Origin: Armatimonadota bacterium
Lineage (GTDB): Bacteria > Armatimonadota > Fimbriimonadia > Fimbriimonadales > GBS-DC
DNA length: 64,000 bases
Direction of reading: 5' to 3'
Assembly (NCBI GenBank): GCA_013359125.1
Contig: JABWCR010000004.1
Span: 84,607-148,606, forward strand
Shown here: one piece after another, positions 1 through 64,000 of the stretch
Position numbering within the stretch: position 1 is the stretch's first letter
Layout of the letters: every line of letters begins with the position of its first letter
The notes under the pieces: generated by a model
Database searches by the model: none
Told to the model about the DNA's origin: nothing
Seen by the model: the letters and a program-made list of their open reading frames with translations, nothing else
Position numbers and translations under genes: made by a program

Positions 1-1228
1 GAAAGGCAACTTGCTTTCTGGCAGCACAAATCCAGCGTTGAAGCCCTGCATCGTTCGGGAAGAGTTCCAATACGGCGTCGTCGAGCGCGGCTATGTCGGC
101 GGGATCGCCCGAGAGCGCTGCCCATCGAAACGGCCCTTTGCCTTCACAGAACAGCGGGCGAATATAGGCGGGCACAAATCCAGGAAAGGAAAATGCCTGG
201 GCGAACCCAGCGTTAAGGGCTTCCTGCCGAATGTTGTTGCCGTAATCAAAGACGACGGAGCCTCGCTTTTTAAGCTCGACCATTGCCTTAACATGAGTCG
301 CGATCGATTGGGACGCCAGCTCTAGGTACTTCTTTGGGTTCGATCTTCGGAGTTCGGCGGCTTGTGCTACATCGTAACCGGAAGGCACATAGCCATTGAG
401 CGGATCGTGTGCGGCGGTTTGATCGGTAACGATGTCTGGAACGACGCCTCGAGCCAACAGTTCTGGCAGAACGTCCGCTGCGTTGCCCAATAGAGCGATA
501 CTTTTGGGTTCTCCGGCTTCGCACGACTGGCGCGCGATGGCGATCGCTTCGTCAATGTCTGAAGTCCACTCGTCGCAATAGCGGGTCTCGATTCTGCGCT
601 GGATACGGCTGGGATCGACCTCGATGCAGAGCGCGACGCCTTCGTTCATAGTGATCGCCAAGGGTTGGGCGCCGCCCATGCCGCCTAATCCTGCTGTAAC
701 GCACAGTTTGCCCCTTAAAGTGGCAGAAAACTCTTGCTTGGCTAACGCGCCAAAGGTTTCGTAAGTGCCCTGCAGGATGCCTTGCGAACCGATGTATATC
801 CAACTTCCGGCGGTCATCTGGCCGTACATCATGAGACCCTGTTGGTCGAGCTCCCGGAACTTTTCCCAAGTCGCCCATGCCGGAACGAGATTGGAGTTGG
901 CGATCAATACCCTTGGAGCGTTGGAATGAGAGGGAAGAATGCCAACCGGCTTGCCCGATTGGACAAGCAGAGTCTCGTCGTCGTTCAATTCCATCAAACT
1001 GCGTGCAATGGCGCGCAGGCATTCCCAATTGCGGGCCGCCTTGCCCAAGCCGCCGTAGACGATGAGGTCGTCCGGTTTTTCGGCGACTTCTGGGTCGAGG
1101 TTGTTCAAGAGCATCCGGAGCGCGGCTTCCTGAATCCAACCTTTGCAGTTCAGCTGGGTTCCAATGGGCGCGGACAACGGAACAGGGCCATGGGAAGAAA
1201 GCAGGCGGTCGATAACGGCATCAGGCAT
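1..1228 (-). CDS. hutU: urocanate hydratase, 3'-truncated by the window edge. Absent from the supplied ORF track because it has no in-window stop.
   Basis: Own translation of the minus strand from the ATG (complement of 1226-1228): [18 protein letters not shown]...[16 protein letters not shown]...[27 protein letters not shown]...[19 protein letters not shown]...[11 protein letters not shown]. The frame stays open to nt 1. These are typical urocanase motifs. Confidence 0.85.
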
Positions 1229-1264
1229 AAGAATAGGATACCCTTGGGTATTCTTGTTAGGCCG

Positions 1265-1708
1265 ATGTTCGACCCTTCCAAATTGCGAATTCCGATTGTT
1301 GCTAGCCGCTACAACGGCGTCGTAACCGAGCCGATGGCGGCGGCAGCCCAACAAACCTTGATCGAAGCGGGCGTATTGCCAGAGAACGCGCCTGTTTTCT
1401 GGGTTTCAGGAGCATGGGAGATCCCGTTTGCCGTCCGCGAAGCCAAAGGCGACGGGGCAGTCTGTATTGGCGCGGTCCTGGACGGCGAGACGCGACATGC
1501 GGAATTCATTTGTAGCACAGTTTTGAGTTCGCTACAGCGCATAAAGCGACCGATCGGTTTGGGCATTTTGACCTGTTTGACGTTGGAGCAGGCGATGGAG
1601 CGAGCCGGCGGATTGCACGGCAACAAGGGCGCCGAGGCCGCCCAGGCGGTTTTGGACTTGATCAAGACTTGTGAGGAGATAGCAGAGTGGCGCGATACCA
1701 AGATATAG
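1265..1708 (+). CDS. ribH: 6,7-dimethyl-8-ribityllumazine synthase
   Basis: Internal ATG at 1265 of track ORF 782..1708. From there the sequence reads [22 protein letters not shown]...SGAWEIPFA...[14 protein letters not shown]...[17 protein letters not shown], which is lumazine-synthase-like. The upstream part of the track ORF overlaps hutU on the opposite strand. Confidence 0.85.
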
Positions 1709-2157
1709 TTGCGATGGAGACTCTCGGCGCGGCGAAGTACCTGTCGAAACTGACGCGAGAGATGCCGGAGGAGAGATTGGGTTGGACGCCCTTAGGCGAA
1801 GGTCGGAGCGCGCTTCACCAGGTGGCCGAGTGCGCGGTGGTGGCGGATTGGGTTGCGAACGTCATCGAGAGGCGATCGACCGACTTTCTGCCCAAAGATC
1901 TATTCGGCGAGCTGAACAAGGAGGCCTCTTCGGTACAGGATGTAAAGGAAGCGGTTTCGAGGTTGATCGAAAACACAGGGCGATATGTGCGCTTGGTAAA
2001 GGAGTTTCCAGACGAGGAATTGGACAACGTCGTGCCCATGTGGACAGGCGATCAACCGATGTGGCGCGTGCTCAATTGGCACTATCGAAACATGATGTAT
2101 CACATCGGCCAGATCAACTACATTCAAACGCTGTACGGCGATAAGGAGATGCGCTAG
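1687..2157 (+). CDS. DinB-family (DUF664-like) four-helix-bundle protein
   Basis: 156-aa ORF with a ...WHYRNMMYHIGQINYIQTLYG C-terminus typical of the DinB superfamily. The start could instead be the Met at 1714. Confidence 0.55.
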   Translation: MARYQDIVAMETLGAAKYLSKLTREMPEERLGWTPLGEGRSALHQVAECAVVADWVANVIERRSTDFLPKDLFGELNKEASSVQDVKEAVSRLIENTGRYVRLVKEFPDEELDNVVPMWTGDQPMWRVLNWHYRNMMYHIGQINYIQTLYGDKEMR

Positions 2158-2747
2158 GCTTTGTCTGTTGCATAGAGTTCCAGTTCCATATTATAGAACT
2201 GGGTGGTCAGACCTAACAGCCTCATGCCCAGCCGCAGGGCGACGCGCTTGGACGGCTCGTTGAGAGGGTGGACGATCGCGTAGATTCGGTCTAATCCAAG
2301 GTCGCCGAAGCCATAGTCGAGCAGCGCTTTGCCCGCTTCCGTCGCATATCCTTGACCCCAGCAGTCGCTTCGCAAGTGCCAGCCCACCTCGATCCAATCG
2401 GAGTTGGGCAACGGTTTCAAAATGCCCGAGCCGACGATCTGGCCGTCGTCTTTGCGGATTAGCTTGCAGAAGCCATAGCCCGGCAGCACTTCCATGGCCT
2501 TGCATCGATCGGTCAATCGTTGATGCTGTTCTTCTAAAGTCTCGATAGGCTGGCCCTGCATGGGCGCCATGACTTGCGGGTCGCCGTAGATTTGGAAGGC
2601 GGCCTCGACATCTTCGGGAGTCCAGTCCGCAATCAGCAGACGCTCGGTCTCTAACGTTTTATCGATCAAGATCCGTATCCGCCTTTGTGCCTGCCGCCGC
2701 GCATTACGTGGAAGACGTGAAAGATAGCGGGGAAGAGCGCTTCGCAA
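2154..2747 (-). CDS. GNAT-family N-acetyltransferase (RimJ/RimL-like); start uncertain
   Basis: LETERLLI...WHLRSDCWGQGYATEAGKALLDYGF...RIYAIVHPLNEPSKRVALRLGM is a GNAT acetyl-CoA-binding pattern. The annotated 5' end overlaps the moaC/moaB stop by about 80 nt. A TTG at 2669, overlapping the upstream TGA, is a plausible real start. Confidence 0.7.
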   Translation of the reverse strand: MRSALPRYLSRLPRNARRQAQRRIRILIDKTLETERLLIADWTPEDVEAAFQIYGDPQVMAPMQGQPIETLEEQHQRLTDRCKAMEVLPGYGFCKLIRKDDGQIVGSGILKPLPNSDWIEVGWHLRSDCWGQGYATEAGKALLDYGFGDLGLDRIYAIVHPLNEPSKRVALRLGMRLLGLTTQFYNMELELYATDKA

Positions 2748-3589
2748 CTTTGGCGGGCTCCTTTTGTGCTTCCCGGTAGCGCGACGATCAGACTGCCGCC
2801 AGACATGCCGGCTATCCCTCGAGAGAGCATGGCATAGGGTGTGCGTCGTTGGCCGTACGCCCGCGAAGCCTCCGATATGCCCGGAATTTCGCGGTCGATC
2901 ATTTCTCTTAAGGCCTCAACCGTCTTATCCCGAGCCGACAAACCGGTTCCGCCGACTGCAAGGATCAGGTCAAATCCGTGCTCTTTTGCCCAGCCGATTC
3001 TTTCGCGCAACAGGTCTGGTTCGTCAGGCAAAATCTCGTAGTGTTGCTCGCCGACATTTGGAGACTGTAGGAATTCCATTGCCGCTTTGCCTGCGCGATC
3101 CTCCTTTTTGCCCGCGGCTATAGTGTCGGAAAGCACGAACACAGCCGCCTTGATCGGGGGATCGAGCACGGCTTTGAAGTCGCTCTTGCCGCCAGACTTT
3201 TCTAAGAGCCGTATTGATTGGATCTCAATATTCTCGGTGTGCGGTTTGAGCATGTCGTAGAGGGTGAGCGCAGCGACGGAGGCTGCCGTCAGGGCTTCCA
3301 TCTCGACGCCGGTAACCGCGATAGTCTTGACGCGGGCGCGAATAGCCAGCCCTGGCGACTCGAATTCGTACTCGACGTTCGCATAGGTGATGGGCAGAGG
3401 GTGGCAGAAGGGGATGATCGAGGGCGAGTTTTTGGCCGCCATCACTCCGGCAACGCGCGCGCATTCCAACGCGTCGCCTTTGTCCGTTGCGCGCCTTTTC
3501 AAAAGGTCGATTGCTTCCGAATCAAGGCTCATTCGCGCCTCGGCGACGGCTTCGCGCAAGGTCTCGTATTTGTTGGTAACGTCCTTCAT
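2666..3589 (-). CDS. moaC: bifunctional MoaC (cyclic pyranopterin monophosphate synthase) / MoaB-MogA-like molybdopterin-binding fusion protein
   Basis: The N-terminal half (...DKGDALECARVAGVMAAKNSPSIIPFCHPLPI...VTGVEMEALTAASVAALTLYDM) is MoaC. The C-terminal half (VLSDT...LILAVGGTGLSARDKTVEAL...LPGSTKGARQSCE) is a MoaB/MogA fold. Confidence 0.85.
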   Translation of the reverse strand: MKDVTNKYETLREAVAEARMSLDSEAIDLLKRRATDKGDALECARVAGVMAAKNSPSIIPFCHPLPITYANVEYEFESPGLAIRARVKTIAVTGVEMEALTAASVAALTLYDMLKPHTENIEIQSIRLLEKSGGKSDFKAVLDPPIKAAVFVLSDTIAAGKKEDRAGKAAMEFLQSPNVGEQHYEILPDEPDLLRERIGWAKEHGFDLILAVGGTGLSARDKTVEALREMIDREIPGISEASRAYGQRRTPYAMLSRGIAGMSGGSLIVALPGSTKGARQSCEALFPAIFHVFHVMRGGRHKGGYGS

Positions 3590-3590
3590 G

Positions 3591-4586
3591 CTAACCGCCC
3601 ATCACATGCATGGGCAACGGTTTGAGCGACGAACGGCTGTTAAGAGCGACGAAACCCTCCCATTTGGCATAGATCGCAACCCTGGCTATTTCGATAATCT
3701 CCTCGTCGGAAGCGCCGTCGCGCATGGCGTCGCGAAGGTTTGGGCCTCCGGGAGAGAAGAGACACGGCAAAAGCACGCCGTCGCTGGTGATTCTCACTCG
3801 ATCGCACTGGTCGCAGAAGGGGTTGGAGATCGTGGATATGATGCCCAGAAGGGGCTTGCCATTGAGCAAATAGCCCCGCGCAGGATCGGACGGATCGCCT
3901 GCTGAAAGCCGGATGTCGAAGGCTTTGCGACCCTCGGCTAGGATGTCGGATTCGGTTATCGTCAGTTTTGGCTGCCATAGGCCGCGTCCGTCCAATGGCA
4001 TGAATTCGATGAAACGTAGCACAATTTCTTGCTCAAACGCCCATTGCATCAAGGGCAGAATCTGATCTTCGTTCATGTCGCGGATAGCGACCGCGTTCAC
4101 CTTGACCTTAAGCCCAGCATGGCGAGACGCCTCAATGCCGTCCATTACCTGCCTCAGGTCGCCCCCGCCCGTGATGCTGCGAAAACGGTCCGCATCGACC
4201 GCATCCATGCTGACGTTGACATCGTCCAGGCCAGCGCTCTTGAGGCTCGGCGCCATGTGTCCCAGTCGAACACCATTGCTGGTTAGAGAGACGCGCTCCA
4301 ATCCATCGGCGCGTAGCGGTTGGAGCATCTCGATAAGCGTCGCGAGCCCAGATCGCAAGGTTGGCTCGCCGCCCGTTAGTCGAATGCGACGTATGCCTAA
4401 CCTCCGAACAAAGATGGAAGCCAATCGAGCCATCTCTTCAAGGGTCAGCACCTCTTCCCTTGGCTTCCACACCGGTTCTTCGGGCATACAGTAGATGCAC
4501 CGATAGTTGCAACGATCGGTAACCGAGAGCCTGAGCTTACGCTTCACTCGACCGAACTGATCGACCAACGGGGCGTCGTTTTGCAT
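3591..4586 (-). CDS. moaA: GTP 3',8-cyclase (radical SAM, molybdenum cofactor biosynthesis)
   Basis: LRLSVTDRCNYRCIYCMPEE is a CxxxCxxC radical-SAM motif. The C-terminal NPFCDQCDRVRITSDG motif fits the second cluster. I chose the internal Met at 4586 (MQNDAPLVDQFGR...) because the longer track ORF would run into the divergent gene at 4661. Confidence 0.9.
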   Translation of the reverse strand: MQNDAPLVDQFGRVKRKLRLSVTDRCNYRCIYCMPEEPVWKPREEVLTLEEMARLASIFVRRLGIRRIRLTGGEPTLRSGLATLIEMLQPLRADGLERVSLTSNGVRLGHMAPSLKSAGLDDVNVSMDAVDADRFRSITGGGDLRQVMDGIEASRHAGLKVKVNAVAIRDMNEDQILPLMQWAFEQEIVLRFIEFMPLDGRGLWQPKLTITESDILAEGRKAFDIRLSAGDPSDPARGYLLNGKPLLGIISTISNPFCDQCDRVRITSDGVLLPCLFSPGGPNLRDAMRDGASDEEIIEIARVAIYAKWEGFVALNSRSSLKPLPMHVMGG

Positions 4587-4599
4587 GGTTCGCTGTAGG

Positions 4600-4634
4600 A
4601 TTATACCGGCGTTTAGCGGCAGGAGGAACGGATC
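4600..4634 (-). promoter_or_regulatory. candidate promoter for moaA in the 74-bp divergent intergenic region
   Basis: A perfect TATAAT on the minus strand (complement of 4600-4605) sits only about 14 nt upstream of the moaA ATG, implying a very short leader. The -35 element is weak. Confidence 0.3.
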
Positions 4635-4660
4635 GCGCGAAGAATTGGACGCTTGTAACC

Positions 4661-6433
4661 ATGTTAGACACATTGCCAAAGGCGCTGTTCCAGAGCATCG
4701 ACCAGTATGGCGATAAGCCGGCTTTGATGTATCGCGAGGGCAAGGAGTTTGTGCCCATCTCTTATCGACAGTTGGGCGAGCGGGTTTATCGGTGCGCGGC
4801 GGGTCTGTGGGCGTTGGACGTTCGGCCAGGCGATCGCATTTGCATCTTGTCGGATAACTGCCCCGAATGGGCGATCGCCGATTGGGCCAGCATCTGCCTT
4901 GGGGCCATCAGCGCGCCGATCTATCCGACTTTGACTTCGGCACAGGCAGCCGAGATACTGGCGGACGCGGAACCAAAGGTCGTCTTTGCCCGAGACGACA
5001 AGCAGATCAACAAACTCCACGAAGCTTTCAAGATATTGAAGTTTGGCGCCAGGATCGTCAGCTTCGAGAAGAACTCCTCGACCGACGCAGTAACGTTAGA
5101 GCAGCTGAGCGGTATGGCTTCTGATTTGGACGAGGCGACGTTTCGTCGTCGCGCTTTGGAGATCGCTCCGAGCGAGATCGCAACGTTTATCTATACGAGC
5201 GGAACAACCGGCGAACCGAAAGGCGCGATGCTGTCGCACAGCAACCTCATGTCGAATATTGAAGCCTCGTTGCAAGTGTTGCCGGTCGACCATAACGACA
5301 CGCTGTTGTCCTTCCTGCCGCTGAGCCATGTGTTCGAGCGGATGGCCGGGCACTTTTTGGCGATGCGCATAGGAGCAACTGTCGCGTATGCGGAGAGCAT
5401 GTTCACGCTGTCCAGCGACATGTTGTCGGTGCGACCGACCGCAATGCTCGCAGTGCCTCGATTCTACGGGTCGATAATGGACCGAATTCTTTCGTCGGTT
5501 GCCGATTCGCCCGGCTTGCGCAAGGCGCTTTTTTACCGTGCTTTGGAAGTTGGCAAGCAGTACTCGGAGCAGTGGCGCAATGGGCAGCACACCCCGTTTT
5601 TCTTGGGCCTTCAGCACAAGTTGCTGGACAAACTTGTGGGCGAGAAGATTCGGGCGCGCACGGGCGGGCGCATACGATTCTTTGCATCGGGCGGGGCTGC
5701 TCTGCCTCGCGATGTGGCCGAGTTCTTTCACGCGTTCGGCCTGCTGATCGTAGAGGGGTACGGCTTGACAGAAACCAGCCCGGTCATCACCATCAATACG
5801 GTCGAGGCGCCGCGTTTTGGAACCGTCGGCAAGCCGATTCCTGGAGTAGAGGTGAGAATCGCTGACGATGGCGAGATTCTCTCGCGCGGCCCCCACATTA
5901 TGCGAGGGTATTACAACAAGCCCGAAGCCACTGCCGAGGCGATCGATAAAGACGGTTGGTTCCATACAGGCGATATCGGCGAATTGGACGCCGACGGGTA
6001 CCTGAGAATAACGGATCGTAAAAAGGATCTCCTAGTTTTGGCCAATGGCAAGAACGTCGCGCCGCAACCGATCGAGAATCTCTTGAGATCGAGCGAATTG
6101 ATTCAGGAAGCGGCGCTCTTCGGGGACGGCATGAGTCAGCCGATAGCCTTGATCATCCCTGACTTCGAGCGGATAAAGAAGCATGCGCACGATCATCAGA
6201 TCGTTTTTGCGAACCTACACGAGCTGATAGAAAACGAGCAGATTGAGGCGTTGATCAAGGCCGAGGTGGATCGCGCCAATCGGCAGTTGGCCGACTATCA
6301 GCGAGTCCGTAGATTTCGGCTATTGCCCGAGCCATTCTCCATCGAGACGGGCGAGTTGACCCCGACGCTGAAGGTGAAGCGAAGGGTCGTGCTACAGAAA
6401 TACGCGGCGATTATCAATGAGATGGCTTCATAG
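4661..6433 (+). CDS. long-chain acyl-CoA synthetase / AMP-dependent ligase
   Basis: The AMP-binding signature YTSGTTGEPKGAMLSH is present, along with GYGLTETSP and TGDIGELDADGYLRITDRKKD motifs. Confidence 0.8.
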   Translation: MLDTLPKALFQSIDQYGDKPALMYREGKEFVPISYRQLGERVYRCAAGLWALDVRPGDRICILSDNCPEWAIADWASICLGAISAPIYPTLTSAQAAEILADAEPKVVFARDDKQINKLHEAFKILKFGARIVSFEKNSSTDAVTLEQLSGMASDLDEATFRRRALEIAPSEIATFIYTSGTTGEPKGAMLSHSNLMSNIEASLQVLPVDHNDTLLSFLPLSHVFERMAGHFLAMRIGATVAYAESMFTLSSDMLSVRPTAMLAVPRFYGSIMDRILSSVADSPGLRKALFYRALEVGKQYSEQWRNGQHTPFFLGLQHKLLDKLVGEKIRARTGGRIRFFASGGAALPRDVAEFFHAFGLLIVEGYGLTETSPVITINTVEAPRFGTVGKPIPGVEVRIADDGEILSRGPHIMRGYYNKPEATAEAIDKDGWFHTGDIGELDADGYLRITDRKKDLLVLANGKNVAPQPIENLLRSSELIQEAALFGDGMSQPIALIIPDFERIKKHAHDHQIVFANLHELIENEQIEALIKAEVDRANRQLADYQRVRRFRLLPEPFSIETGELTPTLKVKRRVVLQKYAAIINEMAS

Positions 6434-6435
6434 AG

Positions 6436-7602
6436 ATGTCCCAACGCATTCCAACCGGTCCTGAGCGTCAGCAGCAGATCTACCAGGCTGGCGCAATGGG
6501 ACGCAAGCCAACAATCCCCCTTTCGTACTCAGATCTGGAAGCTTTGGCAAAGTCAAAGCTGCCTCAAGAGGCCTACGACTACGTAGCGGGTGGCGCGGGT
6601 TCGGAAAACACGATGGCAACAAACTTAGCGGCGTTTGACAGATGGCGAATCGTGCCTCGAATGATGCGCAATGTGGAGCGCAGGGATATGGCAGTCGAGT
6701 TGGGCGGGCGCAATATGCCGGCGCCAATCCTGCTAGCGCCCGTGGGCGTTCTGGGGATCGTTCATCCTGACGCCGAACTAGCCGTCGCGCGGGCTTGCAA
6801 GGCGCTTGGTCTCACGATGATTCTGAGCACGCTCAGTTCGTTTACTTTGGAGAACGTCGCCGAGCTAGCGGCTCATCGCTGGTTCCAGTTGTATTGGAGC
6901 AACGACCAGGACATCGCGGCAAGCATGGTAGCCCGTGCAGAGGCCGCTGGTTTCGAGGCTCTAGTTGTTACTCTCGACACCCCGATCATTGGATGGCGCG
7001 AACGCGACCTGCAGAACGCCTACTTGCCTTTCTTGCAGGGCAAAGGATTGGCGAACTACTTTACCGATCCGGCGTTCTTGAAACCACTCAGCAAGTCGCC
7101 CGAAGAAGAGTTGCTGCCGGCGGTTATGCGATTTGCTCAGGTTTTCGGCAACACGGCTCTCACATGGTCCGACTTGGCATTTTTGAGGGGAAGAACCAAG
7201 CTCCCAATTTGGGTGAAGGGCATTCAGGCCGAGGAGGACGCACGGCTGGCCATCGACCATGGAGCAAACGGCATTATCGTGTCGAATCATGGAGGCAGGC
7301 AAGTGGACGGCGCGATCGGATCTCTAACTGCGTTGCCACCGATTGTCGAGGCGGTCAAGGACCGAGTCCCCATACTGTTCGACAGCGGCATCCGGCGCGG
7401 CGCAGATATATTCAAGGCCGTTGCATTAGGCGCAAACGCCGTGCTGGTTGGACGTCCTTATACTTGGGGCTTGGCGGTCGGCGGGGAGACCGGGGTTCGA
7501 GAGGTCCTCTTGAATCTGATCTGCGATCTAGACCTGACGATGGGATTGTCGGGATGCGCAACCCTGCGCGATGTGAAGGCGGATAGGCTTCATGCCGTAT
7601 GA
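6436..7602 (+). CDS. FMN-dependent alpha-hydroxy-acid oxidase/dehydrogenase (lactate 2-monooxygenase / LldD-like)
   Basis: AYDYVAGGAGSENT...FDRWRIVPRMMRNV...VSNHGGRQVDGAIGS...FDSGIRRGADIFKALALGA-type motifs are characteristic of the glycolate oxidase family. Confidence 0.8.
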   Translation: MSQRIPTGPERQQQIYQAGAMGRKPTIPLSYSDLEALAKSKLPQEAYDYVAGGAGSENTMATNLAAFDRWRIVPRMMRNVERRDMAVELGGRNMPAPILLAPVGVLGIVHPDAELAVARACKALGLTMILSTLSSFTLENVAELAAHRWFQLYWSNDQDIAASMVARAEAAGFEALVVTLDTPIIGWRERDLQNAYLPFLQGKGLANYFTDPAFLKPLSKSPEEELLPAVMRFAQVFGNTALTWSDLAFLRGRTKLPIWVKGIQAEEDARLAIDHGANGIIVSNHGGRQVDGAIGSLTALPPIVEAVKDRVPILFDSGIRRGADIFKAVALGANAVLVGRPYTWGLAVGGETGVREVLLNLICDLDLTMGLSGCATLRDVKADRLHAV

Positions 7603-8257
7603 GCCTCTTCCATATCGCCCGCCAAGACGATCTCTCGAAGATGCGCGCAGGGAGCTCGACGAAAACTTTCAAATCATGGCGAGTCGTCGAAGCGTGCGCA
7701 TGTTCTCGTCCGATCCAGTTCCCAAGGATATCATCGAGACGGCCATTCGCATAGCCGGCACTGCGCCAAGCGGAGCCAATCGGCAACCGTGGCAATTTGT
7801 AGCGATTAGCAATCCAGAGGTGAAGCAGAGGATTCGGCAGGCAGCCGAGGAGGCTGAACAAGAGTTCTATCTGCGAAAGGCGCCCAAAGAGTGGCTCGAT
7901 GCGCTGGAGCCCCTGGGTACCGATTTTGTCAAGGAACACATTACGGCTGCTCCGTGGCTAATCGTCGTCTTCCGGGTAGATTACGTCGAACTAGGGGATG
8001 GCGGGCGATCGAAGAACTACTATGTGCCCGAGTCGGTGGGGATCGCAACGGGCTTCCTGATTCAGGCCCTGCATAGGGCAGGCTTGGCGACGCTGACCCA
8101 CACTCCAGCCCCGATGACGTTCTTGAGGGAAATCTGTGGTCGGCCGCTCAACGAGAAACCGTATCTATTGATGCCGGTCGGCTACCCAGCAGACGATTGC
8201 ACGGCGCCCAACGTATCGCGCAAGGCGTTGGCAGAGATTTTTGAAGCGATCGAATAA
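7592..8257 (+). CDS. nitroreductase-superfamily flavoprotein (iodotyrosine-deiodinase-like subgroup)
   Basis: SRRSVRMFSSDPVPKDIIETAIRIAGTAPSGANRQPWQFVAISNPEVKQRIR closely resembles the IYD/nitroreductase N-terminal core. The gene overlaps the upstream gene by 11 nt. Confidence 0.7.
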   Translation: MPYEPLPYRPPRRSLEDARRELDENFQIMASRRSVRMFSSDPVPKDIIETAIRIAGTAPSGANRQPWQFVAISNPEVKQRIRQAAEEAEQEFYLRKAPKEWLDALEPLGTDFVKEHITAAPWLIVVFRVDYVELGDGGRSKNYYVPESVGIATGFLIQALHRAGLATLTHTPAPMTFLREICGRPLNEKPYLLMPVGYPADDCTAPNVSRKALAEIFEAIE

Positions 8258-8376
8258 CTGAGCCTGTCCATTTTACCGTTCTTTGGCCAATCTGAAGCAG
8301 TTACTGGGCAGATAGGCACGAGTTTTGCCACGATGAGATAGAGCCAGAAAACTCATATTCTCAACGGAGGCAGAAC

Positions 8377-9006
8377 ATGTTTAACCTAAAGACCGTTGCC
8401 GTGATCGCTCTTGCTTCGACCGCTCTCTTTATGGGCAGTCAGCGAGCCGAAGCGATCATCATTTTCAACTTTGACACCGTATACACGGGATTTACGCCGG
8501 ACGGCCCGCCTGCTTGGGCAACCTTGACGATCGTCGATTTTGCAGCAGACGAAGTCAAGATGACCTTGTCTGCGAACTGGGACGGCTCGCTCTACCCGGC
8601 ACAGTTCATACGAGACCTTTATTTGAACATTAGCCCCTTCCTAAACGCTACGCTGGTCTCTGGCAGCGTGTCTGGTCCTGCAGTGATCTCTGGCGTTTCG
8701 TCGTCTCTGGATGGCATCAATGGCGGCGCGGGCACATCGTACGACCATCGAGTCGACTTCCAAGTGGCTGGCGGTCCAGGCAGGCTCACTGGCGGCGAGA
8801 CGGTATCCTGGCGCGTTACGGCTCCTGGATTGACCGAAGCGCATTTCCTAGCCACAGAGCCTGGCCAAGGACTGGAAGCTGGAATGCATATTCAGGGCAT
8901 CACGGGCGGCCTGTCGGGTCACGTTACAACCCCCGAGCCGGCCAGTTTGTTCGGCATCGCATCGGGACTGATTGCTCTGGCGAGAGCGCGTCGCAATCGA
9001 AAGTAA
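8377..9006 (+). CDS. secreted PEP-CTERM-anchored protein (paralog A)
   Basis: N-terminal signal peptide (ALASTALFMGSQRAEA). The C-terminus TPEPASLFGIASGLIALARARRNRK gives a PEP motif, a TM helix and a basic tail. A GGAGG-like RBS lies upstream. Confidence 0.8.
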   Translation: MFNLKTVAVIALASTALFMGSQRAEAIIIFNFDTVYTGFTPDGPPAWATLTIVDFAADEVKMTLSANWDGSLYPAQFIRDLYLNISPFLNATLVSGSVSGPAVISGVSSSLDGINGGAGTSYDHRVDFQVAGGPGRLTGGETVSWRVTAPGLTEAHFLATEPGQGLEAGMHIQGITGGLSGHVTTPEPASLFGIASGLIALARARRNRK

Positions 9007-9009
9007 ACA

Positions 9010-9047
9010 AAAAAAGGAGCCTTGGGGTCTCTCAAGGCTCCTTTTTT
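9010..9047 (+). terminator. rho-independent terminator (bidirectional shape)
   Basis: The stem pairs GGAGCCTTG (9016-9024) with CAAGGCTCC (9033-9041). It is flanked by an A-run upstream and TTTTTT downstream. Confidence 0.8.
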
Positions 9048-9125
9048 GTGTCTCAGGCCTAGTAGTTTTGCCTGTTTTAGAGGTCGAATCTTGTCCCGGG
9101 AACGTTGCAAGGCAGCGTCATATTC

Positions 9126-9131
9126 TATAAT
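9126..9131 (+). promoter_or_regulatory. candidate -10 element for PEP-CTERM paralog B
   Basis: A perfect TATAAT lies about 50 nt upstream of the ATG at 9183. A TTGCAA-like -35 sits at 15-16 nt spacing. Confidence 0.35.
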
Positions 9132-9182
9132 GCTATAAGGTAGCGTGATTTCGACAATCCGCGCCACAAAAGGAGACAAGAA

Positions 9183-9812
9183 ATGAGAACCGCAAAGCTT
9201 CTACTCGCCGCACTGTCGTGCGCAACACTGATGTTCGCTGGAGCCTATAAGGCTGACGCTATCGTAACGTACAACTTCAACGTCGTATACACCGGCGGCA
9301 CTCCGGACGGTCCGCCTGCTTGGGCGTCGCTGACGATCACCAACTTTGATACCGACGTTGTTCGAATGTCGCTGACGGCCAACTGGGACGGCACCCTGTT
9401 CCCCGACCAGTTCATTCGGGACATGTATCTGAACATCAGCCCGTTTTTGAACGCTACGTTGGTTGCGGGCAGCGTGTCTGGTCCTGCCAACATTACAGGA
9501 GTTACCTCTTCTGAAAATGGGATTAACGGCGCTGCGGGAACGGCGTTCGATCATCTGGTCGACTTTCAGGTTTCAGGCGGGCCAGGGCGTTTGACCGGTG
9601 GGGAAACGGTATCTTGGAGGGTTACTGCTCCCGGACTGACCGAAACGCACTTTATGGCCGTTGAGCCCAATATGGGTCTGGAGGCCGGAATGCACATTCA
9701 GGGCATCACGGGCGGCCTGTCGGGTCACGTTACGACTCCCGAGCCTGCGAGCCTTTTTGGCATCAGCGCAGGTCTTTTGGCGCTGGTTCGCGCTCGACGC
9801 AACCGCAAGTAA
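9183..9812 (+). CDS. secreted PEP-CTERM-anchored protein (paralog B)
   Basis: Same 209-aa length and largely collinear with 8377..9006. Signal peptide present. The C-terminus is TPEPASLFGISAGLLALVRARRNRK. Confidence 0.8.
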   Translation: MRTAKLLLAALSCATLMFAGAYKADAIVTYNFNVVYTGGTPDGPPAWASLTITNFDTDVVRMSLTANWDGTLFPDQFIRDMYLNISPFLNATLVAGSVSGPANITGVTSSENGINGAAGTAFDHLVDFQVSGGPGRLTGGETVSWRVTAPGLTETHFMAVEPNMGLEAGMHIQGITGGLSGHVTTPEPASLFGISAGLLALVRARRNRK

Positions 9813-9827
9813 GTAAGTCGGCACTTT

Positions 9828-9859
9828 GGGCGATCGGTCGTTCTCCGGTCGCCCTTTTT
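9828..9859 (+). terminator. rho-independent terminator
   Basis: GGGCGATCGG (9828-9837) pairs with CCGGTCGCCC (9845-9854) with one G-U pair, and is followed by TTTTT. Confidence 0.7.
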
Positions 9860-9864
9860 GCTGT

Positions 9865-12783
<2,919 letters not shown>

Positions 12784-12791
12784 CTGGCGAA

Positions 12792-13460
12792 TTATACCTG
12801 TGAAGCTGGCTCGTCCAGGTACCAATGGATATTGGGTTTGGTGATCCAGGCAACGGGCAGGGTTTGGTCGCCCGATGCGGTTTGTTTCAGGATGAGTCTC
12901 TTTCGCTCTCCCGTAGCCAGGAACCAGACGTGTTTGGCGAGATTTAGGTACCGTGGCGTGAGGGTCAGCCGTTGGTAGGGCTTGAACGGCGCGACGGTGG
13001 CTGCGGCGAATAGATCTGTGCGCCTCGTTTCCTCGTCGCCCGGGAAAATGGAAGCGGTATGGCCGTCCTCGCCAACGCCGAGAAGCACCAAGTCAAGTCC
13101 ATTCTGGGGCACGATTCGTGCGTAATTTTGTGCTACAACTTGCGGAGAATCCCGTTCAACGGCAAAAGGGAACAGGTCCTCGCGATCAGGTCTGATCGAG
13201 CTAAGCCACAATCGCCATGCCTCTCCAAAGTTGCTGTCCGGGCTATCGTAAGGCACGTATCGTTCGTCCGCCCAAAAGAAGCGAACGTTGTCGAGATTGC
13301 TGTTGCCAGCCGCAAGAACCTTGAAAATCGCTTGCGGGGTCGAGCCGCCGCTTAGGGCGATGTTGACCGTGCCATGTTGAGATGCGAACGAGATCAGGCG
13401 TTGCGCGACCGCCGTGGCGTACTCTTCTGGTTCGTAGATTGTTACTTCGCCAAACAGCAT
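12792..13460 (-). CDS. pgl: 6-phosphogluconolactonase
   Basis: NIALSGGSTPQAIF...WADERYVP...LVLLGVGEDGHTASIFPG. Confidence 0.8.
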   Translation of the reverse strand: MLFGEVTIYEPEEYATAVAQRLISFASQHGTVNIALSGGSTPQAIFKVLAAGNSNLDNVRFFWADERYVPYDSPDSNFGEAWRLWLSSIRPDREDLFPFAVERDSPQVVAQNYARIVPQNGLDLVLLGVGEDGHTASIFPGDEETRRTDLFAAATVAPFKPYQRLTLTPRYLNLAKHVWFLATGERKRLILKQTASGDQTLPVAWITKPNIHWYLDEPASQV

Positions 13461-13529
13461 CCTATCGGCATTTTACCTATCGTACCGAGTATAATCGGAG
13501 GCACCAATCCTTTAGGAGGAGCAGTGCAA

Positions 13530-14237
13530 ATGAAATTCGCATCTAAATGGGCCGGCTTGATCGCTGTTCTTGCTCTCGCGGCATCTGCGCCAGCCCAAGA
13601 CGGGGTGAAGCTGAAGCGAGTCGCTAAGACGGGCGACACGATGGTTTACAAGATGAGCGCTCTGGTGGACTTTCAGGGCACCGAGATTGTTTTTAGCGCA
13701 ACGGTTACCGAGAAGGTTACCAATGTTGCTTCGGACGGGAAGATTACCGTTGAATCGAAGCAGGGCGACGTGAAGGTGAAGTTTGGCGATCAGGAGATGA
13801 ACCAGGAAGGCATGGAGATGACGAGCACCGTCGTTTCTGCCGCCAATGGAGCTGTCGTCGAGCTGAAAGGCGACGACACGGGTTCCGACGCCTATCGGCG
13901 CGCCAACATGATGGGGTTCATCTTCCCCGACAACGCATTGACCGTCGGCCACAAGTGGAGCCAGGAGTACAAGGCCGACACGAAGACTGGAGCGGTCGCT
14001 GCGAAGGCCGAGTATGAGGTCGTCGCTATGGAGAAGGTCAATTCTTGGGATTCGATCAAGATCAAGTTCTCTTATAAAGAGACGGCGGGCGACAATCCGG
14101 CTTCCACAAGCGGCCACGTCTGGCTGAATACGGCGGACGGCTCGTTGATCAAAGTCGTTACCGACGTGAAGGCGATGCCTGTCGCTGGCGCTCCGATGCC
14201 GATCGACGGCAAGATCACGATGGAGCGAACAAAGTAG
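13530..14237 (+). CDS. secreted hypothetical protein
   Basis: The ATG at 13530 follows AGGAGGA (13514-13520). The signal peptide is MKFASKWAGLIAVLALAASAPAQD. The sequence looks beta-rich, with no recognised motif. Confidence 0.6.
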   Translation: MKFASKWAGLIAVLALAASAPAQDGVKLKRVAKTGDTMVYKMSALVDFQGTEIVFSATVTEKVTNVASDGKITVESKQGDVKVKFGDQEMNQEGMEMTSTVVSAANGAVVELKGDDTGSDAYRRANMMGFIFPDNALTVGHKWSQEYKADTKTGAVAAKAEYEVVAMEKVNSWDSIKIKFSYKETAGDNPASTSGHVWLNTADGSLIKVVTDVKAMPVAGAPMPIDGKITMERTK

Positions 14238-14246
14238 GTTTCTCTC

Positions 14247-14275
14247 GGGCAGGCGGCCATCGCCTGCCCGCTTTG
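14247..14275 (+). terminator. hairpin between convergent genes (possible terminator)
   Basis: A perfect 9-bp stem pairs GGGCAGGCG (14247-14255) with CGCCTGCCC (14261-14269) around a 5-nt loop. The T-tract (GCTTT) is weak. Confidence 0.45.
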
Positions 14276-14276
14276 A

Positions 14277-16208
14277 TCATCCTGGCTGTGCTCGAGGTCG
14301 TAGTCTGACCTTGGTTTGGGTTGTATCTTCTTCTTCCTCTTCGTCCGGCTCTTCGGCAACTTTGGGAGCGGTCGGCGGTTTATCGTTGGAGTGGGGCGTC
14401 TCCATGCCCAGCAGTTCTAGGAACTCCTCTCGATTGAGATTTTCTCTTTCGAGCAAGGCTTGGACGATAAAGTCCATCTTGTCCTTATGTTCTATCAGGA
14501 TGCTCCGCGCCCGCTCGTAGGCCGATTCAACTATTTGGCGAACCTCTTGATCGATCTCAAAGGCGACCTGTTCGCTGTAGTTTCGGTCTTCCATTAGGTC
14601 GCGGCCAAGGAAAGGGTTGCCGTGGCGGCGCCCAAACGTAAGCGGTCCCAGCTTTTCGCTCATGCCGTACTCGGTCGCCATTGCGCGCGCGAGTTCGGTC
14701 GCTCGTTCAAGGTCGTTGCTCGCGCCGGTGCTCACGTCTCCAAAAACGATTTCTTCCGCTATGCGGCCACCCAGCAATCCAGCGATCATATCGGTAAGGC
14801 GAGCCTTAGAACTAAGGCGCTTATCCGAATCGGGCAGATTGATGGTGTAACCGAGCGCCATGCCTCGCGGCAGTATCGAAACCTTGTGCACGGGGTCGCC
14901 GTGGGGCACCAGTTCGCCGACGATGGCGTGGCCGACTTCGTGATAGGCGACTATCTGTCGTTCCTTCTCATCCAGCGTACGGCTGCGCCGTTGCGGGCCG
15001 GCCAACACTCGATCGATCGCCTCGTCAAAGTCGTCCATTTCGATTTTGGTCTTGTCTCTGCGGGCGGCTAAGAGCGCCGCTTCGTTGACCAAGTTGGCCA
15101 GATCGGCGCCGGTAAAGCCGGGACTTCGCTTGGAGAGCACCTCGCTGTTGACGTTTCGCGCCAATGGCTTGCCGCGCATGTGGACTTCCAGAATCTGTTG
15201 TCGTCCCTTTTGATCGGGCGGATCGACGACCACTTGTCGATCAAATCGGCCTGGCCTGAGCAGCGCGGGATCTAGGATGTCTGGACGGTTGGTCGCCGCA
15301 ATCATGATGATGCCAATGTTGGGGTCAAAACCGTCCATCTCTACGAGGAGTTGGTTCAGGGTCTGTTCGCGCTCATCGTGACCGCCTCCCAGTCCGGCGC
15401 CTCGCAATCGACCGACGGCATCGATCTCATCTATAAAAATCAGTGCAGGACGGTTGGCTTTGGCGTTCTCGAAAAGATCGCGCACGCGCGCGGCGCCGAC
15501 GCCCACGAACATTTCGACAAAGTCGGAACCGCTGATGTGGAAAAAGGGCACGCCCGCCTCGCCCGCGACCGCCCGCGCAAGCAGCGTCTTGCCGCATCCT
15601 GGGGGACCAAGCAACAAGATTCCCTTCGGGATCTTTGCGCCCAGCGACTGATACTTCTTGGTATTCTTGAGGTAGTCGACGACCTCGGCCAACTCGATCT
15701 TGGCTTCTTCGACGCCGGCGACATCAGAAAACGTTACCTTGGGCACGCTTTCGTTGTACCTTCGGGCGCGGGCTTTGCCAAAGGAGAAGGCCTGGCTGCT
15801 GCCAGCCTGCGCCGTTTTGTTCATGATCAGCCAGAAGACGACCAGGATGATGATGAAGACGAGAATCCATCCGCCGATCTGCATGATCATGTCCGAGACC
15901 GCGGTATCGACGTACTCAAACTGTACTTTGTTATCGACTAAGAGCTTCTCGAGATCGCGGCGACTGCTCTCTCCTTTAGGCAGTTCTACAAAAAAGAGAC
16001 CGCCGTTGTTCGCATACTCTCCGTTAAATCGGTTCTTTTCAAAGGTCCCTTTCAAGACGCTGCCACCCTCGATCTTGGTTAAAAACTGAGAGTAGTTCAG
16101 CTTCTCCGGACTTTGGCCGCCAAATAGCGATGGACGAGTCTGCATCAAGAACATGAGCAGAATCATCCCGCAGCTTATGATTAGCAACGTTCGCGCGCTT
16201 TTACTCAA
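14277..16208 (-). CDS. ftsH: ATP-dependent zinc metalloprotease FtsH
   Basis: Two N-terminal TM segments, Walker [12 protein letters not shown], a Walker B/SRH region (IIFIDEIDA-like... [19 protein letters not shown]), and the zinc motif HEVGHAI. Confidence 0.95.
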
Positions 16209-16261
16209 ATGGCTCCTCCTCGGATTCGGGCCGTGCCCGCTCTTTGATTATACCGATTTTC

Positions 16262-17557
16262 TTACTCGATGGTTTCTTCGTTTTGGACGACTCGGAGCGC
16301 GATTGCATTAGTCGTCGATTTAGCGATCTTGACCCTTTCGGCGATGGTGTATCCGGGGAACCATACAATTCCCATATTGTCGGCGATCATAGGCCAGTGC
16401 GGGCGGTTCTGTCGCGGGATCTTTCGGTCGATGAAAATGTCCGACAGAAGTTTGCTGCCGTTTAGTCCAAGCGGGGCCATGCGTTCGCGAGGTTGGGCGC
16501 TTCTGACAATGAGCGAGCCTGCAATCTTGTCGGCATCGATAGTGGCGGACATTGGGTCGGACGTTTCAACTTGGTCTGGCGGCGTCTCGCGCATGAAAAT
16601 GGTGAAGTTGCCCCAGCGCGTTTCGTTGGCGAGGCGCATAGGGCTAGGGGGCGCTATGGGTTGTAACGATAATCGAGCTTCGCTGTTCTTGACCTCGATA
16701 AGTCCCGCTGGAGTGGCAGTCTTCAGGTCTGATTGGTCTGCGATGGCTTTGGCGAGAGTGCGACTGGAGGCCAGGTCCAATTCTGGAAACTGTCGGCGCA
16801 GCGCGCGCCGAACGAGCGGCTCCGGCGGATTTGGACCAAGGTTTGCCGCAAGCTGATCGAGCAGCGCATCTTCTTCTTGAGCGATGTCGGCCAAGTCGCA
16901 CAGTTTCGTCTTCCAATGTGGCGCGATCTGATCAAGGGCAGGGGCAATGTTCTTTCGAACTTGAACGCGAAGTCGGGAAATATCCTCGTTCGTGCTGTCT
17001 TGGCATAGCGCAAGCCCGGAGTTAGAGACTGCTGCATGAACAAGGCTTCGAGGCGCATCGATCAGGGGTCGGACGATCGTCAGATCGCCATCGGTCCGAA
17101 TTGCTGGGATGCCGCCAAGCCCTTTCAGTCCCGAACCTCGAAGGATGTTCATCAGCACGGTCTCGGCACGGTCGTCTTGCGTGTGGCCGGTGGCGATGAT
17201 CTTGGCGCCGAATCTAATCGCCGCTGTCCGGAAGGAATCGTATCGCGCCTCTCGGCCGGCCTCTTCGATGTTCAGGCGCCTTTCCTTGGCTAACTTCGGC
17301 ACATCGACCTCGGCAAGTTCGAACTGTACGGAGAGCGCATGGCAAATGGCCTTGCATCGATCGACATCCGCACGGGCATCGTTTCGCATAAGGTGGTTTA
17401 CATGCAAAGCGATGGGCTCAATGTCTGGCAGTTGGCGGAGGCATAGGAGCAGGGCAGTGGAATCGGGTCCGCCGCTGAAGCCGACGATGACACGGCCTGA
17501 TAGCGGCATCTTCCGGTTTTCTATCGTTTTGCGAACGATACACAGCAGTCGCTCCAT
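16262..17557 (-). CDS. tilS: tRNA(Ile)-lysidine synthetase
   Basis: The PP-loop VGFSGGPDSTALL is present. The gene sits immediately upstream of ftsH, a common arrangement. Confidence 0.85.
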   Translation of the reverse strand: MERLLCIVRKTIENRKMPLSGRVIVGFSGGPDSTALLLCLRQLPDIEPIALHVNHLMRNDARADVDRCKAICHALSVQFELAEVDVPKLAKERRLNIEEAGREARYDSFRTAAIRFGAKIIATGHTQDDRAETVLMNILRGSGLKGLGGIPAIRTDGDLTIVRPLIDAPRSLVHAAVSNSGLALCQDSTNEDISRLRVQVRKNIAPALDQIAPHWKTKLCDLADIAQEEDALLDQLAANLGPNPPEPLVRRALRRQFPELDLASSRTLAKAIADQSDLKTATPAGLIEVKNSEARLSLQPIAPPSPMRLANETRWGNFTIFMRETPPDQVETSDPMSATIDADKIAGSLIVRSAQPRERMAPLGLNGSKLLSDIFIDRKIPRQNRPHWPMIADNMGIVWFPGYTIAERVKIAKSTTNAIALRVVQNEETIE

Positions 17558-17595
17558 TTGCTAAGGATACCGCGGTCAGGTAGGATGGGTTTGTC

Positions 17596-18465
17596 ATGCG
17601 GACAGCGGTCGCGCTGGGATTAGGCCAAGAACAGTTAGACGTTAAGCTTTGCTGCAACAGCGGGCAGGCCTTTCGGTGGATTCGGTCGGGCGACGAGTGG
17701 GTTGGCATCGATGGCCAGCGTTTGTTTCGATTGTGGTTGACCGACCTTGGCTGGGTCGGCGAATCAGAACCTCGGGCGGGCGACGAGGAGGCCCTCAGCC
17801 GCTATTTTCGGTTGGACGCCGATTTGAACGCAATTCGAAGTCGGATTGCAGTTTGCGATGAGCGGTGGGCACCGATCGTTGCCGGATTGCCAGGTTTGCG
17901 GCTGATACGATGGTCCGTGCCCGAAGAGTGCCTGATTTCCTTTCTTTGTACGTCGGCTAACAACATCCCTCGGATTACGGGCATGATAGCGCGACTGTGC
18001 GAGGCTTATGGAGAGCCCTTGAGAGGGGCGGGGAAGATGTTTCCCACTGTCGATCGGCTCTCATTGCTCGAGCCAGAGGCGCTTTATGCTCTGGGATTCG
18101 GGTATCGTGGGCGTACCGTGGCGAATGTGGCTCGATCGCTGGTCGAGCGCGGGGACGGATGGTTGGATTCTTTGCGAGAGGTCGGTTATTGGGAAGCAAA
18201 GCGAGAGTTGATGCAACTGCCAGGCGTAGGGGCAAAGATAGCCGATTGCGTCTTGTTGTTGGGTTTGGATTTTGCCGAGGCGGTTCCGGTCGACACGCAC
18301 CTGTGGCAGGCTGTGGCCAAGATCGCGCTGCCCGAGCTAAGGGGCGCCTCGATCACGGAAGCGAGGTACCGGATGGTCGTCGATTTCTTTCACGATCGAT
18401 TTGGCGCGCTGTCCAACTGGGCGCACCAGTATCTGTTTACGGCCCATTTGAGGGGCATGCTATGA
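17596..18465 (+). CDS. ogg: 8-oxoguanine DNA glycosylase / N-glycosylase-DNA lyase (OGG1 type, HhH-GPD)
   Basis: The N-terminus LCCNSGQAFRW is present. The HhH-GPD region reads LMQLPGVGAKIADCVLLLGL...VPVDTHLWQ. Confidence 0.75.
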   Translation: MRTAVALGLGQEQLDVKLCCNSGQAFRWIRSGDEWVGIDGQRLFRLWLTDLGWVGESEPRAGDEEALSRYFRLDADLNAIRSRIAVCDERWAPIVAGLPGLRLIRWSVPEECLISFLCTSANNIPRITGMIARLCEAYGEPLRGAGKMFPTVDRLSLLEPEALYALGFGYRGRTVANVARSLVERGDGWLDSLREVGYWEAKRELMQLPGVGAKIADCVLLLGLDFAEAVPVDTHLWQAVAKIALPELRGASITEARYRMVVDFFHDRFGALSNWAHQYLFTAHLRGML

Positions 18466-18872
18466 AACTCTGCTATGACGGGAACTGCCGGTTTTGCGCA
18501 AGGGCCGCGCGCTGGGTGCAAAAGAAGGTTCCCGCTATCCAGATAGAACCTCGGTCCGACCTCAGCGCTGTCGAACTCCATACTCAGGGCAGGGTTTATT
18601 CTGGGATGGAAGCGATCGTGGTCGCTCTTGCGCGACAAGGCGGCTTGTGGCATCTCTGGCGCGTTTACTATGCGCCTGGGGTTCGGCAAGCAATGAACGG
18701 GGCGTATGCGCTGTTTGCAGCCAACAGGCATAAATTGGGATGCGCTATAGAAGGGAGCGCTTCGCCTGTTCCAAGCGCGCCACCGTCCTCTCCTTGCCCA
18801 GCGCAGCGATCATCTCAAAGAGACCAGGACCGGTCGTCCGACCGCTCAGCGCCAAGCGAACGGGATGAATAA
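18462..18872 (+). CDS. DCC-family thiol-disulfide oxidoreductase (DUF393-like)
   Basis: The ATG at 18462 gives MKLCYDGNCRFCARAARWV, the DCC CxxC motif. Only the last 137 codons of track ORF 17997..18872 look genuine. The 3' end overlaps convergent gltX by 128 nt. Confidence 0.6.
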   Translation: MKLCYDGNCRFCARAARWVQKKVPAIQIEPRSDLSAVELHTQGRVYSGMEAIVVALARQGGLWHLWRVYYAPGVRQAMNGAYALFAANRHKLGCAIEGSASPVPSAPPSSPCPAQRSSQRDQDRSSDRSAPSERDE

Positions 18873-20181
18873 CGTGCCCGTTTGGAACGCCCAGCCATGC
18901 GATCGTGTCGCGCGTTACGCGCTCGATCTCCTCTGGTTCGAACCGTTCTAAGTCGGTGTAGCTGCGTATCAGGGCGTCCAGCATCTGGCCGATGTGCGGC
19001 ATCCCTTGCCATTTCTTGGCTGCCGCCTCATCCATTGCGATTCGGTCTGTAAAAAAGAACGAAAGCAGTTCGGGCAGTTCGGATAAGAGTTTGACCTTTT
19101 CTTGTTCTAAGGGGATGACTTTGCGGGCGTAATCCAGGTTTTCTTCCGCGACGATGCCAGCCTTTCTTAGAAACGGGACGGCGGCTTCGACAAACTCATC
19201 GATAGGCAGCCGTTTGATGTACTGGCCGTTCATCCACTTGAGTTTGTCATGGTGAAAGACGAACGGATTGGTGGAGATGCGATCGAGGCTGAAGTCCCGT
19301 ATGATTTCTTCGCGGCTCATGATTTCGCGCTCGTCTCCGGGCGACCAGCCGCAAAGCGCTAAGAAGTTGAACATCGCGTCGCTGAGGTAGCCCTGCTGGA
19401 TAAAGTCGCTGAACTGGACGGCGCCGTGCCTCTTGGAAAGTTTGCTGCCGTCCGGCCCCATCAGCAAGGGCACGTGGTTGAGCTTAGGGGGCTCCCAGCC
19501 CAACGCGGCGTAGAGCTGAACGTGCCGCGGCATCGAACTGATCCACTCGTCGCCTCGGATGACGTGCGTAATTTCCATCAGGTGGTCGTCCACCACATTG
19601 GCCAGATGGTAGGTTGGGTAGCCGTCCGATTTGAGCATTACAAAGTCGTCGACAAGGATGTTTCGGAACTCGATGAGACCGTGAATCCCGTCGTTGTATT
19701 GCGTAACGCCTTCGAGCGGCATGGCAAAGCGAACGACATAGGGATCGCCTTCGTGCGCCTTGACCTCATCCTTGCTGAGGCGACGGCAACGACGATCGTA
19801 GCCGGTCGGCTGTTTGCGGGCTTCCTGCTCCTTGCGCATAGCATCAAGGATCTCGGGCGTGCAGAAGCACTTGTAGGCTTTGCCCTCATCGACGAGCCGA
19901 TGGGCGATCTCTTGATAGATGTGCGTTCGTTCGGACTGATGGTAAGGCGCAAACGGCCCGCCGACGATTGGACCTTCGTCATAGTCCAGACCGAGCCACT
20001 GGATGGAGGCCAGGATGTCCTCCTCCGAACCTGGGACATACCGGTTGCGGTCTGTATCCTCGATTCGAACGATGAACTTTCCGCCGGAACCTCTTGCAAA
20101 GACCCAGTTGAACAGCGCGGTGCGAATGTTGCCTACGTGGGGCATGCCCGTGGGGCTGGGCGCATATCGAACTCTGACCAT
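18745..20181 (-). CDS. gltX: glutamyl-tRNA synthetase
   Basis: RYAPSPTGMPHVGNIRTALFNW is the HIGH-type motif. KLSKRHG is the KMSKS-type motif. Confidence 0.9.
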   Translation of the reverse strand: MVRVRYAPSPTGMPHVGNIRTALFNWVFARGSGGKFIVRIEDTDRNRYVPGSEEDILASIQWLGLDYDEGPIVGGPFAPYHQSERTHIYQEIAHRLVDEGKAYKCFCTPEILDAMRKEQEARKQPTGYDRRCRRLSKDEVKAHEGDPYVVRFAMPLEGVTQYNDGIHGLIEFRNILVDDFVMLKSDGYPTYHLANVVDDHLMEITHVIRGDEWISSMPRHVQLYAALGWEPPKLNHVPLLMGPDGSKLSKRHGAVQFSDFIQQGYLSDAMFNFLALCGWSPGDEREIMSREEIIRDFSLDRISTNPFVFHHDKLKWMNGQYIKRLPIDEFVEAAVPFLRKAGIVAEENLDYARKVIPLEQEKVKLLSELPELLSFFFTDRIAMDEAAAKKWQGMPHIGQMLDALIRSYTDLERFEPEEIERVTRDTIAWLGVPNGHVIHPVRLALSGRTTGPGLFEMIAALGKERTVARLEQAKRSLL

Positions 20182-20187
20182 TATCGA

Positions 20188-21282
20188 TTAGTGTCCATAG
20201 TAGGCATGGATCAGGTCTAAGGCGACCTCGCGGACGTTGTTCGACTGTGGCGCGCTTTGGCTCTTAACAATGGCTTTCACCGCTTTGGTCGGGTGAACTT
20301 TGCGCTGGGCAATTTGGTCGAGCCATGCGTCGGGGTCGGGAATCTCGAACTCAAAGCCGTTGACCGTAAGGAAAGAAAGCAGACCAATGAGAGCGGTCCT
20401 GCGATTGCCATCGCCAAACGGACGGTATAGGAGGGTCGAGGCAACAAACTGGCCTGCTTGCTTGGCCCAGTCCTTGCTTTCTCCATAGCCGTAAAGGAAG
20501 AACGCGCACTCTTCTAGGGCGTCAAATTCGTAAGAGTTCGTGCGTCCGGTAGCTTCAGAATTGATCCAAATGAGGTCTTGGAGCGTAAGGTATTGGTAAG
20601 AAAACGAAGGACCGGGCGCCGGTTCTAGCGCGATCGAATTGTGCTGGGCAATGAGCGATTCGGCTTTGACCAACTTGCTTCCGATCGCTCGCACCGCCGA
20701 TTCTGCGATTTCAAGCCAACGCCGGTCGTCTTTCTTCCCATCCGATGCTCCTGCGCACGCGCCCGGCAAATCTTCCTCGATTCGGGTCAAATCCACCTCG
20801 AATCCATTGGCTCGCAGGGTCGCATACGCCGCGCTGGCGGCGACCGCTGCATTACCAATCGGAAACGGCTTTCGGTCGAGGATCGCGTTGGCCAAAGCCA
20901 ATGCGTAGGCTCTAGGATCAAGTTTTTGGCCCGCAATTTCGAGGCAATCTTCTATCTCGGCCGAAGAGACGCTGCCTTGCTCGCTCGCAATCGACAGATG
21001 AAGCAAGATTAGTTCGCGGGCGGTCGGTTGACGAAATCGCCGTTCAAAGGGAATTAGGGCCGATGCTGCGTTTGAGAGCGCATTGAGTTCTGCGGCGCTC
21101 GCAATACCGGCCTGCGCTTTGCCCAGAATGTCAAGCGCGCCAACGTCCAGTTTGTCTTTTATGTATTCGGCTTCTGCAATGATCCTTCCCGCACGAACCT
21201 CTTTCAGCGGTCCGACTTCCTGAATCTCAAACGTCATACCGAAGAGTCCTCCGTGACCTGACGGCAAAACAGGCCGAGCCAA
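20188..21282 (-). CDS. tandem Doc/Fic-fold protein with degenerate active-site motifs
   Basis: The second half (YRPFGDGNRRTALIGLLSFLTVNGFEF) aligns with the P1 Doc motif HIFNDANKRTALNSALLFLRRNGVQV, with His replaced by Arg. The first half (RKPFPIGNAAVAASAAYATLRANGFEV) is a second, more degenerate copy. The stop lies 6 nt before the gltX start. Confidence 0.6.
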   Translation of the reverse strand: MARPVLPSGHGGLFGMTFEIQEVGPLKEVRAGRIIAEAEYIKDKLDVGALDILGKAQAGIASAAELNALSNAASALIPFERRFRQPTARELILLHLSIASEQGSVSSAEIEDCLEIAGQKLDPRAYALALANAILDRKPFPIGNAAVAASAAYATLRANGFEVDLTRIEEDLPGACAGASDGKKDDRRWLEIAESAVRAIGSKLVKAESLIAQHNSIALEPAPGPSFSYQYLTLQDLIWINSEATGRTNSYEFDALEECAFFLYGYGESKDWAKQAGQFVASTLLYRPFGDGNRRTALIGLLSFLTVNGFEFEIPDPDAWLDQIAQRKVHPTKAVKAIVKSQSAPQSNNVREVALDLIHAYYGH

Positions 21283-21325
21283 AGGGATCGCATTGGCTCA
21301 GCCTGTGAAATGTAGTCTGCAACGA

Positions 21326-21736
21326 TCAGCAACCGAGGCCGAAGTTTGAGAGTACGATTGCGAGGTCTGTGTCGTCGATTATCCCGTCATCGTTCTCGTC
21401 GCCAAGACCCGTGCCGCCGAAGCCGCCCAGCACGATTGCTAGATCGGTATCGTCGACGCAACCGTCCCAGTTGACATCACCGGCCAATCGGGGACGCCAG
21501 AATCCGCCCGTTAGCGTGAAGGCGCCTCCAGAGAGGGCATTGGCGCCCGTAGCGTCAGGCTGCCCCACGGTGCCGCCCATTTTGAAGGCGCCGCCCGTGG
21601 CAAAGGTGATTCCGCCGCCGTCGATCGTGTTCCAGGTTAGGTCAAACCCGCCGCCCGTCTGAGCGCTGGCGCCTACGATCAGGCACACCGAAAGAACGAC
21701 CATGAAGCCCGTCTTCTTAAAAAAGGATCCAACCAT
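21326..21736 (-). CDS. small secreted Gly-rich protein with a C-terminal GC-terminated dockerin-like module
   Basis: The ATG at 21736 follows AAGGAGG. A signal/TM segment FMVVLSVCLIVGASAQ is present. The C-terminus is GDVNWDGCVDDTDLAIVLGGFGGTGLGDENDDGIIDDTDLAIVLSNFGLGC-stop. Confidence 0.7.
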   Translation of the reverse strand: MVGSFFKKTGFMVVLSVCLIVGASAQTGGGFDLTWNTIDGGGITFATGGAFKMGGTVGQPDATGANALSGGAFTLTGGFWRPRLAGDVNWDGCVDDTDLAIVLGGFGGTGLGDENDDGIIDDTDLAIVLSNFGLGC

Positions 21737-21799
21737 CTCGCTGCCTCCTTTACGACCTGTGGATATTATACGCCACATCCGCCAGAGATTCCTTCCACG

Positions 21800-24700
21800 T
21801 CAGGAAGATTTTTGAAAGTTCTCGATTTCTTTCGAGGCCAGTTGCAGCGCATCGACCACTTTCAACGCTTGCCCTTCGGCTATCAAGCGCTGCCAATTCT
21901 TTGCGCCCAGGGCGTTCTTCGCTTTATCGACTGCCGCTTCCCATCGTTGCTGATCGTCGGGCATCGCATTAAGCAGGTCGTCTTCCAGACGGTCCATCGA
22001 GGCTCCGACCAACACGCCTGCAGAATCCAAGAGGCCGACATGAACAAAGAGCTGTGCGGCGACTCGCAGGGTTGCAACCTGGTTGACCGGAGAACCGACC
22101 TCGAAGGCATCTTGTACGCATTGGGCACAGAAGTCGAACGACTCCCTCACCCGATTCAGTCGATAAAGAAGCTCGACCCCCGCCTCGTAAGCCCCAAAGA
22201 TGCCTCGATTGTCATTGATTTCTTTGCTCTTGGCCAAGGCGCGTTGAGCATAGTCCCATCCTTGTTCGAGTTCGCCTGAATAGAGAAGCGTGGATGCCAA
22301 GTTGCGGTAATTCTTGGCTTCCCATAGCATGTTGCGTTGTCGAAGGTTGAACTCGAGCGACGATTCGTACAGTTCTCTGGCTTTGGCATAGTTCCCTCGG
22401 CTGCGCTGCACGTTGCCCATGTTGTTCTTGATCGCCGCTACGCCGGACAGATCGCCGATACGGGCATAGTATTTGAGCGCTTGTTGGTACGCCTCGTCGG
22501 CCGCTTCGATGTCTGCCTTGTATTGGTGCGTCGTGCCGATGTTGAGGTAGTTATGGGCGAGCCAAGAGTAGTTGCCCATTTTCAGGTTGATGTCTCTGGC
22601 CTCTTCAAACAGGGCCATGGCTTCGTCCAGTCTGTCGATCTGCTGCAAGGGCAGGCCCATATTGTTCAGGCAGCCGGCAACTCCCCTCAAGTCTCCTTGC
22701 TCCCGACGAAGCTTCATAGCGATCTCTATGTGCTTAATTCCATCAAGATAGTTGCCTTGATTGGTGTATGCATTACCGAGACCATTGTGGACCTCGGCAA
22801 TTCCAATTCTGTGGTTCATGCTCTCTGCCAGTTCGAGCGCCTTTCCGTAAATCTGTTCGGTATCTGCATGTCTGGCTTGGGACCAGGCGACCGTCGCCTT
22901 GGCAAGCAACATTCGCAGATAGAGCGTTTGATCCTGCGGGTCGATAATCTGTTCTGCTTGGTCTGCAGCCGACTGAGCGCCCACATAGTCGCCGACGCGT
23001 ATACAGCTTGCGGATTTCGTTACCAAAGCGATCCCATGCCACACCGTATTGGCAGGTTTAGCGGCCAAGTACTTTTCTAGCCATCGCAGAATCTCGCCCC
23101 AATAGCCCTTAACCCCAAAGTAGTGCCGAAGCGCCTCGATCAACCGGACGCCTTGATCCCACTCGCCATGAGATTCTGCAAAGGCGAGCGCCGCCCAGAC
23201 GTTTTCAATCTTGGAGTCCCACTTGTCGAACAACTCGAGCTGCCGCTCGCTTAGCATCGCCCCGCAGTCTTCCTCCGCACGATCGATGAAGTACTGCAGG
23301 TGTCGAAGTCGGAGCTTCGTTTGTTCGTGCGGCGCCAGTTGCGACCATCCGTAGGCTTGCAACGTTTCTAGCAGCCGATACCGTCGTTCGTCCGCCGCGT
23401 CGAATCCAATGATCAGGCTCGATTCCTGAAGTTGGTGCAGCCCCTCGAGCGCATCGGGCCACTCGAGAATGGCCTCAGCCGCTTCCAGATTCCAGCCGCC
23501 TCTAAAAACCGAGAGTTGACTGAACCGAGTTCTGAGTTCTGGGTCTAACAGCTTCATGCTCCATTCGACGGTGCCGCGCAGCGTGCGCTGTCTCTCGGCA
23601 AGGTCCTTTCTTGGAGACGTTAGCCAGTCTAACCTCTGCGAAATTCGTTCGACCATTTGCCTTGGGCTGAGCAGGCGGATGCGCGCTGCCGCCAACTCTA
23701 TCGCAAGCGGTATGCCCTCAAGTTCGCGGCAAAGTTGTGCTACAGACGCTGCGTTTCCCGCTGAAAGGGCAAAATCGGGCATTTTCTGCTGGGCGCGATC
23801 GATGAAGAGTTCGACGCAAGGATTGCTCTGAAGGCTCTCCAGTTCGTCGTCCGTAGGGAGCGGCAGAAGGCCAATGGGAAACTCTTGCTCGGCGGCCAGA
23901 CCAAGGGGCAGGCGAGAGGTAACGATAATCCTAAGCGCGCTCGCTTGGTCCAGAAGTTTCGGAAGCGTCTCGACGCCGCCTTCGATCAGTTGCTCGAAGT
24001 TGTCCAATATCAGGAGCGATGGCGATTCGGAGAGGACCGCCGCCGACTGATCGAGCGTGGAGGCTCCTCGAATAGGGGTTAGGCGCAGAACAGAGGCGAT
24101 CGCATCGGGAATTATGGACGGGTCGTCCACATCTTGAAGTTGAACGAACCACGCGCCGCCTGGAAAGGCCGACTGCGCGTTACGGGCAGACTGTAGCGCT
24201 AATCTCGTCTTTCCTACGCCTCCAAAGCCGATGAGAGTGATCAGCCTTGGTCCTTGTGCATCGCCGAGCATGTCGCAGAGGCGCTCCAGTTCTGACTCTC
24301 GTCCTACAAAGCGCGATCGGGAAGAAGGAAGATTGCCTTTCCGCGATTCTGGGCTTACTGCCGCCGGCGTTTGCTCGACTTCTTCTGGCGCGGGCAGAAT
24401 CGCTGCCGCAACGCCCACGACGACCGGGCGCGATCGTTCTAGGACTGGGGTCCGTACAGTTTGACGGGCAAATTTGCCTTGAAGGGCATTCTGCGCCTCT
24501 TGCGACGGCTCGTTGCCCCACTCTTCTTTGATCATCTTCTCCAGCGCTTGGTATTGCCTTTGAGCGGACGCTCTGTCGCCGCTAGCGACCATAAGTCGGA
24601 TCGCCGCAACGTGCGCGTCTTCCCGCAACGGGTCTGCGGCCACTGCTCGTTTAGCGTACTCCAGCCCTTTTCTTGGATTGTGCGAATGGAGTTCGGCCAA

Positions 24701-25198
24701 TCGATTGAGCGCGGATATATAGGCGTCGTGAAGGCGCGGCTGCTCGTCCATGATCCAGTCGGCATAAAATCCGGGCATCAGTTCTCCCTTGAAGAGGCCG
24801 ACGGCTTGTTCGAGAGCGGCCATCTCTGCCGATGGATCGGAGATCTTGTTAGCCGCCTCGATCAGACGCGCAAACCGGTGGGCGTCGCACGTTGCAAAAT
24901 CGGGATTGAGGCCGACCGTGCGCCGATCGGCCTGGAGCACAGTTCCCGGCTCTATGCCTGCCGGTTCTAATTGGTTGCGAAGCGAGGAGACCGCCTTGCT
25001 GAGGCTGTTGCGCGCCTGATCGGGGTCGCTGTCGGGCCACAGCATCTCGATGAGCGTTTCGCGCGGATGCTCTCGACCCAAAAAGTAGGCGCAGTATGCC
25101 AGCAGAAGCGCGGTCTTCTCGGTTCTGAACCGAGCGACGACGCGGCCAGAGACTATGGCCTTGATTCCGCCAAAGAGTTCGACCTGGCAAAGCTCCAT
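21800..25198 (-). CDS. SARP/BTAD winged-helix + NB-ARC (STAND) ATPase + TPR transcriptional regulator (AfsR-like)
   Basis: The N-terminal region shows DNA-binding/BTAD features (LLAYCAYFLGREHPRETLIEMLWPD...; ...REDAHVAAIRLMVASGDRASA). Walker A is LIGFGGVGKTRLAL. The C-terminal half contains many TPR-like repeats (NNMGN..., G.Y..A...YE.AL). Confidence 0.8.
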   Translation of the reverse strand: MELCQVELFGGIKAIVSGRVVARFRTEKTALLLAYCAYFLGREHPRETLIEMLWPDSDPDQARNSLSKAVSSLRNQLEPAGIEPGTVLQADRRTVGLNPDFATCDAHRFARLIEAANKISDPSAEMAALEQAVGLFKGELMPGFYADWIMDEQPRLHDAYISALNRLAELHSHNPRKGLEYAKRAVAADPLREDAHVAAIRLMVASGDRASAQRQYQALEKMIKEEWGNEPSQEAQNALQGKFARQTVRTPVLERSRPVVVGVAAAILPAPEEVEQTPAAVSPESRKGNLPSSRSRFVGRESELERLCDMLGDAQGPRLITLIGFGGVGKTRLALQSARNAQSAFPGGAWFVQLQDVDDPSIIPDAIASVLRLTPIRGASTLDQSAAVLSESPSLLILDNFEQLIEGGVETLPKLLDQASALRIIVTSRLPLGLAAEQEFPIGLLPLPTDDELESLQSNPCVELFIDRAQQKMPDFALSAGNAASVAQLCRELEGIPLAIELAAARIRLLSPRQMVERISQRLDWLTSPRKDLAERQRTLRGTVEWSMKLLDPELRTRFSQLSVFRGGWNLEAAEAILEWPDALEGLHQLQESSLIIGFDAADERRYRLLETLQAYGWSQLAPHEQTKLRLRHLQYFIDRAEEDCGAMLSERQLELFDKWDSKIENVWAALAFAESHGEWDQGVRLIEALRHYFGVKGYWGEILRWLEKYLAAKPANTVWHGIALVTKSASCIRVGDYVGAQSAADQAEQIIDPQDQTLYLRMLLAKATVAWSQARHADTEQIYGKALELAESMNHRIGIAEVHNGLGNAYTNQGNYLDGIKHIEIAMKLRREQGDLRGVAGCLNNMGLPLQQIDRLDEAMALFEEARDINLKMGNYSWLAHNYLNIGTTHQYKADIEAADEAYQQALKYYARIGDLSGVAAIKNNMGNVQRSRGNYAKARELYESSLEFNLRQRNMLWEAKNYRNLASTLLYSGELEQGWDYAQRALAKSKEINDNRGIFGAYEAGVELLYRLNRVRESFDFCAQCVQDAFEVGSPVNQVATLRVAAQLFVHVGLLDSAGVLVGASMDRLEDDLLNAMPDDQQRWEAAVDKAKNALGAKNWQRLIAEGQALKVVDALQLASKEIENFQKSS

Positions 25199-25222
25199 CC
25201 CGGTCAGGATGTTACCTGGGCC

Positions 25223-25630
25223 TTAGGACCATTCCCAAGATTCCTTGTGTTTGGTTTCCAATCGGGCTTGGATTTGGGAAAGGAGTTCTTCGGCCTGGCG
25301 GTAGTGCGGGTCGATCTTGAGCGCTAACTGAAGCTCTTCGATGGCCTCGTAGGTTTTGCCCACTTTGTCGAGTATAGCGGCATAGTTGTAATGCGCCATG
25401 GCATGGCCGTTATCGAGCGCCGCGGCTCGCGCGAACGATTTCACGGCATCGTCCATGTTGGACATGTGGTAGTAGGCGATCCCTAGAAACGTGTGCAGAT
25501 CTGCGCAGGCCGGATGGCCGTGCACGGCTTCCTGAAGAGCATCGATCGCCTCTTGGTAGCGCCCTGCCTTCAGAGCGTCTCGGGCTTTGTCTTCGGCTGC
25601 TTTAATGTCTGGGTCTTGATGCATCGACAT
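25223..25630 (-). CDS. TPR-repeat protein
   Basis: 135 aa with three recognisable TPR units (RYQEAIDALQEAV..., FLGIAYYHMSNMDDAVKSFARAAALD, HYNYAAILDKVGKTYEAIEELQLALKIDP). Confidence 0.7.
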   Translation of the reverse strand: MSMHQDPDIKAAEDKARDALKAGRYQEAIDALQEAVHGHPACADLHTFLGIAYYHMSNMDDAVKSFARAAALDNGHAMAHYNYAAILDKVGKTYEAIEELQLALKIDPHYRQAEELLSQIQARLETKHKESWEWS

Positions 25631-25662
25631 GGAGTCCCCCTTTGAAGGATCAAACTATACGA

Positions 25663-26574
25663 TTACTTGGATAAAATGGCCTGCAATGTGCGACTCGCCG
25701 CAGGTCGATGGAGCTTTTCGAGCACGAATCGAGAAGCTTCGGTCAGTTTCTCGATGTCGACGCCGGTTTCGATGCCCATCTCGGACAGCATATAGAGGAG
25801 GTCTTCTGAGGCTAAGTTGCCGGCGGCTCCGGGCGCAAAGGGACATCCGCCCAAACCGGCGGCAGACGAGTCGAATATCCAGATTCCATGAAGCATGGCC
25901 GTTAAAACGTTGGCCGCCGCCATGCCTCGCGTGTCGTGGAAGTGGTAGGCAAGTCTTTCTGGCGGAATCACCCTCAACAAGGAGTCCGTCAGTTTGGAAA
26001 CTCTGGCGGGAGTCGCGGTACCAATGGTGTCGCCGATAGCAATCTCATCCGCGCCGATCTTGCCGAGTTGGTTGGCAACCGAAGATACGGCCTTGACCGG
26101 CACTGCGCCTTCGTACGGGCAATCAAAGGCCGTCGAGACGTAGGCGCGAACCCAAAGTCCCGCTCCCTTAGCCTGCGCCACGACCTCGGCATAGTTGGCC
26201 AGCGACTGTTCGATGGTCATGTTGATGTTTTTTTGGCTGAACGATTCGCTGGCTGCTGCGAAGACGGCGATTTCTTGGGCGCCTGATTCGACTGCGAGCT
26301 GAAGGCCTTTGGCGTTGGGCACCAAGACCGGGTAGCGAACCCCTAAGTTGCGTTGTATGGCCTTGAGGACGTCGCCCGTATCGGCCATCTGAGGCACGAG
26401 CGACGGCTTGACGAATGCGCCCGCCTCGATGGCGCTGAAGCCGGCCGCCGAAAGGAGATCGATGAACTGAGTTCTATCCTGCCACGATAGAGCGACCGGC
26501 TCGTTCTGAAGACCGTCCCGTGGTCCGACCTCGACGATTCTGACGCGCTTGGGCAGTTTTATGGAGGCGATCAT
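25663..26574 (-). CDS. hydroxymethylglutaryl-CoA lyase
   Basis: VRIVEVGPRDGLQNE...IAIGDTIGTATP...HFHDTRGMAAANVL...AAGLGGCPFAPGAAGN. I chose the Met at 26574, after the upstream stop at 26591. Confidence 0.85.
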   Translation of the reverse strand: MIASIKLPKRVRIVEVGPRDGLQNEPVALSWQDRTQFIDLLSAAGFSAIEAGAFVKPSLVPQMADTGDVLKAIQRNLGVRYPVLVPNAKGLQLAVESGAQEIAVFAAASESFSQKNINMTIEQSLANYAEVVAQAKGAGLWVRAYVSTAFDCPYEGAVPVKAVSSVANQLGKIGADEIAIGDTIGTATPARVSKLTDSLLRVIPPERLAYHFHDTRGMAAANVLTAMLHGIWIFDSSAAGLGGCPFAPGAAGNLASEDLLYMLSEMGIETGVDIEKLTEASRFVLEKLHRPAASRTLQAILSK

Positions 26575-26590
26575 TGGCGCGCTCCTGCGC

Positions 26591-27034
26591 TTAGATAGTT
26601 TCGACTTCGACAAGGATTTCTCCTTCTTTGACGACTTGGCCAACTGTGCACTTGATGGAAGTAACTTTTCCATCGTGCGGTGCGACCAGAGGCTGCTCCA
26701 TTTTCATCGCTTCTAGCACAACAAGGCGCTGCCTTGCATGGACTTCGTCGCCAATGGACACTAGGACTTCCGTAACGACACCCGGCATGGGCGCCGAGAG
26801 AGTATCGGCCTGATGTCCGTGCGATCGTTTCTTTGTTGTCTTTGCGGGTTCGGCTCGCCAGGTTCGGCCTTGATGACCAATCCAGACTTCAGAAACGCTG
26901 GACGCCATGAATAGGGCGACTTTGCGGCCATTGCAATCGATGATCGCTTTGTGTCGGCTGTCCCACGAGACGGTCGCGTCGAGCACGCCGCTTAAGTCAT
27001 AGATTTGACTGCGAATCTTATACTTTTGATTCAT
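26591..27034 (-). CDS. biotin carboxyl carrier / biotinyl-domain protein (stand-alone C-terminal part of an acyl-CoA carboxylase alpha subunit)
   Basis: The biotinylation motif LEAMKMEQPLVAPHDGKV is present. ATGA overlap with the upstream biotin carboxylase. Confidence 0.75.
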   Translation of the reverse strand: MNQKYKIRSQIYDLSGVLDATVSWDSRHKAIIDCNGRKVALFMASSVSEVWIGHQGRTWRAEPAKTTKKRSHGHQADTLSAPMPGVVTEVLVSIGDEVHARQRLVVLEAMKMEQPLVAPHDGKVTSIKCTVGQVVKEGEILVEVETI

Positions 27035-28455
27035 TGGGCTTTAAGCCTCCATGCATCGATCCATGGGCCTTGGCTTTGTGCAGACTCTATCGGTCGAGCC
27101 TGAGCCAAAGCGATCAAGACTTCATCGGTAGGCGGGGGTGGGGTTATCTCCATATTCTCTACGCTGTCGATCGTTATAGAACCCGACCGGAAGGCCGCCG
27201 AACCGATCAGGTCTATCAGGAATCCGACGTTGGTCCAGATTCCAAGGATTACAGTTTCCTGCAGCGCCAGTCTCAGACGATCGATGGCTTCGTCGCGGTC
27301 TGCTCCCCATGCGATGACCTTGCCAAGAAGCGAATCGTAGTTGAGGGTGATCTCGTCTCCAGATTCTAGCGCGCTGTCTACCCGAACGAAGGGTCTTCTC
27401 GGCCATTCGACATAGAGGGCTGTTCCGGTCGATGGAGCGAAGTTTGAATAGGGGTCTTCGGCGCAGATTCTGGCTTCGATCGCCCATCCGTACTGGCTAC
27501 TCGGTTGATCGGGCGCCGGTAGTCCTTGTGCGATCCTTAGCTGGGCTTTGACAAGATCGATGCCGGTTACCAGTTCGGTTACCGGGTGTTCGACCTGCAG
27601 ACGCGCATTGACTTCGAGAAAGTAGACCTCGTCGCCCGATACAAGAAACTCGACCGTGCCCGCATTGGTGTAACCGGCTTTCTTGGCAATCGCTACTGCA
27701 GAATTCGTGAGCCGATCTCGCGCTTCGGACGAGAGTTTAGGCGCTGGGCTTTCTTCGATGATCTTCTGCCGGCGCCGCTGGGCAGAACAATCGCGCTCGA
27801 ACAGATGGATGGCGCTTCCATGAACGTCGGCCAAGATTTGAACCTCTACATGGCGGGCGGGCGCGATAAGCTTCTCGATCATTAGGCGATCGTCTCCAAA
27901 TGCGCCTTGGGCTTCGCGTCGAGCGGCGGCAAGGTTAGGGGCCAGATCGCTAGCGTTGTCAACGACGCGCTGACCGCGACCACCGCCGCCCGCAATCGCC
28001 TTGATGAGCAGTGGAAATCCGATTTTTTGGGCCTCTGCTTTTAACCGGTCGTCCGATTGGTCTTCTCCAAAGTAGCCAGGGACGACCCTAGCGCCAGCCT
28101 GTTGCGCCAGTCGCTTCGCATCGTCTTTGTTGCCTAGAAGTCGCATTGCGCTTGGCGGGGGACCAATGAAGGTAAGACCAGACCTTTGACAGGCTTCGGC
28201 AAACTCAGCGTTTTCAGCCAGAAAGCCGTATCCGGGATGGATGGCGTTGGACTCGGACTCTATGGCTGCTTGGATTATGCGGTCGGACTGCAAGTAGCTG
28301 TCGCCGATGCGGCGACTTTGGGTTGCATGGGAAAGATAGCCAGCGCGAGAGTCGGCATCGGTGTAAACGGCAACCGTTTCGATGCCGGATTCCGTGCACG
28401 CCTGGATGATTCGCCTTGCGATCTCGCCTCGATTGGCGATCAAAACTCGTTTCAC
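27031..28455 (-). CDS. biotin carboxylase (acetyl-/methylcrotonyl-CoA carboxylase alpha, BC domain only)
   Basis: MKRVLIANRGEIARRII...HPGYGFLAENAEFA...GGGGRGQRVV...EVNARLQVEHPVTE. GTG start overlapping the rlmN stop. Confidence 0.85.
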   Translation of the reverse strand: MKRVLIANRGEIARRIIQACTESGIETVAVYTDADSRAGYLSHATQSRRIGDSYLQSDRIIQAAIESESNAIHPGYGFLAENAEFAEACQRSGLTFIGPPPSAMRLLGNKDDAKRLAQQAGARVVPGYFGEDQSDDRLKAEAQKIGFPLLIKAIAGGGGRGQRVVDNASDLAPNLAAARREAQGAFGDDRLMIEKLIAPARHVEVQILADVHGSAIHLFERDCSAQRRRQKIIEESPAPKLSSEARDRLTNSAVAIAKKAGYTNAGTVEFLVSGDEVYFLEVNARLQVEHPVTELVTGIDLVKAQLRIAQGLPAPDQPSSQYGWAIEARICAEDPYSNFAPSTGTALYVEWPRRPFVRVDSALESGDEITLNYDSLLGKVIAWGADRDEAIDRLRLALQETVILGIWTNVGFLIDLIGSAAFRSGSITIDSVENMEITPPPPTDEVLIALAQARPIESAQSQGPWIDAWRLKAQ

Positions 28456-29483
28456 AACCGGCTTCCTTTCAACTGACCGCAGGCTGCTGCAATGTCGTGG
28501 CCTTTCTCCTCGCGTTGGGTGGTTTCGATGCCTTTTTCGGTCAGCTTATCTCGGAACAGTCGAACTTGCGATGAGCCGGGGCGCTGAAAGTTTAAGTCTG
28601 TACGAACAAAGTTAAACGGAATGAGGTTGACCAGGCAAGGGAAGCCCTTAAGCAGACCTGCGAGTTGGTCCGCGTGTTCTGCCTGGTCGTTAATCCCTTT
28701 AAGAAGGAGATACTCGAAGGTAACGCGACGGCCCGTTTGAGCGAAGTAACTTCGGCAGGCATCGAGCAGTTCGGCGATCGACCACTTTTTGGCAACCGGC
28801 ATCAGCGACTTCCTAAGTTCGTCGTTTGGCGCATGAAGCGAGACAGCGAGCGTAATCTGAAGTTTCTCCTTTGCCAAATCTAAAATGCGCGGAACGATTC
28901 CGACGGTTGAAATCGTCATTCGTCTCATGCCAATGCCAATCTCCTTGTTCATAAGGCGAATTGAGGTCAGGACATTATCGAAGTTGAGCATCGGCTCGCC
29001 CATTCCCATAAAAACGACATGACTGATCCGGCTTGAAGAAAGGGACTGCATGAGAAGAAGCTGATCGACAATCTCCCCCGGGGTCAGGTTCCTTCCGGCG
29101 CCTAATTGTGCCGTTGCGCAAAAATGGCAACCCATGGCGCAGCCTACCTGCGAACTGAGGCATACGCTGGTCCGGTCTTTGAAAGGCAGAAGCACACACT
29201 CGACTTGTTCCTTGTCGGACAGTTCTACAAGACATTTGATCGTTCCGTCTGCCGATTCCTGTTTTAAGTATAACTTTATGGCCTCAATCTGAAACTTTTC
29301 TTCAAGCAGCGAACGGAGGCTTGCAGGCAGGTCCGTCATCTGGTCGAAGCTGCGGCAGTTGGCCGTGTAGACCCAGCGAGCCATCTGTCGCGCTCGATAG
29401 ATCGGATGGCCTAACTGCTCGACGATTCCTGCCATATCGATCGTCGAGAGGCCGACCAGTGGTTGGGTTTGAACAGCATTCAT
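28452..29483 (-). CDS. rlmN: 23S rRNA/tRNA (adenine-C2)-methyltransferase, radical SAM
   Basis: CLSSQVGCAMGCHFCATAQLG is the CxxxCxxC motif. Also GMGEPMLNF and a C-terminal ...DIAAACGQL. Confidence 0.9.
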   Translation of the reverse strand: MNAVQTQPLVGLSTIDMAGIVEQLGHPIYRARQMARWVYTANCRSFDQMTDLPASLRSLLEEKFQIEAIKLYLKQESADGTIKCLVELSDKEQVECVLLPFKDRTSVCLSSQVGCAMGCHFCATAQLGAGRNLTPGEIVDQLLLMQSLSSSRISHVVFMGMGEPMLNFDNVLTSIRLMNKEIGIGMRRMTISTVGIVPRILDLAKEKLQITLAVSLHAPNDELRKSLMPVAKKWSIAELLDACRSYFAQTGRRVTFEYLLLKGINDQAEHADQLAGLLKGFPCLVNLIPFNFVRTDLNFQRPGSSQVRLFRDKLTEKGIETTQREEKGHDIAAACGQLKGSRL

Positions 29484-30667
29484 CGGGTTTCAATATACCT
29501 GGCGGTTACGGGTTGTCGAGCCAGCACGAGGGCGCGAACGAAAAAGAGGACCATGAACGGCGCCATGTGCAAAAGGGTGCGCGAACCGCCGGCATAGAGC
29601 CAGATGAAGAACCAGCTGACGAACCAGACGATTGCAATCAGCCAAAGATCGCGCGAACGAACGCGAGCGCCGACAAAGAACCCAATGTGAGCAATGATCA
29701 GGAAGATCCAGTAGGCGAAGTCGATCAGCACACTCTTCGCGCTCCGGTGCTCTGGTTTCTGCAGACCAATGGGACTGAGCGTGAGGCGCGTCTTTTGCCA
29801 AACAAGGCTTGCAAAATCGGTCGGGTTTTCCTTGATCCAGGCAAGAGCGAGATCCATGTACTTTCGGTCGCCATCGACCCAGTTGTCCGCCTTTGTAAAG
29901 TCGGCGACGACCACTTCCTCTCCCTTAAGCGCGATCCGTTCGGGGGGCTTCATGGCAAATCCACCGTCCGCTTCCGGGTTGTTGCTCCAGAAAAGTACAA
30001 ATCCGCCAAGCGAAATTGGTACAAATCTGTCAAATCGGCTGGAGATGTAGATTACATACGGCGCTATGATCAGCGCTGAGGCGAGCAGGAAGATGCCCGC
30101 AGGTTTCCATCCTTCCTTGCGCCATGTCCAGATCGCAAAGAGGGGCAGAAGCGGCAAAAGATTGGCCCGGGTCAACGCCAGAAGTCCGACCAGAATGGCC
30201 GAACGGATGCGCGACCCGTCCCACAATAGCCAAATCGACCAGACAACCAAGGGTATGACAAGGTTTTCGGTATAGAGCCAGCCGCTGAGCAAGATCAGTT
30301 GTGGGTGCAGGGCAGTGAGCCAAAACGTCCAGTGGGCGATTCGCTCGTCAAACAGTTTGCGCGCGCAAGCGGCAGCGCCAAAGGCAGAGAGTACTCCCAA
30401 AATCGCATTGACCACCCTGACGGCATCCGGCGCGTGCCCAAAAACCCAATAGACAGACGCCATTAGATAGATGTAGAGCGGCGATGTCTGGAGGCCTTTG
30501 GTAAACTCCAATCGACCTTCGCTGGCCAGAATCCATGCCATCTCGTCGTGAAAGACGGAATCGCCGTGCAAAGGGTCTTGACGCAAGTAGGGATCGATCC
30601 TCGTCGCCAACAGTGCGTAAGCGATGCGAAAGGCGACGAGCGCGATGAGGGCGATCGACCGGTTCAC
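29480..30667 (-). CDS. polytopic membrane protein, GT-C fold glycosyltransferase-like (PMT_2/ArnT-like)
   Basis: About 10 hydrophobic segments. The first loop carries an acidic motif DPLHGDSVFHDE, typical of family 39/83-type GT-C enzymes. Confidence 0.6.
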   Translation of the reverse strand: MNRSIALIALVAFRIAYALLATRIDPYLRQDPLHGDSVFHDEMAWILASEGRLEFTKGLQTSPLYIYLMASVYWVFGHAPDAVRVVNAILGVLSAFGAAACARKLFDERIAHWTFWLTALHPQLILLSGWLYTENLVIPLVVWSIWLLWDGSRIRSAILVGLLALTRANLLPLLPLFAIWTWRKEGWKPAGIFLLASALIIAPYVIYISSRFDRFVPISLGGFVLFWSNNPEADGGFAMKPPERIALKGEEVVVADFTKADNWVDGDRKYMDLALAWIKENPTDFASLVWQKTRLTLSPIGLQKPEHRSAKSVLIDFAYWIFLIIAHIGFFVGARVRSRDLWLIAIVWFVSWFFIWLYAGGSRTLLHMAPFMVLFFVRALVLARQPVTARYIETR

Positions 30668-32433
30668 AGTTCGTAAACCTCGACGCCTCGCGCATCGAAC
30701 AGGAGCCTAATCTCTTGGACTGCGATCGCCTGTTCCAGCTGTATTCGCCACGATTCGATCGATTCTTGTGGCCAAAATCGTCGGTTGATCAAGATGTGCG
30801 TAATGCCCTTGGACTTCAATCCCTCCACGAGGTCGCTCGATGTTGAGAAGTTCGAATAAGGGATGAGCATGTGATGGCCGGCATTAGCCCAAAGGTATTG
30901 GCGCTCCAAGTAGAAGCCGCGAGGCTCGTCATACAATCCGATTTTGGCGCTCGGCGCCGTTTGTTCGTTGATAAATCGGTACGCCTCGTAAGGCTGAAAC
31001 CGCCTGGTCAGGTACTCCTCGCGCTTCTCTCGGTTCCAAATAGCGCTGGTCCAAGGCAGCAGCGCGCCGCCGAATATCCACAAGGCTGCAATCGATTGAA
31101 GCGCGACGACCAGCCACAGGGCGCGCTTGCGCAAACGGCCTTGCGCGACGGCGGCTGTGGCAGAAAGTATCGGAAATATCGGTATAAGATAGCGAGTTTG
31201 CTGCATCAGGCCAAACCAGGCTAAGAAGGAAGCGATTACAAAACCCAAAGGCAGCCCTGCGGTGGAGGAGACGAAGGGCGCCGCGGCCATCGCCGGACCG
31301 GAAGAAGCCACCGTATAGGCGCGCTCGCCTACGATCAGTCCGACCGGGTCCATAAACTTCTCCGGAAAAGAGACCATGTTGTTGGGAGCCATGATCAAAC
31401 GGTCGACGCTCCGGCCCATTCCAAACTTCAGCTGGTCTCCGCGATAGGCGGCGGCATTTTCTTCGCTCCAATTGCGCCCGCCGAACAGAGAATAGGCGAA
31501 CGGATAGACCGGATTGCTGGTGTAGAGGTAGGTCTTGATATACCAAGGACATCCTATTAACACGGCTAGAAGGCCAGAGAGGAGCAATGTTGGTATCATT
31601 TGAACCTGGCGGCGAACTAACAGCGTCCCAAGCGCAGTCAGACCGAGAATGGCGACGGAAACGAGCGCAAGGTACTTTGTACCGAGCGCAAAGCCCATCA
31701 GCACGCCTGCCAGCAAGATTAGTTTTCGCTCAGTTTCAACAATCCCGCGATGAATCGCCAAGACGGCGAGAAAAACGTAGAGCGCAGTCGCCAAATCGGC
31801 ATAGGCAACGGTCGATTCCCAGAACACGATCGGCGACGAAGCCAAAATTAGACTGCCTAGCCAAGGCCGGTTTGCGCCAAGCCGCTGAGCAAATCCGGCC
31901 ACGCCGATACAAAGATAGGACAGCGCGGCCCAGTGGAACAACTTGGCCGCGGTTGCCCCGTTCGCCCACAGGCCCCAGGTATACAACATCTCCCATAGGA
32001 ACGGGAAATTGCTATGGTGCGTAAAGGCAATGTTGTGAATTCGTCCTTCCAATAAGTATAACTTTGGCACAGCCAAGTGATACGCAAGCCCGTCCCAATC
32101 GTTGCCGTCGGGCGGAAGCGAAACATAACAGAGCGCCATGCACAAGAAAAAAACGACCGCAACGCAAAGCGGATCGAAAGAGGGTTTGAAGCGCCAATAG
32201 CGGAGTCCGATCAAGCCAAGGATGCCAAAGAGAGCCGTAGCGATCGGGAGGCCGACATTGTAAACGCCCAACATGCCGACAACAAAGATCGACATGGCAA
32301 AGGCGCCCAGACCAATAGCGCCGCCAGTCGCCATTAACTCCAGCGAGTTGAGGTTCTCCCTCAATCGCCCAAGCAGCAAAGAGCCTGCGGCGCCGCACAG
32401 AACGACCATCACGAACGCCATTGCAAGCCCCAT
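30664..32433 (-). CDS. large polytopic membrane protein, GT-C-like, with a C-terminal soluble domain
   Basis: At least 12 hydrophobic segments and a loop motif LPPDGNDWDGLAYHL. The gene overlaps the downstream GT-C gene by 4 nt. Confidence 0.5.
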   Translation of the reverse strand: MGLAMAFVMVVLCGAAGSLLLGRLRENLNSLELMATGGAIGLGAFAMSIFVVGMLGVYNVGLPIATALFGILGLIGLRYWRFKPSFDPLCVAVVFFLCMALCYVSLPPDGNDWDGLAYHLAVPKLYLLEGRIHNIAFTHHSNFPFLWEMLYTWGLWANGATAAKLFHWAALSYLCIGVAGFAQRLGANRPWLGSLILASSPIVFWESTVAYADLATALYVFLAVLAIHRGIVETERKLILLAGVLMGFALGTKYLALVSVAILGLTALGTLLVRRQVQMIPTLLLSGLLAVLIGCPWYIKTYLYTSNPVYPFAYSLFGGRNWSEENAAAYRGDQLKFGMGRSVDRLIMAPNNMVSFPEKFMDPVGLIVGERAYTVASSGPAMAAAPFVSSTAGLPLGFVIASFLAWFGLMQQTRYLIPIFPILSATAAVAQGRLRKRALWLVVALQSIAALWIFGGALLPWTSAIWNREKREEYLTRRFQPYEAYRFINEQTAPSAKIGLYDEPRGFYLERQYLWANAGHHMLIPYSNFSTSSDLVEGLKSKGITHILINRRFWPQESIESWRIQLEQAIAVQEIRLLFDARGVEVYEL

Positions 32434-32492
32434 GCCGTCAGAATAGTTCGAGCGCTTCGCCTGGCTTCCTGTTCGAGGTAAAATGAGCGCCC

Positions 32493-33488
32493 ATGGCGAG
32501 TCGCAACGTACCTAACGAACGACAGAGGGCCAAGAGGAAGCCCAGCCGCGCCCGCCGGGCGATCGGCATCATTGGCTGGCTCTTGGTCGCCGCATGCGGC
32601 CTCTGTTTTGGCGGCCTGATCGGATATATAGGCTTTGCCAGCGACGGCGTTGCCATGAGGACGATCTCCGCCATCGTAACGCGCGAAGCGACGCCCGCTC
32701 GGGCTTTTCCGGGACGAAACTCGATTACGATACTTGCACTCGGAGCCGATCAAGATCGCGATCGGCGAAAGCGCATCACTAACCGGAGCGCACGGTCGGA
32801 TACCATCATGGTCGTCAAAGTGGATTTCGATCGTATGCGGGCGGATGCCGTGTCGATTCCTCGCGATACGCTGGTTCGAATCCCTGGGCACGGCTGGGGA
32901 AAGGTGAACGCGGCCCATGCATTGGGCGGCGTCGAGTTGGCGGCGAAGACCGTATCCGACCTATTGGGCGAGATTCCGATCGATCATGTAGCGGTGATCG
33001 ATTATGTCGGCTTTCAGCGTCTGATCGATGCGATCGGCGGAGTCGAGCTCTATGTGGACAAGCGGCTCAAGTATGACGACAACTGGGGCGATCTGCATAT
33101 CGATCTGCAGCCCGGATTTCAGCATCTCACTGGCGAACAAGCAATGGGATTCGTCCGGTATCGGCACACGGATAGCGATTTTAAGCGCATCGAACGGCAA
33201 CAGGTCTTTGTGCAGGCTCTTAAAGATAAACTGAAGTCGCCCGGCGTGTGGGTGCGGGCCCCCGATGTGCTGAACAAGGCGTCCAAGATGGTGGCCAGTT
33301 CGCTCACTTACGAGCAGTTGTTGGCATTGGCCACATACGTTCGGTCGTTGCCGCAAGATGCAGTGCAGATGAAAACGCTGCCCGTGCGAGATGGACGGGG
33401 CACCTATCTGACAGTCGATAAAGAGGAATCAAAGAAGATCCTGAGGGAACTCAGCTTCTGGGAGTCCTACACCTACTCTAAACGATGA
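32493..33488 (+). CDS. LytR-CpsA-Psr (LCP) family cell-envelope polymer transferase
   Basis: An N-terminal TM segment followed by ILALGADQDRD...RSDTIMVVKVD...SIPRDTLVRIPG...KVNAAHALGG...IDHVAVIDYVGFQRLIDAIGGVELYV. Confidence 0.8.
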   Translation: MASRNVPNERQRAKRKPSRARRAIGIIGWLLVAACGLCFGGLIGYIGFASDGVAMRTISAIVTREATPARAFPGRNSITILALGADQDRDRRKRITNRSARSDTIMVVKVDFDRMRADAVSIPRDTLVRIPGHGWGKVNAAHALGGVELAAKTVSDLLGEIPIDHVAVIDYVGFQRLIDAIGGVELYVDKRLKYDDNWGDLHIDLQPGFQHLTGEQAMGFVRYRHTDSDFKRIERQQVFVQALKDKLKSPGVWVRAPDVLNKASKMVASSLTYEQLLALATYVRSLPQDAVQMKTLPVRDGRGTYLTVDKEESKKILRELSFWESYTYSKR

Positions 33489-34237
33489 GCCGGAAAGGGC
33501 TCACCCAGGCCGAGAAAATTGCCATCGGGGTCGGTGCCGTCATCATCCTGGCCATTCTCATCCCGGTCTACCTCACCTTGCTCGACATTCGACATACCAA
33601 CGCCTGCCAGAACAATCTGGGGCAGATTTCGAAAGCGTTTCAGTATTACGTGCTGGATAACGGCGGATCGTTGCCTTTGGCGCAGTTCGATGGCACGGAT
33701 GGGCCGGCGCTGGACAGCAAGGGCCGTCCGGTTACTTGGATGCACTCGATCAATGCCTATCTTAGGAAAGATATAGAGCAGGTCGCCGTCTGTCCTGCGG
33801 ACCCGCTGGGGGGGTCGTGCGTTCTGACGCACCCATCCGATTCGAGCAGAGAGCTGCGATCGTCGTATGGCATGGTGGCGGCGCTCAGCGGTCGAGAAGT
33901 CGCTTCCTTGCCGGCAGGAGGATCGGCTCTTATCGTAGAGAGCGTTTCGGGCGGGCAGTGGGGAACTCGCAATCATCGTCCATTGGTTGGCGGCAACGAT
34001 GGATTCTTGTTGGATTATGCGGAGGATTTCGTCTCTCGCGCAGCGGTATCGAGGATTGACGAAAAAACAGGCTGGGATGAAAACAACATGCGCTCCTTTC
34101 ATGGGCGGGGCCTCAACATCCTCTATGCCGATGGCCATGTTTCGGCCCAAAAGCCGTCCATTGCCAACCTATCGCGAGACGCAAAGGGCGATCCTTTGCC
34201 CCCTTGGGCGCCGCGCTTAAAAGCCGAAGATCGGTAA
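33485..34237 (+). CDS. pseudopilin-like H-X9-DG (DUF1559-type) protein
   Basis: N-terminal hydrophobic helix IAIGVGAVIILAILIPVYL, followed by CQNNLGQISKAFQYY. The C-terminal HGRGLNILYADGHV is the H-x9-DG motif. ATGA overlap with the LCP gene. Confidence 0.65.
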   Translation: MSRKGLTQAEKIAIGVGAVIILAILIPVYLTLLDIRHTNACQNNLGQISKAFQYYVLDNGGSLPLAQFDGTDGPALDSKGRPVTWMHSINAYLRKDIEQVAVCPADPLGGSCVLTHPSDSSRELRSSYGMVAALSGREVASLPAGGSALIVESVSGGQWGTRNHRPLVGGNDGFLLDYAEDFVSRAAVSRIDEKTGWDENNMRSFHGRGLNILYADGHVSAQKPSIANLSRDAKGDPLPPWAPRLKAEDR

Positions 34238-34252
34238 TTTTTTGGCGACCCC

Positions 34253-34282
34253 TTGACAAGCCATTAAGGTTTGTGGTACAGT
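34253..34282 (+). promoter_or_regulatory. candidate sigma70-type promoter of the molybdoenzyme operon
   Basis: TTGACA (34253-34258), an 18-nt spacer, then TACAGT (34277-34282) preceded by TGG. It lies about 80 nt upstream of the ATG at 34360. Confidence 0.45.
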
Positions 34283-34359
34283 CAGCCAAATTAAGTCAAT
34301 AGGTCAAACGGCTGGATTGACTTACAAGGCATCCAGTCCTGAGATCTAAGGAGGGAACG

Positions 34360-35052
34360 ATGCGTGTAGTAATTGCTGGAATATTGCTCTCAATGGCCGC
34401 AGGGCTCTTTGCTCAGACGGCCACCATCACCGGAAAGGTCTCCTTTTCGGGAAAGGCGCCCGCCTCGAAGGCGATCGACATGAAGGCCGATGCCAAATGC
34501 GCGGCCATCCATGGAAACAAGCCCGTCAAGCCTGAGGATTTTATCTTAAACCCCAACGGCACGCTCCGATGGTGCTTTGTCTATGTCAAAGACGGTCCGA
34601 TCCCCAAGGCGGCTCCGTCTAAGGCAACTGTCGTTCTTGACCAGCACGGTTGCACTTACGCTCCAAGGGTATTTGGAGTTGTAACCGGCCAGCCGATCGA
34701 GATTAGAAACTCCGACCCGCTGTTGCACAACGTCCACACAGTCTCCAAGGCCAACCCAACCTTCAACATTGCCCAGCCGAACAAGGGCATGAAGCGAGTG
34801 CACGTATTTATGAAGCCCGAAACGATGGTGCAATTCAAATGCGACGTGCATCCGTGGATGGGCGCCTATGCCGGCGTTGTGCCGCACGGCTTCTTCGCGG
34901 TTACGGGCGCAGATGGCAAGTTTACGATCAAAGGCCTGCCCGCCGGGACCTACACGCTAGAGGTCTGGCACGAAAAGTTGGGCAAGCAGACGATGCAGGT
35001 TACGGTCAAGGCTGGCGAGACCAAGACGGCGGACTTCGCTTACAAAAAGTAG
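34360..35052 (+). CDS. secreted cupredoxin-like (type-1 copper) protein flanked by carboxypeptidase-regulatory-like beta-sandwich segments
   Basis: Signal peptide present. Candidate Cu ligands are ...DPLLHNVH... and ...FKCDVHPWMGA, a C-x2-H-x2-M pattern as in amicyanin/pseudoazurin-type sites. The C-terminal segment is GKFTIKGLPAGTYTLEVWHEKLG. Confidence 0.65.
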   Translation: MRVVIAGILLSMAAGLFAQTATITGKVSFSGKAPASKAIDMKADAKCAAIHGNKPVKPEDFILNPNGTLRWCFVYVKDGPIPKAAPSKATVVLDQHGCTYAPRVFGVVTGQPIEIRNSDPLLHNVHTVSKANPTFNIAQPNKGMKRVHVFMKPETMVQFKCDVHPWMGAYAGVVPHGFFAVTGADGKFTIKGLPAGTYTLEVWHEKLGKQTMQVTVKAGETKTADFAYKK

Positions 35053-35070
35053 CGCCTTAGGAGGTTTGAG

Positions 35071-36588
35071 ATGACTCGGACATCGATAGCGTTTTTGACG
35101 AGCACGGCGATCGCCGGACTGCTGATGGTCGGCGTTGCGAGGGACAAGCCTTCGCAGGACGAGCTGATCGCGGAGGGCAAGGCGCTGTACGAGCAGTATT
35201 GCCTGACATGCCACGGGGCCGCAGGCGCCGGGGATGGCGAAATGGCCTATTTATCCCACCCGAAACCTCGCGATCTGACCGAAGGCGTTTATAAGGTTCG
35301 ATCGACTCAGTCGGGCAGCGTGCCCACGGACGACGACCTGTACCGAGTCATCTCGAACGGAATGCCGGGCACGTCGATGCCCGCTTGGAAGGGCGACCTG
35401 ACCAACCGACAGCGATGGGCCTTAGCCCAGTATGTCAAGAGCCTATCGCCTCGCTTCGCGACGGAAAAGCCGGAGGGCGCGCTCAGAGTGTCCGCAGTCC
35501 CCGCCGCAACGGATTCGATGCTGCAACTCGGCAAACGCATCTATGCGGCGCAGGGATGCGGCCAGTGCCACGGCGCAACGGGCAAGGGCGATGGCCCGTC
35601 CGCAAGAAACTTGCGCGATGCGAAGGGCTATCCGATCGTGCCTTACGACTTTACGCAGTCGGCGCGATTCAAGGGCGGCAGCGCTCCCAGGGACATCTAC
35701 CGCACATTTATGACCGGCATGGACGGCACGCCGATGCCCAGTTATGCAGGCACGCTAACGGACAAAGAATCTTGGGCTCTGACCCATTATGTGCTTTCCT
35801 TGGTGAGCAAAGAGCCGGCGATCCCAGACTTTGGTCACGAGATTGTTGCAGCAAGAGTATCCCGACTGCCCGACATCGCTGCGCCGATGGATTCAGTCTG
35901 GAGCGGCTCTAAGGTCTCAATTATCCCAGTAAGGCCTCTTTGGGATCGGCCTGGGGCCGTGGATCGGGTGCAGGCCAAGGCTCTGCACGATGGAAGAACG
36001 CTCCAAATCTATCTGACCTGGAAAGAGCAGAACCCCAGCGACGGATATGCGCGGGTGCAAGAATTTCGAGATGCGGTCGCCGTTCAATTCCCTGTCCGGC
36101 AGGCAACCGGCACAAAGGCCTTCTATGGGATGGGCGACGCTCAAAACCCGGTCAATGTTTGGATGTGGCGGGCGGATTGGCAGGCGGATCTTGCAAGATT
36201 CAGAGACCTGTTCGCTCTCTATCCGAACATCGCCATCGATTGGTACCCGTTCGTTACCGATCCGACCTTTGTCCCTGCATTGAGAAGAGGCAATCTGAAT
36301 GCGACGACCCTTCGCCTGACGTCCGTCGAGGATCTCAACGCGACCGGGCCATCCTCTATCACATCCCAGATCGCATCGAAGCAGAACGTTCGCGGCTTCG
36401 GAGCCTGGTACGAGGGCGCCTGGCATGTGGTGATTCAGCGCGATCTTCGAACGTCCGACGCTGAGGACGCCCAATTTGCTCCCGGAGCGGAGACGCCCAT
36501 AGCATTCGGAGTTTGGCAAGGCGCCCAGGGAGACCGGAACGGCCAGAAGTCGATCTCGATCTGGCAAACGCTGCGCTTGGAGCCATAA
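35071..36588 (+). CDS. gamma-subunit-like fusion: two class-I c-type cytochrome domains plus an EB_dh (ethylbenzene dehydrogenase gamma / haem-b) domain
   Basis: N-terminal signal/anchor present. Two CxxCH sites (CLTCHG, CGQCHG), each followed by a GM(P/D)GT.MP Met-ligand region. The C-terminal part reads ...ALHDGRTLQIYLTWKEQNPSD...AVAVQFPV...GMGDAQNPVNVWMWRADW, resembling type II DMSOR gamma subunits. Confidence 0.75.
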   Translation: MTRTSIAFLTSTAIAGLLMVGVARDKPSQDELIAEGKALYEQYCLTCHGAAGAGDGEMAYLSHPKPRDLTEGVYKVRSTQSGSVPTDDDLYRVISNGMPGTSMPAWKGDLTNRQRWALAQYVKSLSPRFATEKPEGALRVSAVPAATDSMLQLGKRIYAAQGCGQCHGATGKGDGPSARNLRDAKGYPIVPYDFTQSARFKGGSAPRDIYRTFMTGMDGTPMPSYAGTLTDKESWALTHYVLSLVSKEPAIPDFGHEIVAARVSRLPDIAAPMDSVWSGSKVSIIPVRPLWDRPGAVDRVQAKALHDGRTLQIYLTWKEQNPSDGYARVQEFRDAVAVQFPVRQATGTKAFYGMGDAQNPVNVWMWRADWQADLARFRDLFALYPNIAIDWYPFVTDPTFVPALRRGNLNATTLRLTSVEDLNATGPSSITSQIASKQNVRGFGAWYEGAWHVVIQRDLRTSDAEDAQFAPGAETPIAFGVWQGAQGDRNGQKSISIWQTLRLEP

Positions 36589-36589
36589 G

Positions 36590-37570
36590 ATGACTGCGAC
36601 TGGTACGCGAAGAGACTTCTTGAAACTGCTGATCCCGATGGCAACATCGGCGACGGAACCGGCCGTCTACTACGATCCGGAATTGTTGGAGGCTGTCGTT
36701 GGCGAAGCCATGAGACGACAAGGCAGGCTGCCCAAGTCAATGTTGCTCGAGATCGAGCGGCTATATCAGACCATCGAGCCAGAGAACCGAGACAAGGCGT
36801 TTCAATCGCTGAATCGCGAGATGTTCGAGAATCAGGGGCATCATGCCTGGCTGCTGGAGCGACTGAGAGCATTTCCAGAAGCCCTTTCAGGCATCGAAGA
36901 GAGTTTTGTCCATCGCGCTCGAACGCCGTTCGACGCTGGCGCGGAACTGCGCGACCGAAAGGACGGCGGCAAGGCGCTCTTCATCTGTTTAGAACCGACG
37001 GTCTTTGAACAGAGGATAGATGGCTTTGTCAATCACGAGCTTCAGCACATTGAAGACATCCTGAATCCTAACTTTGGGTTCTACAAGCCGCGCCCCTTGG
37101 CAGACAGTCCTGCCCGAGAAAGCCTTGTTCGGGATCGACTGAAGGCAGTCTGGGCTGCGAGCGTTGACGGAAGATTGCAGCGCCGCGGGCTGGAGCCTCT
37201 GCGCAACGAGGCCGCCAGACGCACCGAGTTCGGCGCGTTCTATCGATCATTGCCCGATGAGGCGCTACAGACAGCGTTCGACAAACTTTGGAGCGAGAAT
37301 TCGCCAAAGTTTGGCGACCTGTTGGATATGGCGCGGTCGGTTTCTGCGACGCTTGCCTGGGCGGGCATAGAGGATCGTGAGAGTTATTCAGACGATCAGA
37401 TCGATCCGATTTTGTGCCCGATTTGTCGAATGCCGTCGCCGGAGAAAGAGCTTGATTTAAGCCCGGAGATGATTGTAGAAGCCATGGGCGACGACCCCGA
37501 ATGGTTGCCCGCCTTTGGCATGTGTTCCCGATGTGCAGAGCATTACCGAGTCAGGACAGGGCAATGGTAA
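36590..37570 (+). CDS. hypothetical protein with an N-terminal RRxFLK motif, an HExxH motif and a C-terminal CxxC...CxxC zinc ribbon
   Basis: MTATGTRRDFLKLLIP... at the N-terminus. FVNHELQHIED covers H149-H153 (nt 37034-37048). The C-terminus has CPICRMPS...CSRCAEHY. The start lies 2 nt after the gamma stop. Confidence 0.5.
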   Translation: MTATGTRRDFLKLLIPMATSATEPAVYYDPELLEAVVGEAMRRQGRLPKSMLLEIERLYQTIEPENRDKAFQSLNREMFENQGHHAWLLERLRAFPEALSGIEESFVHRARTPFDAGAELRDRKDGGKALFICLEPTVFEQRIDGFVNHELQHIEDILNPNFGFYKPRPLADSPARESLVRDRLKAVWAASVDGRLQRRGLEPLRNEAARRTEFGAFYRSLPDEALQTAFDKLWSENSPKFGDLLDMARSVSATLAWAGIEDRESYSDDQIDPILCPICRMPSPEKELDLSPEMIVEAMGDDPEWLPAFGMCSRCAEHYRVRTGQW

Positions 37571-37589
37571 CCCTTGCAAGGAGAAACTC

Positions 37590-40500
37590 ATGAAATTTTC
37601 ACGTCGTCAGTTTTTGAAGACTGCCGGTTTGACAAGCGGCGCGCTGTTGCTGGCAGATAGCACTCTGGGAGGAGGGTTGCGCACGCTTCAGCCTGCTGTC
37701 AATGTTCAGAATCCTCTGAAGCATTATCCGGACCGAGGCTGGGAGCAGGTTCTTCGCGATCAGTATCGGTATGACCGAGCGTTTACCTTTGTTTGCGCGC
37801 CCAACGATACTCACAACTGTCGGCTTCGGGCGCTGGTGCGGGACGATGTGATCGTGCGCATCGAACAAAACTATGACGCGGGCCACATAGAAGCCCTCGA
37901 CGGTACCGCGACGACCGCGGCATGGAACCCCAGAGGGTGTTTGAAGGGCTTTACGTTCCATCGGCGCGTCTACAGCCCCTATCGTTTGAAGTACCCGATG
38001 ATCCGTAAAGGCTGGAAAGAGTGGGCCGACGCCGGATTTCCCGAACTGACGCCAGAGCTAAAGAAGAAGTACAAGTTTGATAGCCGAGGCTCCGATCAGT
38101 TGCTCCGAGCCGGTTGGCAAGAAGCGTCGGACTATGTCGCCCGTGCGATGGTCGCGATCTCTACCCGATACAGCGGGGAAGAAGGCGCCGCACGGCTGAA
38201 GCAACAGGGCTACGAGCCGGAGATGATCGAGGACATGGGCGGAGCCGGCACGCGCACCATGAAGTTTCGCGGCGGCATGGGGCTGCTGGGCGTTATCGGC
38301 AAGTATGGCATGTGGCGCGCCGCCAACATGGTCGCGCTGCTGGATTCCCATGTTAGGAAGGTTTCGCCTGAGCAGGCTAAGGGCGGTCGCAAGTGGTCGA
38401 ACTACACATGGCACGGCGACCAGGCGCCCGGGATGCCGTTTGTGCACGGGCTACAGGCCTCTGACGTAGACATGAATCAGTTGCGCTTTGCGCGGTTAAG
38501 CATCGCTTGCGGCACCAACATCATCGAGAACAAGATGCCCGAAGCGCACTTCTTTACCGAACTGATGGAGCGAGGCGGGCGATTGGTGGTCATCAAGCCC
38601 GAATACAGCCCGACGTCTCAGAAGGCCGACTACTGGATACCGATTCGTCCAAACACGGACGCTGCCCTGTTCTTAGGCATTACTCGTCTGATGATGGACA
38701 ACGGATGGTACGACGAGGCGTTCGTCAAGGGCTTTACCGACTTTCCACTGTTGGTTCGTGCTGACAACTTGAAGCTGCTCCGTGCAAGCGAACTCTTTTC
38801 AGATCACAAACCCTTGCTTGCTTCTGACGGCATGTCGATGAAGCGTCAGAACTTGAAGCCCGATCAGTACGAAAAGTTAGGCGATTTTGTAGTTCGGTCG
38901 GCAGATGGCTTCAAGGCGATTTCTCGCGACGACGTGGGCGGAACGATGGCGGGACGGGGAATCGATCCGACGCTGGATTGGCAGGGAAAGGCGCGCCTGG
39001 CCAACGGTCAGGAGATCGAATGCCTGACGCTTTGGACGGCTTACAAGAGGCATTTGGAGGACTACGGGCTGGATGCGGTCGCGCAGATGACAAGCTCGCC
39101 TAAGGAGCTGATCGAGCGACTGGCCAAGGAGATTTGGGACGTTACGCTCGAAGTTCGCGAGCAGGATCCTACTGCGGGCGCCGTAGCCATTCACATTGGC
39201 GAGGGGATCAACCATTGGTTTCACGCAACGTTGGCCAATCGAGCCTTCTATCTGCCATTAATGCTGACGGGAAACATCGGCAAGGTCGGGTCGGGGTGCC
39301 ATACCTGGGCCGGCAACTACAAGGGCGGTTTGTTTCAAGGGTCGCCGTGGACCGGCCCCGGCTTCCCAGGCTTCATTGCCGAAGATCCGTTCAATTTATC
39401 GCTCGATCCGGCATCGCACGGCAAAGACGTCAAGGTTCGCAAACTCTTCAAGGACGAAGAGCCTGCTTACTGGAATCATGGCGATCGACCTCTGATCGTA
39501 AACACGCCTAAGCACGGTCGAAAGGTGTTTACCGGCAAGACGCACATGCCCACGCCGACCAAGTTCCTTTGGTTCAACAACGTCAACCTGTTCAACAACG
39601 CCAAGCACGCGTACGACATGTTCTTCAACGTCAATCCAAACATCGAGTGCATCGTCTGTCAAGACGTTGAAATGAACTCGACCGTGGAGTACTCCGACGT
39701 GGTCTTTGCAGCGAACACCTGGGTCGAGTTCGAAGATTACGAAATGACCGCGTCGTGTTCGAACCCGTTTCTTCAGATATGGAACGGCGGCATCCGGCCG
39801 ATCTACGACACGAAGGACGATCTAACGATCATACGCGGCGTGTTCGAGAGCTTGGCTAAGCTCACGGGCGATAGGCGTTTTGCCGATGCCTACAAGTTCA
39901 AGGCGCCGGTCTATATTCAAAGGCTGCTCGATAGCTCGACTACGACGTTCGGATATACCTTTGCCGACATCATGGCTGGCAAATACGGCGAGCCGGGCGT
40001 TTGTCTGATGATGTTCAGAACCTATCCAAGGGAGCCGTTTTACGAGCAAGTGTTCGAGAACGAACCGTTCCACACGGCGACCGGACGGTTGCAAGCCTAT
40101 TGCGACATTCCCGAAGCCATCGAGGCAGGCGAGAACTTTATCGTGCATCGAGAAGGGCCGGAGGCCACGCCCTACCTGCCCAACGTGATCGTCAGTACAA
40201 ATCCGTATGTACGGCCCGACGACTACGGCATCTCGGCAGAGGCGATGCATTGGGACGAGCGCACCGTGCGCAACATCAAGATGCCTTGGTCGCAGGTGAA
40301 GGAAACCACAAACCCGCTCTGGGAGAAGGGCTATCGATTCTATGGCTTGACGCCCAAGGGCAGGCACCGCGTGCACAGCGGCTGGAGCATGGTCGATTGG
40401 AACCAGATATGGGAGAGCAACTTCGGCGATGCCTATCGGTTGGATCGACGCTCGCCCGGCGTAGGGGAGACCCAAATGCACATCCACCCGGACGCGGCGA

Positions 40501-41048
40501 AGGAGATGGGGATCAGCGACGGCGATTATGTTTATGTCGATGCCAACCCGATGGATAGGCCGTACCGAGGCTGGAAGCCGACCGATCCGCAATATCGAGT
40601 GGCCAGGCTGATGGTGCGGGCCCGATACAACCCGGCCTTCCCAAAACAGGTCGTGATGATCCGGCACAGCCCTTCGATCGCGACCGAGCGGAGCGTGAAA
40701 GCGCACGAAACTCGGCCTGACGGTCGCGCTCAGTCCGTCGATACGGGCTATCAGTCGAATGTGCGCTACGGCGGCCATCAGGCGCTGACCAGAAACTGGC
40801 ACATGCCGATGCACCAGACCGACACCTTGTTCCACAAGTCCAAGGCCATGGTTGCGTTTATCTTCGGCGGAGAGGCCGACAACCATGCGATCAACACGGT
40901 GCCCAAGGAGACGCTGGTCAAGATTACCAAGGCCGAGGACGGCGGACTGGGCGGCAAAGGCGTATGGAAACCGGCCACAACCGGCTTCTCGCCTGGGCGC
41001 GAGAGCGAGTTTATGCAGAGATACCTGGCCGGCGAGTTGGTCGAGTAG
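37590..41048 (+). CDS. Tat-exported molybdopterin (Mo-bisPGD) oxidoreductase alpha subunit, type II DMSO reductase family (NarG/NxrA/EbdA-like)
   Basis: The ATG at 37590 follows GGAGAA. Tat signal MKFSRRQFLKTAGLTSGALLLA. FS0-like motif C69-x3-D-x3-C77...C117. WHGDQAPGMP carries an Asp at the NarG Mo-ligand position. Also KPEYSPTSQKADYWIPIRPNTDAAL. The protein is 1152 aa. Confidence 0.85.
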   Translation: MKFSRRQFLKTAGLTSGALLLADSTLGGGLRTLQPAVNVQNPLKHYPDRGWEQVLRDQYRYDRAFTFVCAPNDTHNCRLRALVRDDVIVRIEQNYDAGHIEALDGTATTAAWNPRGCLKGFTFHRRVYSPYRLKYPMIRKGWKEWADAGFPELTPELKKKYKFDSRGSDQLLRAGWQEASDYVARAMVAISTRYSGEEGAARLKQQGYEPEMIEDMGGAGTRTMKFRGGMGLLGVIGKYGMWRAANMVALLDSHVRKVSPEQAKGGRKWSNYTWHGDQAPGMPFVHGLQASDVDMNQLRFARLSIACGTNIIENKMPEAHFFTELMERGGRLVVIKPEYSPTSQKADYWIPIRPNTDAALFLGITRLMMDNGWYDEAFVKGFTDFPLLVRADNLKLLRASELFSDHKPLLASDGMSMKRQNLKPDQYEKLGDFVVRSADGFKAISRDDVGGTMAGRGIDPTLDWQGKARLANGQEIECLTLWTAYKRHLEDYGLDAVAQMTSSPKELIERLAKEIWDVTLEVREQDPTAGAVAIHIGEGINHWFHATLANRAFYLPLMLTGNIGKVGSGCHTWAGNYKGGLFQGSPWTGPGFPGFIAEDPFNLSLDPASHGKDVKVRKLFKDEEPAYWNHGDRPLIVNTPKHGRKVFTGKTHMPTPTKFLWFNNVNLFNNAKHAYDMFFNVNPNIECIVCQDVEMNSTVEYSDVVFAANTWVEFEDYEMTASCSNPFLQIWNGGIRPIYDTKDDLTIIRGVFESLAKLTGDRRFADAYKFKAPVYIQRLLDSSTTTFGYTFADIMAGKYGEPGVCLMMFRTYPREPFYEQVFENEPFHTATGRLQAYCDIPEAIEAGENFIVHREGPEATPYLPNVIVSTNPYVRPDDYGISAEAMHWDERTVRNIKMPWSQVKETTNPLWEKGYRFYGLTPKGRHRVHSGWSMVDWNQIWESNFGDAYRLDRRSPGVGETQMHIHPDAAKEMGISDGDYVYVDANPMDRPYRGWKPTDPQYRVARLMVRARYNPAFPKQVVMIRHSPSIATERSVKAHETRPDGRAQSVDTGYQSNVRYGGHQALTRNWHMPMHQTDTLFHKSKAMVAFIFGGEADNHAINTVPKETLVKITKAEDGGLGGKGVWKPATTGFSPGRESEFMQRYLAGELVE

Positions 41049-41063
41049 ACCGAGGAGCGAATC

Positions 41064-41339
41064 ATGATAAAGCCGTTTGAAGACGACGATCCGATGGAGT
41101 TGAAGGGCGTCGAGGTCGATGCTGAAGAAGAGTGCATGACCGAGATGACGAGGGCGTTTATGGATGAGTTCGTTCGCACAGGATACTCGGACGATGAGAT
41201 TCTGCGGATGTTCCGATTACCCATCTATCATGGGCCTCACATGGTTCATCGAGCCAAGGGACCCGGCTATGTGAAGGAAATGCTGAACGAGGCGAGAGAT
41301 CGCTGGCAACCGCTATCGTACGAAGGAGATCGATCATGA
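41064..41339 (+). CDS. small acidic hypothetical protein between the alpha and beta subunits
   Basis: 91-aa ORF. It starts 13 nt after the alpha stop and its stop overlaps the beta start (ATGA). No signal peptide. The N-terminus is acidic (DDDPMELKGVEVDAEEEC). Confidence 0.45.
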   Translation: MIKPFEDDDPMELKGVEVDAEEECMTEMTRAFMDEFVRTGYSDDEILRMFRLPIYHGPHMVHRAKGPGYVKEMLNEARDRWQPLSYEGDRS

Positions 41340-42610
41340 CACAGGTGCATAATTGGCAGCTTGGACGCGAGATGTCGTATCCGTTTGAGGAGGCTCACCC
41401 CGATCGACAATTGGCCGCTGTATTTAATCTCAATCGTTGTATCGGGTGTCAGACCTGCACGATGGCCTGTAAGAGCACATGGACGTTTAGCAAAGGCCAG
41501 GAGCAGATGTGGTGGAACAACGTGGAGACCAAGCCATACGGCGGCTATCCGCAATTTTGGGACGTGAAAATTCTGAAGCTTCTTGAGGAAGAGCACGAGA
41601 AGCAGGGCGGCCAGATGGCATGGTCCGAAGACGAGGGCGGGCCGTACGGCAAGTACGAAGGGATGACGATCTTCGAAGCAGCGGACAAGCGGTATGGGCC
41701 GGAAGGACCCCAGCGCGCGCTTGGCTACCTGCCCGCCGATCACGAATGGACGGCGCCCAACATCTACGAAGACACCACTCCGAACTACGAAGGCGGCGAG
41801 TTAGGAATCAGCAAGGAGGGTTCGTCTCTTCCCGAACACAAAGCCTGGTTCTTCTATCTGGCTCGCACCTGCAATCACTGCACCTATCCGGCGTGCGTAG
41901 CGGCGTGCCCTCGCAAGGCGATCTACAAGCGCAAGGAAGACGGCATCGTGCTGATCGACCAAGATCGATGCCGCGGCTATCGAAAGTGCGTCGAAGCGTG
42001 CCCTTACAAGAAGTCGTACTACCGACCCAATACCCGAACGTCGGAAAAGTGCGTAGGATGCGTGCCATTGACCGAAGGCGCCGACCCGATCGGCGAGGGT
42101 CACCCGGTCGAATCGCGCTGCATGACGGCGTGCGTGGGAAAGATACGGCTTCAAAGCCTGGTCAAAATCAACCAAGAGACCGGCGACTGGGCCGATGACC
42201 CCGAACATCCGCTTTACTTCTTGGTCAAAAAAGAGAAGATCGCCTTGCCGCTCTACCCGCAGTTTGGGCTGGAGCCCAATCTCTACTACATTCCGCCACG
42301 ATGGGCGCCGAGGCCTTACCTGCGCCAAATGTTCGGCCCTGGGGTGGACGACGCTATTGCCAAGTACACCGCGCCTTCGCGCGAACTTTTGGCAGTGCTC
42401 CAACTCTTCCGCGCGCATCGCTTGATGATCTTCAAATACGGAATCAAAAAGGGCGAGAAGCTTTATGAGACCAAGATGCCGGATGGTCGAACGGTCGAAG
42501 TGTTTAACGACACCGTGATCGGCTATGGCCAGGACGGGCGCAAGATCGTCGAAACGCCGGTGGTCGAGCCGATCCACAAGCGGACGCCCGATCGCCTAAA
42601 CACAATTTAG
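41336..42610 (+). CDS. iron-sulfur beta subunit (NarH/NxrB/EbdB-like, 4 FeS clusters)
   Basis: CIGCQTCTMACK, CNHCTYPACVAACP, CRGYRKCVEACPY and CVGCVP...CMTACVGK ferredoxin-type motifs. A long insertion follows the first cluster, typical of the NarH family. Confidence 0.9.
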   Translation: MTQVHNWQLGREMSYPFEEAHPDRQLAAVFNLNRCIGCQTCTMACKSTWTFSKGQEQMWWNNVETKPYGGYPQFWDVKILKLLEEEHEKQGGQMAWSEDEGGPYGKYEGMTIFEAADKRYGPEGPQRALGYLPADHEWTAPNIYEDTTPNYEGGELGISKEGSSLPEHKAWFFYLARTCNHCTYPACVAACPRKAIYKRKEDGIVLIDQDRCRGYRKCVEACPYKKSYYRPNTRTSEKCVGCVPLTEGADPIGEGHPVESRCMTACVGKIRLQSLVKINQETGDWADDPEHPLYFLVKKEKIALPLYPQFGLEPNLYYIPPRWAPRPYLRQMFGPGVDDAIAKYTAPSRELLAVLQLFRAHRLMIFKYGIKKGEKLYETKMPDGRTVEVFNDTVIGYGQDGRKIVETPVVEPIHKRTPDRLNTI

Positions 42611-42620
42611 GAGGCTGAAT

Positions 42621-43346
42621 ATGACTTCAAACGCGCAGTTGGTCGACGAGGCGCTAGGGCTGGCCGTTCTGTATCGCCTGTTGGCGTCGATGGCGCTTTA
42701 TCCGGAACCTGCCAGCGTCGCTCGGTTGCGAGATGCCGATACCAAGTTGATGGTTTCCGAGGCGCTGAAAGCGATAGAGGCGGACGAACGGCTTGAACTG
42801 GAGATCTCGCGGATGTTGACAACTGCCGCGGGAATCTCGCCGATGCAGTGGCAAAGCGAGTACATATCGGTCTTCGGTCATGCAGCCAGCAAGGACTGCT
42901 CTCCCTATGCCAGCGACTACGGAGTTGGCAGCGTGTTTCAACAGGCGCAGAAGTTGGCCGATCTTAGCGCCTTTTATTCAGCGTTTGGGCTACAGACGCA
43001 ACGCGAAGAACGAGCGGACCATATCGCGGTCGAATTAGAGTTCATGGGCTATCTCTGCCATCGCAAGGCGGTCTGCATCGCAGAAACGAAATCGGACGAA
43101 GATGCCGCGCAACTGGAAGCGGCGAGAGAAGCGTTCTTGCGTCAATTCTTGGCGCCGTGGGCTTTCAGCTTTTGCGGCCTGGTGGCAAAGACGGCCGAAG
43201 CGGTCGAAAGCCAATTGTTCTTGAGTTGGAGCGGGGCTGTGGAGAGTTTGCTGGCTATGGATCGCGACCGATTGGGGATAAACGCTACCGAATCGGTCGT
43301 AAATCTACAGCCCTTGCCCCCTTGGCAACCGTGCTCTACCGATTAG
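42621..43346 (+). CDS. TorD/NarJ/DmsD-family redox-enzyme maturation chaperone (delta subunit)
   Basis: LAVLYRLLASMALYPEP...EYISVFGH...SPYASDY...ADHIAVELEFMGYL is a TorD-like helical signature. The position after the beta subunit fits. Confidence 0.7.
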   Translation: MTSNAQLVDEALGLAVLYRLLASMALYPEPASVARLRDADTKLMVSEALKAIEADERLELEISRMLTTAAGISPMQWQSEYISVFGHAASKDCSPYASDYGVGSVFQQAQKLADLSAFYSAFGLQTQREERADHIAVELEFMGYLCHRKAVCIAETKSDEDAAQLEAAREAFLRQFLAPWAFSFCGLVAKTAEAVESQLFLSWSGAVESLLAMDRDRLGINATESVVNLQPLPPWQPCSTD

Positions 43347-43470
43347 TCTAGCGGCCCGATCAGACGAAACTTTCCGACATCAGCCTTCCTCTGTTGCTAC
43401 ATCCGGCGAAATGGCTGCATACTATTCTTCGGTCAAGCGACCAAATAGAAAATCACTGGAGGCTGTAGAG

Positions 43471-44571
43471 ATGAGCAGAAAATTTGGAGTGGTAATGAAG
43501 CTGATGGTGGCGGGGGCTTTGGCCGTTGCCGCGCTGTCCTCGTTCGCGCAGGGCGATATCCGCTGTTGCACCTATAGCGTCAGGCACAACTTTAGGATCT
43601 GTCTGCCGCAGTGCCCAGTCGTCGGGGTGGAGTGGAACTGGCACGCGCAGGCATCGGCCTGGAATCCGTTAACGACCAATATCAACAGCGGCACAGCCAT
43701 ATATCCCGTGCCCAGCATGGACACGAAGTGCGCTACCGCGTTCACAGCGCAGGATTGTTCGTTCGCAACCGCCTGCGCGGCTTTCCAAGTTGATCCGATC
43801 CCCGGCACCCCCTGCATTAAGGGCTACCATCAGGCTTATGGTCGCGCTTGTGTCCGTTGCCGTCAGTTTGGCGCGGCTGCCAATTCGGCGTCGCACATCA
43901 AGATCCTTTGCGGCGCTCCCAATGCGACCGGAGCGATCTCGTGGCAGCCTGTGCTTGAAGATCGCGTGGGCGGCGGATGCGAGGTTGTGAATCACGACCC
44001 GATTTACATGAAGTACGAAGGCATCGATGGATATTTGGAAGACCGGCTTTTCGATTTGCGCGCAAGCGGGTTTAGCTGGGAAACCCAGGATTTGGACGGA
44101 GACGGTTGGGGCGATGTGGCCAATCTCGTCCCGACGCGAGGCTCTGGGATCATTAACGTCTTTGTGGGCGGCCAGACGATGACAGGGCACCACGGCCAAC
44201 TGCAGTTGGCTTATGAAGACGGCATGGTTACTAGCCTTGTGAAGACCGGGCTGTTCGAACCGTTGCCGATTCCTGGCGTAGGCCATCCCATTCCCGACGC
44301 GATCGAGGTACCGGCTTCGTTCGAGCTGCCGTTCGAGACTCCGCGAGGCATGCGCCTTCAGAGTATCGAGATCGGAGGGGACGGCAGAGGCGGCTGGTCC
44401 CCAGTAACGGGCGACGTCAATGGCGACGGCTGCGTGGACGACATCGACCTGGCGCGAGTTCTCCGGATGTTCGGTCAGAGCGGCGAACTGGCAGAAGACG
44501 TGAACGACGACGGCACAGTCGATGACGCGGACCTGGCCATCGTTCTCGAGAACTTTGGCATGGGTTGCTAA
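43471..44571 (+). CDS. secreted Cys-rich protein with a C-terminal GC-terminated dockerin-like module
   Basis: The ATG at 43471 follows GGAGG. Signal peptide ...ALAVAALSSFAQG. About 15 Cys in the first 160 aa. The C-terminus is GDVNGDGCVDDIDLARVLRMFGQSGELAEDVNDDGTVDDADLAIVLENFGMGC-stop. Confidence 0.7.
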   Translation: MSRKFGVVMKLMVAGALAVAALSSFAQGDIRCCTYSVRHNFRICLPQCPVVGVEWNWHAQASAWNPLTTNINSGTAIYPVPSMDTKCATAFTAQDCSFATACAAFQVDPIPGTPCIKGYHQAYGRACVRCRQFGAAANSASHIKILCGAPNATGAISWQPVLEDRVGGGCEVVNHDPIYMKYEGIDGYLEDRLFDLRASGFSWETQDLDGDGWGDVANLVPTRGSGIINVFVGGQTMTGHHGQLQLAYEDGMVTSLVKTGLFEPLPIPGVGHPIPDAIEVPASFELPFETPRGMRLQSIEIGGDGRGGWSPVTGDVNGDGCVDDIDLARVLRMFGQSGELAEDVNDDGTVDDADLAIVLENFGMGC

Positions 44572-44580
44572 TTAGGTAGC

Positions 44581-44624
44581 AAAAGCGCCCCGACCGAATG
44601 ACCGGTCGGGGCGCTTTTTTTTTT
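44581..44624. terminator. strong bidirectional rho-independent terminator between convergent genes
   Basis: GCGCCCCGACCG (44585-44596) pairs with CGGTCGGGGCGC (44603-44614). AAAA lies upstream and T10 downstream. Confidence 0.85.
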
Positions 44625-44636
44625 GCAATCGCTGAT

Positions 44637-45572
44637 CTACTTTCGTCGCTTGCGGAGCAAGGCAAGACCGCCCAACGCAAGCACAGCCATCGAAGAAGGC
44701 TCTGGCACGACGGTTACGTTGTCGATAAGCCCAAAGAGCAAGTGCCGAGCGTTCGGATCGGTCGACGAAGTGGCATTGATGTCGAACTGGCCGAAGAAGA
44801 TGTTGTCGCCGCCAAAGGAAGGATTGGTTACGGTGGCGATCAGTAGTCCGTCTATCTGCCAGGTAACCGTGTTTCCCAGCTTCTCGATTCTCCATCGGTG
44901 CCAGGCCATGCCGAACGTCCCGACCGCGGTGTTACCGGTCTGCTGTGGAAAGAGCGTCAGTTGGGCAGCTGGGGCAGGCACATTCCCAAATCCAGCGTAA
45001 TAAGCATGAGTGTTGTTAACCGCGGCCGCGGTGTTGCCGGCTGCATAGACGCCAGTAGCCGGAGCGATCGGGGCGCCCGGGCCATTGTAGGCTCTCACAT
45101 CGGTGGCCGAACCGCCATCGCCTGTGCCGCCAAATCCGAGGCCTGTATAGGTCGAACCAGGAAACTGCACCTGGTTGGTCGGAGCGCCAATTCCGGCCTG
45201 CGTAACCTGAGTGGAACCGCTGCCGCCGCCGGGGAACGGGCCGTTAAAGTTCTGCCAGCAATCAAAGGTCAGGACGTAATCGCCGGTGAAGCTTTCGCCG
45301 AGCGGCGATACGCTCATGCCGCTGAAGAGGCCGGTGCCTGGCGTGTTGGCCTCCATCTTCAAACCGCGAGTGCCCGTTCCGCTCGGCGCCTGCGGAATGC
45401 CAACGGTCGAGTAATCGAAGAAGAAGTTGGCAAAGCTGCCGGTGTGCGATTGGTTGAACTGCCAATTGGCCGTCGTGTCGGTCTCAAAGTCGTTGGAGTA
45501 AAGCTGAGCGGATGCGCTCGTGATCAGCAAGACGGTTGCCGCGCCTGCCGCCAAAATGTGAGCGGTTTTCAT
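44637..45572 (-). CDS. secreted PEP-CTERM-anchored protein (ConA/LamG-like beta-sandwich guess)
   Basis: Signal peptide MKTAHILAAGAATVLLITSASAQ. The C-terminus is VVPEPSSMAVLALGGLALLRKRRK. Confidence 0.8.
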   Translation of the reverse strand: MKTAHILAAGAATVLLITSASAQLYSNDFETDTTANWQFNQSHTGSFANFFFDYSTVGIPQAPSGTGTRGLKMEANTPGTGLFSGMSVSPLGESFTGDYVLTFDCWQNFNGPFPGGGSGSTQVTQAGIGAPTNQVQFPGSTYTGLGFGGTGDGGSATDVRAYNGPGAPIAPATGVYAAGNTAAAVNNTHAYYAGFGNVPAPAAQLTLFPQQTGNTAVGTFGMAWHRWRIEKLGNTVTWQIDGLLIATVTNPSFGGDNIFFGQFDINATSSTDPNARHLLFGLIDNVTVVPEPSSMAVLALGGLALLRKRRK

Positions 45573-45778
45573 TGGATCTCCTTTCGTCGTAAGATTTGAT
45601 TCAAATCTCGAAGCGTGTTCCTAAATCATACATTACCATCGAATGCTTCCGGCCTGGCAATATTGCTTGATTCGATACCGACCAAATGCTGGCCAACTTT
45701 AACGCTCAGCGTCGAAGCGGGCCCATAGGGCCAAAAAATGTGTTAAACTGTTGCATATCTGTGGGAGGAGGTATCTCG

Positions 45779-47212
45779 ATGTTTACAAGAGTGTCGGTGG
45801 TGGCGATCGTCGGTCTAGTCATCAGCCTTGCAAGCGCGCAGAACAGCACGTTCAACTTTCAGGCTAATCTACAGAAGTTTGGGCTCCCTGCTAATGGATC
45901 GTTCGAGATGGCGTTCCATGTCTACAGCGTTGCCACAGGCGGTGTCGCGCTACAGAGCTTTCCAACGACGGGGACCCTCTCGATCAATGTTACCAACGGA
46001 CGGCTGGATGTGGAGCTTACCTACTCGACGGCCGTATTTAGCGGCCCAGATCGATTCTTAGAGATCGTAGTCGACGGAACGGTATTGTCGCCGCGAGTGA
46101 AGCTTAATCCAACGCCTTACTCGATCTTCAGTCAGAACACGAGGGGCGTTGTTGTCGATGCCAGCAATCGCGTGGGCATAGGCCAAACGGCGCCCGCCAA
46201 TCGATTGCATTTGGGCGGTGGCAGCGATGCGTCTCTTACAGGCGGCGGATTCTTACAGATCGGCAACACGGGACTCACTAACGTCGTCTTCGACGATAAC
46301 GAGATCATGGGGCGCAACAACGGCGCGGCCGGATTTCTGCATCTCAACAACGACGGCGGCACCTTGGTCTTGACAGGCGGAAGCGCAGGCTTTGTAGGCG
46401 TCGGTACGCCGAACCCTCAAGCCAAGTTGCACGTAAAAAGCAATGCGGACGTCTTGAACTTGGAAGGCAGCGACCATTGTTACATCCAGTTCTATCCCGA
46501 TAGCTTTGGCGCAGGTCGAAAGGGGTGGCTCGGATATCCGACCGCCACGAGCAATGTACTAACCTTGGCAAACGAAATCGGTGGTACGAGCGTAGCCCTT
46601 GCGTCGAACGGCGGCGTCGGCATCTTTACCAGCACGCCGAACCGGCGGCTGACCGTATGGGACACCTTGAGCGTCGAGGCAAGCCCAGGGTTCATTCCGT
46701 TCGTAGGCGTCGTCCGACCGGGAAACGTGGCCTACGAAGCCTTCATGTACGTCGATACCAATGGCGAGGGCGTCGTCGCTGCCGATCGCAAGAGCTTCCG
46801 AGAGATCAATCCAGACGATCCTGAAACCGACATCTGGTACGTCTCGATAGAAGGCCCCGAAGCCGCTATGTATGTGCGTGGGACGGCCTGTTTGGTGAAC
46901 GGTCGCGCGGTCATCGACTTGCCGCAACACTTTCGATCGTTAGCGTCCGAAAATGGGATGACCGTGCAATTGACTCCGCTCTCGATGGACTCTAAAGGCT
47001 TGGCCGTCGTTCAAAAGAGCCTCAATGGAGTTGTCGTAGGCGAACTCGGCAACGGTCAAGGCAACTATGACTTTGACTGGGAAGTAAAGGCCGTGCGCCG
47101 GAAGCACGAGAACTACGAACCAGTCAAACGATGGGACGAGTATATGCCTGCCGACGCTAAGCGCGAAATCGAGTGGGAGGAGAGACTAAGGAAAGTCAAG
47201 AATAGGCAATAA
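45779..47212 (+). CDS. secreted tail-fibre-like repeat protein (paralog 1)
   Basis: The ATG at 45779 follows GGGAGGAGG. Signal peptide present. Recurrent (V)GIG(T)xxPxxxLxV motifs (VGIGQTAPANRLHLGG, VGVGTPNPQAKLHVKS, VGIFTSTPNRRLTVWD). The conserved C-terminal block is TDIWYVSIEGPEAAMYVRG...LPQHF. Confidence 0.6.
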   Translation: MFTRVSVVAIVGLVISLASAQNSTFNFQANLQKFGLPANGSFEMAFHVYSVATGGVALQSFPTTGTLSINVTNGRLDVELTYSTAVFSGPDRFLEIVVDGTVLSPRVKLNPTPYSIFSQNTRGVVVDASNRVGIGQTAPANRLHLGGGSDASLTGGGFLQIGNTGLTNVVFDDNEIMGRNNGAAGFLHLNNDGGTLVLTGGSAGFVGVGTPNPQAKLHVKSNADVLNLEGSDHCYIQFYPDSFGAGRKGWLGYPTATSNVLTLANEIGGTSVALASNGGVGIFTSTPNRRLTVWDTLSVEASPGFIPFVGVVRPGNVAYEAFMYVDTNGEGVVAADRKSFREINPDDPETDIWYVSIEGPEAAMYVRGTACLVNGRAVIDLPQHFRSLASENGMTVQLTPLSMDSKGLAVVQKSLNGVVVGELGNGQGNYDFDWEVKAVRRKHENYEPVKRWDEYMPADAKREIEWEERLRKVKNRQ

Positions 47213-47287
47213 GAGACAAGGGCTCTGTGGCTAAAAGCAGGCTATACTCTGGATAGCTCTTAAGGGCTATACAGGAGGTTTATCGCT

Positions 47288-48826
47288 ATGCGTTGCACGC
47301 TCGTTGCGCTGTTCGCGGTTATCGTCGTTTGCGCTGCTTTCTCCCAACCCTTCACTTATCAAGGCTCGTTGCGCGATGCTGGATTGCCAGCTTCAGGCGA
47401 GTACTCGATGACCTTTCGGCTCTTTGGCTCGCTAGCCGGGGCAGACCAGATCGGCGGCAATATTGTTCAGAACGTCTCGATCGCCGCAGGATTGTTTACA
47501 GCCGTACTCGACTTTGGCACGACAGCATTCAATGGGTCCGACCGGTGGCTAGAAGTTCAAGTGGGCGCTCAAGTCCTGTCGCCGCGCATTAAACTGAACG
47601 CTGTGCCCTATGCAGCGTATGCGCACAAACCGTGGGTGAAATCGGGTACTGCGGTTCATTATTCGGATGGGAACGTCGGGATTGGCACGTCTACGCCCGG
47701 TTTTCCGTTGACCTTTGCCAATCAACTGGGCGCCAAAATCTCGCTCTACGGCCAAAGCGGAAATAGTTACGGCTTTGGCGTTCAAAGCGCTCTTCTCCAG
47801 ATTCACACGAACGTGCAGGCAGCCGACATTGCGTTCGGGTACGGGTCGAGCGAAGCCTTTACTGAGAGAATGCGCGTGAAAGGCAATGGCAACGTAGGCA
47901 TTGGCACATCTACGCCGGTTTACAAGTTTGATGTTCTGGGCGGTGGCGGGGTTGCACGATTCAGCGACGGTACGAGGGATCTCGTTTCTTGGCTAGGCAG
48001 TTCTGAAGGCGCAGACGGAGCGTTCTTTGGAACGACTACCGCGCACTCTTTAATTCTTCAGAGCTCCAATACTGCCAGAGTAACGGTACTGCCGAATGGC
48101 GACGTTGGAATCGGCACAACGACCCCGATGGCCAAACTCGACTTGAGAGGTCCCGCCATTATCCAAGAGAGAATCGATGTGGTTGACGAGACTCTCTCTA
48201 CTAAAGTCATTTTGGGCGCGCCAGGCGGCGTCGGCAGGATCAATACTTATAACGCAAATGGAATTCACATGAACTACATTAGCACGAACGGCGCTACCAA
48301 CTTCCCCTTGATGGGCGTTTTGAACTCAGCTCAGACTGTCGTTGCGGGTGGAATATTGCGAGACAATGTGAGCGGCACCGTCGTGTTTGCGAACGTCAAA
48401 AACTTTGTCGAGCCCAATCAGAACGACCCGACAACCGACATTTGGTATGCGAGTCTGGAAGGTCCCGAAGCGGCCATGTACGTCCGTGGCAAGGGCCGGC
48501 TGGTCAATGGCGAGACAACGATTGTTCTTCCTGACCACTTTCTATCTATGATGTCGTCCGATACCTCGACCGTCCACTTGACGCCTCACTCGAGGAGTTC
48601 CAAGGGCCTTGGCTGTGAAATTGGTCCCAACGGCATCACGGTATTCGAACTGGCCGGCGGCAAAGGTGCATACGAGTTCTCGTGGACGGTAACTTCCGTT
48701 CGCAAGGGATTTGAGAACTATCGCGTCCTTCGACCATGGGACGAGATCGCGCCCGTAGAGACCGATCGCGAAAAGGCCTGGCAGGCTCGGCTGAAGGAGT
48801 TGGAGGAGAAAACAGACCGTAACTAA
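47288..48826 (+). CDS. secreted tail-fibre-like repeat protein (paralog 2)
   Basis: Same architecture as paralog 1. Signal peptide present. Repeats VGIGTSTPGFPLTF, VGIGTSTPVYKFDVLG, VGIGTTTPMAKLDLRG. C-terminal block TDIWYASLEGPEAAMYVRG...LPDHF. Confidence 0.6.
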   Translation: MRCTLVALFAVIVVCAAFSQPFTYQGSLRDAGLPASGEYSMTFRLFGSLAGADQIGGNIVQNVSIAAGLFTAVLDFGTTAFNGSDRWLEVQVGAQVLSPRIKLNAVPYAAYAHKPWVKSGTAVHYSDGNVGIGTSTPGFPLTFANQLGAKISLYGQSGNSYGFGVQSALLQIHTNVQAADIAFGYGSSEAFTERMRVKGNGNVGIGTSTPVYKFDVLGGGGVARFSDGTRDLVSWLGSSEGADGAFFGTTTAHSLILQSSNTARVTVLPNGDVGIGTTTPMAKLDLRGPAIIQERIDVVDETLSTKVILGAPGGVGRINTYNANGIHMNYISTNGATNFPLMGVLNSAQTVVAGGILRDNVSGTVVFANVKNFVEPNQNDPTTDIWYASLEGPEAAMYVRGKGRLVNGETTIVLPDHFLSMMSSDTSTVHLTPHSRSSKGLGCEIGPNGITVFELAGGKGAYEFSWTVTSVRKGFENYRVLRPWDEIAPVETDREKAWQARLKELEEKTDRN

Positions 48827-48852
48827 GGCTCAACTTCGGCGTCCATTATCAC

Positions 48853-49728
48853 ATGAGGCAGACTTGGGTCGCAATCGCGATTGCATTGTCGTCATGCGCC
48901 TTCGCGGATGGTTTGACTTGGCATGAAGGCATGCCCAAGGCGATACAGATCGCGAAGGCCGAAAACAAACCGATCTTGGCTTTAGACCTCTTCGGCCGTT
49001 GGGACGATGAGTTCTGCTGAACGAACGCGCGCACACTGAGAGCCGTGCTGTTCTCAAACCCAGAAGTTCAAGAGTTTCTCGAAAAAAACTTCGTGCTGAC
49101 ATGGAACGAGGTTCGCCCAGTGCCCAAGGTCGAGATCGATTTTGGAGACGGCAAGAAGCTAACGCGCACCTTGATGGGCAACACCGTGATCTATGTCTGC
49201 CGTCCGGACGGTACGGTGGTCGACGCATTGCCCGGCATCTACACCCCGCATGATTTTCTCAAAGAGATCAAGGTTTCTTTAGCTGCGCTTGCCGTCAGCG
49301 ATGAGAATCTGGCCGACCACCACAAAGGGCTTGTGGAAGCGGATGTAACCAAGGAGAGAGCGCGGGTTTCCATGTCAAAGGCGCGCGTGGAGAGTCCGCT
49401 TTTGGCCGCGCTCGGCGTTCCACAGTACGAAAGTCCGGATGGCGAATCTAAGCCAATGGCGCTGGATGTCAGCAAGATTCCTAAGAGCCGGGCAGAGATG
49501 GAAGCGATGGGAAGCGCCGAGCAGGTCGTCGCCAAGGATTCCTCCAACAACGTGCGCTACGTAAGGCCGATCGTGCACTTCATCTTAAGCCGGCAAAATG
49601 CGGCGCAGAAGCCAGAGCAGCTGCGCGAGACGATCTTTGCTCAGGCGCTCGGCTTCGACATCAAAGACCCCTACCTAGGGCTAGCGTCCTTGCTGTTGCC
49701 CGGCACGCCTGGCGGTCGAACGAACTAA
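48853..49728 (+). CDS. thioredoxin-fold lipoprotein-like gene interrupted by an in-frame TGA (49018-49020): selenocysteine candidate or pseudogene
   Basis: The ATG at 48853 gives MRQTWVAIAIALSSCAFADGLTWHEGMPKAIQIAKAENKPILALDLFGRWDDEFC-TGA-TNARTLRAVLFSNPEVQEFLEKNFVLTWNEV... The same frame continues into track ORF 49045..49728. An LSSC lipobox-like signal is present. The TGA sits where Thioredoxin_7-type proteins carry their redox Cys. Confidence 0.5.
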
Positions 49729-49756
49729 CAGCCCAAGCCAAAGTTCTCAAGCACGA
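49711..49756. repeat. 46-bp exact repeat, copy 1 (the 3' end of a GC-dockerin gene plus 14 nt of flank)
   Basis: GGCGGTCGAACGAACTAACAGCCCAAGCCAAAGTTCTCAAGCACGA is identical to 51841-51886. Confidence 0.9.
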
Positions 49757-50555
49757 TGGCCAGATCTTGGTCGTCTACGATGCCGTCTTCGTTGACATCG
49801 GCAAAGGGATTGACGCCTCCGAACGCTTCTAAGACCAGCGCTAAGTCCTGGTCGTCCACGCAGCCATCGCTGTTCGTATCGCCGTCTGGCACGATTGGGA
49901 AGAAGTGGAAGCTGTCGTACCCAATGTTGCAGTCGGGGAAAACGTTATTGCCATCGCTCTCCGTAATCTCGATGCGCTTGATATTCTCCGTTGCCGACAC
50001 GATGCCCCAGAAGTCGGCGGCTCCGGGAGCGCCGCCTCCGCCCCCAGCGTTGTGCACGGGTATAGCGCCGTTGAACAATTGTGAGCCGGTGGACGAGACA
50101 ACTCGGATCGTGGATCCGCTCACGCCATCGGCGGATTGCGAAAGATGGTCGAATCCAAACGCTCGCACTGGGTTTCGGAACTCGATAGTCATGCTGTCGT
50201 GCTCGATCGGCGGATTCGAGCCCGGCCCAAGCTCCAGACCTCCTGGCGAAACGACCATCTCGCCAGAAGTCGGGAACAGCCTATTCGTGCTCGCGTCCCG
50301 AACGCCAGAAAAGCCGCCGGGCGTAAAGGTGTCGTTGCCTCGAACGACGTGCAAGAGCGCCGCCACCGCGATGAATCGCACCCCTTTGTACGACAAGCCT
50401 GACAAGTCTACGCCATGCAGGGTCTCAAAGTCGATGGTCATAGGCGGATTGCCCGCCGCAGCCATGAAGCCCGCTTTGTTCTGCGGAAACGTCTGAATTT
50501 GCGCCAATGCGCTCAAGGCAAATGTCGCTATTGCTAAAGTCGCGGAAATCTTCAC
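49725..50555 (-). CDS. secreted protein with a C-terminal GC-terminated dockerin-like module
   Basis: GTG start after GGAGGAA. Signal peptide MKISATLAIATFALSALAQ. The C-terminus is DGDTNSDGCVDDQDLALVLEAFGGVNPFADVNEDGIVDDQDLAIVLENFGLGC-stop. Confidence 0.7.
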   Translation of the reverse strand: MKISATLAIATFALSALAQIQTFPQNKAGFMAAAGNPPMTIDFETLHGVDLSGLSYKGVRFIAVAALLHVVRGNDTFTPGGFSGVRDASTNRLFPTSGEMVVSPGGLELGPGSNPPIEHDSMTIEFRNPVRAFGFDHLSQSADGVSGSTIRVVSSTGSQLFNGAIPVHNAGGGGGAPGAADFWGIVSATENIKRIEITESDGNNVFPDCNIGYDSFHFFPIVPDGDTNSDGCVDDQDLALVLEAFGGVNPFADVNEDGIVDDQDLAIVLENFGLGC

Positions 50556-50739
50556 CGGTTCCTCCTGAATGGGCGAAGCATAAACCCATTGTCTATTTTG
50601 CTACATCCACGCGCCGCCTACATTCACTATATTGTACAGTCGGTTTTGCCGAAGTTCGCGACCGCCGCATCTGAACTGAGATACAATTAGACGAATAGAG
50701 CCGAGATAAGTCTTTGAGACGGCATCTGGAGGCCAGACA

Positions 50740-51822
50740 ATGTTGCGATTTTTGAGGCTCGCAGTCGTGTTGCACTTTAGCCTGTGCTTTGCAGGCGCGG
50801 TTCTTGCTCAGGGCCTGCCGCCCATCGTTTGGGAAGGATTCCAGTCCCAAGACATCAATGCGATCGCTTTCTCGCCCGACGGCGCCCTCTTGGCTACCGC
50901 CAGTGCGGACAGAACCGCACATCTGTGGCGAGTGGAGGACGGCACAACTCTGCACAACCTCAGCGGACATTCGGGCGAAGTTCGCTCCGTCGCCTTCTCG
51001 CCGGACGGCCAACTGCTGGCCACCTCGGCCGATGACAACACCGTCCGAATCTGGCGCGTCTCGGACGGAAGTCTCAGTAGGATGTTTACGCAGCACAACG
51101 CGGGAGTCGCCTGTGTAACGTTCTCGCCCAATGGTGTTCATTTGGCCTCGGGCGACTATAGCGGCCGGGTCATCGTTTGGAACGTCTCCGACGGTTCGAT
51201 CGTTCGATCGATATCGAACCTCGACATCGTCGTACAGCTTGCCTTTACCTTGTCTGGCGGCGAGCTCGTAGTCGCGTCGAGCCAGTGGGACGGTTTCAAC
51301 GCCTATGGCAGGTTGCGATGGATCGCAACGGAGACGGGCGCCATTGTTCGGACGATCGCTGCCGGTTCCCCTATCACTTCTCTGGCCGTCTCGCCAGACG
51401 GACTTGCGTTGGCAACCATCCATGGCGCGTGCTTCGACTGTCTGCGAGGCGAAATCAAGATGTGGCGAGCCACCGACGGTCAACGGATCCGTATGTCCGT
51501 TAAGCGTCCGGACACGATCGGCGGACCTTTTGAGCCGTGGCTTCAAGACACGACGGAAACGCAAGCAGAGTTTGTCGCAGCGTCCGGCCACGTTTATGCG
51601 TTCTATAGTCTTGCTCGGGACAATGCCGGCAACCGCCAACTCTTGCCGGGAGACCCCAGAGCCGACGTAAACCGCGATGGCTGCGTGGACGACGTTGACT
51701 TGGCGATCGTGCTGGGGGACTTTGGCCAGGCCGGAAACCGCGACGCGGACGTTAACCTGGACGGCATAGTGGACGACACCGACCTCGCCATCGTGCTAAT
51801 AAACTTCGGCAGCGGATGCTGA
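50740..51822 (+). CDS. secreted WD40 beta-propeller protein with a C-terminal GC-terminated dockerin-like module
   Basis: Signal peptide present. WD repeats (AFSPDGALLATASADRTAHLWRV, VAFSPDGQLLATSADDNTVRIWRV, VTFSPNGVHLASGDYSGRVIVWNV ...). The C-terminus is ADVNRDGCVDDVDLAIVLGDFGQAGNRDADVNLDGIVDDTDLAIVLINFGSGC-stop. Confidence 0.8.
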   Translation: MLRFLRLAVVLHFSLCFAGAVLAQGLPPIVWEGFQSQDINAIAFSPDGALLATASADRTAHLWRVEDGTTLHNLSGHSGEVRSVAFSPDGQLLATSADDNTVRIWRVSDGSLSRMFTQHNAGVACVTFSPNGVHLASGDYSGRVIVWNVSDGSIVRSISNLDIVVQLAFTLSGGELVVASSQWDGFNAYGRLRWIATETGAIVRTIAAGSPITSLAVSPDGLALATIHGACFDCLRGEIKMWRATDGQRIRMSVKRPDTIGGPFEPWLQDTTETQAEFVAASGHVYAFYSLARDNAGNRQLLPGDPRADVNRDGCVDDVDLAIVLGDFGQAGNRDADVNLDGIVDDTDLAIVLINFGSGC

Positions 51823-51840
51823 GCGGATACAGGATAGGCG

Positions 51841-51886
51841 GGCGGTCGAACGAACTAACAGCCCAAGCCAAAGTTCTCAAGCACGA
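51841..51886. repeat. 46-bp exact repeat, copy 2
   Basis: Identical to 49711-49756. It covers the last 10 codons plus the stop of gene 51855..55883 and 14 nt of its 3' flank. Confidence 0.9.
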
Positions 51887-54800
51887 GCGCAAGATCGGTG
51901 TCGTCCACTGCGCCGTCGTTGTTCAGGTCTTCTGGCAGTCCCGAACCGGTCTGACCAAATGCGGTCAGCACCAATGCGAGATCAACGTCGTCCACGCATC
52001 CGTCCAAGTTCACATCGCCGGGGATCCGAATGATCACGGGCGTGCAACGGCTGAACTCCGATGTCTCGAAGAACAGGAAGTTGACCGGGAGAAAATGGCG
52101 TCGACTCGCGGTCGTCGTTATGAGCGAGCCAACCGGCGCCAAGCCCGGATCGACATCCACACTGAAGCTGAGGATGCCGTTCGCGTCGGTCAGATCTTCT
52201 AAAATTGCCAGAGGCTGTCGTCCTTCGCCGTGGTTGCCGGGGTCGCACTGCACGTTCGAATAAAAGTAGATCGCATACCCTGTTTCAGGCAGCGCAGTCA
52301 ACCTGCCGGAAATGACTGTATCCGTGCCTGTGAAAATCGCGGAAAGAACGACAGGGAAGTTGACGATGTTGTCTTCCGGCGGATCGTCGTTGGGCGTAAC
52401 GCCATCGTCGCCAACGTCGATGCCGAGGTCGTCGTTGTTGTAAATGCGATTGCCAATGATGCCGTTGATGCGATTGTTCAGCGGTCTGGTTACGCCGTTG
52501 CGGTTGTTGAAAGCAATGCGGTTCCAGTGCGTCGAAAATACGCCGCCGACTGTGTTGTACTCGCTTATGCCACGGAATCGAACGCCGTTGAGGCCGTTTC
52601 CCAGGTCCATCGTGCCCGTGATGTCGGTGCCAATGCTGTTCAGAACCACGGCATTGCCTCCAGAGTTCTGGATTCCTTCAATGTCGCCCGTAATCTCAAT
52701 ACCGTCGAGCGTGTTTCCACTAATCACGTTGCCGCCATCAAACTGCGCGACCCCGACCGAATTGCCAGAGGAGTTGTCGATGCGAACGCCGACAAGATTA
52801 GGCATTGCGGCATTGCCAGAAATGTTGACGCCAATGTGATTGTTTCGAACCACATGGCCGCCGCCGCCCGTGATCAATACCCCGATGCCCGAATGGTTAG
52901 AGACGATATTGCGTCCCGTAACGCCTGCTCCTCCAATTTCAGACGCTCGGCTATCCTTGAGAAAGATGCCGTTCGTGGCGTTTGGAGCCGGGTCGCCGGC
53001 CTTGTTCAAGCCGATGTAATTGCCCATGATCTTGTTGCGAAGCGCCTGCGCGCCTTCGATCAGTACGCCTGACCGACCATTATTGGCAATGATGTTGCGC
53101 TCGCCGGTCTGTCCGGGCGAAACCAGACTGTCCGGCGCGTTAATGATGGCAATACCGTCAAATCCGTTGGGCCGGGAATCGACGCCGTTCGCGCCCGTCC
53201 CAACGACGTTGCCCGCAACTTGGTTGAATCCGGCGCCGTTGCCTGTAATCAAGACGCCGTACTGCTGATTGCCCGAGACGACATTGCCAGGCGGCGTTCC
53301 CGGATCGTTCGTCGATGCGCCAATAAAGTTATTAGGCGCGCCTGTAATGACTACCCCGCTCAAGTTGGCCAAGCGCGTCTGCCCATCGATCGCCACGCCG
53401 ATATAGTTGCCCAATATCTGGTTTCCCGTCGCCTGAGCGCCGTTGATCGCAACGCCATGTCCAAAATTATTGCTAAGGATGTTTCTGGCATCTGCGCCGT
53501 TACCGCCGATGATGTTGTTGGGCGCATTGGTGATCTGGATCGCATTCCCCGTATTGGGCGCGCCGTTGATTCCATCGGCCACCACTCCGATGCGATTGCC
53601 CTCAACCCGATTGCCCGAGGCGCGATTGCCCGTAATCTCAACCCCATGCGCATTCATTCCGATCACATTCATTGCGCCTTCGACCGTGCCGCCCACAATG
53701 TTGTTTGCAGCATGCTCCAAGCGAACTCCGTTTCCGATATTACGGCCCAAGAACGATCCATCCGCGTTGGTGCCGATATGGTTGCCCTGAATCTGGTTGC
53801 CCGTCGCCGGTCCAAAGCCTTGGATGAAGACGCCGTGCACGCCGTTGCCGACGACCAAATTTCGAGCAGCTGGGACTGTGCCTCCTAGGGTGTTGTTCAA
53901 GGCATCGGCCATAAACACGCCGGAGAACCCGGCGCCCATCCGCTGCGATTCGTCTCGATTGCTGCCCAATAAGTTGCCCTGCACAAGGTTGCTGGCGCCG
54001 TTCAAGATTCGCACGCTGTTGAACTCGCTGCCCGCAACAACGTTTCGAGCCCCTTCGGCCAGCCCGCCAACCGTGTTGTTTCTTGCCGTCGCCCCGACGA
54101 TAACGACCCCGATGGTGTTGCCCAGATCATCGGCGTTGCCAGGGACGCCGTCTGGGTTCGATACCATGCCCGTAGCATCCAAACCCAGATAGTTGCCTTG
54201 CACTCGGTTATTCTCGACCGTTCTGAAGCCGCCGTCCAGCATGACTCCCGCGTTGCCGTTGTCGGCGATCACGTTGCGAGCGGCTCCGGCCAATCCGCCG
54301 ATAACATTGTTCGAACCCAGCACAACGATGCCGCCCAAGCCTTCAGTCGCACGGCCATTGCCCTTAGCGCCCGAACCGAATCGGTCTATGCCAACGTAGT
54401 TGCCCTCCACAAAAGAGTGCGAGCCGCTCAGAGTAAGCCCGGTGCGGTTGAAATTGGTTATGATCAGGCCGCGGACAACGCTGTCGGAAGGTACCGTGAG
54501 GCCGTTCCCCAAGCCCGATACAAAGTGTCCATCGATCTCGATAATGGGCGTGTTCTCGCCGCCAGGTTGAGTCGAACCGTCTATGAAAACCGGCCTAACA
54601 ATATCCGGCAAGTTGGTAAACGGTTCGTACGTAAGGCCGCCCGTTACGGCAAAGTTAATCGCGTGCGAACCGGCTAGCGCATTGATCTGCATGATGGCCG
54701 CCCGGAGTGTGCAGACGCCGGTGAATCCTGACGTGGCATTGCCCGTATCGCAAATGCCGTCGGTTATATCGCCGTCCGGCAAGTCCAGCAGAAGGTTGAC

Positions 54801-55883
54801 CGTAAACGTCGCCATCGTTCGCATACCCATCGATAGGGCCGCCACGCCAGTAGATGTCAACCCTGCGATATCGGTGAACGCGGTCGGATTCAGGCGCATC
54901 GGCAAGGCCGCGCGCAGGCCAAGCTCAAAAAGAACGTCCTCAATGACGACCTTCCCATCGTCTGCGCGAGCGACGACGATCTCTCCTGTCTCAAAATTGC
55001 AAACTACAAGGTCGTCATACTCGTTCGCGGTGATCCGTGCGCGAAAAGCGATCGACCGGTCGCCAGAGAAGGGAACTCGGCCTTTAGCGGCGATCGATCC
55101 GTCGGGCTCGACTACCCGAACATCGCCTGTAACCGAAACGGTCGCGATTTGATAATCTCCGCCGTTGGCAAAGCGCCCTGGAGCCATCGCTGTCAGCGGC
55201 ATGTTTAGGACAAGTTTGCTTTGGGCAGGCAATACGCCCGACTTTCCTCCGTGCGAAAGCATCCGATCCCGGCCAAAGACGACGAACAGCCCCTCATCGG
55301 TCGCGCAGGCGATATCGATCCAGGGTTTGTCGTCAAACTGAGCAGGCGCGATTGCGTTAATTCTTCCCGGAGCTCGGACTCTCTCTGCAATCGCTCTCAT
55401 CGCGCCTTCGGGCCCTTCATAGACATAAAGTTCAAAGGACTGGCCTAAGTCGATTCCGATCAGCAGGTCAGCCAAACTGTCGCGGCGGTTCGCATCGCCG
55501 GAGGCTAAAGCCGTGATCGTGCCCGACAACAGACTCCTCTGTGAGATCGCGAAGGCTCCTCCACCATTGCCGGACAACCACAACAACTCCGATCCCTTTC
55601 CGCAGACAATGTCCGTCCTTCCGTCGGCGTCAAAGTCGCCCGATGCAACGAGCTCCGGCGCAAACGGCAGGGCAGTGTCGACCGTGTGCGGCAAGAACGG
55701 ATCGCTGCCGCCGCCTAAGTGCGGGAAGATCGCGCCCGGGTTCCCCAATTGAACGCGAACGGATGCGCCATGAACGAAAGCAACGTCTTGAATCCCGTCG
55801 CCGTTGAAGTCAGCCGAGGCCATTTGTTGGCTATAGGCGGGCAGAAAGTAGAGAGAGAGTAGTATGCATATCGAGAGTTTCAT
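51855..55883 (-). CDS. giant secreted FG-GAP/VCBS + parallel beta-helix repeat protein with a C-terminal GC-terminated dockerin-like module
   Basis: 1342 aa. Signal peptide present. N-terminal FG-GAP-like units (DFNGDGIQDVAF, GDFDADGRTDIV). More than 20 PbH1-type coils (GARNxIxxNxxxGVxIxG...GNxIxGNxIG). The C-terminus is GDVNLDGCVDDVDLALVLTAFGQTGSGLPEDLNNDGAVDDTDLALVLENFGLGC-stop. Confidence 0.8.
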   Translation of the reverse strand: MKLSICILLSLYFLPAYSQQMASADFNGDGIQDVAFVHGASVRVQLGNPGAIFPHLGGGSDPFLPHTVDTALPFAPELVASGDFDADGRTDIVCGKGSELLWLSGNGGGAFAISQRSLLSGTITALASGDANRRDSLADLLIGIDLGQSFELYVYEGPEGAMRAIAERVRAPGRINAIAPAQFDDKPWIDIACATDEGLFVVFGRDRMLSHGGKSGVLPAQSKLVLNMPLTAMAPGRFANGGDYQIATVSVTGDVRVVEPDGSIAAKGRVPFSGDRSIAFRARITANEYDDLVVCNFETGEIVVARADDGKVVIEDVLFELGLRAALPMRLNPTAFTDIAGLTSTGVAALSMGMRTMATFTVNLLLDLPDGDITDGICDTGNATSGFTGVCTLRAAIMQINALAGSHAINFAVTGGLTYEPFTNLPDIVRPVFIDGSTQPGGENTPIIEIDGHFVSGLGNGLTVPSDSVVRGLIITNFNRTGLTLSGSHSFVEGNYVGIDRFGSGAKGNGRATEGLGGIVVLGSNNVIGGLAGAARNVIADNGNAGVMLDGGFRTVENNRVQGNYLGLDATGMVSNPDGVPGNADDLGNTIGVVIVGATARNNTVGGLAEGARNVVAGSEFNSVRILNGASNLVQGNLLGSNRDESQRMGAGFSGVFMADALNNTLGGTVPAARNLVVGNGVHGVFIQGFGPATGNQIQGNHIGTNADGSFLGRNIGNGVRLEHAANNIVGGTVEGAMNVIGMNAHGVEITGNRASGNRVEGNRIGVVADGINGAPNTGNAIQITNAPNNIIGGNGADARNILSNNFGHGVAINGAQATGNQILGNYIGVAIDGQTRLANLSGVVITGAPNNFIGASTNDPGTPPGNVVSGNQQYGVLITGNGAGFNQVAGNVVGTGANGVDSRPNGFDGIAIINAPDSLVSPGQTGERNIIANNGRSGVLIEGAQALRNKIMGNYIGLNKAGDPAPNATNGIFLKDSRASEIGGAGVTGRNIVSNHSGIGVLITGGGGHVVRNNHIGVNISGNAAMPNLVGVRIDNSSGNSVGVAQFDGGNVISGNTLDGIEITGDIEGIQNSGGNAVVLNSIGTDITGTMDLGNGLNGVRFRGISEYNTVGGVFSTHWNRIAFNNRNGVTRPLNNRINGIIGNRIYNNDDLGIDVGDDGVTPNDDPPEDNIVNFPVVLSAIFTGTDTVISGRLTALPETGYAIYFYSNVQCDPGNHGEGRQPLAILEDLTDANGILSFSVDVDPGLAPVGSLITTTASRRHFLPVNFLFFETSEFSRCTPVIIRIPGDVNLDGCVDDVDLALVLTAFGQTGSGLPEDLNNDGAVDDTDLALVLENFGLGC

Positions 55884-55935
55884 GTCGAGCCCTCCCGGTT
55901 CGTTTCATAGATTGTACAACAGATTTAAGCCGATT

Positions 55936-55969
55936 GAAGAAACCCCTCGCCCGATGCAAGAGCGAGGGG
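55936..55969 (-). terminator. rho-independent terminator of PEP-CTERM gene 55979..56833
   Basis: On the minus strand: CCCCTCGC, an 11-nt loop, GCGAGGGG, then TTTCTTC. Confidence 0.7.
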
Positions 55970-55978
55970 ATGGCGAGT

Positions 55979-56833
55979 TTACTGCTTGCGCCGTCGCGAG
56001 CGCACCGCCAATGCGATCAAACCGCCGCCCAAGACGGCCATCGAGGCGGGCTCGGGCACGGGTTCGCCATAAATAAAGTCGTCCATGACGACGACATCGT
56101 GTCCGTTCAGCGGATCGTCGTTAGGGCCGCTGTTCAAACCCATTGCAGCGTTTCCGCTGAAGATTCGAACGCGGGAGACGATCCGATCGGCGAACTTGAC
56201 TCCGGCAAAGGAGAAACTTTCGTGAGGATTAACGCCCGCAGGAACGAAGATGGAGTAGATCAGACTGTTGTTGGCGTCGTAATACTCCATCTTTGTGCTG
56301 TCGGGCAGGTCGATGTCGGTAAACACGGCGCCAAACCCCGTAACCGTCGCCGGGAAGTTGGTACCGGCTACGAAGAAGCGCACGTCGGTAATGACGCTGT
56401 CGAGCGCGGTGAACAGCCTTTGCTGGCTGAACACGGCGAACTCGTTCGGATAAGAAGCGTTGATCCGAGCGTACTCGACCGGGGTATTGGTCGGGTTGCT
56501 GTCGTCCGCGCTCAAGAGAAACCCAGAGCCAGGCGTTGTGAACTCGGCGCCGCGGGCGCGGGGCGCGACCGGCGCGTTGAGAAAGTTGCCGGGGAAGAGG
56601 TTAGGATCCGAGAAGGCATCGCCCACCGCGTCCCAGTTGATTTCTCTTCTACCGTTTGGATTGCCCACGCCAGGCGTGTTGGCGTTGAGCGGTCCCAGCA
56701 GGGTTCTGTACTGATTGACGACGCTGAGCACCGCGGCGTGATCGCCAGAGCCGGCCAAGACGGTTTGGCCGTGGACCGGCAGCGCGACCGCCACCATGGC
56801 CGCTACCGTCAAAAAGATGTACTTGTTCGGCAT
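55979..56833 (-). CDS. secreted PEP-CTERM-anchored protein
   Basis: GGGAGG RBS. Signal peptide ...AVALPVHGQ. The C-terminus is VPEPASMAVLGGGLIALAVRSRRRKQ. Confidence 0.8.
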   Translation of the reverse strand: MPNKYIFLTVAAMVAVALPVHGQTVLAGSGDHAAVLSVVNQYRTLLGPLNANTPGVGNPNGRREINWDAVGDAFSDPNLFPGNFLNAPVAPRARGAEFTTPGSGFLLSADDSNPTNTPVEYARINASYPNEFAVFSQQRLFTALDSVITDVRFFVAGTNFPATVTGFGAVFTDIDLPDSTKMEYYDANNSLIYSIFVPAGVNPHESFSFAGVKFADRIVSRVRIFSGNAAMGLNSGPNDDPLNGHDVVVMDDFIYGEPVPEPASMAVLGGGLIALAVRSRRRKQ

Positions 56834-56951
56834 TTTGACCTCCCATTTCGACTGAATGTATGTTCAGTTTATCGATGGGAGGCCTCTTGCCGCATACGCC
56901 GTTTGGCCTATTTTGAGGCTGAAATTGTGCTACAAATTCTCAAAAAGCCGT

Positions 56952-58085
56952 TCAGCACCCCATGCCAAAGCCTTCTAAGACCATAGCCAGGTCGGAGTCG
57001 TCCACCACGCCGTCGCGGTTGAGGTCGGCATTGCGGCGGCCGGTTTGGCCAAACTCTTCCAGGACGATTGCCAGATCGATATCGTCCACACAGCCGTCAA
57101 AGTTAACGTCTGAATCGGGCACAGGGGTCAGCAGATAGCCGATGCCGTTGCCGTTCGCCACGATCTGGTTGTCGTTGTTGATGTCCCTGGCTTCTTGAAA
57201 CACGCCCAAAAAGTCGGCCGTTACTAAGTCGTTCAGGTCCTGCATCACCCCTGAATAGAGGAAGGCCCGATCGACACCGCCGCTTCGATAGAAGCCGACG
57301 ATCCATTCTGCATCGTTGATAGAATAGGCTTGAGAGACCGTTCCGCTCAAGGCGCCCAGGTCCTCGGACAGACCAAACCGCCATCGGCAGGCGCGGTTTT
57401 GGTTCAGGTGGTTGTTCGCATAGCCTACGATAACGCCCTCGTTGTTGATGGAATAGGCGCGGCCTATGCTGCCGCCGAGCAATGGCAACTCGTTTGCGAT
57501 TCCGAACTCGTACACGAAAGGCTTTTGTTCGTTCGATGCATTGGTAGAGTATCCTACCACTCGGCCCGAGTCGTTTATCCCATACGCCCAGCCCAAGTTT
57601 CCGCCTAGCGACGGTATTGCGGTCATTGAGGAGCCGTCATATCTATAGGCGCGATACTGGCTGTTGGACAACTGGGCCGCTCCGGCGATGAGCCCCGATG
57701 CGTTGATCGCCCACCCGTAGCTGCGCTGACCGCCAAGAGTCGGGATTGGAGCCATGTTGCCGTTTTCATACCGGAATCCTGTCGGAAGGCCGGATGCATT
57801 GTTCGAGTAGCCGACGATAACGCCCAGCGAGTTGATGTCGTAAGCCTCGCTGCGGTTGCCGCCCAAGAAGCCAAGCCCGGTCATCGTGCCGTTTTGCCAC
57901 ACAAAGGCCTCGATCGCCGACCCGCCGATGTTAGACCGTCCGACGACGATGCCGCTATCGTTCAACGCGTACGCCTCGGTCGTGCCCGTGCCGAGATTGC
58001 CGAGATTAGTTACTGCAAAGCGCTGCGCGAACGCCGTACCGACAAGCAGGGCCGCGCACGAAACGAGAATCGATTTGTTTAGCAT
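56952..58085 (-). CDS. secreted HAF-type repeat protein with a C-terminal GC-terminated dockerin-like module
   Basis: The ATG at 58085 follows GGAGG; the track's upstream extension is rejected. Signal peptide MLNKSILVSCAALLVGTAFAQ. About 7 repeats of AYxINxxGxIVGYS. The C-terminus is SDVNFDGCVDDIDLAIVLEEFGQTGRRNADLNRDGVVDDSDLAMVLEGFGMGC-stop. Confidence 0.75.
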   Translation of the reverse strand: MLNKSILVSCAALLVGTAFAQRFAVTNLGNLGTGTTEAYALNDSGIVVGRSNIGGSAIEAFVWQNGTMTGLGFLGGNRSEAYDINSLGVIVGYSNNASGLPTGFRYENGNMAPIPTLGGQRSYGWAINASGLIAGAAQLSNSQYRAYRYDGSSMTAIPSLGGNLGWAYGINDSGRVVGYSTNASNEQKPFVYEFGIANELPLLGGSIGRAYSINNEGVIVGYANNHLNQNRACRWRFGLSEDLGALSGTVSQAYSINDAEWIVGFYRSGGVDRAFLYSGVMQDLNDLVTADFLGVFQEARDINNDNQIVANGNGIGYLLTPVPDSDVNFDGCVDDIDLAIVLEEFGQTGRRNADLNRDGVVDDSDLAMVLEGFGMGC

Positions 58086-58105
58086 GGCTAAATAATACCT
58101 CCAGG

Positions 58106-58918
58106 TCAAGGAAAGAGTATTGGATTCAGTGGACTGGCAGCCGGTTCGCCCGGTTGCTGTCCCGGATGAAACGCTTGCAGATCGGCTTGGCGATGCGGGC
58201 TGTCCGGTTCCATAATCCGGGTGCCGTCGGGGTAGTAGATGACGGTCATGGCCTCTCGCATGTAACTGCTGCGATTGGGACCGGCCATGTGCAGCGTCAG
58301 GCCGGAGTGAAAGGTCGCATCGCCCGGTTGAAGCTCGTATTGCGTTGTCGGCCAGCCGCGCTCGGCCACCATCTTTTCGAATTCGACATGGTTTTCGTCG
58401 GAGATCGCTCGGTGGCCCAGGAAACCTTCTTTGTGAGAGCCATCGGCAAAACTCATGGCGCCCATTTCGGCCGTTACGGGACAGAGCGCCATCCACATCG
58501 TGATCGTGTTGTCGGTGTCCAGCGGCCAATAGTGCTGGTCTTGGTGCCACGGGGTGTTTTTACCGCCCGGTTCCTTGAACAGCGCCTGGTCGTGGTAAAG
58601 GCGAACGGACGGCGCGCCCATGAGCTGGGCCGCGATGGAGGCAAACCGTTTTGCGAATACGAACTCCCTGCATGGTGCGTTCAATTGCCAGAGGTTTGTG
58701 ATTTGCACGAACCGGCGCTGCTCGCCGCCAATGCCGGGTTGAATGTGGCGCTCTTCGGCTGCAATAGCGAGGGTGTTCGCAATGGCGTCGCGATAAGGCT
58801 GCAGCGCGTCGGGGTTAAGCAGCCCTCGAATCACCGCTCGACCGGTATCCCGATACTCTTCGACAACTTCGGAAGCGACCAGGAAAGGTTCGTTCAGGTT
58901 CACACGATAGATGTTCAC
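58106..58918 (-). CDS. phytanoyl-CoA dioxygenase (PhyH) family Fe(II)/2-oxoglutarate oxygenase
   Basis: ...YHDQALFKEPGGKNTPWHQDQHYWPLD... is the HxD motif. ...FHSGLTLHMAGPN supplies the distal His. The stop lies 20 nt before the HAF/GC-dockerin gene start. Confidence 0.75.
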   Translation of the reverse strand: MNIYRVNLNEPFLVASEVVEEYRDTGRAVIRGLLNPDALQPYRDAIANTLAIAAEERHIQPGIGGEQRRFVQITNLWQLNAPCREFVFAKRFASIAAQLMGAPSVRLYHDQALFKEPGGKNTPWHQDQHYWPLDTDNTITMWMALCPVTAEMGAMSFADGSHKEGFLGHRAISDENHVEFEKMVAERGWPTTQYELQPGDATFHSGLTLHMAGPNRSSYMREAMTVIYYPDGTRIMEPDSPHRQADLQAFHPGQQPGEPAASPLNPILFP

Positions 58919-58943
58919 CTGAAAGCGATAAGAATCCTGCTAA

Positions 58944-58982
58944 GAAAAAAAGGCCGGCAGCCAATAAAGCAGACTGCCAGCC
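58944..58982 (-). terminator. rho-independent terminator of the CHRD/PEP-CTERM gene
   Basis: On the minus strand: GGCTGGCAG, a 13-nt loop, CTGCCGGCC (one mismatch), then TTTTTTT. Confidence 0.65.
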
Positions 58983-59006
58983 TTTGACCTTGACTGTTCT
59001 AAGGAC

Positions 59007-59570
59007 TTAGTTTCGGCGTCGTCGGAGCGCCAAGGCGCCCAGTCCGCCAACCAGAGCGATCATCGATGCCGGCTCTGGCACCATGCACCACTGGCCGCGA
59101 ATCTCTCCGCCAGGGAACACGTTGGTGTGAACGTTGAAGTACAGATTACCAGCCATCAACGCAGCCTCGCTAGCGATCGGATTGGTCATGCTAGCGCCCG
59201 ACACTGTGTAGTGAATGACGCCGGGCGGGCTCTCCGTCCAGGTACCGGGGGCGCCCGTGTCGAACACGATTGGGCCGTTGGAACCTGCGGGCGCAACATG
59301 GTGATGCGCGCCTCGAAGGAAGTTCATGTTCAGCTGGCCGCCGGGCAACTGAATGCCCCAAACGTCAACGATCAAGGTGAACGTCTGATTGGAGTCATCA
59401 TAGAACATTGTGGCGGCGCCGAACGCATTGGTATTGCGCGGCGGCACTTCCTGGAAGCCTGTTAGAGCAGCCTGAAAGTGATGGATCATGGCCTCAGCCT
59501 TGGGCGCGCCCATAGTGAGCGAACCGGCGACCAAAGCCGCTGCAACAAGCAGCTTACAATTGAACCGCAT
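59007..59570 (-). CDS. secreted CHRD-domain protein with a PEP-CTERM anchor
   Basis: The ATG at 59570 lies 6 nt after AAGGAGG. Signal peptide present. CHRD-like blocks: LTGFQEVPPRNTNAFGAATMFYD..., GAHHHVAPAGSNGPIVFD, LYFNVHTNVFPGGEIRGQ. The C-terminus is VPEPASMIALVGGLGALALRRRRN. Confidence 0.8.
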   Translation of the reverse strand: MRFNCKLLVAAALVAGSLTMGAPKAEAMIHHFQAALTGFQEVPPRNTNAFGAATMFYDDSNQTFTLIVDVWGIQLPGGQLNMNFLRGAHHHVAPAGSNGPIVFDTGAPGTWTESPPGVIHYTVSGASMTNPIASEAALMAGNLYFNVHTNVFPGGEIRGQWCMVPEPASMIALVGGLGALALRRRRN

Positions 59571-59693
59571 ACTCATCCTCCTTTGCTTAAGATGGAGTCT
59601 TTCGACAAGGATTCTTCGCCCTCGCCGCTGAAGCAAGTTTACCCAAACGAAAGGCGATCCTTGCCTTCATTCCCTAAACATTCGCTTTCGCGG

Positions 59694-60740
59694 CTAAAGT
59701 TCCTGCATGGCGGCCAGAACGTTTATCATCTTTCTGCGAACGATGAGCCACTCCGCTTTTTCGGGGGTGTAGAGAACGTGATTGGTCAAGACTATAACCG
59801 CCGACTTCCGAGTTCGATCGATGACGATGGCCGTACCGGTGAATCCTGAATGCCCAACGACCTGGCGCGAAAAGAGGTCGCCCCGAGGCAGCATCTCGTT
59901 GGGCTCGGCAAACCACCCAAGGCAGTGCCAACCCAATTGGCCGTCAAGACGCACGTGCGGCGACAAAAATCGCTCTGTGGCCTGCGGGCTAAAGAGACCC
60001 TGACCCTCGTTCAACAGGCAACGAACATAGGTCATTAGATCGTCGATAGTCGAAAAGAGGCCGGCATGGCCGGCGACGCCGCCCATCCACCAGGCGTTTT
60101 CGTCGTGGACTTGGCCTTTCAAGGTGCTTTCGGGCCGGCTTCGGCTGTGCCCGGTAACGACCGCCCGTTTCTGTTGAGCTTCGTTTGGTCGATAGGTGGT
60201 TGAGTTCAACTTGAGCGGTGCAAAGATGTACTTTTTCGCAGCCTCATCCAGGCTTTGGCCATAAACTTGCGCCAAGATTTCGCCCAGCAAGATGTAGCCC
60301 AAGTCGCTATATTCGTACTCCGTGCCGGACGGTCGTTTGAGAGGCGTCGCCGCGATTTGCTCGATCGCGCTTTTGTCGGGAGTTTGGTAGAGCGCCTTCC
60401 AGGAGGGCAAGCCGCTGACATGGCCGATCAAATGGCTGACCGTAACATCTTTGAGATACTGGGCGTCCGGTATCCACTTCGTTGCCTTCTCCGCTAGGCT
60501 GATTAGGCCCAATTCCAACGCTTTCACCAACAGGGATCCGGTCGCAATGGGCTTGGTGAGCGAGGCCAGGTCGAACAGAGACGTCGAGGTCGCCTGTTCG
60601 TTCCTATCGGGATCAGAAAGCCCTCTAACTATCTTTACTTTTGCCCCGGTCGGCGTTACCAGAGCGCAGGCAGCGGCGGAGAAAACTTTAGATTCTATGG
60701 AATCGTCAACAAGATCTCTTAAGACTTCGGGGCTGCTCAT
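59694..60740 (-). CDS. serine hydrolase, beta-lactamase class C / penicillin-binding-protein family
   Basis: FDLASLTKPIATGSLL is the SxxK motif. YEYSDLGYILLGEI is YxN-like, and GHSGFTGT is the KTG-equivalent. I chose the Met at 60740, leaving a 63-bp divergent intergenic region. Confidence 0.8.
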   Translation of the reverse strand: MSSPEVLRDLVDDSIESKVFSAAACALVTPTGAKVKIVRGLSDPDRNEQATSTSLFDLASLTKPIATGSLLVKALELGLISLAEKATKWIPDAQYLKDVTVSHLIGHVSGLPSWKALYQTPDKSAIEQIAATPLKRPSGTEYEYSDLGYILLGEILAQVYGQSLDEAAKKYIFAPLKLNSTTYRPNEAQQKRAVVTGHSRSRPESTLKGQVHDENAWWMGGVAGHAGLFSTIDDLMTYVRCLLNEGQGLFSPQATERFLSPHVRLDGQLGWHCLGWFAEPNEMLPRGDLFSRQVVGHSGFTGTAIVIDRTRKSAVIVLTNHVLYTPEKAEWLIVRRKMINVLAAMQEL

Positions 60741-60803
60741 TCGCGGCGAAGTTCGACAGGACTTGCTCCGTTCCTGTCGTATAATCTGAACGGGAACACG
60801 CAT

Positions 60804-62111
60804 ATGAAACGAACTGCGCTGGTGGCGTGCTTGGTTACAATGACTGCCGTCGCACAAAATACCGACTATCCGGGCGCGCGCTGGATTCCGGCCAACAGCG
60901 GCAATCAAACGGCATCGAATCGCCCGGCGACGTATCCTGTCGATTACATTGTGATCCACGTAACCCAGGGTTCCTACAACGGCGCGATCAGCTGGTTTCA
61001 GAATCCGGCCTCTCGGGTTTCAGCCCACTATGTCATTCGCTCCAGCGACGGCGAGATTACGCAGATGGTGCGCGAGAAGGACATTGGCTGGCACGCGGGC
61101 AACTGGAACTACAACACTTGGTCGGTCGGGATCGAGCACGAGGGCTGGGTCGATCAACCGCAATGGTTCACGACCGCGATGTATCAGTCGTCAGCCGCGC
61201 TCGTTCGCGACATCTGCCGCCGTCAGGACATTCCGCGCAACCGTGTTTACATCATCGGACACAACGAGGTGCCCGGAGCGACCCACTCCGATCCCGGACC
61301 TTACTGGAACTGGTCGTACTATATGCAGTTAGTGCAATTGGAAGCCCTGTACCATTCGGCGCAATATCCCATTCAGATTCGACCGGGCGAACGGATCGTG
61401 GCGACCATTAGAATGCTAAACAGCGGCGCGACCGATTGGACCCCGACCGGGTCGAGCCATGCGCGATTGGGCACGGCCAACCCGCGAGACCGCATCAGCC
61501 CGTTCTTTACTCAAGGCGATTGGGTCTCTTACAACCGTGCGACGGGAGTCGATGCCCTGACGGCGGTCAACGCTGTCGGCGACTTTTCGTTCGTGTTGAC
61601 CGGCCCCAGGGAGTACGGCCAATACAGCGAGAGCTACCAATTGGTGAGGGACGGGATCACATGGTTCGGTCCTGTCGCAACCTACAATATTCTTGTGGTT
61701 CCTTGGGAAAAGCATTACGACAATCGACATGTCGATGCGACGTTTCACGGACAGTGGCGAACAAGCGAGATCGGCAACGATCGTTACGCCCAGGACTACC
61801 GATGGATACCCGTGTCGAGAGGCTCGACCGCGATTGCCCGCTGGCGGCTGAACGCGCCGATCGACGGTTGGTACGACGTATACGCTTGGTGGACGGCCGG
61901 ATCCAACCGAACCGCTTCGGCACCCTACGAGATCGTCCATTCGGACGGCGTGCTGCGCAAATCGCTGGACCAGACGACGAATGGCGGGCGGTGGAACCTA
62001 ATCGGCAGAGTGCGACTGGATGCAGGCGGCGGCAGCGTCTATTTGAAAGCAAACGGCACAAAGCCGGGGGTTGTGATTGCAGATGCGGTACGGATTATCG
62101 GTCCTTTTTAG
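60804..62111 (+). CDS. secreted N-acetylmuramoyl-L-alanine amidase (Amidase_2/PGRP fold) with C-terminal accessory beta-domains
   Basis: DYIVIHVTQGSYNGAISWFQNPASRVSAHYVI...IGWHAGNWNYNTWSVGIEHEG...IIGHNEVPGATHSDPGPYW. Confidence 0.8.
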   Translation: MKRTALVACLVTMTAVAQNTDYPGARWIPANSGNQTASNRPATYPVDYIVIHVTQGSYNGAISWFQNPASRVSAHYVIRSSDGEITQMVREKDIGWHAGNWNYNTWSVGIEHEGWVDQPQWFTTAMYQSSAALVRDICRRQDIPRNRVYIIGHNEVPGATHSDPGPYWNWSYYMQLVQLEALYHSAQYPIQIRPGERIVATIRMLNSGATDWTPTGSSHARLGTANPRDRISPFFTQGDWVSYNRATGVDALTAVNAVGDFSFVLTGPREYGQYSESYQLVRDGITWFGPVATYNILVVPWEKHYDNRHVDATFHGQWRTSEIGNDRYAQDYRWIPVSRGSTAIARWRLNAPIDGWYDVYAWWTAGSNRTASAPYEIVHSDGVLRKSLDQTTNGGRWNLIGRVRLDAGGGSVYLKANGTKPGVVIADAVRIIGPF

Positions 62112-62129
62112 TCTTGCAGGAGGCTCAAA

Positions 62130-63929
62130 ATGAGAGCATTTGGCATTGGCCTGATAATGGTCTTGCTCGCCGTTGCACAAGCCCAGGTCGACTTGAAGAC
62201 CGACTCAAGACTTTCCAAGACGATAACAGCCGAAGAGATGTTCTGGCCGCTCAGCGACTTCTGCAAATCGATGACGGAGACGACCGGCCTGCAGATTCGA
62301 GTCGCCAAGCATCTGGAGGCTCGCAAAGTCGCCGTCTTGGTCAACGATCGGCCTGCTTGGTATTTGATGGAGAAAGCGGCCGAGGTCTCCAACTGCGTTT
62401 GGAACAAGACGGACGACGGCTATACGCTGATGCAGACCCCTGCGGCGGCTGATTTGGAACGCAGGACGGTAGATGCGTTTGAGAAGGCTCGAAAGCAGGG
62501 ATTGGAAGACGCTATCAACTCGGCTCTAGCCAGTCGCAACGCCGACCTGAATAAGAAGATCGCTCGATTGGTCGATCTAAGAGATAGGTACGAGGAAGCA
62601 AGGCACGACCGCGACATTGCGGCTTCTATCAGCAAAGAGATAGCGAACTTAGAATCCGAATTTCAACGAGCAATTATTCCAGGCCTGCTGTTTGGAGCCA
62701 TGTCCAAAGAGCACTGGGGCAGATTTTGGGATGGCGACCCGCTCAAGGCATCATCCGACGGCGAAGCAGACATCAAACTCGGCAGCGACTTTCTAGCCGC
62801 GGTTGGCGCCATGCGAAACTTGCCCCATAGCCACGACGAACCGCGAACCGACATTCTGGGAGGCAAGGCCGACTTGGTCTATGATCCAGAACTTCACACA
62901 GTGCGTTTCCCGGTCGAGCTAAATGTAGATGGGGGAAGCTTTCGATTCTTATATGGCCTGTCAGACCATTTGGACTCAGATCGGTTCAGCGCCGCAGTAA
63001 AGACCTCGGTTTACGCCAAGTCGGTGGGGAATTGGGCTGTCGAAAAGCAGTCCAGTAGTTGGGATCTCGCTCTCGACCTGCGTCGTATCGATTCGGGAGA
63101 CGACCTCATCGAGAAACCGGACCATGCGCAAATGCTTGATTGTCTAAAAGACAACGGGTTCGAGTATGTGATGGATGCCTTTCGCGCAAGGCTGACTTTC
63201 TGGCCGAAGCTCTTAGTGCGCCAAGGTACGCTGAAGGAACTTGCAGAGTCCTTCCTTATTAGCGGCCGCGTACTGAGAATCGAGGGGAAGGCGATCGTTG
63301 GTCGTCGCATCGATGCGCCTGTGCTTGGCAGATATGAAATCGCGGAACGCCAGATCTCCCCGTATGAAGCGATCGTCGCCGAAACAAAGGGGCTAGAGCT
63401 CGACCAGTTGGCCAACTTTGCCCAACCGCTCTCAAAAATCCAGTATTCCTCATTGAGCGCTGACACATTCATCGCTTCGTGGCACCGCCTGGGTGAGATA
63501 CCGCAAGACATGTGGCCTGCCCTCCGACTATGGGCGCTTTTGACTGAGTTCCAAAAGGATCGAGCCAAGTCAGAGGAAGGGCTTCGAAAGTCACAAATGA
63601 CTCCGGTTCAACAAGCCAACTTCAATCGCGCCGCGCTTGGCGGCAGCGAGGGCATATTGCAGGCGCTAGACATTCAAATCTTGCCGGTGGCGAGAACTTC
63701 TACAGAGCCAATGATAAAAGCATTGCGCGATGAGTACCAAGGCTTTGAACCTCAAACCGTCAGCGGGATGGCCACGATCCCGCAAGGCGATCCTAACGAA
63801 GAGAACGACCCTCGACCGAAATTACCGATTAAAGTCATATCTTGGACGCTAGAAATTTTGCACCAAGATGGAACTGCAAAGTACGTCTATTCGATCGAGC
63901 GGCCACAAAAAGAGAAGGCGAAGCCATGA
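62130..63929 (+). CDS. secreted hypothetical protein (first of a tandem paralog pair)
   Basis: GGAGG RBS. Signal peptide MRAFGIGLIMVLLAVAQAQ. 599 aa with no recognised motif. Confidence 0.5.
   Translation: MRAFGIGLIMVLLAVAQAQVDLKTDSRLSKTITAEEMFWPLSDFCKSMTETTGLQIRVAKHLEARKVAVLVNDRPAWYLMEKAAEVSNCVWNKTDDGYTLMQTPAAADLERRTVDAFEKARKQGLEDAINSALASRNADLNKKIARLVDLRDRYEEARHDRDIAASISKEIANLESEFQRAIIPGLLFGAMSKEHWGRFWDGDPLKASSDGEADIKLGSDFLAAVGAMRNLPHSHDEPRTDILGGKADLVYDPELHTVRFPVELNVDGGSFRFLYGLSDHLDSDRFSAAVKTSVYAKSVGNWAVEKQSSSWDLALDLRRIDSGDDLIEKPDHAQMLDCLKDNGFEYVMDAFRARLTFWPKLLVRQGTLKELAESFLISGRVLRIEGKAIVGRRIDAPVLGRYEIAERQISPYEAIVAETKGLELDQLANFAQPLSKIQYSSLSADTFIASWHRLGEIPQDMWPALRLWALLTEFQKDRAKSEEGLRKSQMTPVQQANFNRAALGGSEGILQALDIQILPVARTSTEPMIKALRDEYQGFEPQTVSGMATIPQGDPNEENDPRPKLPIKVISWTLEILHQDGTAKYVYSIERPQKEKAKP
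62161..62210. repeat. 50-bp exact repeat, copy 1 (signal-peptide end plus the first mature codons)
   Basis: TCTTGCTCGCCGTTGCACAAGCCCAGGTCGACTTGAAGACCGACTCAAGA is identical to 63951-64000. Confidence 0.9.
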
Positions 63930-64000
63930 AACTCATTCCAATTCTAGTCCTCTTGCTCGCCGTTGCACAAGCCCAGGTCGACTTGAAGACCGACTCAAGA
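63926..64000 (+). CDS. start of a second paralog, truncated by the window edge
   Basis: ATGA overlap with the upstream stop. MKLIPILVLLLAVAQAQVDLKTDSR matches the N-terminus of 62130..63929. Confidence 0.5.
   Translation, partial: MKLIPILVLLLAVAQAQVDLKTDSR
63951..64000. repeat. 50-bp exact repeat, copy 2 (runs to the window edge)
   Basis: Identical to 62161-62210. Confidence 0.9.

Follow-up and report, generated by a model that had tools for sequence, protein, structure and literature searches.

Within the 64,000-nucleotide stretch of Armatimonadota DNA analysed here (hereafter the window), an open reading frame lies at 20188-21282 on the reverse strand. Two start codons are available in this frame: an ATG at 21237 and an alternative TTG at 21282, which would add 15 amino acids. 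A Shine-Dalgarno-like GGAGGA, read directly from the sequence, lies on the same strand at 21247-21252, 9 nt upstream of the ATG, and a database protein that is 99% identical to the window protein (P0002) is also 349 amino acids long. For these two reasons, we adopted the ATG start, giving a coding sequence at 20188-21237 (reverse strand) of 349 amino acids plus a TAA stop (P0001). We refer to this gene as the tandem Doc-fold gene.

The gene is followed by gltX (18745-20181, reverse strand), which encodes a glutamyl-tRNA synthetase (GluRS) of 478 amino acids (Pfam tRNA-synt_1c, 1.1e-101; Anticodon_2, 1.1e-31). The TAA stop of the tandem gene occupies 20188-20190 and the gltX ATG is at 20181, so the two co-oriented genes are separated by a 6-nt spacer (20182-20187, reverse strand), exactly as an earlier note on this DNA had read them. 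On reading the junction sequence, we found no Shine-Dalgarno-like sequence ahead of the gltX ATG, and a consensus scan around the junction predicted neither a promoter nor a terminator. The tandem gene is probably co-transcribed with gltX in this genome. Because gltX has no Shine-Dalgarno-like sequence, translational coupling is conceivable, possibly by termination and reinitiation.

On the other side, 88 nt separate the ATG at 21237 from the upstream gene, which encodes a dockerin-like protein of 150 amino acids; this gap leaves no room for an open reading frame the size of a Phd antitoxin. A tblastn search with the ribbon-helix-helix (RHH) protein that accompanies some relatives of the gene gave no match in window positions 17000-25000. 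The small adjacent antitoxin gene that defines a type II toxin-antitoxin system such as Phd-Doc is thus missing at this locus, and the earlier note was right to see no Phd-like antitoxin beside the gene.

Domain architecture and motif state

We modelled the window protein with AlphaFold2 using 20 homologs (pLDDT 82.6); all coordinates in this section are on the reverse strand. The chain begins with a predicted three-helix N-terminal extension (aa 1-61, 21055-21237; helices at 9-25, 32-42, and 48-61), for which the family alignment revealed no detectable homology beyond the tandem family. This is followed by a degenerate N-terminal Doc-like domain (approximately aa 66-162, 20752-21042), assigned from hhalign, from the profile of a related single-domain family, and from a match to the structure 9vzc_A. 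A long inter-domain helix in the AlphaFold2 secondary structure (aa 174-201, 20635-20718) and a linker predicted from pLDDT to be disordered (aa 200-211) lead to a C-terminal Doc-fold domain (aa 212-349, 20191-20604), which was assigned by Foldseek, PHROG 577, TIGR01550, and the gene tree. The presence of two domains in one chain, together with the N-terminal extension, distinguishes the window protein from Doc toxins.

In the AlphaFold2 model, the C-half has the Fido core of a Doc fold. Its best Foldseek hits were structures of P1 Doc (3dd7/3k33), with a probability of 1.0 and a TM score of 0.73-0.75 normalised to Doc; the superposition of P1 Doc had an rmsd of 2.7-2.9 Å over 121-123 of approximately 124 residues. 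The modelled C-half shares the six-helix Fido core with P1 Doc and chromosomal Doc-family toxins (TIGR01550; 3k33, 3dd7, 9vzc), and the sequence elements come in the same order, namely an L-T-x-x-D-L-I-x-I-N helix, an LEEA helix, the PFxxGNxxTA loop and helix, and FLxxNG. Among profile searches, PHROG 577 (“Doc-like toxin”) matched aa 215-304 (1.4e-8), TIGR01550 (DOC_P1) matched aa 248-300 with 26.9 bits (E 4.3e-6), below its curated cut-off of 38.65 bits, and Pfam Fic (PF02661) matched aa 253-290 with 16.6 bits (E 0.014), below its gathering threshold of 24 bits. Pfam scores of relatives are borderline or above this threshold (P0031, 27.8 bits; P0049, 28.5 bits), and a divergent tandem homolog, P0025, exceeds it with 39.9 bits in two stretches. 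The C-half motif RPFGDGNRRTAL (aa 272-283, 20389-20424) matches the Doc motif HIFNDANKRTAL column by column, with Arg in place of His and with F, D, G, N, R, R, T, and A kept. A gapless HMMER alignment of YRPFGDGNRRTALIGLLSFLTVNGFE with P1 Doc GHIFNDANKRTALNSALLFLRRNGVQ places Arg272 on His66.

The N-half is a diverged copy of the same fold. In a BLASTP comparison of the two halves of the window protein, they aligned with an E value of 1e-4 and 26% identity over 82 amino acids, and hhalign of the N-half and C-half family profiles gave 97.3% (E 1.7e-11) over 90 columns, pairing PTARELILLHLSIA with LTLQDLIWINSEA and the N-half motif KPFPIGNAAVAA (aa 123-134, 20836-20871) with the C-half motif. 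The single-domain family profile matched the N-half of the window gene at E 2.9e-6, and the corresponding HMM detected both halves in all 25 tandem family members examined. When the N-half family profile was searched against the PDB, the top match was again the Doc-family structure 9vzc_A (E 0.0043), aligned on the motif. Modelled alone with AlphaFold2 (pLDDT 79.7), the N-half matched Doc with Foldseek probabilities of 0.6-0.77, TM scores of 0.54-0.59, and E values above 2; because this match is weak, the Doc assignment of the N-half rests on profile evidence. The duplicated Doc/Fic fold proposed in the earlier note is therefore borne out, by structure for the C-half and by profile for the N-half. 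The N-half may be either an old paralog or a fast-evolving duplicate.

Both catalytic histidines are replaced, as the earlier note had also claimed. The motif core reads RPFGDGNRR in the C-half and KPFPIGNAA in the N-half, and neither fits HxFx(D/E)(A/G)N(K/G)R with its invariant His; at the position equivalent to P1 Doc His66, the C-half carries Arg and the N-half Lys. The same note described the NKR triad of the N-half as lost, which is true of the K and R; the Asn is retained, as GN in the window and as YN in relatives. In 20 tandem homologs, the His position of the C-half is occupied by R in 19 and by H in 1, and that of the N-half by Q in 17 and by K, R, and S in 1 each. The P, F, and N of the motif are almost invariant in both halves of these homologs, and the C-half shows no variation at G, T, and A. 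Among 144 single-domain representatives, His is likewise missing in 137, the counts at this position being R 39, A 37, K 21, Q 11, S 10, H 7, and N 6; P also occurs there in the family, and His recurs in approximately 5-9% of family members. Each of P, F, G, N, T, and A is kept in 115-137 of the 144 representatives, of which 30 have D/E at the acidic position and 17 have the final Arg. The loop scaffold is thus conserved in the single-domain family and the catalytic residue set is not; PFxxGN is a strictly conserved structural part of FIC loops (PMC8401265). Because the loss of His is conserved across the family, the earlier description of the protein as a pseudoenzyme is a fair reading of these alignments.

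It is also possible to read the protein as still an enzyme, with one or both domains carrying out a non-canonical reaction that uses another base, acts on another nucleotide or substrate, or proceeds by hydrolysis or de-modification. The strong constraint on the PFxxGN scaffold and the subsequent TA would fit such a role, as would the retention of D276, N278, R279, and R280 in the window C-half, which is unusually Doc-like because D, R, and R are also retained. Given that D, G, N, R, and R are kept, binding of a nucleotide or phosphate by this half is plausible. A His could conceivably come from a His-rich loop that precedes the last helix in many single-domain members. Other modifications are catalysed by Fic families whose motifs are non-canonical (PMC8401265), and Campylobacter fetus Fic2 is toxic with a degenerate core motif, yet requires its His (PMC5651007). 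Fic2 resembles the window protein as a bacterial Fido protein with a degenerate core motif and a link to translation; unlike the window protein, it retains the His and belongs to a toxin-antitoxin network. Catalysis is harder to reconcile with a His position at which no alternative residue is fixed (R/A/K/Q/S/H/N/P) and with the scarcity of the acidic residue and the final Arg among the single-domain representatives. Variation at all three positions is what would be expected of relaxed catalytic constraint rather than of new conserved chemistry, and we regard continued catalysis as unlikely.

A single-copy family of the Armatimonadota

The window protein belongs to a phylum-wide, vertically inherited, single-copy family, a membership that the earlier note missed. 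An exhaustive profile search of 1.84 billion representatives returned 516 proteins at E ≤1e-3, of which a handful have two domains. The remaining matches are approximately 150 amino acids long and cover the C-half alone, with E values down to ~1e-44. Elements common to these single-domain members are YLTVQDxLWIN, LEEAxxxQYxYGxS, QAAxF, PFxxGNxxTAF, and FLxxNG, and the family profile matched the Doc structures 9vzc (1.3e-7) and P1 Doc (1.7e-4). Most members are unnamed. A few in IMG are called “prophage maintenance system killer protein,” and of the remaining named members, every one from NCBI has the name “hypothetical protein.”

A pattern scan of 185,579 species genomes identified 102 relatives, with a bias toward close relatives, as the patterns came from 10 closer family sequences. 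All were found in Armatimonadota (Fimbriimonadaceae, Fimbriimonadales, and Chthonomonas, including C. calidirosea) except for one contig in a “Methanoregulaceae” MAG, which is probably misbinned. A whole-genome profile search found one copy of the gene in the window genome. Across the phylum, 82 of 301 sampled genomes had a match, almost always in one copy; within the order, the fraction was 30 of 33, and the gene was always single-domain outside the window's family. The tandem form was present in 26 of 29 genomes of that family, including 19 of 19 high-quality ones, and in all six of its genera. Thus, the family is single-copy, vertically inherited, and found only in Armatimonadota, and the tandem form is specific to one family of Fimbriimonadales.

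A maximum-likelihood tree of all domains follows taxonomic families. In this tree, the tandem C-halves group as sister to the single-domain genes from the order's two other families, and the N-halves form a separate, long-branched clade with 100/100 support. From the tree and the near-universal single-copy distribution, we conclude that the C-half is an ortholog of a vertically inherited core gene.

A genome from another family (G136) has two adjacent open reading frames that overlap by 31 nt, one N-half-like (270 amino acids) and the other C-half-like (194 amino acids). This pair is either a split or a frameshifted form.

Gene order around gltX and other neighbors

The earlier note had taken the adjacency to gltX as a hint of function. 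In the genus of the window (g1), the tandem gene lies directly upstream of gltX at a distance of 6 nt (1/1 genomes), and the same arrangement is found in g160 (21 nt; 2/2) and g163 (4 nt; 1/1). In a metagenomic homolog, gltX likewise follows directly, 20 nt downstream. In g162, gltX lies downstream on the same strand in 3 of 4 genomes, 0.7-2.8 kb away, and the intervening opposite-strand genes encode a Uma2-family nuclease in one lineage and a 396-aa open reading frame in another. The two genes are unlinked in g161, the largest genus of the family (0 of 14 genomes with both genes located; 314 kb between them in the closed genome G307), and in g164 (0/4), where NamZ comes after the tandem gene in place of gltX. 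Linkage in tandem orthologs therefore extends to four of the six genera, interrupted in one of them; among single-domain loci in other families, none of 75 had gltX as a neighbor. Because the lineage of the window is basal in the C-half tree, adjacency is most simply ancestral to the family, and it arose on the same branch as the tandem architecture. This shared origin is compatible with a functional link in that family, within which adjacency has been dispensable at least twice (g161 and g164).

We surveyed gene neighbors at 100 loci, with flanks of approximately 4.5 kb where the contig allowed, and grouped 197 immediate neighbors into 121 families; a Pfam scan covered approximately 60 neighbor representatives, including nearly all of those of at least 320 amino acids and thus of a length that a synthetase could have. 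Synthetases made up 2 of the 121 families (gltX and one ileS), compared with approximately 1 expected if there are ~22 synthetase genes per 2,600 genes (Poisson estimate, P ~0.27). The ileS gene lies 49 nt downstream and co-oriented in G078. In addition, pheT adjoins a homolog in one MAG, an arrangement not repeated in the 30 loci of the window's family. A general linkage to synthetases was rejected, as neighbors were not enriched for them. The commonest tight partner elsewhere is a Gfo/Idh/MocA oxidoreductase gene, which directly follows in at least 13 genomes from two families, at distances of -1 to 15 nt.

These data bear on the possibility that the tandem protein serves GluRS as a dedicated partner or regulator without catalysis of its own, the two being expressed together from a coupled operon. 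Such a role would account for the 6-nt gap, for a gltX without a Shine-Dalgarno sequence, for the short gaps elsewhere (4-21 nt in three genomes from two further genera, 20 nt in the metagenomic homolog), and for an ancestral adjacency that dates from the same branch as the tandem architecture; the two homologs next to ileS and pheT could be seen in the same light. It does not sit easily with the loss of adjacency in g161 and g164, its interruption in g162, its absence from single-domain orthologs, the lack of synthetase enrichment, or the prominence of the Gfo/Idh/MocA oxidoreductase elsewhere. We consider a dedicated GluRS partner quite unlikely. A more specific version, in which the domesticated Doc would be a pseudokinase that regulates EF-Tu or an aminoacyl-tRNA synthetase by binding, with the tandem form co-translated with GluRS as its dedicated partner, seems to us decidedly improbable. 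The adjacency looks like family-inherited gene order, not a conserved functional pairing, and the functional hint that the earlier note drew from it is not upheld.

Proposed toxin-antitoxin descent and a possible cellular role

In several genera of Fimbriimonadaceae (g3, g7, and g16), a 74-aa gene of the Arc/CopG/ParD-like RHH type lies directly upstream of the single-domain ortholog. An upstream RHH antitoxin-like gene is a further likeness to Doc toxins; despite this layout, the catalytic His is missing in these orthologs, too. A classical toxin-antitoxin module was rejected on copy number, distribution, and the tree, even with the RHH gene present upstream in some relatives. Doc toxins are sporadic and mobile, whereas the window family is single-copy and vertically inherited in one phylum; instead of the sporadic, multi-copy, mobile distribution of type II systems, we found one copy per genome, near-universal presence in the order, and a tree that follows taxonomy. 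The window protein further differs from Doc toxins in scoring under the TIGR01550 and Pfam cut-offs and in having no Phd-type partner. Since the protein has the fold of Doc but scores below the family thresholds and lacks the catalytic motif and each of the toxin-antitoxin features examined, we call the protein “Doc-fold” or “Doc-derived,” not a Doc toxin. A search against PADLOC defense families gave no match for two tandem proteins and a weak one for a single-domain relative (E 0.006), and a defense system was rejected for want of a convincing match. Mobile-element genes showed no association at the 100 loci surveyed.

An immunity or decoy function, in which a dead Doc would titrate antitoxins or shield a target from active Doc toxins of mobile elements, would make use of the retained Doc surface and of the RHH antitoxin-like gene upstream in some genera, and a few genomes do contain weaker, separate Doc/Fic-like matches (E 1e-6 to 1e-10). 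We judge it very unlikely given the PADLOC result, the strictly vertical, single-copy inheritance, and the absence of mobile-element genes from the neighborhoods. A functionless, decaying toxin-antitoxin remnant, which the lost catalytic residues and the antitoxin missing in most genomes might suggest, is contradicted by a reading frame intact at 100 of 100 loci (except for two matches with a single in-frame stop), by a mean column identity of 64% across the tandem family, by presence in all 19 high-quality family genomes and in 30 of 33 from the order, and by a gene tree congruent with taxonomy over phylum-level divergence, and we give it next to no credence.

On balance, we lean somewhat toward the view that the gene product is a domesticated protein without catalytic activity from the Doc branch of the Fic/Doc (Fido) superfamily, descended from an RHH-Doc toxin-antitoxin system and serving as a putative binding module, and that its expression in this genome is coupled to that of gltX. 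What is uncertain in this explanation is almost entirely how the protein works rather than what it is. Under this explanation, an ancestral Doc-type toxin gene would have become a vertically inherited, single-copy chromosomal gene in Armatimonadota. Its active-site loop would have kept the PFxxGNxxTA core but lost the catalytic His, together with the motif's acidic and basic residues in most members. One family of Fimbriimonadales would then have gained a second, faster-evolving Doc-like domain and the N-terminal helical extension, giving rise to the tandem protein. The product most probably transfers neither phosphoryl groups nor AMP and would serve instead as a scaffold for binding or regulation, using the surface that once docked substrates. 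We infer the non-catalytic binding role from the loss of one residue class.

A precedent for such non-catalytic use of a FIC domain is Bartonella BepC, whose FIC domain binds its target GEF-H1 and for which no enzymatic activity was detected (PMC8401265). The PFxxGN scaffold is conserved in BepC as it is in the window family. BepC differs in that it keeps the catalytic His, binds nucleotide, and is secreted as a Fic-branch effector that targets the host, whereas the window protein appears to be a cytoplasmic, housekeeping-like protein of the Doc branch. A limited literature search found no paper on a phylum-wide Doc family without the His or on a tandem Doc protein. To our knowledge, Fic/Doc proteins have been studied almost entirely as enzymes, including AMPylases, kinases, and phosphocholinases.

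The present family is Doc-derived, comprises several hundred sequence clusters, and lacks the catalytic His, yet it is maintained in single copy across much of a poorly studied phylum. Orthologs were found under the labels Fimbriimonas and Chthonomonas calidirosea; since each of these groups has cultured species, experiments may be feasible. Our results also advise caution when genes of this family are labelled automatically as, for example, “prophage maintenance system killer protein.” A role tied to GltX would be of greater importance if true; the comparative evidence does not favor it, and the link of the tandem protein to GltX is weak. The protein is real, conserved in Armatimonadota, and unannotated, and we see moderate interest in it as an example of how a toxin fold may be domesticated. 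If the proposed explanation is true, the family would offer a clear example from nature of a toxin fold put to a non-toxic use in the cell.

Gene order around the tandem gene and gltX

The tandem Doc-fold gene is preceded by a gene for a 150-aa Gly-rich protein (21326-21778, minus strand) with a weak match to dockerin type I (E = 0.0025), which itself lies downstream of the gene for a 1132-aa BTAD/NB-ARC/TPR-like regulator (21800-25198). Past gltX, on the opposite strand, is an 8-oxoguanine DNA glycosylase-like gene with OGG_N and HhH-GPD domains (17596-18462, plus strand). One genus has an insertion exactly between the tandem gene and gltX, a nuclease-like gene of the Uma2 family (PF05685) on the opposite strand (L002:7246-7878 and L154:5723-6337, both minus strand), so that the presumed operon is broken there. 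Genome G136 carries a 270-aa ORF resembling the N-terminal half adjoining a 194-aa ORF resembling the C-terminal half, with a 31-nt overlap (L132:4303-5687, minus strand); the pair may represent the tandem protein split over two genes, or else a frameshift in the assembly.

Features of the single-domain relatives

In alignments A3 and A5, many single-domain members have a His-rich, acidic loop immediately before the last helix, in the C-terminal third of the protein (for example, EHEAHGEHG, SEHHHHDPD, and ESHGHGTHGH). This loop, which may be a metal site, is missing from the window protein. One Armatimonadota-type Doc-like protein, with 48% identity over its best-matching segment, is encoded on a 191-kb contig of an archaeal MAG labelled Methanoregulaceae archaeon (L239, JADZEW010000035.1); this contig is probably misbinned.

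Neighbors of the single-domain orthologs

Besides gltX, the sole synthetase adjacency among the 100 surveyed loci was found in genome G078, where a single-domain Doc-like gene is followed after 49 nt by a co-oriented isoleucyl-tRNA synthetase gene (L072:1689-4448, minus strand) and has a DNA polymerase III alpha-like gene on its upstream side. In several Fimbriimonadaceae genera, a 74-aa Arc/CopG/ParD-like ribbon-helix-helix gene is directly 5′ of the single-domain gene (L094:5027-5248, minus strand; also at L093, L119, L122, L105, L099, L112, and L243), and the two genes overlap at some of these loci. This gene order is a toxin-antitoxin-like layout, yet the catalytic His is missing from the Doc-like protein here as well. 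Directly 3′ of the single-domain gene, a co-oriented gene for a Gfo/Idh/MocA-type oxidoreductase of ~310-330 aa was found at L139:2039-3031 (plus strand) and at 12 other loci (families f9 and f28), with gaps of −1 to 15 nt. Outside the taxonomic order to which the window belongs, this oxidoreductase is the most conserved neighbor of the Doc-like family.

Follow-up and report, generated by a model that had tools for sequence, protein, structure and literature searches.

The question raised by the window, a 64,000-nucleotide stretch of DNA from an uncultured Armatimonadota bacterium (GCA_013359125.1, JABWCR010000004.1:84607-148606) analysed here as a whole, is why six secreted and otherwise dissimilar proteins should all end in the same small module. 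Each of the six ORFs closes with a double calcium-loop module of 51-54 residues finishing FG-x-G-C, directly followed by a stop codon (TGA in three cases, TAG in two and TAA in one; Table 1). A six-frame regular expression search for the calcium loop returns 12 loops, i.e. two for each of the six ORFs and none in the rest of the window, and 100 shuffles of the window return none. This bears out the initial annotation, in which a module shared by the C-termini of six secreted proteins was proposed. The passengers had been described as unrelated, and no pairwise similarity between the six is indeed detectable by BLASTP (best E-value 0.28); the signal peptides attributed to all of them are recognisable, as judged by eye, as a hydrophobic N-terminal segment ending in A/S-Q (the HAF protein encoded by gene 6 begins with MLNKSILVSCAALLVGTAFAQ). 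Regarding the labels given to the passengers, WD40 and HAF repeats are confirmed (Table 1) and FG-GAP repeats are weakly supported (E 1e-5).

Table 1. Genes encoding the module-bearing proteins and their C-terminal modules, in window coordinates.
Feature	Coordinates	Strand	Remarks
Gene 1, small Gly-rich secreted protein	21326..21778	-	150-aa ORF; 136 aa from Met at residue 15
Module 1, GDVNWDGCVDD...FGLGC	21329..21481	-	TGA stop 21326-21328
Gene 2, Cys-rich all-beta secreted protein	43411..44571	+	module at C-terminus
Module 2, GDVNGDGCVDD...FGMGC	44410..44568	+	then TAA stop
Gene 3, 276-aa secreted protein, unassigned passenger domain	49725..50555	-	NUL81802.1 'hypothetical protein'
Module 3, GDTNSDGCVDD...FGLGC	49728..49883	-	then TAG stop
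Gene 4, 360-aa secreted WD40 beta-propeller	50740..51822	+	NUL81803.1 'hypothetical protein'; WD40 E 1e-34
Module 4, ADVNRDGCVDD...FGSGC	51661..51819	+	then TGA stop
Gene 5, 1342-aa secreted protein, weak FG-GAP repeats	51855..55883	-	NUL81804.1 'hypothetical protein'
Module 5, GDVNLDGCVDD...FGLGC	51858..52019	-	then TAG stop; copy used for modelling and fold search
Gene 6, 377-aa secreted HAF-repeat protein	56952..58085	-	TIGR02913 E 6e-40
Module 6, SDVNFDGCVDD...FGMGC	56955..57113	-	then TGA stop

The gene 2 product belongs to a conserved Fimbriimonadales family of ~370 aa (24 full-length orthologues), every member of which carries the module, and its AlphaFold2 model (pLDDT 87) has no fold match in the PDB. 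An intrinsic-terminator-like hairpin plus T10 lies 3' of its stop codon, as does a hairpin plus T-run 3' of that of gene 1, whose product has a signal-peptide-like N-terminus. As for the positions by which the six sequences were initially labelled, they correspond to ORF boundaries rather than module starts: four of them (21326, 49725, 51855, and 56952) mark where minus-strand genes terminate at their stop codon, 43471 falls on an internal Met of the 43411-44571 ORF, and a gene starts at 50740. Position 58085 is the start of the HAF protein, in agreement with the public gene call.

Judging from its sequence and predicted fold, the module is a genuine dockerin, in line with the dockerin-like reading first proposed. 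It consists of two tandem segments of ~22 residues, each made of a 12-residue calcium loop (D-x-N/D-x-D-G-x-hydrophobic-D/N-x-x-D) and a helix, the loops being complete in the six modules. Among the matches listed for the Pfam family PF00404 (Dockerin_1), scores of 31.1 (gene 2), 28.3, and 23.6 bits lie above the gathering threshold of 22.9 bits, against 20.1 and 18.4 bits (gene 1, a weak match) below it, and the PDB dockerins 2JNK/2OZN, 2Y3N, 4FL4, and 1DAQ are matched by sequence profile. The 61-aa tail of the gene 5 protein is modelled by AlphaFold2 with a pLDDT of 94.1 and helices at residues 18-26 and 47-55, and a Foldseek search of the PDB with this model gives 25 matches, all of them to dockerins and the best to 2Y3N_B, with a TM of 0.84 (TMq) and an rmsd of 1.4 Å over 59 columns.

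More precisely, sequence comparison indicates that the module is of an already catalogued kind, the NCBIfam entry NF041540 'GC-type dockerin domain-anchored protein', as the initial annotation had suggested. Five of the six window proteins match this model, with 26.3 (gene 3), 23.1 (gene 6), 21.2 (gene 4), 17.5 (gene 2), and 17.2 bits, and their alignments run to its last position (67/67), while the gene 1 protein gives no match at E<=0.01. The final two residues are Gly-Cys in all six, in agreement with the family name, from which this criterion was read. None of the six reaches the curated cutoff of 29 bits, hence their GenBank name 'hypothetical protein'; it is passed by three out of 10 other Armatimonadota modules tested.

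At the protein level, modules 2-6 are 67-75% identical to module 1, and 30 columns are invariant, including the two Cys residues already described as such, and positions D1, N3, D5, G6, D9, and D12 of both calcium loops in all six modules. The corresponding DNA is just 61-71% identical, with different codons at half of the identical residues, so that the conservation reflects selection on the protein rather than recent copying. The exception is a tract of 46 identical nucleotides at the 3' ends of the genes ending at 49725 and 51855, where modules 3 and 5 are identical over their last 10 codons, the stop codon, and 14 nt downstream, indicating that gene conversion does occur.

The placement of the module was followed in an Armatimonadota sample made of 1.08 Mb from 23 assemblies plus the window, which contains 122 module copies. 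Since 101 of these end exactly at the stop codon, the strictly C-terminal position initially put forward stands for most copies, but not for an RHS protein, in which a Cys-less copy is found close to the N-terminus. The passengers comprise BNR/sortilin-like, WD40, HAF, PQQ dehydrogenase, subtilase, RHS, and choice-of-anchor Q proteins; most of the census is made up of beta-propellers, HAF repeats, proteases, oxidoreductases, and RHS proteins.

A portable attachment tag is the most likely function of the module, and we lean slightly towards the more specific view that it is a disulfide-stapled dockerin docking secreted proteins to a shared receptor of the envelope. According to this model, each of the six proteins would be exported via its N-terminal Sec signal peptide, and its C-terminal module would adopt a dockerin fold, with a helix after each of its two putative calcium-binding F-hand loops. 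A disulfide between Cys7 of loop 1 and the final Cys would fasten the C-terminal tail to the first calcium loop, as a covalent counterpart of the 'intramolecular clasp' of canonical dockerins. The stapled module would then act as a portable, non-covalent tag for many different secreted proteins, docking onto a presumed lineage-specific receptor in the Fimbriimonadales/Armatimonadota cell envelope, and would represent an alternative to the PEP-CTERM anchor of neighbouring genes.

Two lines of evidence fit, at the sequence level, with an anchoring tag that would bind a common receptor. First, PEP-CTERM, a cell-envelope anchor signal, replaces the module on homologous passengers within the same phylum, and once at the same locus, the PEP-CTERM-bearing homologues being 38% identical over 304 aa (E 9e-57) and 34% over 341 aa (E 3e-31). 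In the window itself, five PEP-CTERM proteins (three matched by Pfam, two recognised by their tail sequence) are encoded among the dockerin genes. Second, all modules of this genome, namely the six window copies and at least seven more on other contigs, carry A at helix position 14 without F at position 18 in both repeats, whereas L14/F18 is present in modules of 22 other assemblies. The shift recurs within three families of orthologous passengers, and the DNA of the modules is not homogenised. In the established dockerin literature, position 18 is a canonical cohesin-recognition position, with position 14 on the same helix face.

These two observations stand against the possibility, which we regard as unlikely, that the module has no receptor at all and is instead a calcium-dependent folding, stability, or export-competence domain, folding only outside the cytoplasm. 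The lack of a detected partner is in its favour: as initially noticed, no cohesin is apparent in the window, where Pfam cohesin matches none of the scanned proteins, a narrow type-I cohesin HMM gives no match in the 1.08 Mb of related Armatimonadota DNA, and no conserved gene family neighbours the module genes in 76 loci. To our knowledge, no binding partner has been described for the GC-type dockerin family, and non-cellulosomal dockerin-like modules without identifiable cohesin are widespread. Besides, several passengers are typically periplasmic (PQQ dehydrogenases, TolB- or BamB-like propellers), and gene conversion could spread a genome-wide module signature without any receptor. On the other hand, the C-terminus of the RHS protein must stay free, and the N-terminal position of its module therefore fits an attachment device.

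Quite improbable is a cellulosome-type system, in which the modules would be canonical dockerins binding the cohesins of scaffoldins encoded elsewhere, within a polysaccharide-degrading complex. In its favour, the module matches cohesin-binding dockerins in both fold and sequence, its two repeats show the near-symmetry of type I dockerins with a dual binding mode, and similarity to a BNR-type glycosylhydrolase family is seen in 9 of 88 passengers. Nevertheless, the passenger census is not dominated by carbohydrate-active enzymes, and the cohesin searches of the scanned window proteins and of the 1.08 Mb were negative. In addition, cohesin and dockerin domains were reported to be absent in another Armatimonadota member, from a different lineage (PMC11535203).

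The attachment model includes a structural role of the Cys pair. In the Armatimonadota sample, 108 copies have the two Cys, 10 have none, and no copy has just one, although the Cys-less copies seem to belong to one or a few paralogous lineages, and their co-loss hence counts as few independent events. A wider sample was taken as the top 150 of 13,597 profile matches among 1.84 billion representatives, the ranking profile including both Cys and thereby enriching for Cys-bearing modules; an N-side and a module-final Cys occur together in 132 of its modules and one alone in 11, most of these being accounted for by four-repeat units or by an alternative pair. Relative to D1, the N-side Cys is found there at -6 to -2, +4, +6, or +7, and in tandem arrays from other lineages many internal modules are also Cys-bracketed (8 Cys for 4 modules in P0061, 10 for 5 in P0062, and 8 for 4 in P0089). 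Both the internal bracketed modules and the variable N-side position favour a structural disulfide over a modification of the terminal Cys. In the first AlphaFold2 model, DSSP assigns isolated bridges to the loop Cys (residue 15), to residues 31 and 44, and to the Gly preceding the terminal Cys (residue 60), and in the second only to the equivalents of 31 and 44, meaning that residue 15 must pair with 60 in the first model. Taken together, co-occurrence, internal bracketed modules, and predicted bridge pattern favour the module-closing disulfide envisaged at the outset, and the Cys at position 7 of loop 1 and the final Cys probably form such an intramodule bond.

Only a slim chance is left, by contrast, to the other suggestion of the initial annotation, a modification or attachment at the terminal Cys. 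In this view, that residue would be joined covalently to an envelope protein through an intermolecular disulfide, be lipidated, or form a thioester, and the loop Cys would be secondary. The terminal Cys does hold in the larger sample, where it is the very last residue of 96 of the 122 copies, and five modules of the wider, representative sample have a terminal GC but no Cys7 in the loop next to it. However, the two Cys co-occur almost perfectly, ~10% of the Armatimonadota copies extend 1-3 residues beyond the Cys (e.g. GCQ, GCE, GCGS, and GCSD), and the module-final Cys is internal in tandem arrays, always together with an N-side Cys. Of the five exceptions, two are four-repeat units with a first-loop Cys, and in two more a Cys lies slightly upstream; in about three modules of the wider sample (P0075, P0151, and P0200), no partner is found close to the final Cys. 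All three stop codons are in use, so that no recoding is involved. Finally, a canonical EF-hand pair of the calmodulin/troponin type, with helix-loop-helix pairs and adjacent loops, was set aside, as the fold search returned dockerins only, the profile matches to the loops of troponin C and secretagogin being weak.

The putative disulfide-stapled attachment tag can be set against several known systems. With NF041540, a name given by NCBI to proteins of some Fimbriimonadales relatives and of which no mention was found in the literature searched, it shares a dockerin-like, double-loop domain at the C-terminus, with Gly-Cys as its last residues; in comparison, the modules of this genome form an 'LA' sub-variant and those of the window, at 17-26 bits or with no match, stay below the cutoff. 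The PEP-CTERM/exosortase signal is likewise a C-terminal tag on unrelated secreted proteins, interchangeable with the module, but it is an exosortase-processed combination of a short motif, a transmembrane helix, and a basic tail. The GC module is a folded, soluble, putatively calcium-binding domain, and its acidic tail has neither the PEP motif nor the transmembrane segment that the true PEP-CTERM proteins of the window display. Its mechanism must therefore differ, and, as the module lacks a transmembrane helix and a basic tail, nothing implies a sortase-like processing; of the PEP-CTERM-like anchoring tag initially proposed, the tag is thus retained, thanks to the swap on homologous passengers, and the mechanism is not.

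The cellulosomal type I and type II dockerins (PF00404; 2Y3N_B, 1DAQ, and 4FL4) have the same fold (TM up to 0.84), with duplicated F-hand calcium loops and near two-fold internal symmetry. The GC module is distinguished from them by its conserved Cys pair, by proteins ending at the module with nothing trailing, by passengers that are mostly not carbohydrate-active enzymes, by having no known cohesin partner, and by its host, an aerobic-type Armatimonadota lineage instead of a cellulolytic Firmicute. The best PDB sequence match (E 1e-5), NagJ/NagH of Clostridium perfringens (2OZN/2JNK), offers an example of a dockerin joining secreted proteins outside cellulosomes, although it lacks a Cys pair and its cohesin partner has been identified. 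As regards the putative staple, the 'intramolecular clasp' of dockerins brings the N-terminal flank or first loop into contact with the C-terminal tail and stabilises the calcium-bound fold (Slutzki et al. 2013, PMC3821032). Such clasps involve positions -1 to -3 and are non-covalent, relying on aromatic-proline stacking or salt bridges (PMC3821032). The N-side Cys found at -2 to -6 in the arrays of other lineages overlaps these positions, whereas modules of the Armatimonadota type have their N-side partner at loop position 7, and the clasp of the GC module would be a disulfide.

The six-frame search of the window with the calcium-loop pattern D-x-[ND]-x-[DN]-G-x-[VI]-D-x-x-D-[LI], used as a regular expression, retrieved 12 loops, distributed as two per ORF in six ORFs (see the table) and none elsewhere, and the same pattern gave 0 matches in 100 shuffles of the window. 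In all six ORFs, FG-x-G-C is directly followed by the stop codon, and since all three stop codons are in use, a recoding event at this position was rejected. Alignment of the six modules reveals 30 invariant columns, including the Cys at position 7 of loop 1, the terminal Cys, and all acidic calcium-ligand positions of both loops. The six-module observation of the initial annotation was thereby confirmed, apart from the coordinates attached to each sequence, which turned out to be ORF boundaries and not module starts. Besides, each of the six proteins displays a signal-peptide-like hydrophobic N-terminal segment ending in A/S-Q, and their passengers, meaning the proteins with the module masked, share no detectable similarity with one another (best E-value 0.28). 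Among these passengers, WD40 and HAF repeats were confirmed by Pfam and NCBIfam, and FG-GAP repeats found weak support.

Module genes and PEP-CTERM genes of the window, and loci of the Cys-less C-terminal modules in other Armatimonadota DNA
Feature	Position or locus	Strand	Length
ORF, module 1	21326-21778	-	150 aa
ORF, module 2	43411-44571	+	386 aa
ORF, module 3	49725-50555	-	276 aa
ORF, module 4	50740-51822	+	360 aa
ORF, module 5	51855-55883	-	1342 aa
ORF, module 6	56952-58085	-	377 aa
PEP-CTERM gene	8377-9006	+	
PEP-CTERM gene	9183-9812	+	
PEP-CTERM gene	44637-45572	-	
PEP-CTERM gene	55979-56833	-	
PEP-CTERM gene	59007-59636	-	
Cys-less C-terminal subclass (Armatimonadota loci)	L009, L061, L029, L066, L050, L030, L051, L035:4344-6035		

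At the DNA level, the six modules are 61-71% identical and the codons differ at half of their identical residues, indicating that it is the protein sequence that is kept conserved. Recent gene conversion as a general cause of the module similarity was therefore rejected. One exact 46-nt tract is common to the 3' ends of the genes of modules 3 and 5 (49725-49770 and 51855-51900 region, both on the minus strand). It spans the ten terminal codons with the TAG stop and the next 14 nt; for every other pair of modules, shared stretches do not exceed 20 nt. This tract looks like the product of local gene conversion or duplication.

As regards the surrounding genes, a large BTAD / AAA (NB-ARC-like) / TPR regulator of the STAND type is encoded at 21800-25198(-), just upstream of the module 1 gene, the smallest with a dockerin tag, and on the same strand. 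The module 2 gene is directly preceded by an operon (35071-43346, +) resembling those of periplasmic molybdopterin oxidoreductases of the Nar/ethylbenzene-dehydrogenase type, whose products are a di-haem cytochrome c with an EB_dh domain, a TAT-signal molybdopterin subunit, a 4Fe-4S subunit and a NarJ-like chaperone. Two adjacent genes, 45686-47212(+) and 47288-48826(+), code for secreted proteins of ~510 aa that are similar by eye, contain repeated 'GIGT'-like motifs and a charged tail, and have no Pfam match. In addition, the secreted protein encoded at 60804-62111(+) combines an N-acetylmuramoyl-L-alanine amidase domain with a Golvesin C-terminal domain. Finally, a LytR-CpsA-Psr enzyme (32493-33488, +), a PMT_2-like membrane glycosyltransferase (29480-30667, -) and an unassigned 589-aa hydrophobic protein (30664-32433, -), the latter being probably a membrane protein, are encoded side by side, and no link between these envelope glycopolymer genes (29480-33488) and the dockerin tag was established.

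The identification of the module as a dockerin, and not as a calmodulin-type EF-hand pair, arises from both sequence and structure comparisons. PF00404 (Dockerin_1) matches at least five of the six window proteins, at least three of them above the gathering threshold among the matches listed, and the six-module profile matches the solved dockerins of Clostridium perfringens (NagJ-type, 2JNK/2OZN), Bacteroides cellulosolvens (2Y3N) and Clostridium thermocellum (4FL4 and 1DAQ). In the same line, the 61-residue tail of the 1342-aa protein was modelled by AlphaFold2 with two helices, at a mean pLDDT of 94.1, and the 25 matches returned by Foldseek against the PDB are all dockerins, the best one being 2Y3N_B (TM 0.84, rmsd 1.4 A over 59 columns). 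As suspected in the initial annotation, the module is already catalogued, as NCBIfam NF041540 ('GC-type dockerin domain-anchored protein'). This model matches five of the six window proteins with an alignment reaching its last position, with scores of 17.2 to 26.3 bits, none of which attains the curated cutoff of 29 bits; among ten other Armatimonadota modules tested, three pass it. The six window proteins are thus unrecognised, sub-threshold members of the GC-type dockerin family. Three window proteins are exact matches to GenBank entries NUL81802-NUL81804 (HUU60_03645-03655), encoded on a 426-kb contig of an Armatimonadetes metagenome-assembled genome (MAG) and all named 'hypothetical protein', a label due to module scores falling below the NF041540 cutoff. 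In the literature searched, no paper mentioning the 'GC-type dockerin' family and nothing relevant on dockerins in Armatimonadetes/Armatimonadota was found; cohesin and dockerin are stated to be absent from Fervidibacter (PMC11535203).

To place these six copies in a wider sample, the six-module profile was run against 1.84 billion representative proteins, of which 13,597 were matched (E<=1e-3), and a pattern scan of species-representative genomes returned at least 241 confirmed module loci. The best 76 of these loci are spread over 22 assemblies, one of them the complete genome AP024673.1, and belong nearly all to Armatimonadota/Fimbriimonadales, with a few from unclassified bacterial MAGs. 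Within the 1.08 Mb formed by this Armatimonadota DNA and the window, 122 module copies were counted in 121 ORFs; 101 of the 122 end exactly at the stop codon, 96 of these with GC. A strict test for a hydrophobic N-terminus was passed by ~80% of the module proteins versus 39% of the other genes, and the module proteins failing it mostly have visible signal peptides or mis-called starts. The passengers comprise BNR/sortilin-like (9), WD40 (6-7) and HAF (4) proteins, as well as delta-60 repeats, PQQ dehydrogenases, subtilases, RHS/YD and choice-of-anchor Q proteins, so that the set is not dominated by carbohydrate-active enzymes. One Fimbriimonadales family of ~370 aa, made of the Cys-rich module 2 protein (12 Cys) and its orthologues P0227-P0249, bears the GC dockerin in every member.

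The two invariant cysteines most likely form a disulfide clasp, a reading that arises from their co-occurrence, from tandem arrays and from the bridge pattern of the predicted structures. Among the Armatimonadota copies, the loop Cys and the terminal Cys are both present in 108, both absent in 10, and never found one alone. The Cys-less subclass (~10% of copies) is C-terminal, ends in FG..G[DE], GG or GS and has Val, Leu or Ile at loop position 7; it probably reflects only a few independent losses. Among the best 150 of the 13,597 representative matches, ranked with a profile that itself includes both Cys, 132 modules have both, 11 have one and 7 have neither, and most apparent exceptions are four-repeat units with one bracketing pair or modules with an alternative N-side pair. 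More precisely, the N-side Cys is found at -6 to -2, +4, +6 or +7 relative to the first Asp, the second Cys being the last residue of the module. Six of the top representative matches (P0061, P0062, P0089, P0064, P0069 and P0078) consist of 4-8 tandem dockerin-like modules. In the first three, each module, internal ones too, is bracketed by its own pair (8 Cys for 4 modules, 10 for 5 and 8 for 4, respectively), and in the last three a pair brackets the first and last modules only. Across these six proteins, the N-side Cys occupies -2 to -6 or loop position 6. With regard to structure, DSSP assigns isolated bridges in AlphaFold2 model 1 to the loop Cys (residue 15), to residues 31 and 44, and to the Gly preceding the terminal Cys (residue 60), and in model 2 only to the equivalents of 31 and 44; residue 15 must therefore pair with residue 60 in model 1, which would place the terminal Cys beside the loop Cys. 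The terminal Cys is unlikely to be modified, because ~10% of the copies extend 1-3 residues beyond it and the same Cys is internal in the tandem arrays.

In terms of function, the module is interchangeable with another C-terminal tag on homologous passengers. At locus L071, the alignment of a PEP-CTERM protein of 346 aa with a module protein of 579 aa gives 38% identity over 304 aa (E 9e-57), and the PEP-CTERM HAF protein of locus L068 is 34% identical to the window HAF protein over 341 aa (E 3e-31). In these alignments, homologous passengers bear either the GC dockerin module or PEP-CTERM. In the window itself, five genes for PEP-CTERM secreted proteins, one with a CHRD domain, are interleaved with the six module genes; three have a Pfam PEP-CTERM match, one of them just under the Pfam cutoff, and the other two were assigned from their tail sequence alone. 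The scan of window proteins revealed no exosortase gene. A different placement is observed in an RHS-repeat protein of more than 1368 aa from Fimbriimonadales KatS3mg018 (L035:2-4105(-), AP024673.1), whose Cys-less module lies near the N-terminus (residues 99-150) and whose gene belongs to a 20-kb island with five more dockerin-tagged genes. This copy fits an attachment device placed wherever the end of the toxin is left free.

A lineage-specific signature of the module points to a shared receptor. In both repeats, helix position 14 is Ala and position 18 is devoid of Phe in the six window modules and in at least 7 modules on other contigs of the MAG (LA-type), versus Leu14 and Phe18 in modules from 22 other assemblies (LL/F-type), and this switch is seen within three orthologous passenger families (Cys-rich ~370-aa, WD40 and HAF). 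Position 18 is a recognised cohesin-contact position of canonical dockerins, with position 14 on the same helix face; dockerin positions 10-12 are used in the literature. Such a genome-wide shift of two repeats on one helix face is the pattern that would be expected from co-evolution with one receptor. The 46-nt tract indicates that local gene conversion exists, which could also spread the 14/18 signature.

As to the receptor itself, no Pfam cohesin match was obtained in the 41 window proteins scanned. A cohesin HMM, built from ten relatives of a CipA cohesin sequence, found nothing in the 1.08 Mb (best E 1.4), this being a weak negative given the narrow profile. A cohesin is possibly encoded elsewhere in the genome, outside the DNA searched. 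No conserved neighbour family of the module genes emerged in the 76 loci. Apart from modules, a single family recurs there, with a prepilin-type N-terminus (DUF1559-like by eye), and it was rejected as a partner because its 16 occurrences among ~890 non-module genes, at 100 to 9,000 bp from modules, are unconvincing. The Cys-rich passenger of module 2 was rejected as a cohesin-like receptor, its all-beta AlphaFold2 fold of long beta-hairpins (pLDDT 87) matching neither a cohesin nor any other PDB entry (TM <= 0.19).

Beyond the catalogued family, the analysis adds evidence for the Cys pair as a structural disulfide clasp, the PEP-CTERM interchange on homologous passengers, and the lineage-specific signature, the latter offering a concrete route to the receptor by co-evolution. 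NF041540 misses most copies, including all six in the window, and a retrained model would annotate the proteins thereby left 'hypothetical'. In the poorly studied Armatimonadota, a tag on dozens of secreted proteins per genome constitutes a handle on cell-surface organisation. Tentatively, and with more doubt than confidence, GC-type dockerins might act as the ligand side of a surface-display system that is non-cellulosomal and common to the whole phylum. Each genome would then use the disulfide-clasped calcium module to attach dozens of secreted proteins to a receptor, possibly not a cohesin, co-evolving lineage by lineage (LA-type versus LL/F-type), in parallel to and interchangeably with the exosortase/PEP-CTERM pathway. 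In the solved structures that they examined, Slutzki et al. (2013, PMC3821032) reported the termini of the intact dockerin modules to be held by a non-covalent 'intramolecular clasp'. If confirmed, the Cys pair would provide the first example of a covalent dockerin clasp, which would be relevant to engineering dockerins of higher stability for use in designer cellulosomes and protein scaffolds.

Follow-up and report, generated by a model that had tools for sequence, protein, structure and literature searches.

Which reaction is catalysed by the molybdoenzyme encoded in this seven-gene cluster, and in which direction would it run in an Armatimonadota cell? A previous sequence-only reading of the window, i.e., the whole 64-kb stretch of DNA that was analysed, had assigned the cluster to a type II DMSO-reductase-family enzyme of unknown substrate. 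According to the present analysis, the genes are predicted to form a complete cluster for a periplasmic nitrite/nitrate enzyme of the Kuenenia/Nitrospira type within the MAG of a heterotrophic Armatimonadota. Neither the enzyme type nor its occurrence in Armatimonadota is new; nxrAB has been on record from an Armatimonadetes genome since 2020 (PMC7814187), and NXR homologues have repeatedly been reported in many non-nitrifier phyla (PMC9562985, PMC10732223, PMC11604079).

Layout of the cluster

All seven co-oriented ORFs, hereafter g1 to g7, were recovered on the + strand at the positions proposed before. From g1 to g7 they are separated by 18, 1, 19, 15, -4, and 10 nt, the g5 stop and the nxrB start overlapping by 4 nt, and a GGAG-type ribosome-binding site precedes most of the genes. 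Upstream of g1, at the very start of the interval delimited by the previous reading, a sigma-70-like promoter candidate (34253..34282, + strand) is given by TTGACA and TACAGT with a spacer of 18 nt and a TG extension; this candidate is a consensus match alone, and sites of this kind are no more frequent in the region than expected from shuffled sequence.

Except for the N-terminal signal peptides of g1 and g2, no hydrophobic segment was observed in the seven proteins, and no transporter gene occurs among the seven genes, in agreement with the previously noted lack of a NarI-like anchor and of a transporter. The designation of the enzyme as soluble is less secure, since the 20-residue hydrophobic stretch at the N-terminus of g2 could be either a Sec signal or a signal anchor.

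Identity of the encoded subunits

The catalytic Mo-bisMGD subunit NxrA (g4, 37590..41048, 1152 aa, Tat-exported) matches end to end, with 1700 bits, the NxrA of Kuenenia stuttgartiensis (PDB 7B04_B), whose NXR (kustd1699-kustd1713) was assayed and crystallised as the NXR-ABC complex (PDB 7B04; Chicano et al. 2021, PMC8387239). Identity to the genomic NxrA copies of Kuenenia and Brocadia amounts to 62-63%, whereas perchlorate reductase, ethylbenzene dehydrogenase, and NarG reach just 110-140 bits. Every NxrA residue named for KsNXR (Asp275, Asn70, Cys67, Asp71) has a counterpart in g4. The Mo ligand is Asp277 within WHGDQAP (residues 274-280; codon GAC, nt 38418-38420), the substrate residue Asn72 is kept, and Cys69, Asp73, Cys77, and Cys117 are the ligands of the unusual 3Cys/1Asp cluster FS0. 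The start MKFSRRQFLK at 37590 and the position of the Mo-ligand Asp had been described exactly; this Asp and the Tat signal (RRQFLK, residues 5-10) were both retained on re-inspection, and the assignment to the type II DMSO-reductase family is supported. Due to the full-length match and the conservation of all ligands, compared to the low scores of the other enzymes, the substrate pair of g4 is predicted with high confidence to be nitrite/nitrate, and the former view of an unknown substrate has to be given up.

In case of the Fe-S subunit NxrB (g6, 41336..42610), a full-length match of 575 bits to PDB 7B04_A was observed; the next best matches for the alpha and beta subunits (perchlorate reductase, ethylbenzene dehydrogenase, NarG) lie at 110-210 bits. 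Its 15 Cys in the pattern 4+4+3+4, as expected from the four-cluster beta subunit suggested earlier, probably bind three [4Fe-4S] clusters and one [3Fe-4S] cluster. NxrB has no signal peptide of its own and is presumably exported together with NxrA. The NarJ/TorD-family (type II DMSOR) assembly chaperone g7 (42621..43346), likewise anticipated, matches Pfam Nitrate_red_del (2.5e-21) and TIGR03482 (5.6e-22).

NxrC, a haem b protein of the EB_dh fold, is encoded by g2 (35071..36588) with an N-terminal dihaem cytochrome c module. This fusion, recognised before, is borne out by two CxxCH motifs (residues 44 and 163) and by Pfam matches to Cytochrom_C (twice) and EB_dh (1.8e-23). The similarity to NxrC of PDB 7B04_C amounts to 116 bits, and the haem b ligands Met354 and Lys493 are conserved, both residues named for KsNXR NxrC (Met155 and Lys305) being present. 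The N-terminal module matches 6H5L_B with 217 bits and 47% identity over 219 residues, a chain that most likely is Kustc0457.

The secreted type-1 copper protein g1 (34360..35052) carries a Sec-type signal peptide. Its annotation as cupredoxin is upheld by the family profile, which matches the cupredoxin domains of Cu-nitrite reductase (5e-8), blue copper protein (1e-6), and amicyanin (4e-5), and by the type-1 Cu ligands (two His, Cys161, and Met167; C-x2-H-x2-M), but not by Pfam, which reports CarboxypepD_reg alone at the C-terminus (residues 180-227) and makes no cupredoxin call. A type-1 copper domain embedded in a CarboxypepD_reg-like beta-sandwich is predicted for g1.

Electron transfer and reaction direction

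With a probability of roughly 0.85, the cluster encodes a reversible periplasmic nitrite:nitrate oxidoreductase (pNXR) of the Kuenenia/Nitrospira/Nitrospina type that is wired as follows. From family knowledge, NxrA would be loaded with Mo-bisMGD and FS0 in the cytoplasm, aided by g7 and, as we propose, likewise by g3 and g5; NxrA would bind NxrB, and the pair would leave via the Tat pathway. The Sec pathway would export g2 and g1. Electrons would pass from Mo (Asp277, with the substrate on Asn72) via FS0 and FS1-FS4 to haem b (Met354/Lys493), and from there via the two c haems of the same polypeptide to soluble carriers, e.g., g1; the cofactor ligands of this presumed path are present in the sequence. 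Due to the lack of a quinol-oxidising membrane subunit, electron exchange with a high-potential periplasmic cytochrome c/copper pool would be expected, and a nitrate/nitrite transporter would be unnecessary.

The catalytic direction of such enzymes is not inferable from sequence (PMC10732223, PMC10839748). We lean slightly toward respiration of nitrate to nitrite under anoxia, in which electrons from a bc-type complex would reach nitrate via cytochrome c or cupredoxin; in the presence of O2, nitrite would be oxidised as a supplementary electron source, with an aa3-type oxidase as the acceptor. This lean is due to the fact that many NxrA carriers belong to anaerobic lineages, among them Omnitrophota, Elusimicrobia, Syntrophobacteraceae, and Dehalococcoidia. 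In the same sense, an Armatimonadetes relative without any carbon-fixation pathway thrives in an anammox reactor (PMC7814187), and the nitrate reducers Methanoperedens and Thermogutta are found in the same enzyme clade (PMC10732223). The predicted reversibility is based on the Kuenenia enzyme, for which rates of 61 nmol/min/mg (nitrite oxidation) and 1.5 umol/min/mg (nitrate reduction) were measured (PMC8387239), i.e., in vitro nitrate reduction by KsNXR is approximately 25 times faster; NXR of Nitrospira moscoviensis reportedly operates in the reverse direction as well (PMC10839748).

A somewhat less probable alternative is a heterotrophic (mixotrophic) nitrite oxidiser that scavenges trace O2, its electrons passing via dihaem c and cupredoxin to an aa3-type oxidase. 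It contests the direction alone, not the identity of the enzyme. Nitrite oxidation is the sole published reading of an Armatimonadetes NXR and was proposed for Ca. Nitrosymbiomonas proteolyticus of an anammox reactor, but this claim is based on gene presence alone, the genome in question has no carbon-fixation pathway (PMC7814187), and anoxic or micro-oxic conditions prevail in the reactors. The kustd1699-like cupredoxin (kustd1699 itself is an abundant anammox protein) is elsewhere mostly found in anammox loci (8 of the 12 loci with a match), where NXR physiologically oxidises nitrite, which mildly argues for nitrite oxidation. Further points in its favour are the kept Met/Lys haem b ligation, a type of ligation tied to high redox potential in the Kuenenia study (PMC8387239), and the aa3-type oxidases reported in an Armatimonadota MAG of another reactor (PMC9909701). 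Against it stand the kinetics of KsNXR and the search for oxidase genes: neither terminal oxidases nor bc/ACIII complexes nor nar/nap/nir genes were visible within the 64-kb window and approximately 20 kb of flanks, which counts against the favoured reading as well.

It is very improbable that the enzyme acts on chlorate, perchlorate, selenate, DMS, or alkylbenzene like other soluble periplasmic type II enzymes. Both share the alpha-beta-gamma-delta architecture, in which the gamma subunit is soluble and of the EB_dh type, and the best curated NCBIfam models of the four subunits are TIGR03479, TIGR03478, TIGR03477, and TIGR03482, but all four scores are far under their cut-offs (298 vs 985 for g4 and TIGR03479). 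PcrA and EbdA reach approximately 130-140 bits compared to 1700 bits for NxrA, g4 keeps the NXR-specific FS0 cluster along with the substrate Asn, and no cld, ser, or ebd accessory genes occur within the window.

Mis-binned or recently transferred anammox (Brocadia) DNA is effectively refuted, although related Armatimonadota were described from anammox reactors and Brocadia/Kuenenia counterparts exist for genes 1, 3, and 7: the genes are arranged in another order, no g5 was found in the anammox loci, NxrA shares merely 62-63% identity with Brocadia/Kuenenia, and the cluster is situated in a 426-kb contig of uniform 57% GC with Armatimonadota housekeeping genes. In a neighbour-joining tree of 80 close relatives, built without Nitrospira references or an outgroup, the NxrA of the window clusters with Armatimonadota/CSP1-3 sequences (93 of 100 bootstraps), and the anammox NxrA clade is separate (100 of 100). 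Contig and grouping thus indicate a resident gene and not contamination.

Conserved helper genes and related systems

Among the 80 best loci, which come from many phyla and do not include Nitrospira, nxrA is neighboured by homologues of g2 in 70, g3 in 48, g5 in 57, g6 in 76, and g7 in 70 cases; the full-length dihaem::NxrC fusion occurs in 34. Since these homologues adjoin nxrA across many phyla, the arrangement is far beyond chance. Brocadia, Nitrospinota, Methylomirabilales, and dozens of further loci carry the common accessory gene set in the neighbourhood of nxrA.

Two of the conserved neighbours, g3 and g5, are helper genes nobody has characterised, whereas the rest of the cluster is of a known type. 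The cytoplasmic HExxH and Cys4 zinc-ribbon protein g3 (36590..37570) contains HELQH at 149, CPIC at 276, and CSRC at 312, as the motifs noted before require, and its family conserves R, HExxHxxD, W, DxR, G, CPxC, W, CxxC, and Y. The acidic cytoplasmic protein g5 (41064..41339), with 91 aa and a pI of 4.69 as acidic as described, is conserved in the motif DDPMEL.GV...EMA....EEF.R.G...LF.NPFY; it is located between nxrA and nxrB, in each of its loci at most 1.6 kb downstream of nxrA, and was not detected in Brocadiaceae/Kuenenia loci. Neither protein has a match in Pfam, NCBIfam, or PDB, for g3 including a profile search, and their predicted structures, with a pLDDT of 42 (g3) and 65 (g5), were too poor to be used. 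Loci with g3 or g5 beside nxrA span more than 10 phyla. Based on synteny, g3 is proposed as an NXR maturation factor and g5 as an assembly or escort factor.

The closest known system, K. stuttgartiensis NXR, shares the Mo-ligand Asp, the substrate Asn, the 3Cys/1Asp FS0, the 15-Cys NxrB, the Met/Lys haem b of NxrC, the Tat signal, and a catalytic complex without NarI-type anchor. Its cluster also resembles the present one in cupredoxin, HExxH protein, and chaperone. From the gene order in Brocadia, with the g1 homologue directly after nxrA, the g3 counterpart between chaperone and nxrA, and the g7 counterpart after nxrB, and from the published Kuenenia numbering we infer that g1, g3, and g7 are the counterparts of kustd1699, kustd1701, and kustd1702, all three of which carry no annotation beyond hypothetical or unknown. 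A dihaem c::EB_dh fusion protein is present in the Brocadia loci as well, and the sequence-only reading had correctly pointed to extra ORFs, haem c, and blue-copper genes in anammox-type nxr clusters. It had also considered a placement of the alpha subunit in a characterised clade with identical operon architecture. This largely applies with respect to the periplasmic NXR family and its common accessory genes, but not to the architecture: K. stuttgartiensis has fifteen cluster genes instead of seven and a different order, NxrC itself is here the dihaem fusion with no separate stand-alone NxrC, the CydA-like kustd1712 and the extra mono-/tetrahaem cytochrome genes of anammox clusters have no counterpart among the seven genes, and g5, present here, was not detected in the anammox loci. 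Furthermore, the cluster belongs to a heterotrophic Armatimonadota in which no anammox genes were seen.

From family knowledge, the periplasmic NXR of Nitrospira, Nitrospina, and other nitrifiers belongs to the same enzyme family, and a Nitrospinota MAG locus (L006) presents the same six core genes as g3-nxrA-g5-nxrB-g7-fusion; the cupredoxin gene is extra here, and the host is not a known chemolithoautotrophic nitrifier. Ca. Nitrosymbiomonas proteolyticus (Okubo et al. 2020, PMC7814187) belongs to the same phylum and is a heterotroph, but represents another genome (61.1% GC and 2.8 Mb vs 57% GC here); its designation as a nitrite oxidiser was derived from nxrAB alone, and the paper gives no description of the accessory genes.

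NarGHI and the Nitrobacter-type cytoplasmic NXR have in common the type II family, the Asp Mo ligand, the four-cluster beta subunit, the NarJ-type chaperone, and nitrate/nitrite chemistry, whereas the enzyme described here is predicted to be Tat-exported and periplasmic, with no NarK transporter. NarG, with a similarity of just approximately 115 bits, has a His ligand at FS0 instead of Cys/Asp, and NarI is a dihaem b membrane protein in contrast to the soluble EB_dh haem b gamma subunit fused to cytochrome c. EbdABC (2IVF) and PcrAB (4YDD) resemble the cluster in a Tat-exported alpha-beta(-gamma) complex, an EB_dh-type gamma subunit with Met/Lys haem b, and a delta chaperone, but differ in the FS0 ligand set and in alpha similarity (130-142 bits), with TIGR03479 far below cut-off. 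The HAO-like nitrite reductase Kustc0458 has a dihaem cytochrome c partner, Kustc0457, which is stand-alone, bound to an octahaem enzyme, and unfused to NxrC; the g2 module is as similar to this presumed chain of 6H5L (47% identity) as to the modules of NxrC fusions from other phyla (43-54%).

Gene layout and catalytic subunits

All seven ORFs recognised in the sequence-only reading are present on the forward strand at the positions proposed. They encode a cupredoxin (g1, 34360-35052), a dihaem c::NxrC fusion (g2, 35071-36588), an HExxH/Cys4 protein (g3, 36590-37570), the alpha subunit NxrA (g4, 37590-41048), a small acidic protein (g5, 41064-41339), the beta subunit NxrB (g6, 41336-42610), and a NarJ/TorD-type chaperone (g7, 42621-43346). 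The intergenic gaps amount to 18, 1, 19, 15, -4, and 10 nt, most of the genes are preceded by a GGAG-type ribosome-binding site, and a sigma-70-like site (TTGACA-18-TACAGT, forward strand) was matched at 34253-34282.

NxrA matches chain B of the Kuenenia stuttgartiensis NXR structure (KsNXR, PDB 7B04) with 1700 bits over residues 1-1152, and NxrB matches chain A with 575 bits over residues 1-422. The next-best matches of NxrA are perchlorate reductase (142 bits), ethylbenzene dehydrogenase (130 bits), and E. coli NarG (about 115 bits), and its identity to the genomic copies of Brocadia and Kuenenia is 62-63%. The earlier placement of the cluster in the type II DMSO reductase family holds, as the Mo-ligand Asp277, the FS0 motif, a four-cluster NxrB, and the NarJ/TorD-type g7 were all found. 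Likeness to NXR, raised before as one hypothesis, is correct in view of the full-length matches to 7B04, and the label "unknown substrate" is not borne out, since NxrA matches KsNXR from end to end and keeps its key residues.

In KsNxrA, Asp275 is the Mo ligand, Asn70 positions the substrate, and FS0 is unusual in being bound by three Cys and Asp71, with Cys67 in place of the His of NarG and EbdA (PMC8387239). Shifted by two positions, these residues correspond to Asp277, Asn72, Cys69, and Asp73 of g4, of which Cys69 and Asp73 lie together with Cys77 in the motif CAPNDTHNC. Cys77 and Cys117 are FS0 ligands as well, and the resulting set of three Cys and one Asp (Cys69/Asp73/Cys77/Cys117) is that of periplasmic NXR (pNXR). 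Asp277, the equivalent of NarG Asp222, is the residue previously noticed in WHGDQAP (codon GAC, 38418-38420) and is invariant in 13 relatives, across which Asn72 and the four FS0 ligands are likewise invariant or nearly so. The predicted start of the alpha subunit at 37590, MKFSRRQFLK, was confirmed and constitutes a Tat signal (Pfam TAT_signal E = 4.6e-4, just below the gathering score). NxrB contains 15 Cys in groups of 4+4+3+4, as expected for three [4Fe-4S] clusters and one [3Fe-4S] cluster.

Assignment to the Ebd/Ser/Clr/Pcr/Ddh-like enzymes fails on the model DMSO_red_II_alp (TIGR03479), against which g4 scores 297.8 bits at a cut-off of 984.75, and the NCBIfam models for the beta, gamma, and delta subunits of this group likewise stay under their cut-offs. 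A NarGHI-type enzyme is contradicted by the presence of the Tat signal, by Cys69 at the position of the NarG His, and by the lack of any transmembrane protein in the cluster; TIGR01580 reaches 152 bits on g4 at a cut-off of 1084. As the sequence-only reading had it, there is neither a membrane anchor nor a transporter: except for the N-terminal signal peptides of g1 and g2, g1-g7 are devoid of hydrophobic spanning segments, and the cluster contains no nitrate/nitrite transporter gene. The N-terminal hydrophobic stretch of g2 may alternatively be a signal anchor. A quinol-oxidising membrane subunit is absent from the cluster, too.

Genomic surroundings and host

The NxrA family comprises 2632 proteins (E < 1e-50) and more than 585 genomic loci in Chloroflexota, Planctomycetota, Omnitrophota, Elusimicrobia, Methylomirabilota, Binatia, Acidobacteria, Nitrospinota, and one archaeal MAG. 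From these, the 80 genomic loci of the closest NxrA relatives were taken as the locus set.

No terminator-like hairpin is located directly after g7; the first strong one (44581-44618) is situated past a dockerin-domain ORF (43411-44571, forward strand). Due to the lack of a terminator before it, this ORF was a candidate for an eighth gene of the operon, which is ruled out by the occurrence of homologues in 0 of the 80 loci, and probably it represents unrelated read-through. Further secreted proteins with dockerin, PEP-CTERM, FG-GAP or DUF3466 domains are encoded on the reverse strand at 44637-45572, 51855-55883, and 56952-58550. The gene directly before the nxr promoter region encodes a DUF1559 protein (33485-34237, forward strand), for which no homologue was found in the related loci; DUF1559 is a domain of prepilin-like proteins, which are abundant in Planctomycetes. 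A large STAND-type transcriptional regulator of 1132 aa (BTAD + AAA/NB-ARC + TPR; 21800-25198, reverse strand) is located 9 kb upstream of the cluster. Moco biosynthesis genes occur on the reverse strand at 2666-4679, 30 kb upstream of the nxr cluster, and encode a 307-aa MoaC::MoaB-like fusion and a 362-aa radical-SAM enzyme, MoaA. An Rfam search of the whole window returned zero families and hence no Moco riboswitch.

Besides the Moco genes, the remaining content of the window consists of housekeeping genes and many secreted dockerin/PEP-CTERM proteins. Anammox genes, including hzs and hdh, are absent from the annotated ORFs of the window, and oxidase or carbon-fixation genes were not seen in the 64 kb and about 20 kb of flanks. 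The search for nar/nir genes and oxidases beyond the window yielded flagellar and housekeeping genes only and no respiratory genes in these flanks, among the former a flagellar block (flgB/C-like, fliE, fliG, fliH, fliI, and fliJ) that starts right after the window end (13709-21800 of the retrieved nxrA locus L081, contig JAPKFX010000002.1).

The cluster resides on this 426-kb contig (GCA_026646355.1), the GC content is uniform at 57%, and the protein records of the cluster (NUL81790-NUL81795) are annotated as "Armatimonadetes bacterium". Even the closest relatives of the window's NxrA reach no more than about 70% identity. In a bootstrapped neighbour-joining tree of the 80 closest genomic relatives, which include anammox and Nitrospinota sequences, the window's NxrA groups with an Armatimonadota MAG, Ca. 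Fervidifonticultor of the neighbouring phylum Sysuimicrobiota/CSP1-3, and an unclassified MAG (93 of 100 bootstraps), and the anammox clade stands apart (100 of 100). Mis-binning or recent transfer of DNA from a co-resident Brocadia, or contamination by it, is ruled out by this tree and the contig context.

Accessory and electron-transfer proteins

The features assigned to g3 and g5 from the sequence were found as described; g3 contains HELQH, CPIC, and CSRC, and g5 has a length of 91 aa and an acidic pI of 4.69. Neither protein gave a significant match in Pfam, NCBIfam, or PDB, as a single sequence or as a family profile; the profile searches gave only faint metallopeptidase matches for two members of the g3 family. 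Word-indexed homologue searches retrieved only the proteins themselves and a single 31% match, and the families were built instead from 48 and 57 syntenic homologues, respectively, in the retrieved loci. Homologues of g3 thus occur at 48 of the 80 nxrA loci and those of g5 at 57, the latter always within 1.6 kb downstream of nxrA and between nxrA and nxrB. Conserved in the g3 family are Arg, His-Glu-x-x-His-x-x-Asp, Trp, Asp-x-Arg, Gly, Cys-Pro-x-Cys, Trp, Cys-x-x-Cys, and Tyr, with the signature RHExxHxxDML ... CPLC ... CxxC; the g5 family shares DDPMEL.GV...EMA....EEF.R.G...LF.NPFY and is free of Cys and signal peptides. Both are real conserved families that accompany nxrAB across more than 10 phyla. 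AlphaFold2 predictions (g5 from a single sequence: pLDDT 65, three helices; g3 from two sequences: pLDDT 42) were too poor for a fold search. The assignment of g7 to the NarJ/TorD family is given by Pfam Nitrate_red_del (2.5e-21).

The N-terminus of g3 (residues 1-25, 36590-36665) contains TRRDFLK, a perfect twin-arginine consensus. A GGAG ribosome-binding site precedes its ATG (36590), which follows the stop of g2 by 1 nt; the NCBI start is placed 10 codons later. As a Tat signal the motif was rejected, because the hydrophobic stretch after it is weak and spans only about nine residues, and because a conserved twin-arginine is missing from the 47 homologues, which mostly start near residue 26. 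Since most homologues start about 25 residues later and no conserved equivalent is seen, g3 is treated as cytoplasmic, and TRRDFLK may represent a Tat signal peculiar to this lineage, a decoy for chaperones, or a chance occurrence.

In g2, residues about 295-504 form an EB_dh domain with 116 bits to 7B04 chain C. Haem b of KsNxrC is bound by Met155 and Lys305 (PMC8387239), with which Met354 and Lys493 of g2 align, so that both the EB_dh fold and the Met/Lys haem b ligation of NxrC are found. Two CxxCH motifs lie in the N-terminal part (residues about 30-250), which scores 217 bits against chain B of PDB 6H5L, a Kuenenia HAO-like enzyme. As kustc0457 is listed as the dihaem partner of the Kuenenia HAO-like enzyme (PMC6423088), we infer that this chain is Kustc0457. 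The dihaem module of g2 (35071-35830) is 47% identical to this presumed Kustc0457, a stand-alone protein, and the NxrC-fused modules of other phyla reach 43-54% (Methylomirabilales 54%, Nitrospinota 48%, Brocadia 43%). Chain B of 6H5L is as close to the g2 module as are the fused modules of other phyla. A full-length dihaem c::NxrC fusion was found at 34 of the 80 loci. The 47% identity hints that a Kustc0457-type dihaem cytochrome is the natural partner of NxrC, a lead rather than a finding; the redox partner of KsNXR was left unidentified by the Kuenenia structural study (PMC8387239).

In case of g1, Pfam calls only a C-terminal CarboxypepD_reg domain (residues 180-227, profile positions 32-80). 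Although Pfam is silent on it, "cupredoxin" was the right name: the profile of the 12-member family matches Cu-nitrite reductase (5e-8), blue copper protein (1.3e-6), and amicyanin (4e-5), and the type-1 Cu ligand set of two His, Cys161, and Met167 (C-x2-H-x2-M) is conserved. With its N-terminal strand ATITGKVSFSG, which resembles the start of a CarboxypepD_reg domain, g1 looks like a CarboxypepD_reg-like beta-sandwich carrying an inserted cupredoxin. The Brocadia and Kuenenia homologues have the same layout. With matches at only 12 of the 80 loci, g1 is the less common addition to the pNXR module.

Taken together, it is tempting to speculate that g3 and g5 serve pNXR across phyla as dedicated maturation or escort factors, and that the NxrC fusion, read as a "Rosetta stone", marks the Kustc0457-type dihaem module as the physiological electron entry or exit partner of haem b. 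We give this combined proposal a probability of roughly one in three. If true, it would imply for anammox bacteria that electrons travel directly from NXR to Kustc0457/Kustc0458 (nitrite reductase), a route on which the Kuenenia structural study did not decide. A literature search found no description of g3 and g5 as conserved NXR-linked families, of the breadth of the NxrC-dihaem fusion, or of the 47% identity of the fused module to Kustc0457. The linkage of g3 and g5 and the Kustc0457-like module are testable leads on NXR assembly and redox partner, and heterologous expression might start from the compact seven-gene cluster as a minimal set.

Direction of catalysis and comparison with known nxr loci

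The cluster encodes a Tat-exported molybdoenzyme with an NXR site, a complete Fe-S wire, a haem b subunit with two additional c haems, and a secreted cupredoxin. By analogy with KsNXR and with what is known of the family, NxrB would leave the cytoplasm bound to NxrA, and FS0-FS4, haem b, and the dihaem module would conduct electrons between the Mo centre and a periplasmic cytochrome c/copper pool. Cofactor insertion and export would be assisted in the cytoplasm by the chaperone g7 and, as a proposal, by g3 and g5.

NXR, a reversible enzyme, is the source of almost all of the Earth's nitrate. Many carriers of the cluster come from anaerobic lineages, and for this reason, among others, we would lean slightly towards nitrate respiration under anoxia in the host. 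The lean also rests on the published relative, a heterotroph without carbon fixation found in anammox reactors (PMC7814187), and on the enzyme clade, which holds the nitrate reducers Methanoperedens and Thermogutta as well (PMC10732223). The only published reading of NXR in Armatimonadetes is nitrite oxidation, proposed for Ca. Nitrosymbiomonas proteolyticus, whose genome from an anammox reactor led to its being called a nitrite oxidiser on account of nxrAB (Okubo et al. 2020, PMC7814187). In favour of nitrite oxidation, the g1-type cupredoxin is common mainly to anammox bacteria, whose NXR oxidises nitrite. KsNXR works in both directions in vitro, with 61 nmol/min/mg for nitrite oxidation and 1.5 umol/min/mg for nitrate reduction (PMC8387239), and the direction of NXR catalysis is not readable from sequence (PMC10839748, PMC10732223). 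Whether nitrate is turned back into nitrite, to the benefit of anammox, or nitrite into nitrate, in competition with it, depends on the NXR homologues in heterotrophs of anammox and wastewater reactors.

An archaeal relative is given by locus L015 (3083-10622) of a Hydrothermarchaeaceae archaeon MAG (JAZFTU010000008.1), which contains bacterial-type NxrC, NxrA, NxrB, the chaperone, and a g3 homologue. Its NxrA is 65% identical to that of the window, and either inter-domain transfer or mis-binning accounts for this cluster. A similar archaeal case was described for Nitrososphaerales in an aquifer study (PMC9562985).

The loci of Nitrospinota and Methylomirabilales MAGs are arranged as g3-nxrA-g5-nxrB-g7-fusion, whereas the nearest Armatimonadota relative shows nxrA-g5-nxrB-g7-g3, followed by an unfused NxrC. 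In Brocadia, cytochromes are followed by a 529-aa dihaem::EB_dh fusion, more cytochromes, a stand-alone NxrC, NxrB, the chaperone, the g3 homologue, NxrA, and the g1 homologue. In the published Kuenenia numbering, kustd1700, 1703, and 1704 encode NxrA, NxrB, and NxrC, and from the Brocadia gene order we infer that g1, g3, and g7 are the probable counterparts of kustd1699, 1701, and 1702, respectively. These three are annotated just as "hypothetical" or "unknown", and in the Kuenenia proteome kustd1699 is abundant, with 1701 and 1702 undetected (PMC6423088). The window's cluster thus represents a compact form of a pNXR module that is widely distributed. It is not new in kind, and the leads on g3, g5, and the dihaem module leave the identity of the enzyme unchanged.

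Follow-up and report, generated by a model that had tools for sequence, protein, structure and literature searches.

The DNA analyzed here, a 64,000-nucleotide window from the 2.8-Mb genome of a member of Fimbriimonadales (phylum Armatimonadota), contains a dense cluster of exported-protein genes whose products end in one of two different C-terminal tags, a GC-type dockerin domain or a PEP-CTERM signal. This island (positions 43471 to 59573) includes 12 genes, 8 of them tagged (5 with dockerin and 3 with PEP-CTERM tails) and 4 untagged; a preliminary description had placed the same 12 genes and 8 tags in this region, and all were found where it put them. The existence of the two-tag cluster is confirmed. 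With a probability of about 60%, we interpret it as a group of exported-protein genes with dockerin and PEP-CTERM as alternative tails that is subject to slow local turnover and is not mobile. The island would represent a series of genes for envelope or surface proteins that are transcribed one by one and not as an operon. It would have been built by local accumulation of tagged genes and would be neither a mobile element nor a functional operon. The new points are the covariation of cysteines in the dockerin tails, the 13 protein pairs with swapped tails, and the comparison of the island with its counterpart in a sister species.

Signal-peptide-like N termini, recognized with a hydrophobicity heuristic, are found in 11 of the 12 gene products, the same number as had been predicted to be secreted. 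The one without a signal peptide is g11 (58106 to 58918, minus strand), a PhyH-family dioxygenase, as previously described. Dockerin tails are found in g1 (43471 to 44571, plus strand), with a Cys-rich orphan passenger; g6 (49725 to 50555, minus strand), with another orphan passenger; g7 (50740 to 51822, plus strand), which contains WD40 propeller repeats; g8 (51855 to 55883, minus strand), a 1,342-residue protein with FG-GAP repeats and a long repeat region; and g10 (56952 to 58085, minus strand), which contains HAF repeats. All five tails consist of a dockerin-like double calcium loop and end in FGxGC followed by the stop codon. Four of them score above the cut-off of Pfam Dockerin_1, and all five match the NCBIfam "GC-type dockerin" model NF041540 below its cut-off (17 to 26 bits versus 29). 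The PEP-CTERM proteins are g2 (44637 to 45572, minus strand; orphan passenger; 22.4 bits), g9 (55979 to 56833, minus strand; orphan passenger), and g12 (59007 to 59573, minus strand; CHRD domain; 26.1 bits), and all three pass TIGR02595 (cut-off, 16 bits). Strong terminators were said to separate the units, and two such sites are found: a two-way hairpin between the convergent g1 and g2 (44581 to 44618), with a 16-bp stem, 11 GC pairs, and A and T runs on its flanks, and a minus-strand hairpin after g9 (55943 to 55969). No other terminator in the island is strong, and terminator-like sites are not enriched there (16 versus 20.1 in shuffled sequence).

Tagged genes are common throughout this genome, which encodes about 122 dockerin-tailed proteins (range, 122 to 133; approximately 4 to 5% of the genes, or 1 in 20), which make up a very large part of its exported proteins, and 27 PEP-CTERM proteins, approximately 150 in total. 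Dockerin tails are found in 35 to 114 copies per genome in 18 of 18 genomes of the same family, in 55 to 61 copies in a second family of the order, and in 0 to 5 copies in three other families. The island is a local instance of the expansion of dockerin tails across the lineage; of the two tags found in the order, PEP-CTERM is the older. With tagged genes this dense genome-wide, and often found in small groups, the island might be no special locus, only the largest chance cluster among approximately 150 tagged genes in 2.8 Mb. The mix of the two tags is indeed unremarkable for genes clustered to this degree (P = 0.28 by label shuffling), 10 of the 12 genes are collinear in the one sister species compared (approximately 90% DNA identity), and family-level synteny is lost everywhere. 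However, the island is the densest 16.1-kb stretch of the genome for tagged genes (8, versus 6 in the runner-up), and a maximum of at least 8 is reached in just 0.4% of random placements (P = 0.004). Unlike the dense clusters C24 and C28, it is not a tandem paralog array, and it differs from the sister species by two structural changes within 16 kb, whereas approximately 4 kb upstream and 3 kb downstream are collinear. Chance clustering appears an unlikely explanation.

The two structural changes affect g9 and g7. In the sister species, g9 is deleted, with positions 56894 to 56014 replaced by 59 nucleotides; a 3' remnant is left, and the terminator at 55943 to 55969 is kept. The g7 protein has 360 residues here and 1,194 in the sister species, a 2.5-kb in-frame difference, and its short form is also found in an independent assembly, L031. 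The g8 protein is 91.5% identical in the two species. In g1 and g10, the passengers diverge far faster than their own signal peptides and tails; for g1, the signal peptide and tail are 95 to 100% identical and the passenger is 60 to 75% identical. A 46-nucleotide repeat at the 3' ends of g6 and g8 (49711 to 49756, identical to 51841 to 51886) spans the final 10 codons, the stop codon, and 14 nucleotides of the 3' flank. In no other dockerin-tail pair of the genome does the identity extend beyond the stop codon. Twelve contigs, drawn from at least 9 sequencing runs, encode the exact g6 protein. In family-level relatives, the island is not syntenic, and its orthologs are scattered or missing. 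Orthologs of g1 (44 to 57% identity) are found in nearly all family genomes; homologs of g2 are limited to G005 (72%) and G027 (48%), the latter a genome without dockerin tails. The loss of synteny is not specific to the locus, because gene order at the family level is scrambled across the whole genome. The earlier view of the island as a hot spot with cassette turnover is partly supported: the density, the lack of synteny in family-level relatives, the g9 deletion, the g7 change, the fast passengers, and the shared g6/g8 end agree with it, but the island is mostly collinear in the sister species, has no mobility genes, and is ordinary in GC and GC3. Turnover is real but slow, with no sign of mobility, and probably proceeds by deletion, repeat contraction or expansion, fast passenger divergence, and tail exchange.

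As had been noted, no transposase or integrase is found among the island genes, and there is no tRNA inside the window. The base composition of the island is ordinary in GC content (0.574 versus 0.586 for the genome) and in GC3, which is within the genome's range. Its tetranucleotide distance is at the 98.6th percentile of 16-kb windows, which may reflect an odd amino acid content or have another cause. That value, together with the lack of g5 and of a NarJ-like gene in 18 of 18 family relatives, would fit a genomic island acquired horizontally along with the adjacent nitrite-oxidoreductase-type cluster. Such an origin is scarcely credible given the ordinary GC and GC3, the lack of mobility genes and tRNA, the family-wide g1 orthologs, and tails that are typical of the lineage.

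The dockerin tail consists of approximately 55 residues that form two calcium-loop/helix repeats with a full set of calcium ligands. Its profile matches the solved dockerins 2jnk/2ozn, 2y3n, and 1daq, and the AlphaFold2 model (pLDDT, 91.7), whose top Foldseek matches are all dockerins, shows a dockerin fold (TM score of 0.80 and rmsd of 1.0 Å to 2y3n_B). Like the type I and type II dockerins of cellulosomes and Clostridium perfringens glycosidases (PF00404; PDB 2y3n, 2ozn, and 1daq), it combines two EF-hand-like calcium loops in tandem with a helix after each loop, and is found at the C termini of varied secreted proteins. In contrast to these dockerins, it is found in a diderm Armatimonadota bacterium, in approximately 120 copies in a 2.8-Mb genome, and its cargo is not carbohydrate-active enzymes (no glycoside hydrolase is found among the 15 passengers examined, most of which have no Pfam family). 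The absence of cohesin reported for this region extends to all 31 genomes, this one and 30 relatives, searched for the Pfam domain. The C-terminal location and the closing Gly-Cys are shared with NF041540 ("GC-type dockerin domain-anchored protein"), whose model aligns through its final position on all five island tails, although most tails genome-wide also score below its curated 29-bit cut-off. Orthologs are recorded in public databases as "hypothetical protein" or "dockerin type I domain-containing protein," and no use of the NF041540 name was found in the literature searched.

Two cysteines, at position 7 of loop 1 and at the very last residue, are conserved here and found in none of the matched solved dockerins. 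All 68 tails that have the loop-1 Cys also have the terminal Cys, whereas 26 of the 37 tails without the former lack the latter (Fisher P = 3e-16, which overstates independence because the counted paralogs share ancestry). Most of the 11 exceptions contain a Cys 1 to 5 residues ahead of loop 1. This covariation of the last and first-loop cysteines suggests that the clasp known from other dockerins is made here by a disulfide. In the tail model, DSSP labels residues 17 and 61 as isolated bridges. Slutzki et al. (2013, PMC3821032) describe non-covalent clasps between the same regions that stabilize the dockerin and favor its binding to cohesin; there, too, residues in or immediately ahead of calcium loop 1 contact the C terminus, but by aromatic stacking, hydrophobic, or salt-bridge contacts, whereas here we infer a disulfide. 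Neither cysteine nor disulfide is mentioned in that paper. The tail would fold around calcium after Sec export and be locked by a bond between its last Cys and loop-1 position 7 or, in some paralogs, a Cys just ahead of loop 1, a covalent form of the "intramolecular clasp."

Genome-wide, 13 dockerin/PEP-CTERM paralog pairs have homologous passengers and clean junctions. In one tandem pair, the identity is 77% right up to the junction where the tails diverge, and the HAF protein g10 has a PEP-CTERM paralog at C4:75338-76411 (39% identity). With these pairs, the idea of alternative anchors put forward earlier is well supported genome-wide. The tails, probably exchanged through recombination at the passenger-tail junction, are swapped on homologous passengers and would therefore offer two different ways of reaching the cell surface. 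The comparison with PEP-CTERM/exosortase sorting follows the "choice-of-anchor" logic reportedly due to Haft: homologous passengers carry different C-terminal tags, but in this genome a folded dockerin takes the place of another transmembrane-type sorting signal. As in that system, the three PEP-CTERM proteins of the island are matched by one exosortase; described earlier as not visible in the island, it is encoded elsewhere (C8:122149-123075), and 30 of the 31 genomes, with every family represented, have one. No paper on dockerin and PEP-CTERM together was found in the literature searched.

We infer the anchor role of the dockerin tail only from its fold, its strong conservation, and the swaps with PEP-CTERM. 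The module would hold its passenger non-covalently on a putative common envelope receptor other than a recognizable cohesin. It might instead be a folded signal at the C terminus that directs export or sorting through a putative outer-membrane translocation step, similar in logic to the C-terminal domain of T9SS, and may be removed after transport. Such a signal could be strictly C-terminal in approximately 122 unrelated exported proteins, interchangeable with PEP-CTERM (a true sorting signal), far better conserved than the passengers, and independent of cohesin, as is the case here. However, neither the dockerin fold nor the set of calcium ligands is incomplete in the module, the characterized members of this fold are all protein-binding modules, and no candidate translocon was found, which makes this alternative improbable. 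The tail is predicted to be a folded binding module and not a sortase-type sorting signal.

The PEP-CTERM proteins g2, g9, and g12 could also be the exosortase-anchored receptors for the adjoining dockerin proteins. Indeed, g1 adjoins g2, g9 lies between g8 and g10, and 5 of the 27 PEP-CTERM genes adjoin a dockerin gene (versus approximately 2.5 expected). This functional interleaving is very improbable, as the sister species has deleted g9 but keeps g8 and g10 intact, homologs of g2 and g12 are found in dockerin-free genomes (G027 and G028), orthologs are scattered in G005, g12 is a CHRD domain protein, and the cohesin signal is absent at the sequence level.

Among the untagged genes, g3 (45779 to 47212, plus strand) and g4 (47288 to 48826, plus strand) encode secreted fibre proteins. 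As previously described, they are tail-fibre-like paralogs (32% identity): g3 matches phage tail-fibre PHROG families, and g4 matches a tail-fibre PHROG (E = 4e-12) as well as the structures of the mosaic adhesive trimer fibres of Bdellovibrio (PDB 8ond, E = 3e-6; also 8oml and 8ojn; PMC10769870). Like those fibres, both contain repeated GNVGIGTxxP stalk motifs, and the family, multi-copy in this genome and in relatives, combines a common N-terminal domain with variable ends. In contrast, the match to NF053851 reaches only 15.9 bits (cut-off, 60), and the host belongs to another phylum. To our knowledge, no predatory lifestyle is described for the host lineage.

The last untagged gene, g5 (48853 to 49728, plus strand), encodes an exported thioredoxin-fold lipoprotein. 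The thioredoxin-like lipoprotein listed earlier exists, but only with readthrough of an in-frame TGA (49018 to 49020). This codon probably specifies selenocysteine, making g5 an unannotated selenoprotein candidate; it is followed by a SECIS-resembling hairpin (49036 to 49057), and evidence for this reading is also drawn from tRNA-Sec and SelB.

The island (window 43471-59573) comprises 12 genes, g1 to g12 in order, whose strands flip often, and signal-peptide-like N-termini are found in 11 of them by a simple hydrophobicity test, the number of secreted proteins claimed in the preliminary description. The five products listed there as GC-dockerin-tailed (g1, g6, g7, g8, and g10) all end C-terminally in Gly-Cys (FGxGC-stop), and the three assigned to PEP-CTERM exceed the TIGR02595 cut-off of 16 bits (g2, 22.4; g9, 20.0; g12, 26.1). 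The latter three end in a PEP motif, a hydrophobic helix, and a basic C terminus and are predicted exosortase substrates. The product of g11 is a PhyH dioxygenase, as had been stated, and no integrase or transposase is seen among the island genes, all of which have assignments. Two strong terminators are present between units, but the total of terminator-like sites shows no enrichment, so that only part of the earlier statement on terminators stands.

The tail-fibre-like paralogs g3 and g4 (window 45779-48826) share 32% identity and match phage tail-fibre PHROGs as well as the Bdellovibrio fibre structures 8ond, 8oml, and 8ojn. They belong to a multi-copy family, with further members in the source genome (G000; C-numbers denote its contigs) at C7:35390-36937, C33:149456-150658, and elsewhere, that is present throughout the bacterial family and combines a common N-terminal domain of ~100 residues with variable ends. 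This organization resembles that of the chimeric prey-recognition fibres of Bdellovibrio, which likewise share an N-terminal domain and have variable ends.

The island dockerin module consists of ~55 residues with two repeats of the consensus DVNxDGCVDDxDLAxVLxxFG. The gathering threshold of the Dockerin_1 family (Pfam ID PF00404), 22.9 bits, is passed by four of the five island tails, with scores of 31.2 bits for g1, 23.6 for g8, and 29.0 for g10, and g6 falling just under it at 20.1; the g7 dockerin, which is above the cut-off by NCBIfam/HMM, is not among the best 25 Pfam matches. Each of the five tails also aligns with the NCBIfam model NF041540 (GC-type dockerin domain-anchored protein), at 17.6, 26.3, 21.2, 17.2, and 23.9 bits, all below its curated cut-off of 29, which only ~9 tails of the source genome reach in a six-frame search. 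The GC-type tag itself is thus already known to NCBI curators. Public orthologs carry the taxon labels Fimbriimonadales, Armatimonadota, or "bacterium HR15" and are named hypothetical or "dockerin type I domain-containing." In the literature library searched, the term "GC-type dockerin" does not occur in any paper, no paper contains "dockerin" together with "PEP-CTERM," and relevant work on dockerins of Armatimonadota is absent.

An alignment of 36 tails shows the consensus DVNxDGCVDDxDLAxVL..FG twice, with the same pattern in all five island tails. These are the two ~22-residue repeats of a dockerin, each with a Ca loop (D1, N/D3, D/N5, D9, and D12) followed by a helix, and the 36-tail profile matches the solved dockerins 2jnk/2ozn, 2y3n, and 1daq by sequence. 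An AlphaFold2 model of the tail (pLDDT, 91.7) retrieves dockerins as Foldseek matches 1 to 33, the best being 2y3n_B (TM score, 0.80; rmsd, 1.0 Å). The cysteines of the module vary together. All 68 tails with a Cys at position 7 of loop 1 also have the terminal Cys, and 26 of the 37 tails that lack the former lack the latter as well (Fisher P = 3e-16, uncorrected for the common ancestry of the paralogs); in most of the 11 exceptions, which have the terminal Cys only, another Cys is located 1 to 5 residues ahead of the first loop. DSSP finds isolated bridges at residues 17, 33, 45, and 61 of the model. Judging by the internal symmetry of the module, these would pair as 17-61 and 33-45, which would bring the final Gly-Cys against Cys17. 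Dockerins need an "intramolecular clasp" between the C terminus and the residues preceding loop 1, both for stability and for cohesin binding, and the clasps described so far are all non-covalent (PMC3821032). On the basis of the cysteine covariation, the DSSP bridges, and the known position of the clasp, we read the GC type as a dockerin clasped by a disulfide, which would set it apart from the non-covalent examples. Such a clasp could offer a simple means of stabilising engineered dockerins. A second class of ~30 tails in the source genome has neither cysteine and ends in FGxxGE/D.

An HMM built from the five island tails detects a C-terminal dockerin in 122 open frames of the source genome (2.82 Mb; rated 100% complete). 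The exact GC end is found in 62 of these 122 tails, and a Cys within the last four residues in 91. The tail matches per genome number 132 in the source genome, 35 to 114 in the other 18 members of its family, 55 to 61 in a second family of the order, and 0 to 5 in three additional families. Exosortase, by comparison, is encoded exactly once in 30 of the 31 genomes of the order, regardless of the dockerin count, so that the dockerin expansion overlies an older PEP-CTERM/exosortase system. The earlier statement that neither exosortase nor cohesin is visible holds for cohesin, which has no Pfam match in the genome, but an exosortase (PF09721; 141.7 bits) is encoded outside the island, at C8:122389-123075.

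Dockerins are textbook cellulosome parts of Gram-positive bacteria, where a cohesin-dockerin system includes both the cohesin and carbohydrate-active cargo. The cohesin profile (PF00963) gives no match at E ≤ 1 in the source genome, and nothing passes its cut-off in 30 relatives from the order, a sequence-profile search whose reach ends short of cohesins recognizable by fold only. No glycoside hydrolase is found among 15 passengers, i.e., the protein parts between signal peptide and tail, of the five island proteins and 10 randomly chosen dockerin proteins of the same genome. These passengers instead include a WD40 propeller, FG-GAP repeats, HAF repeats, a reprolysin-like protease, an SBBP propeller, and mostly orphan domains. 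Together with the tail counts, the lack of cohesins and glycoside hydrolases points to a large, cohesin-less, non-cellulosomal dockerin expansion, and we read the tag of this lineage as a divergent and massively expanded dockerin, cohesin-less at the sequence level, with a putative cysteine clasp.

The suggestion that the two tags serve as alternative anchors finds direct support and can be extended to the whole genome. With the tails removed before comparison, 13 dockerin/PEP-CTERM protein pairs in the source genome have homologous passengers and swapped tails with clean junctions. In the tandem pair C44:96340-97371 and C44:97311-98372, the products share 77% identity across a stretch of 246 residues that reaches "...GGGRYLxL," after which one copy runs into a dockerin and the other into VPEP...RRRRK. 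An equally clean passenger-tail junction is seen in a C20/C28 pair (56% identity), and the HAF-repeat protein g10 has a PEP-CTERM paralog at 39% identity. This double-membraned, non-cellulolytic lineage carries putatively cysteine-clasped dockerins on ~5% of its genes, swapped with PEP-CTERM on the same passengers, and has no recognisable cohesin. Such a system provides a testable entry to the binding partners of "orphan" dockerins and to the relation of exosortase sorting to other surface-display routes; the island itself matters less and serves as a convenient place to observe the two tags together with tail exchange and gene loss. At C34:18338-20539 (+), one uninterrupted frame joins a passenger and a complete PEP-CTERM signal to a second stretch resembling a signal peptide, a further passenger, and a GC-dockerin tail; it represents either two fused surface-protein genes or the loss of a stop codon.

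With 27 convincing PEP-CTERM proteins found in the source genome by pattern search, the island is its densest 16.1-kb window (8 tagged genes versus 6 in the next best), and no other contains two or more of each tag. Random placement of tagged genes puts 8 into one window in 0.4% of trials, whereas 28% of label shuffles at fixed tagged-gene positions give a window with three or more of each tag. The density is therefore real, but the interleaving per se is not significant. Elsewhere in the genome, a two-gene cassette is found in five copies (C16:75382-79954, C17:36615-41048, C24:67259-68951, C33:80050-82958, and C22:6238-10841); its first gene encodes ~1000 aa ending in ...DLNKDGxVDxxDxExxLRxxGRRGD and its second ~490 aa ending in ...FGLGCE. 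Short-read assemblies of the same species (Logan contigs with g6, L031 to L039) repeatedly break exactly at dockerin-coding 3' ends, which makes it likely that dockerin-tailed genes are under-assembled in metagenomes.

At the family level (~45% protein identity), island synteny is absent, but gene neighbourhoods have been dispersed across the entire genome as well; the missing synteny, including that around the beta-lactamase ortholog, therefore says little about the locus. In searches with concatenated passengers, g1 homologs are found in almost every genome of the family (44 to 57% identity) and the fibre family in many copies, and homologs of g2, g6, g8, and g9 are limited to one or two genomes per gene and lie on different contigs. 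Neither g5 nor the NarJ-like gene is present in the family relatives. The flanking beta-lactamase gene, used as a query in the species genomes, matched only unrelated Clostridia, and a metagenome scan with g6 matched only dockerin tails.

Contigs of a sister species (~90% DNA identity), located via its g5 homolog, have the same gene order: a nitrite-oxidoreductase-type cluster, g1 to g8, g10 to g12, the beta-lactamase, and the amidase. The proposed comparison with close relatives thus reveals changes within an otherwise collinear island. The sister species has 59 nt in place of window 56894-56014 but still has the g9 stop codon and terminator together with the final 35 nt of the gene, a 3' remnant indicating that g9 was lost in the sister lineage. 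The g7 product has 360 aa here and 1194 aa in the sister species, an in-frame 2.5-kb difference within WD40 repeats, and the short form is confirmed by an independent assembly. In g1 and g10, which are 74% and 85% identical between the two species, the signal peptides and tails are 92 to 100% identical and the passenger cores 60 to 80%. In addition, g6 and g8 are identical over 46 nt at their 3' ends, including 14 nt beyond the stop codon, a feature unique among the tails of the source genome and a trace of local exchange. Turnover is therefore real but modest, operating through deletion, repeat change, and recombination. Of the hot spot originally proposed, the dense cluster and its turnover remain, without mobile elements. 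The GC and GC3 values are ordinary and the tetranucleotide make-up is at the 98.6th percentile of 16-kb windows. A mobile genomic island was rejected, given the lack of an integrase or transposase among the island genes and of any tRNA in the window and the ordinary GC and GC3; horizontal transfer was rejected on composition and gene content.

Two genes near the island also differ between these species. The NarJ-like chaperone gene (window 42621-43346, +) is 76 to 80% identical to the sister copy, the adjacent beta subunit being 98.6 to 99.8% identical, and the whole nitrite-oxidoreductase-type cluster is missing from the 18 family relatives. A 599-aa orphan encoded after the amidase gene (window 62130-63929, +) is ~40% identical to its sister counterpart, with neighbours at 96 to 97%; in the sister species, that counterpart is followed by the flagellar genes FlgB, FlgC, FliE, and FliF.

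Both tags might belong to a single hierarchical display system, in which ~120 dockerin tails would dock on an exosortase-anchored, lineage-specific receptor invisible to cohesin models; we assign this scheme a probability of roughly 15%. That the island's own PEP-CTERM proteins act as receptors for the neighbouring dockerin proteins is very improbable: g9 is lost in the sister species although g8 and g10 remain intact, homologs of g2 and g12 are found in dockerin-free genomes, and the island PEP-CTERM proteins show no cohesin signal by sequence. A search for cohesin sequences in g2, g9, and nine small PEP-CTERM proteins was likewise negative. For the lineage-specific receptor, a concatenated search with the passengers of these nine proteins singled out C8:17805-18395, outside the window, which encodes 195 aa with a signal peptide, a ~140-aa orphan domain, and a PEP-CTERM tail. 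Its paralog immediately upstream, C8:18396-19385 (~330 aa), combines the same domain with a dockerin tail. The domain is found in 16 of the 18 family genomes, in two of three genomes of the second dockerin-rich family, and in none of nine from dockerin-poor families, a distribution that any clade-specific gene would match. Of the 16 loci fetched, 15 have the gene directly behind the dockerin paralog in the same orientation, and the second protein of the pair has ~200 aa across these loci (L064 to L079); the sixteenth is a 2.7-kb contig (from relative G014) in which the PEP-CTERM gene alone is visible. Sequence searches match the family to nothing in Pfam or PDB and detect no cohesin in it, and it is tiny, with 30 clusters among 1.84 billion representatives and two homologs only in a word-indexed search. 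Judged from sequence, the protein encoded at C8:17805-18395 is a hypothetical anchor for the dockerin tails and a better candidate than the island PEP-CTERM proteins.

The thioredoxin-like lipoprotein of the preliminary description, g5 (window 48853-49728, +), does encode a thioredoxin fold, but is present only with readthrough of a TGA. Its frame has a lipoprotein signal (LSSC) and a single in-frame TGA (49018-49020) within DDEFC-U-TNARTLRAVLFS. The TGA in the motif C-U-TNARTL is conserved in four sequences from three phyla (g5, the sister species, an Eremiobacterota MAG, and a Planctomycetes MAG), and Cys occupies this column in 5 homologs. An 8-bp hairpin with the loop CGUGCU (49036-49057), starting 18 nt past the UGA, is conserved with one compensatory pair in the four-sequence alignment, where alone it is seen; the single-sequence fold of the post-TGA region is not significant (z = 0.74). 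The source genome has a tRNA-Sec and SelB (360 bits; cut-off, 242). A "tRNA-Pyl" called by aragorn at C11:55405-55500, inside coding-like sequence, looks like a false call. In the structural model, the TGA residue is located at the start of the first helix of the thioredoxin fold, which matches exported DsbD-like, AGR2/3, and DsbH-domain proteins. No NCBIfam model covers g5, which is very probably a selenoprotein and probably represents an undescribed family with adjacent Cys and Sec. The family, which occurs in three phyla and is apparently unannotated, is of interest for annotation in its own right. Its genes are mistaken for pairs of short genes; public annotations divide the sister, Eremiobacterota, and Planctomycetes homologs into pieces of 55 to 63 aa and 217 to 258 aa.
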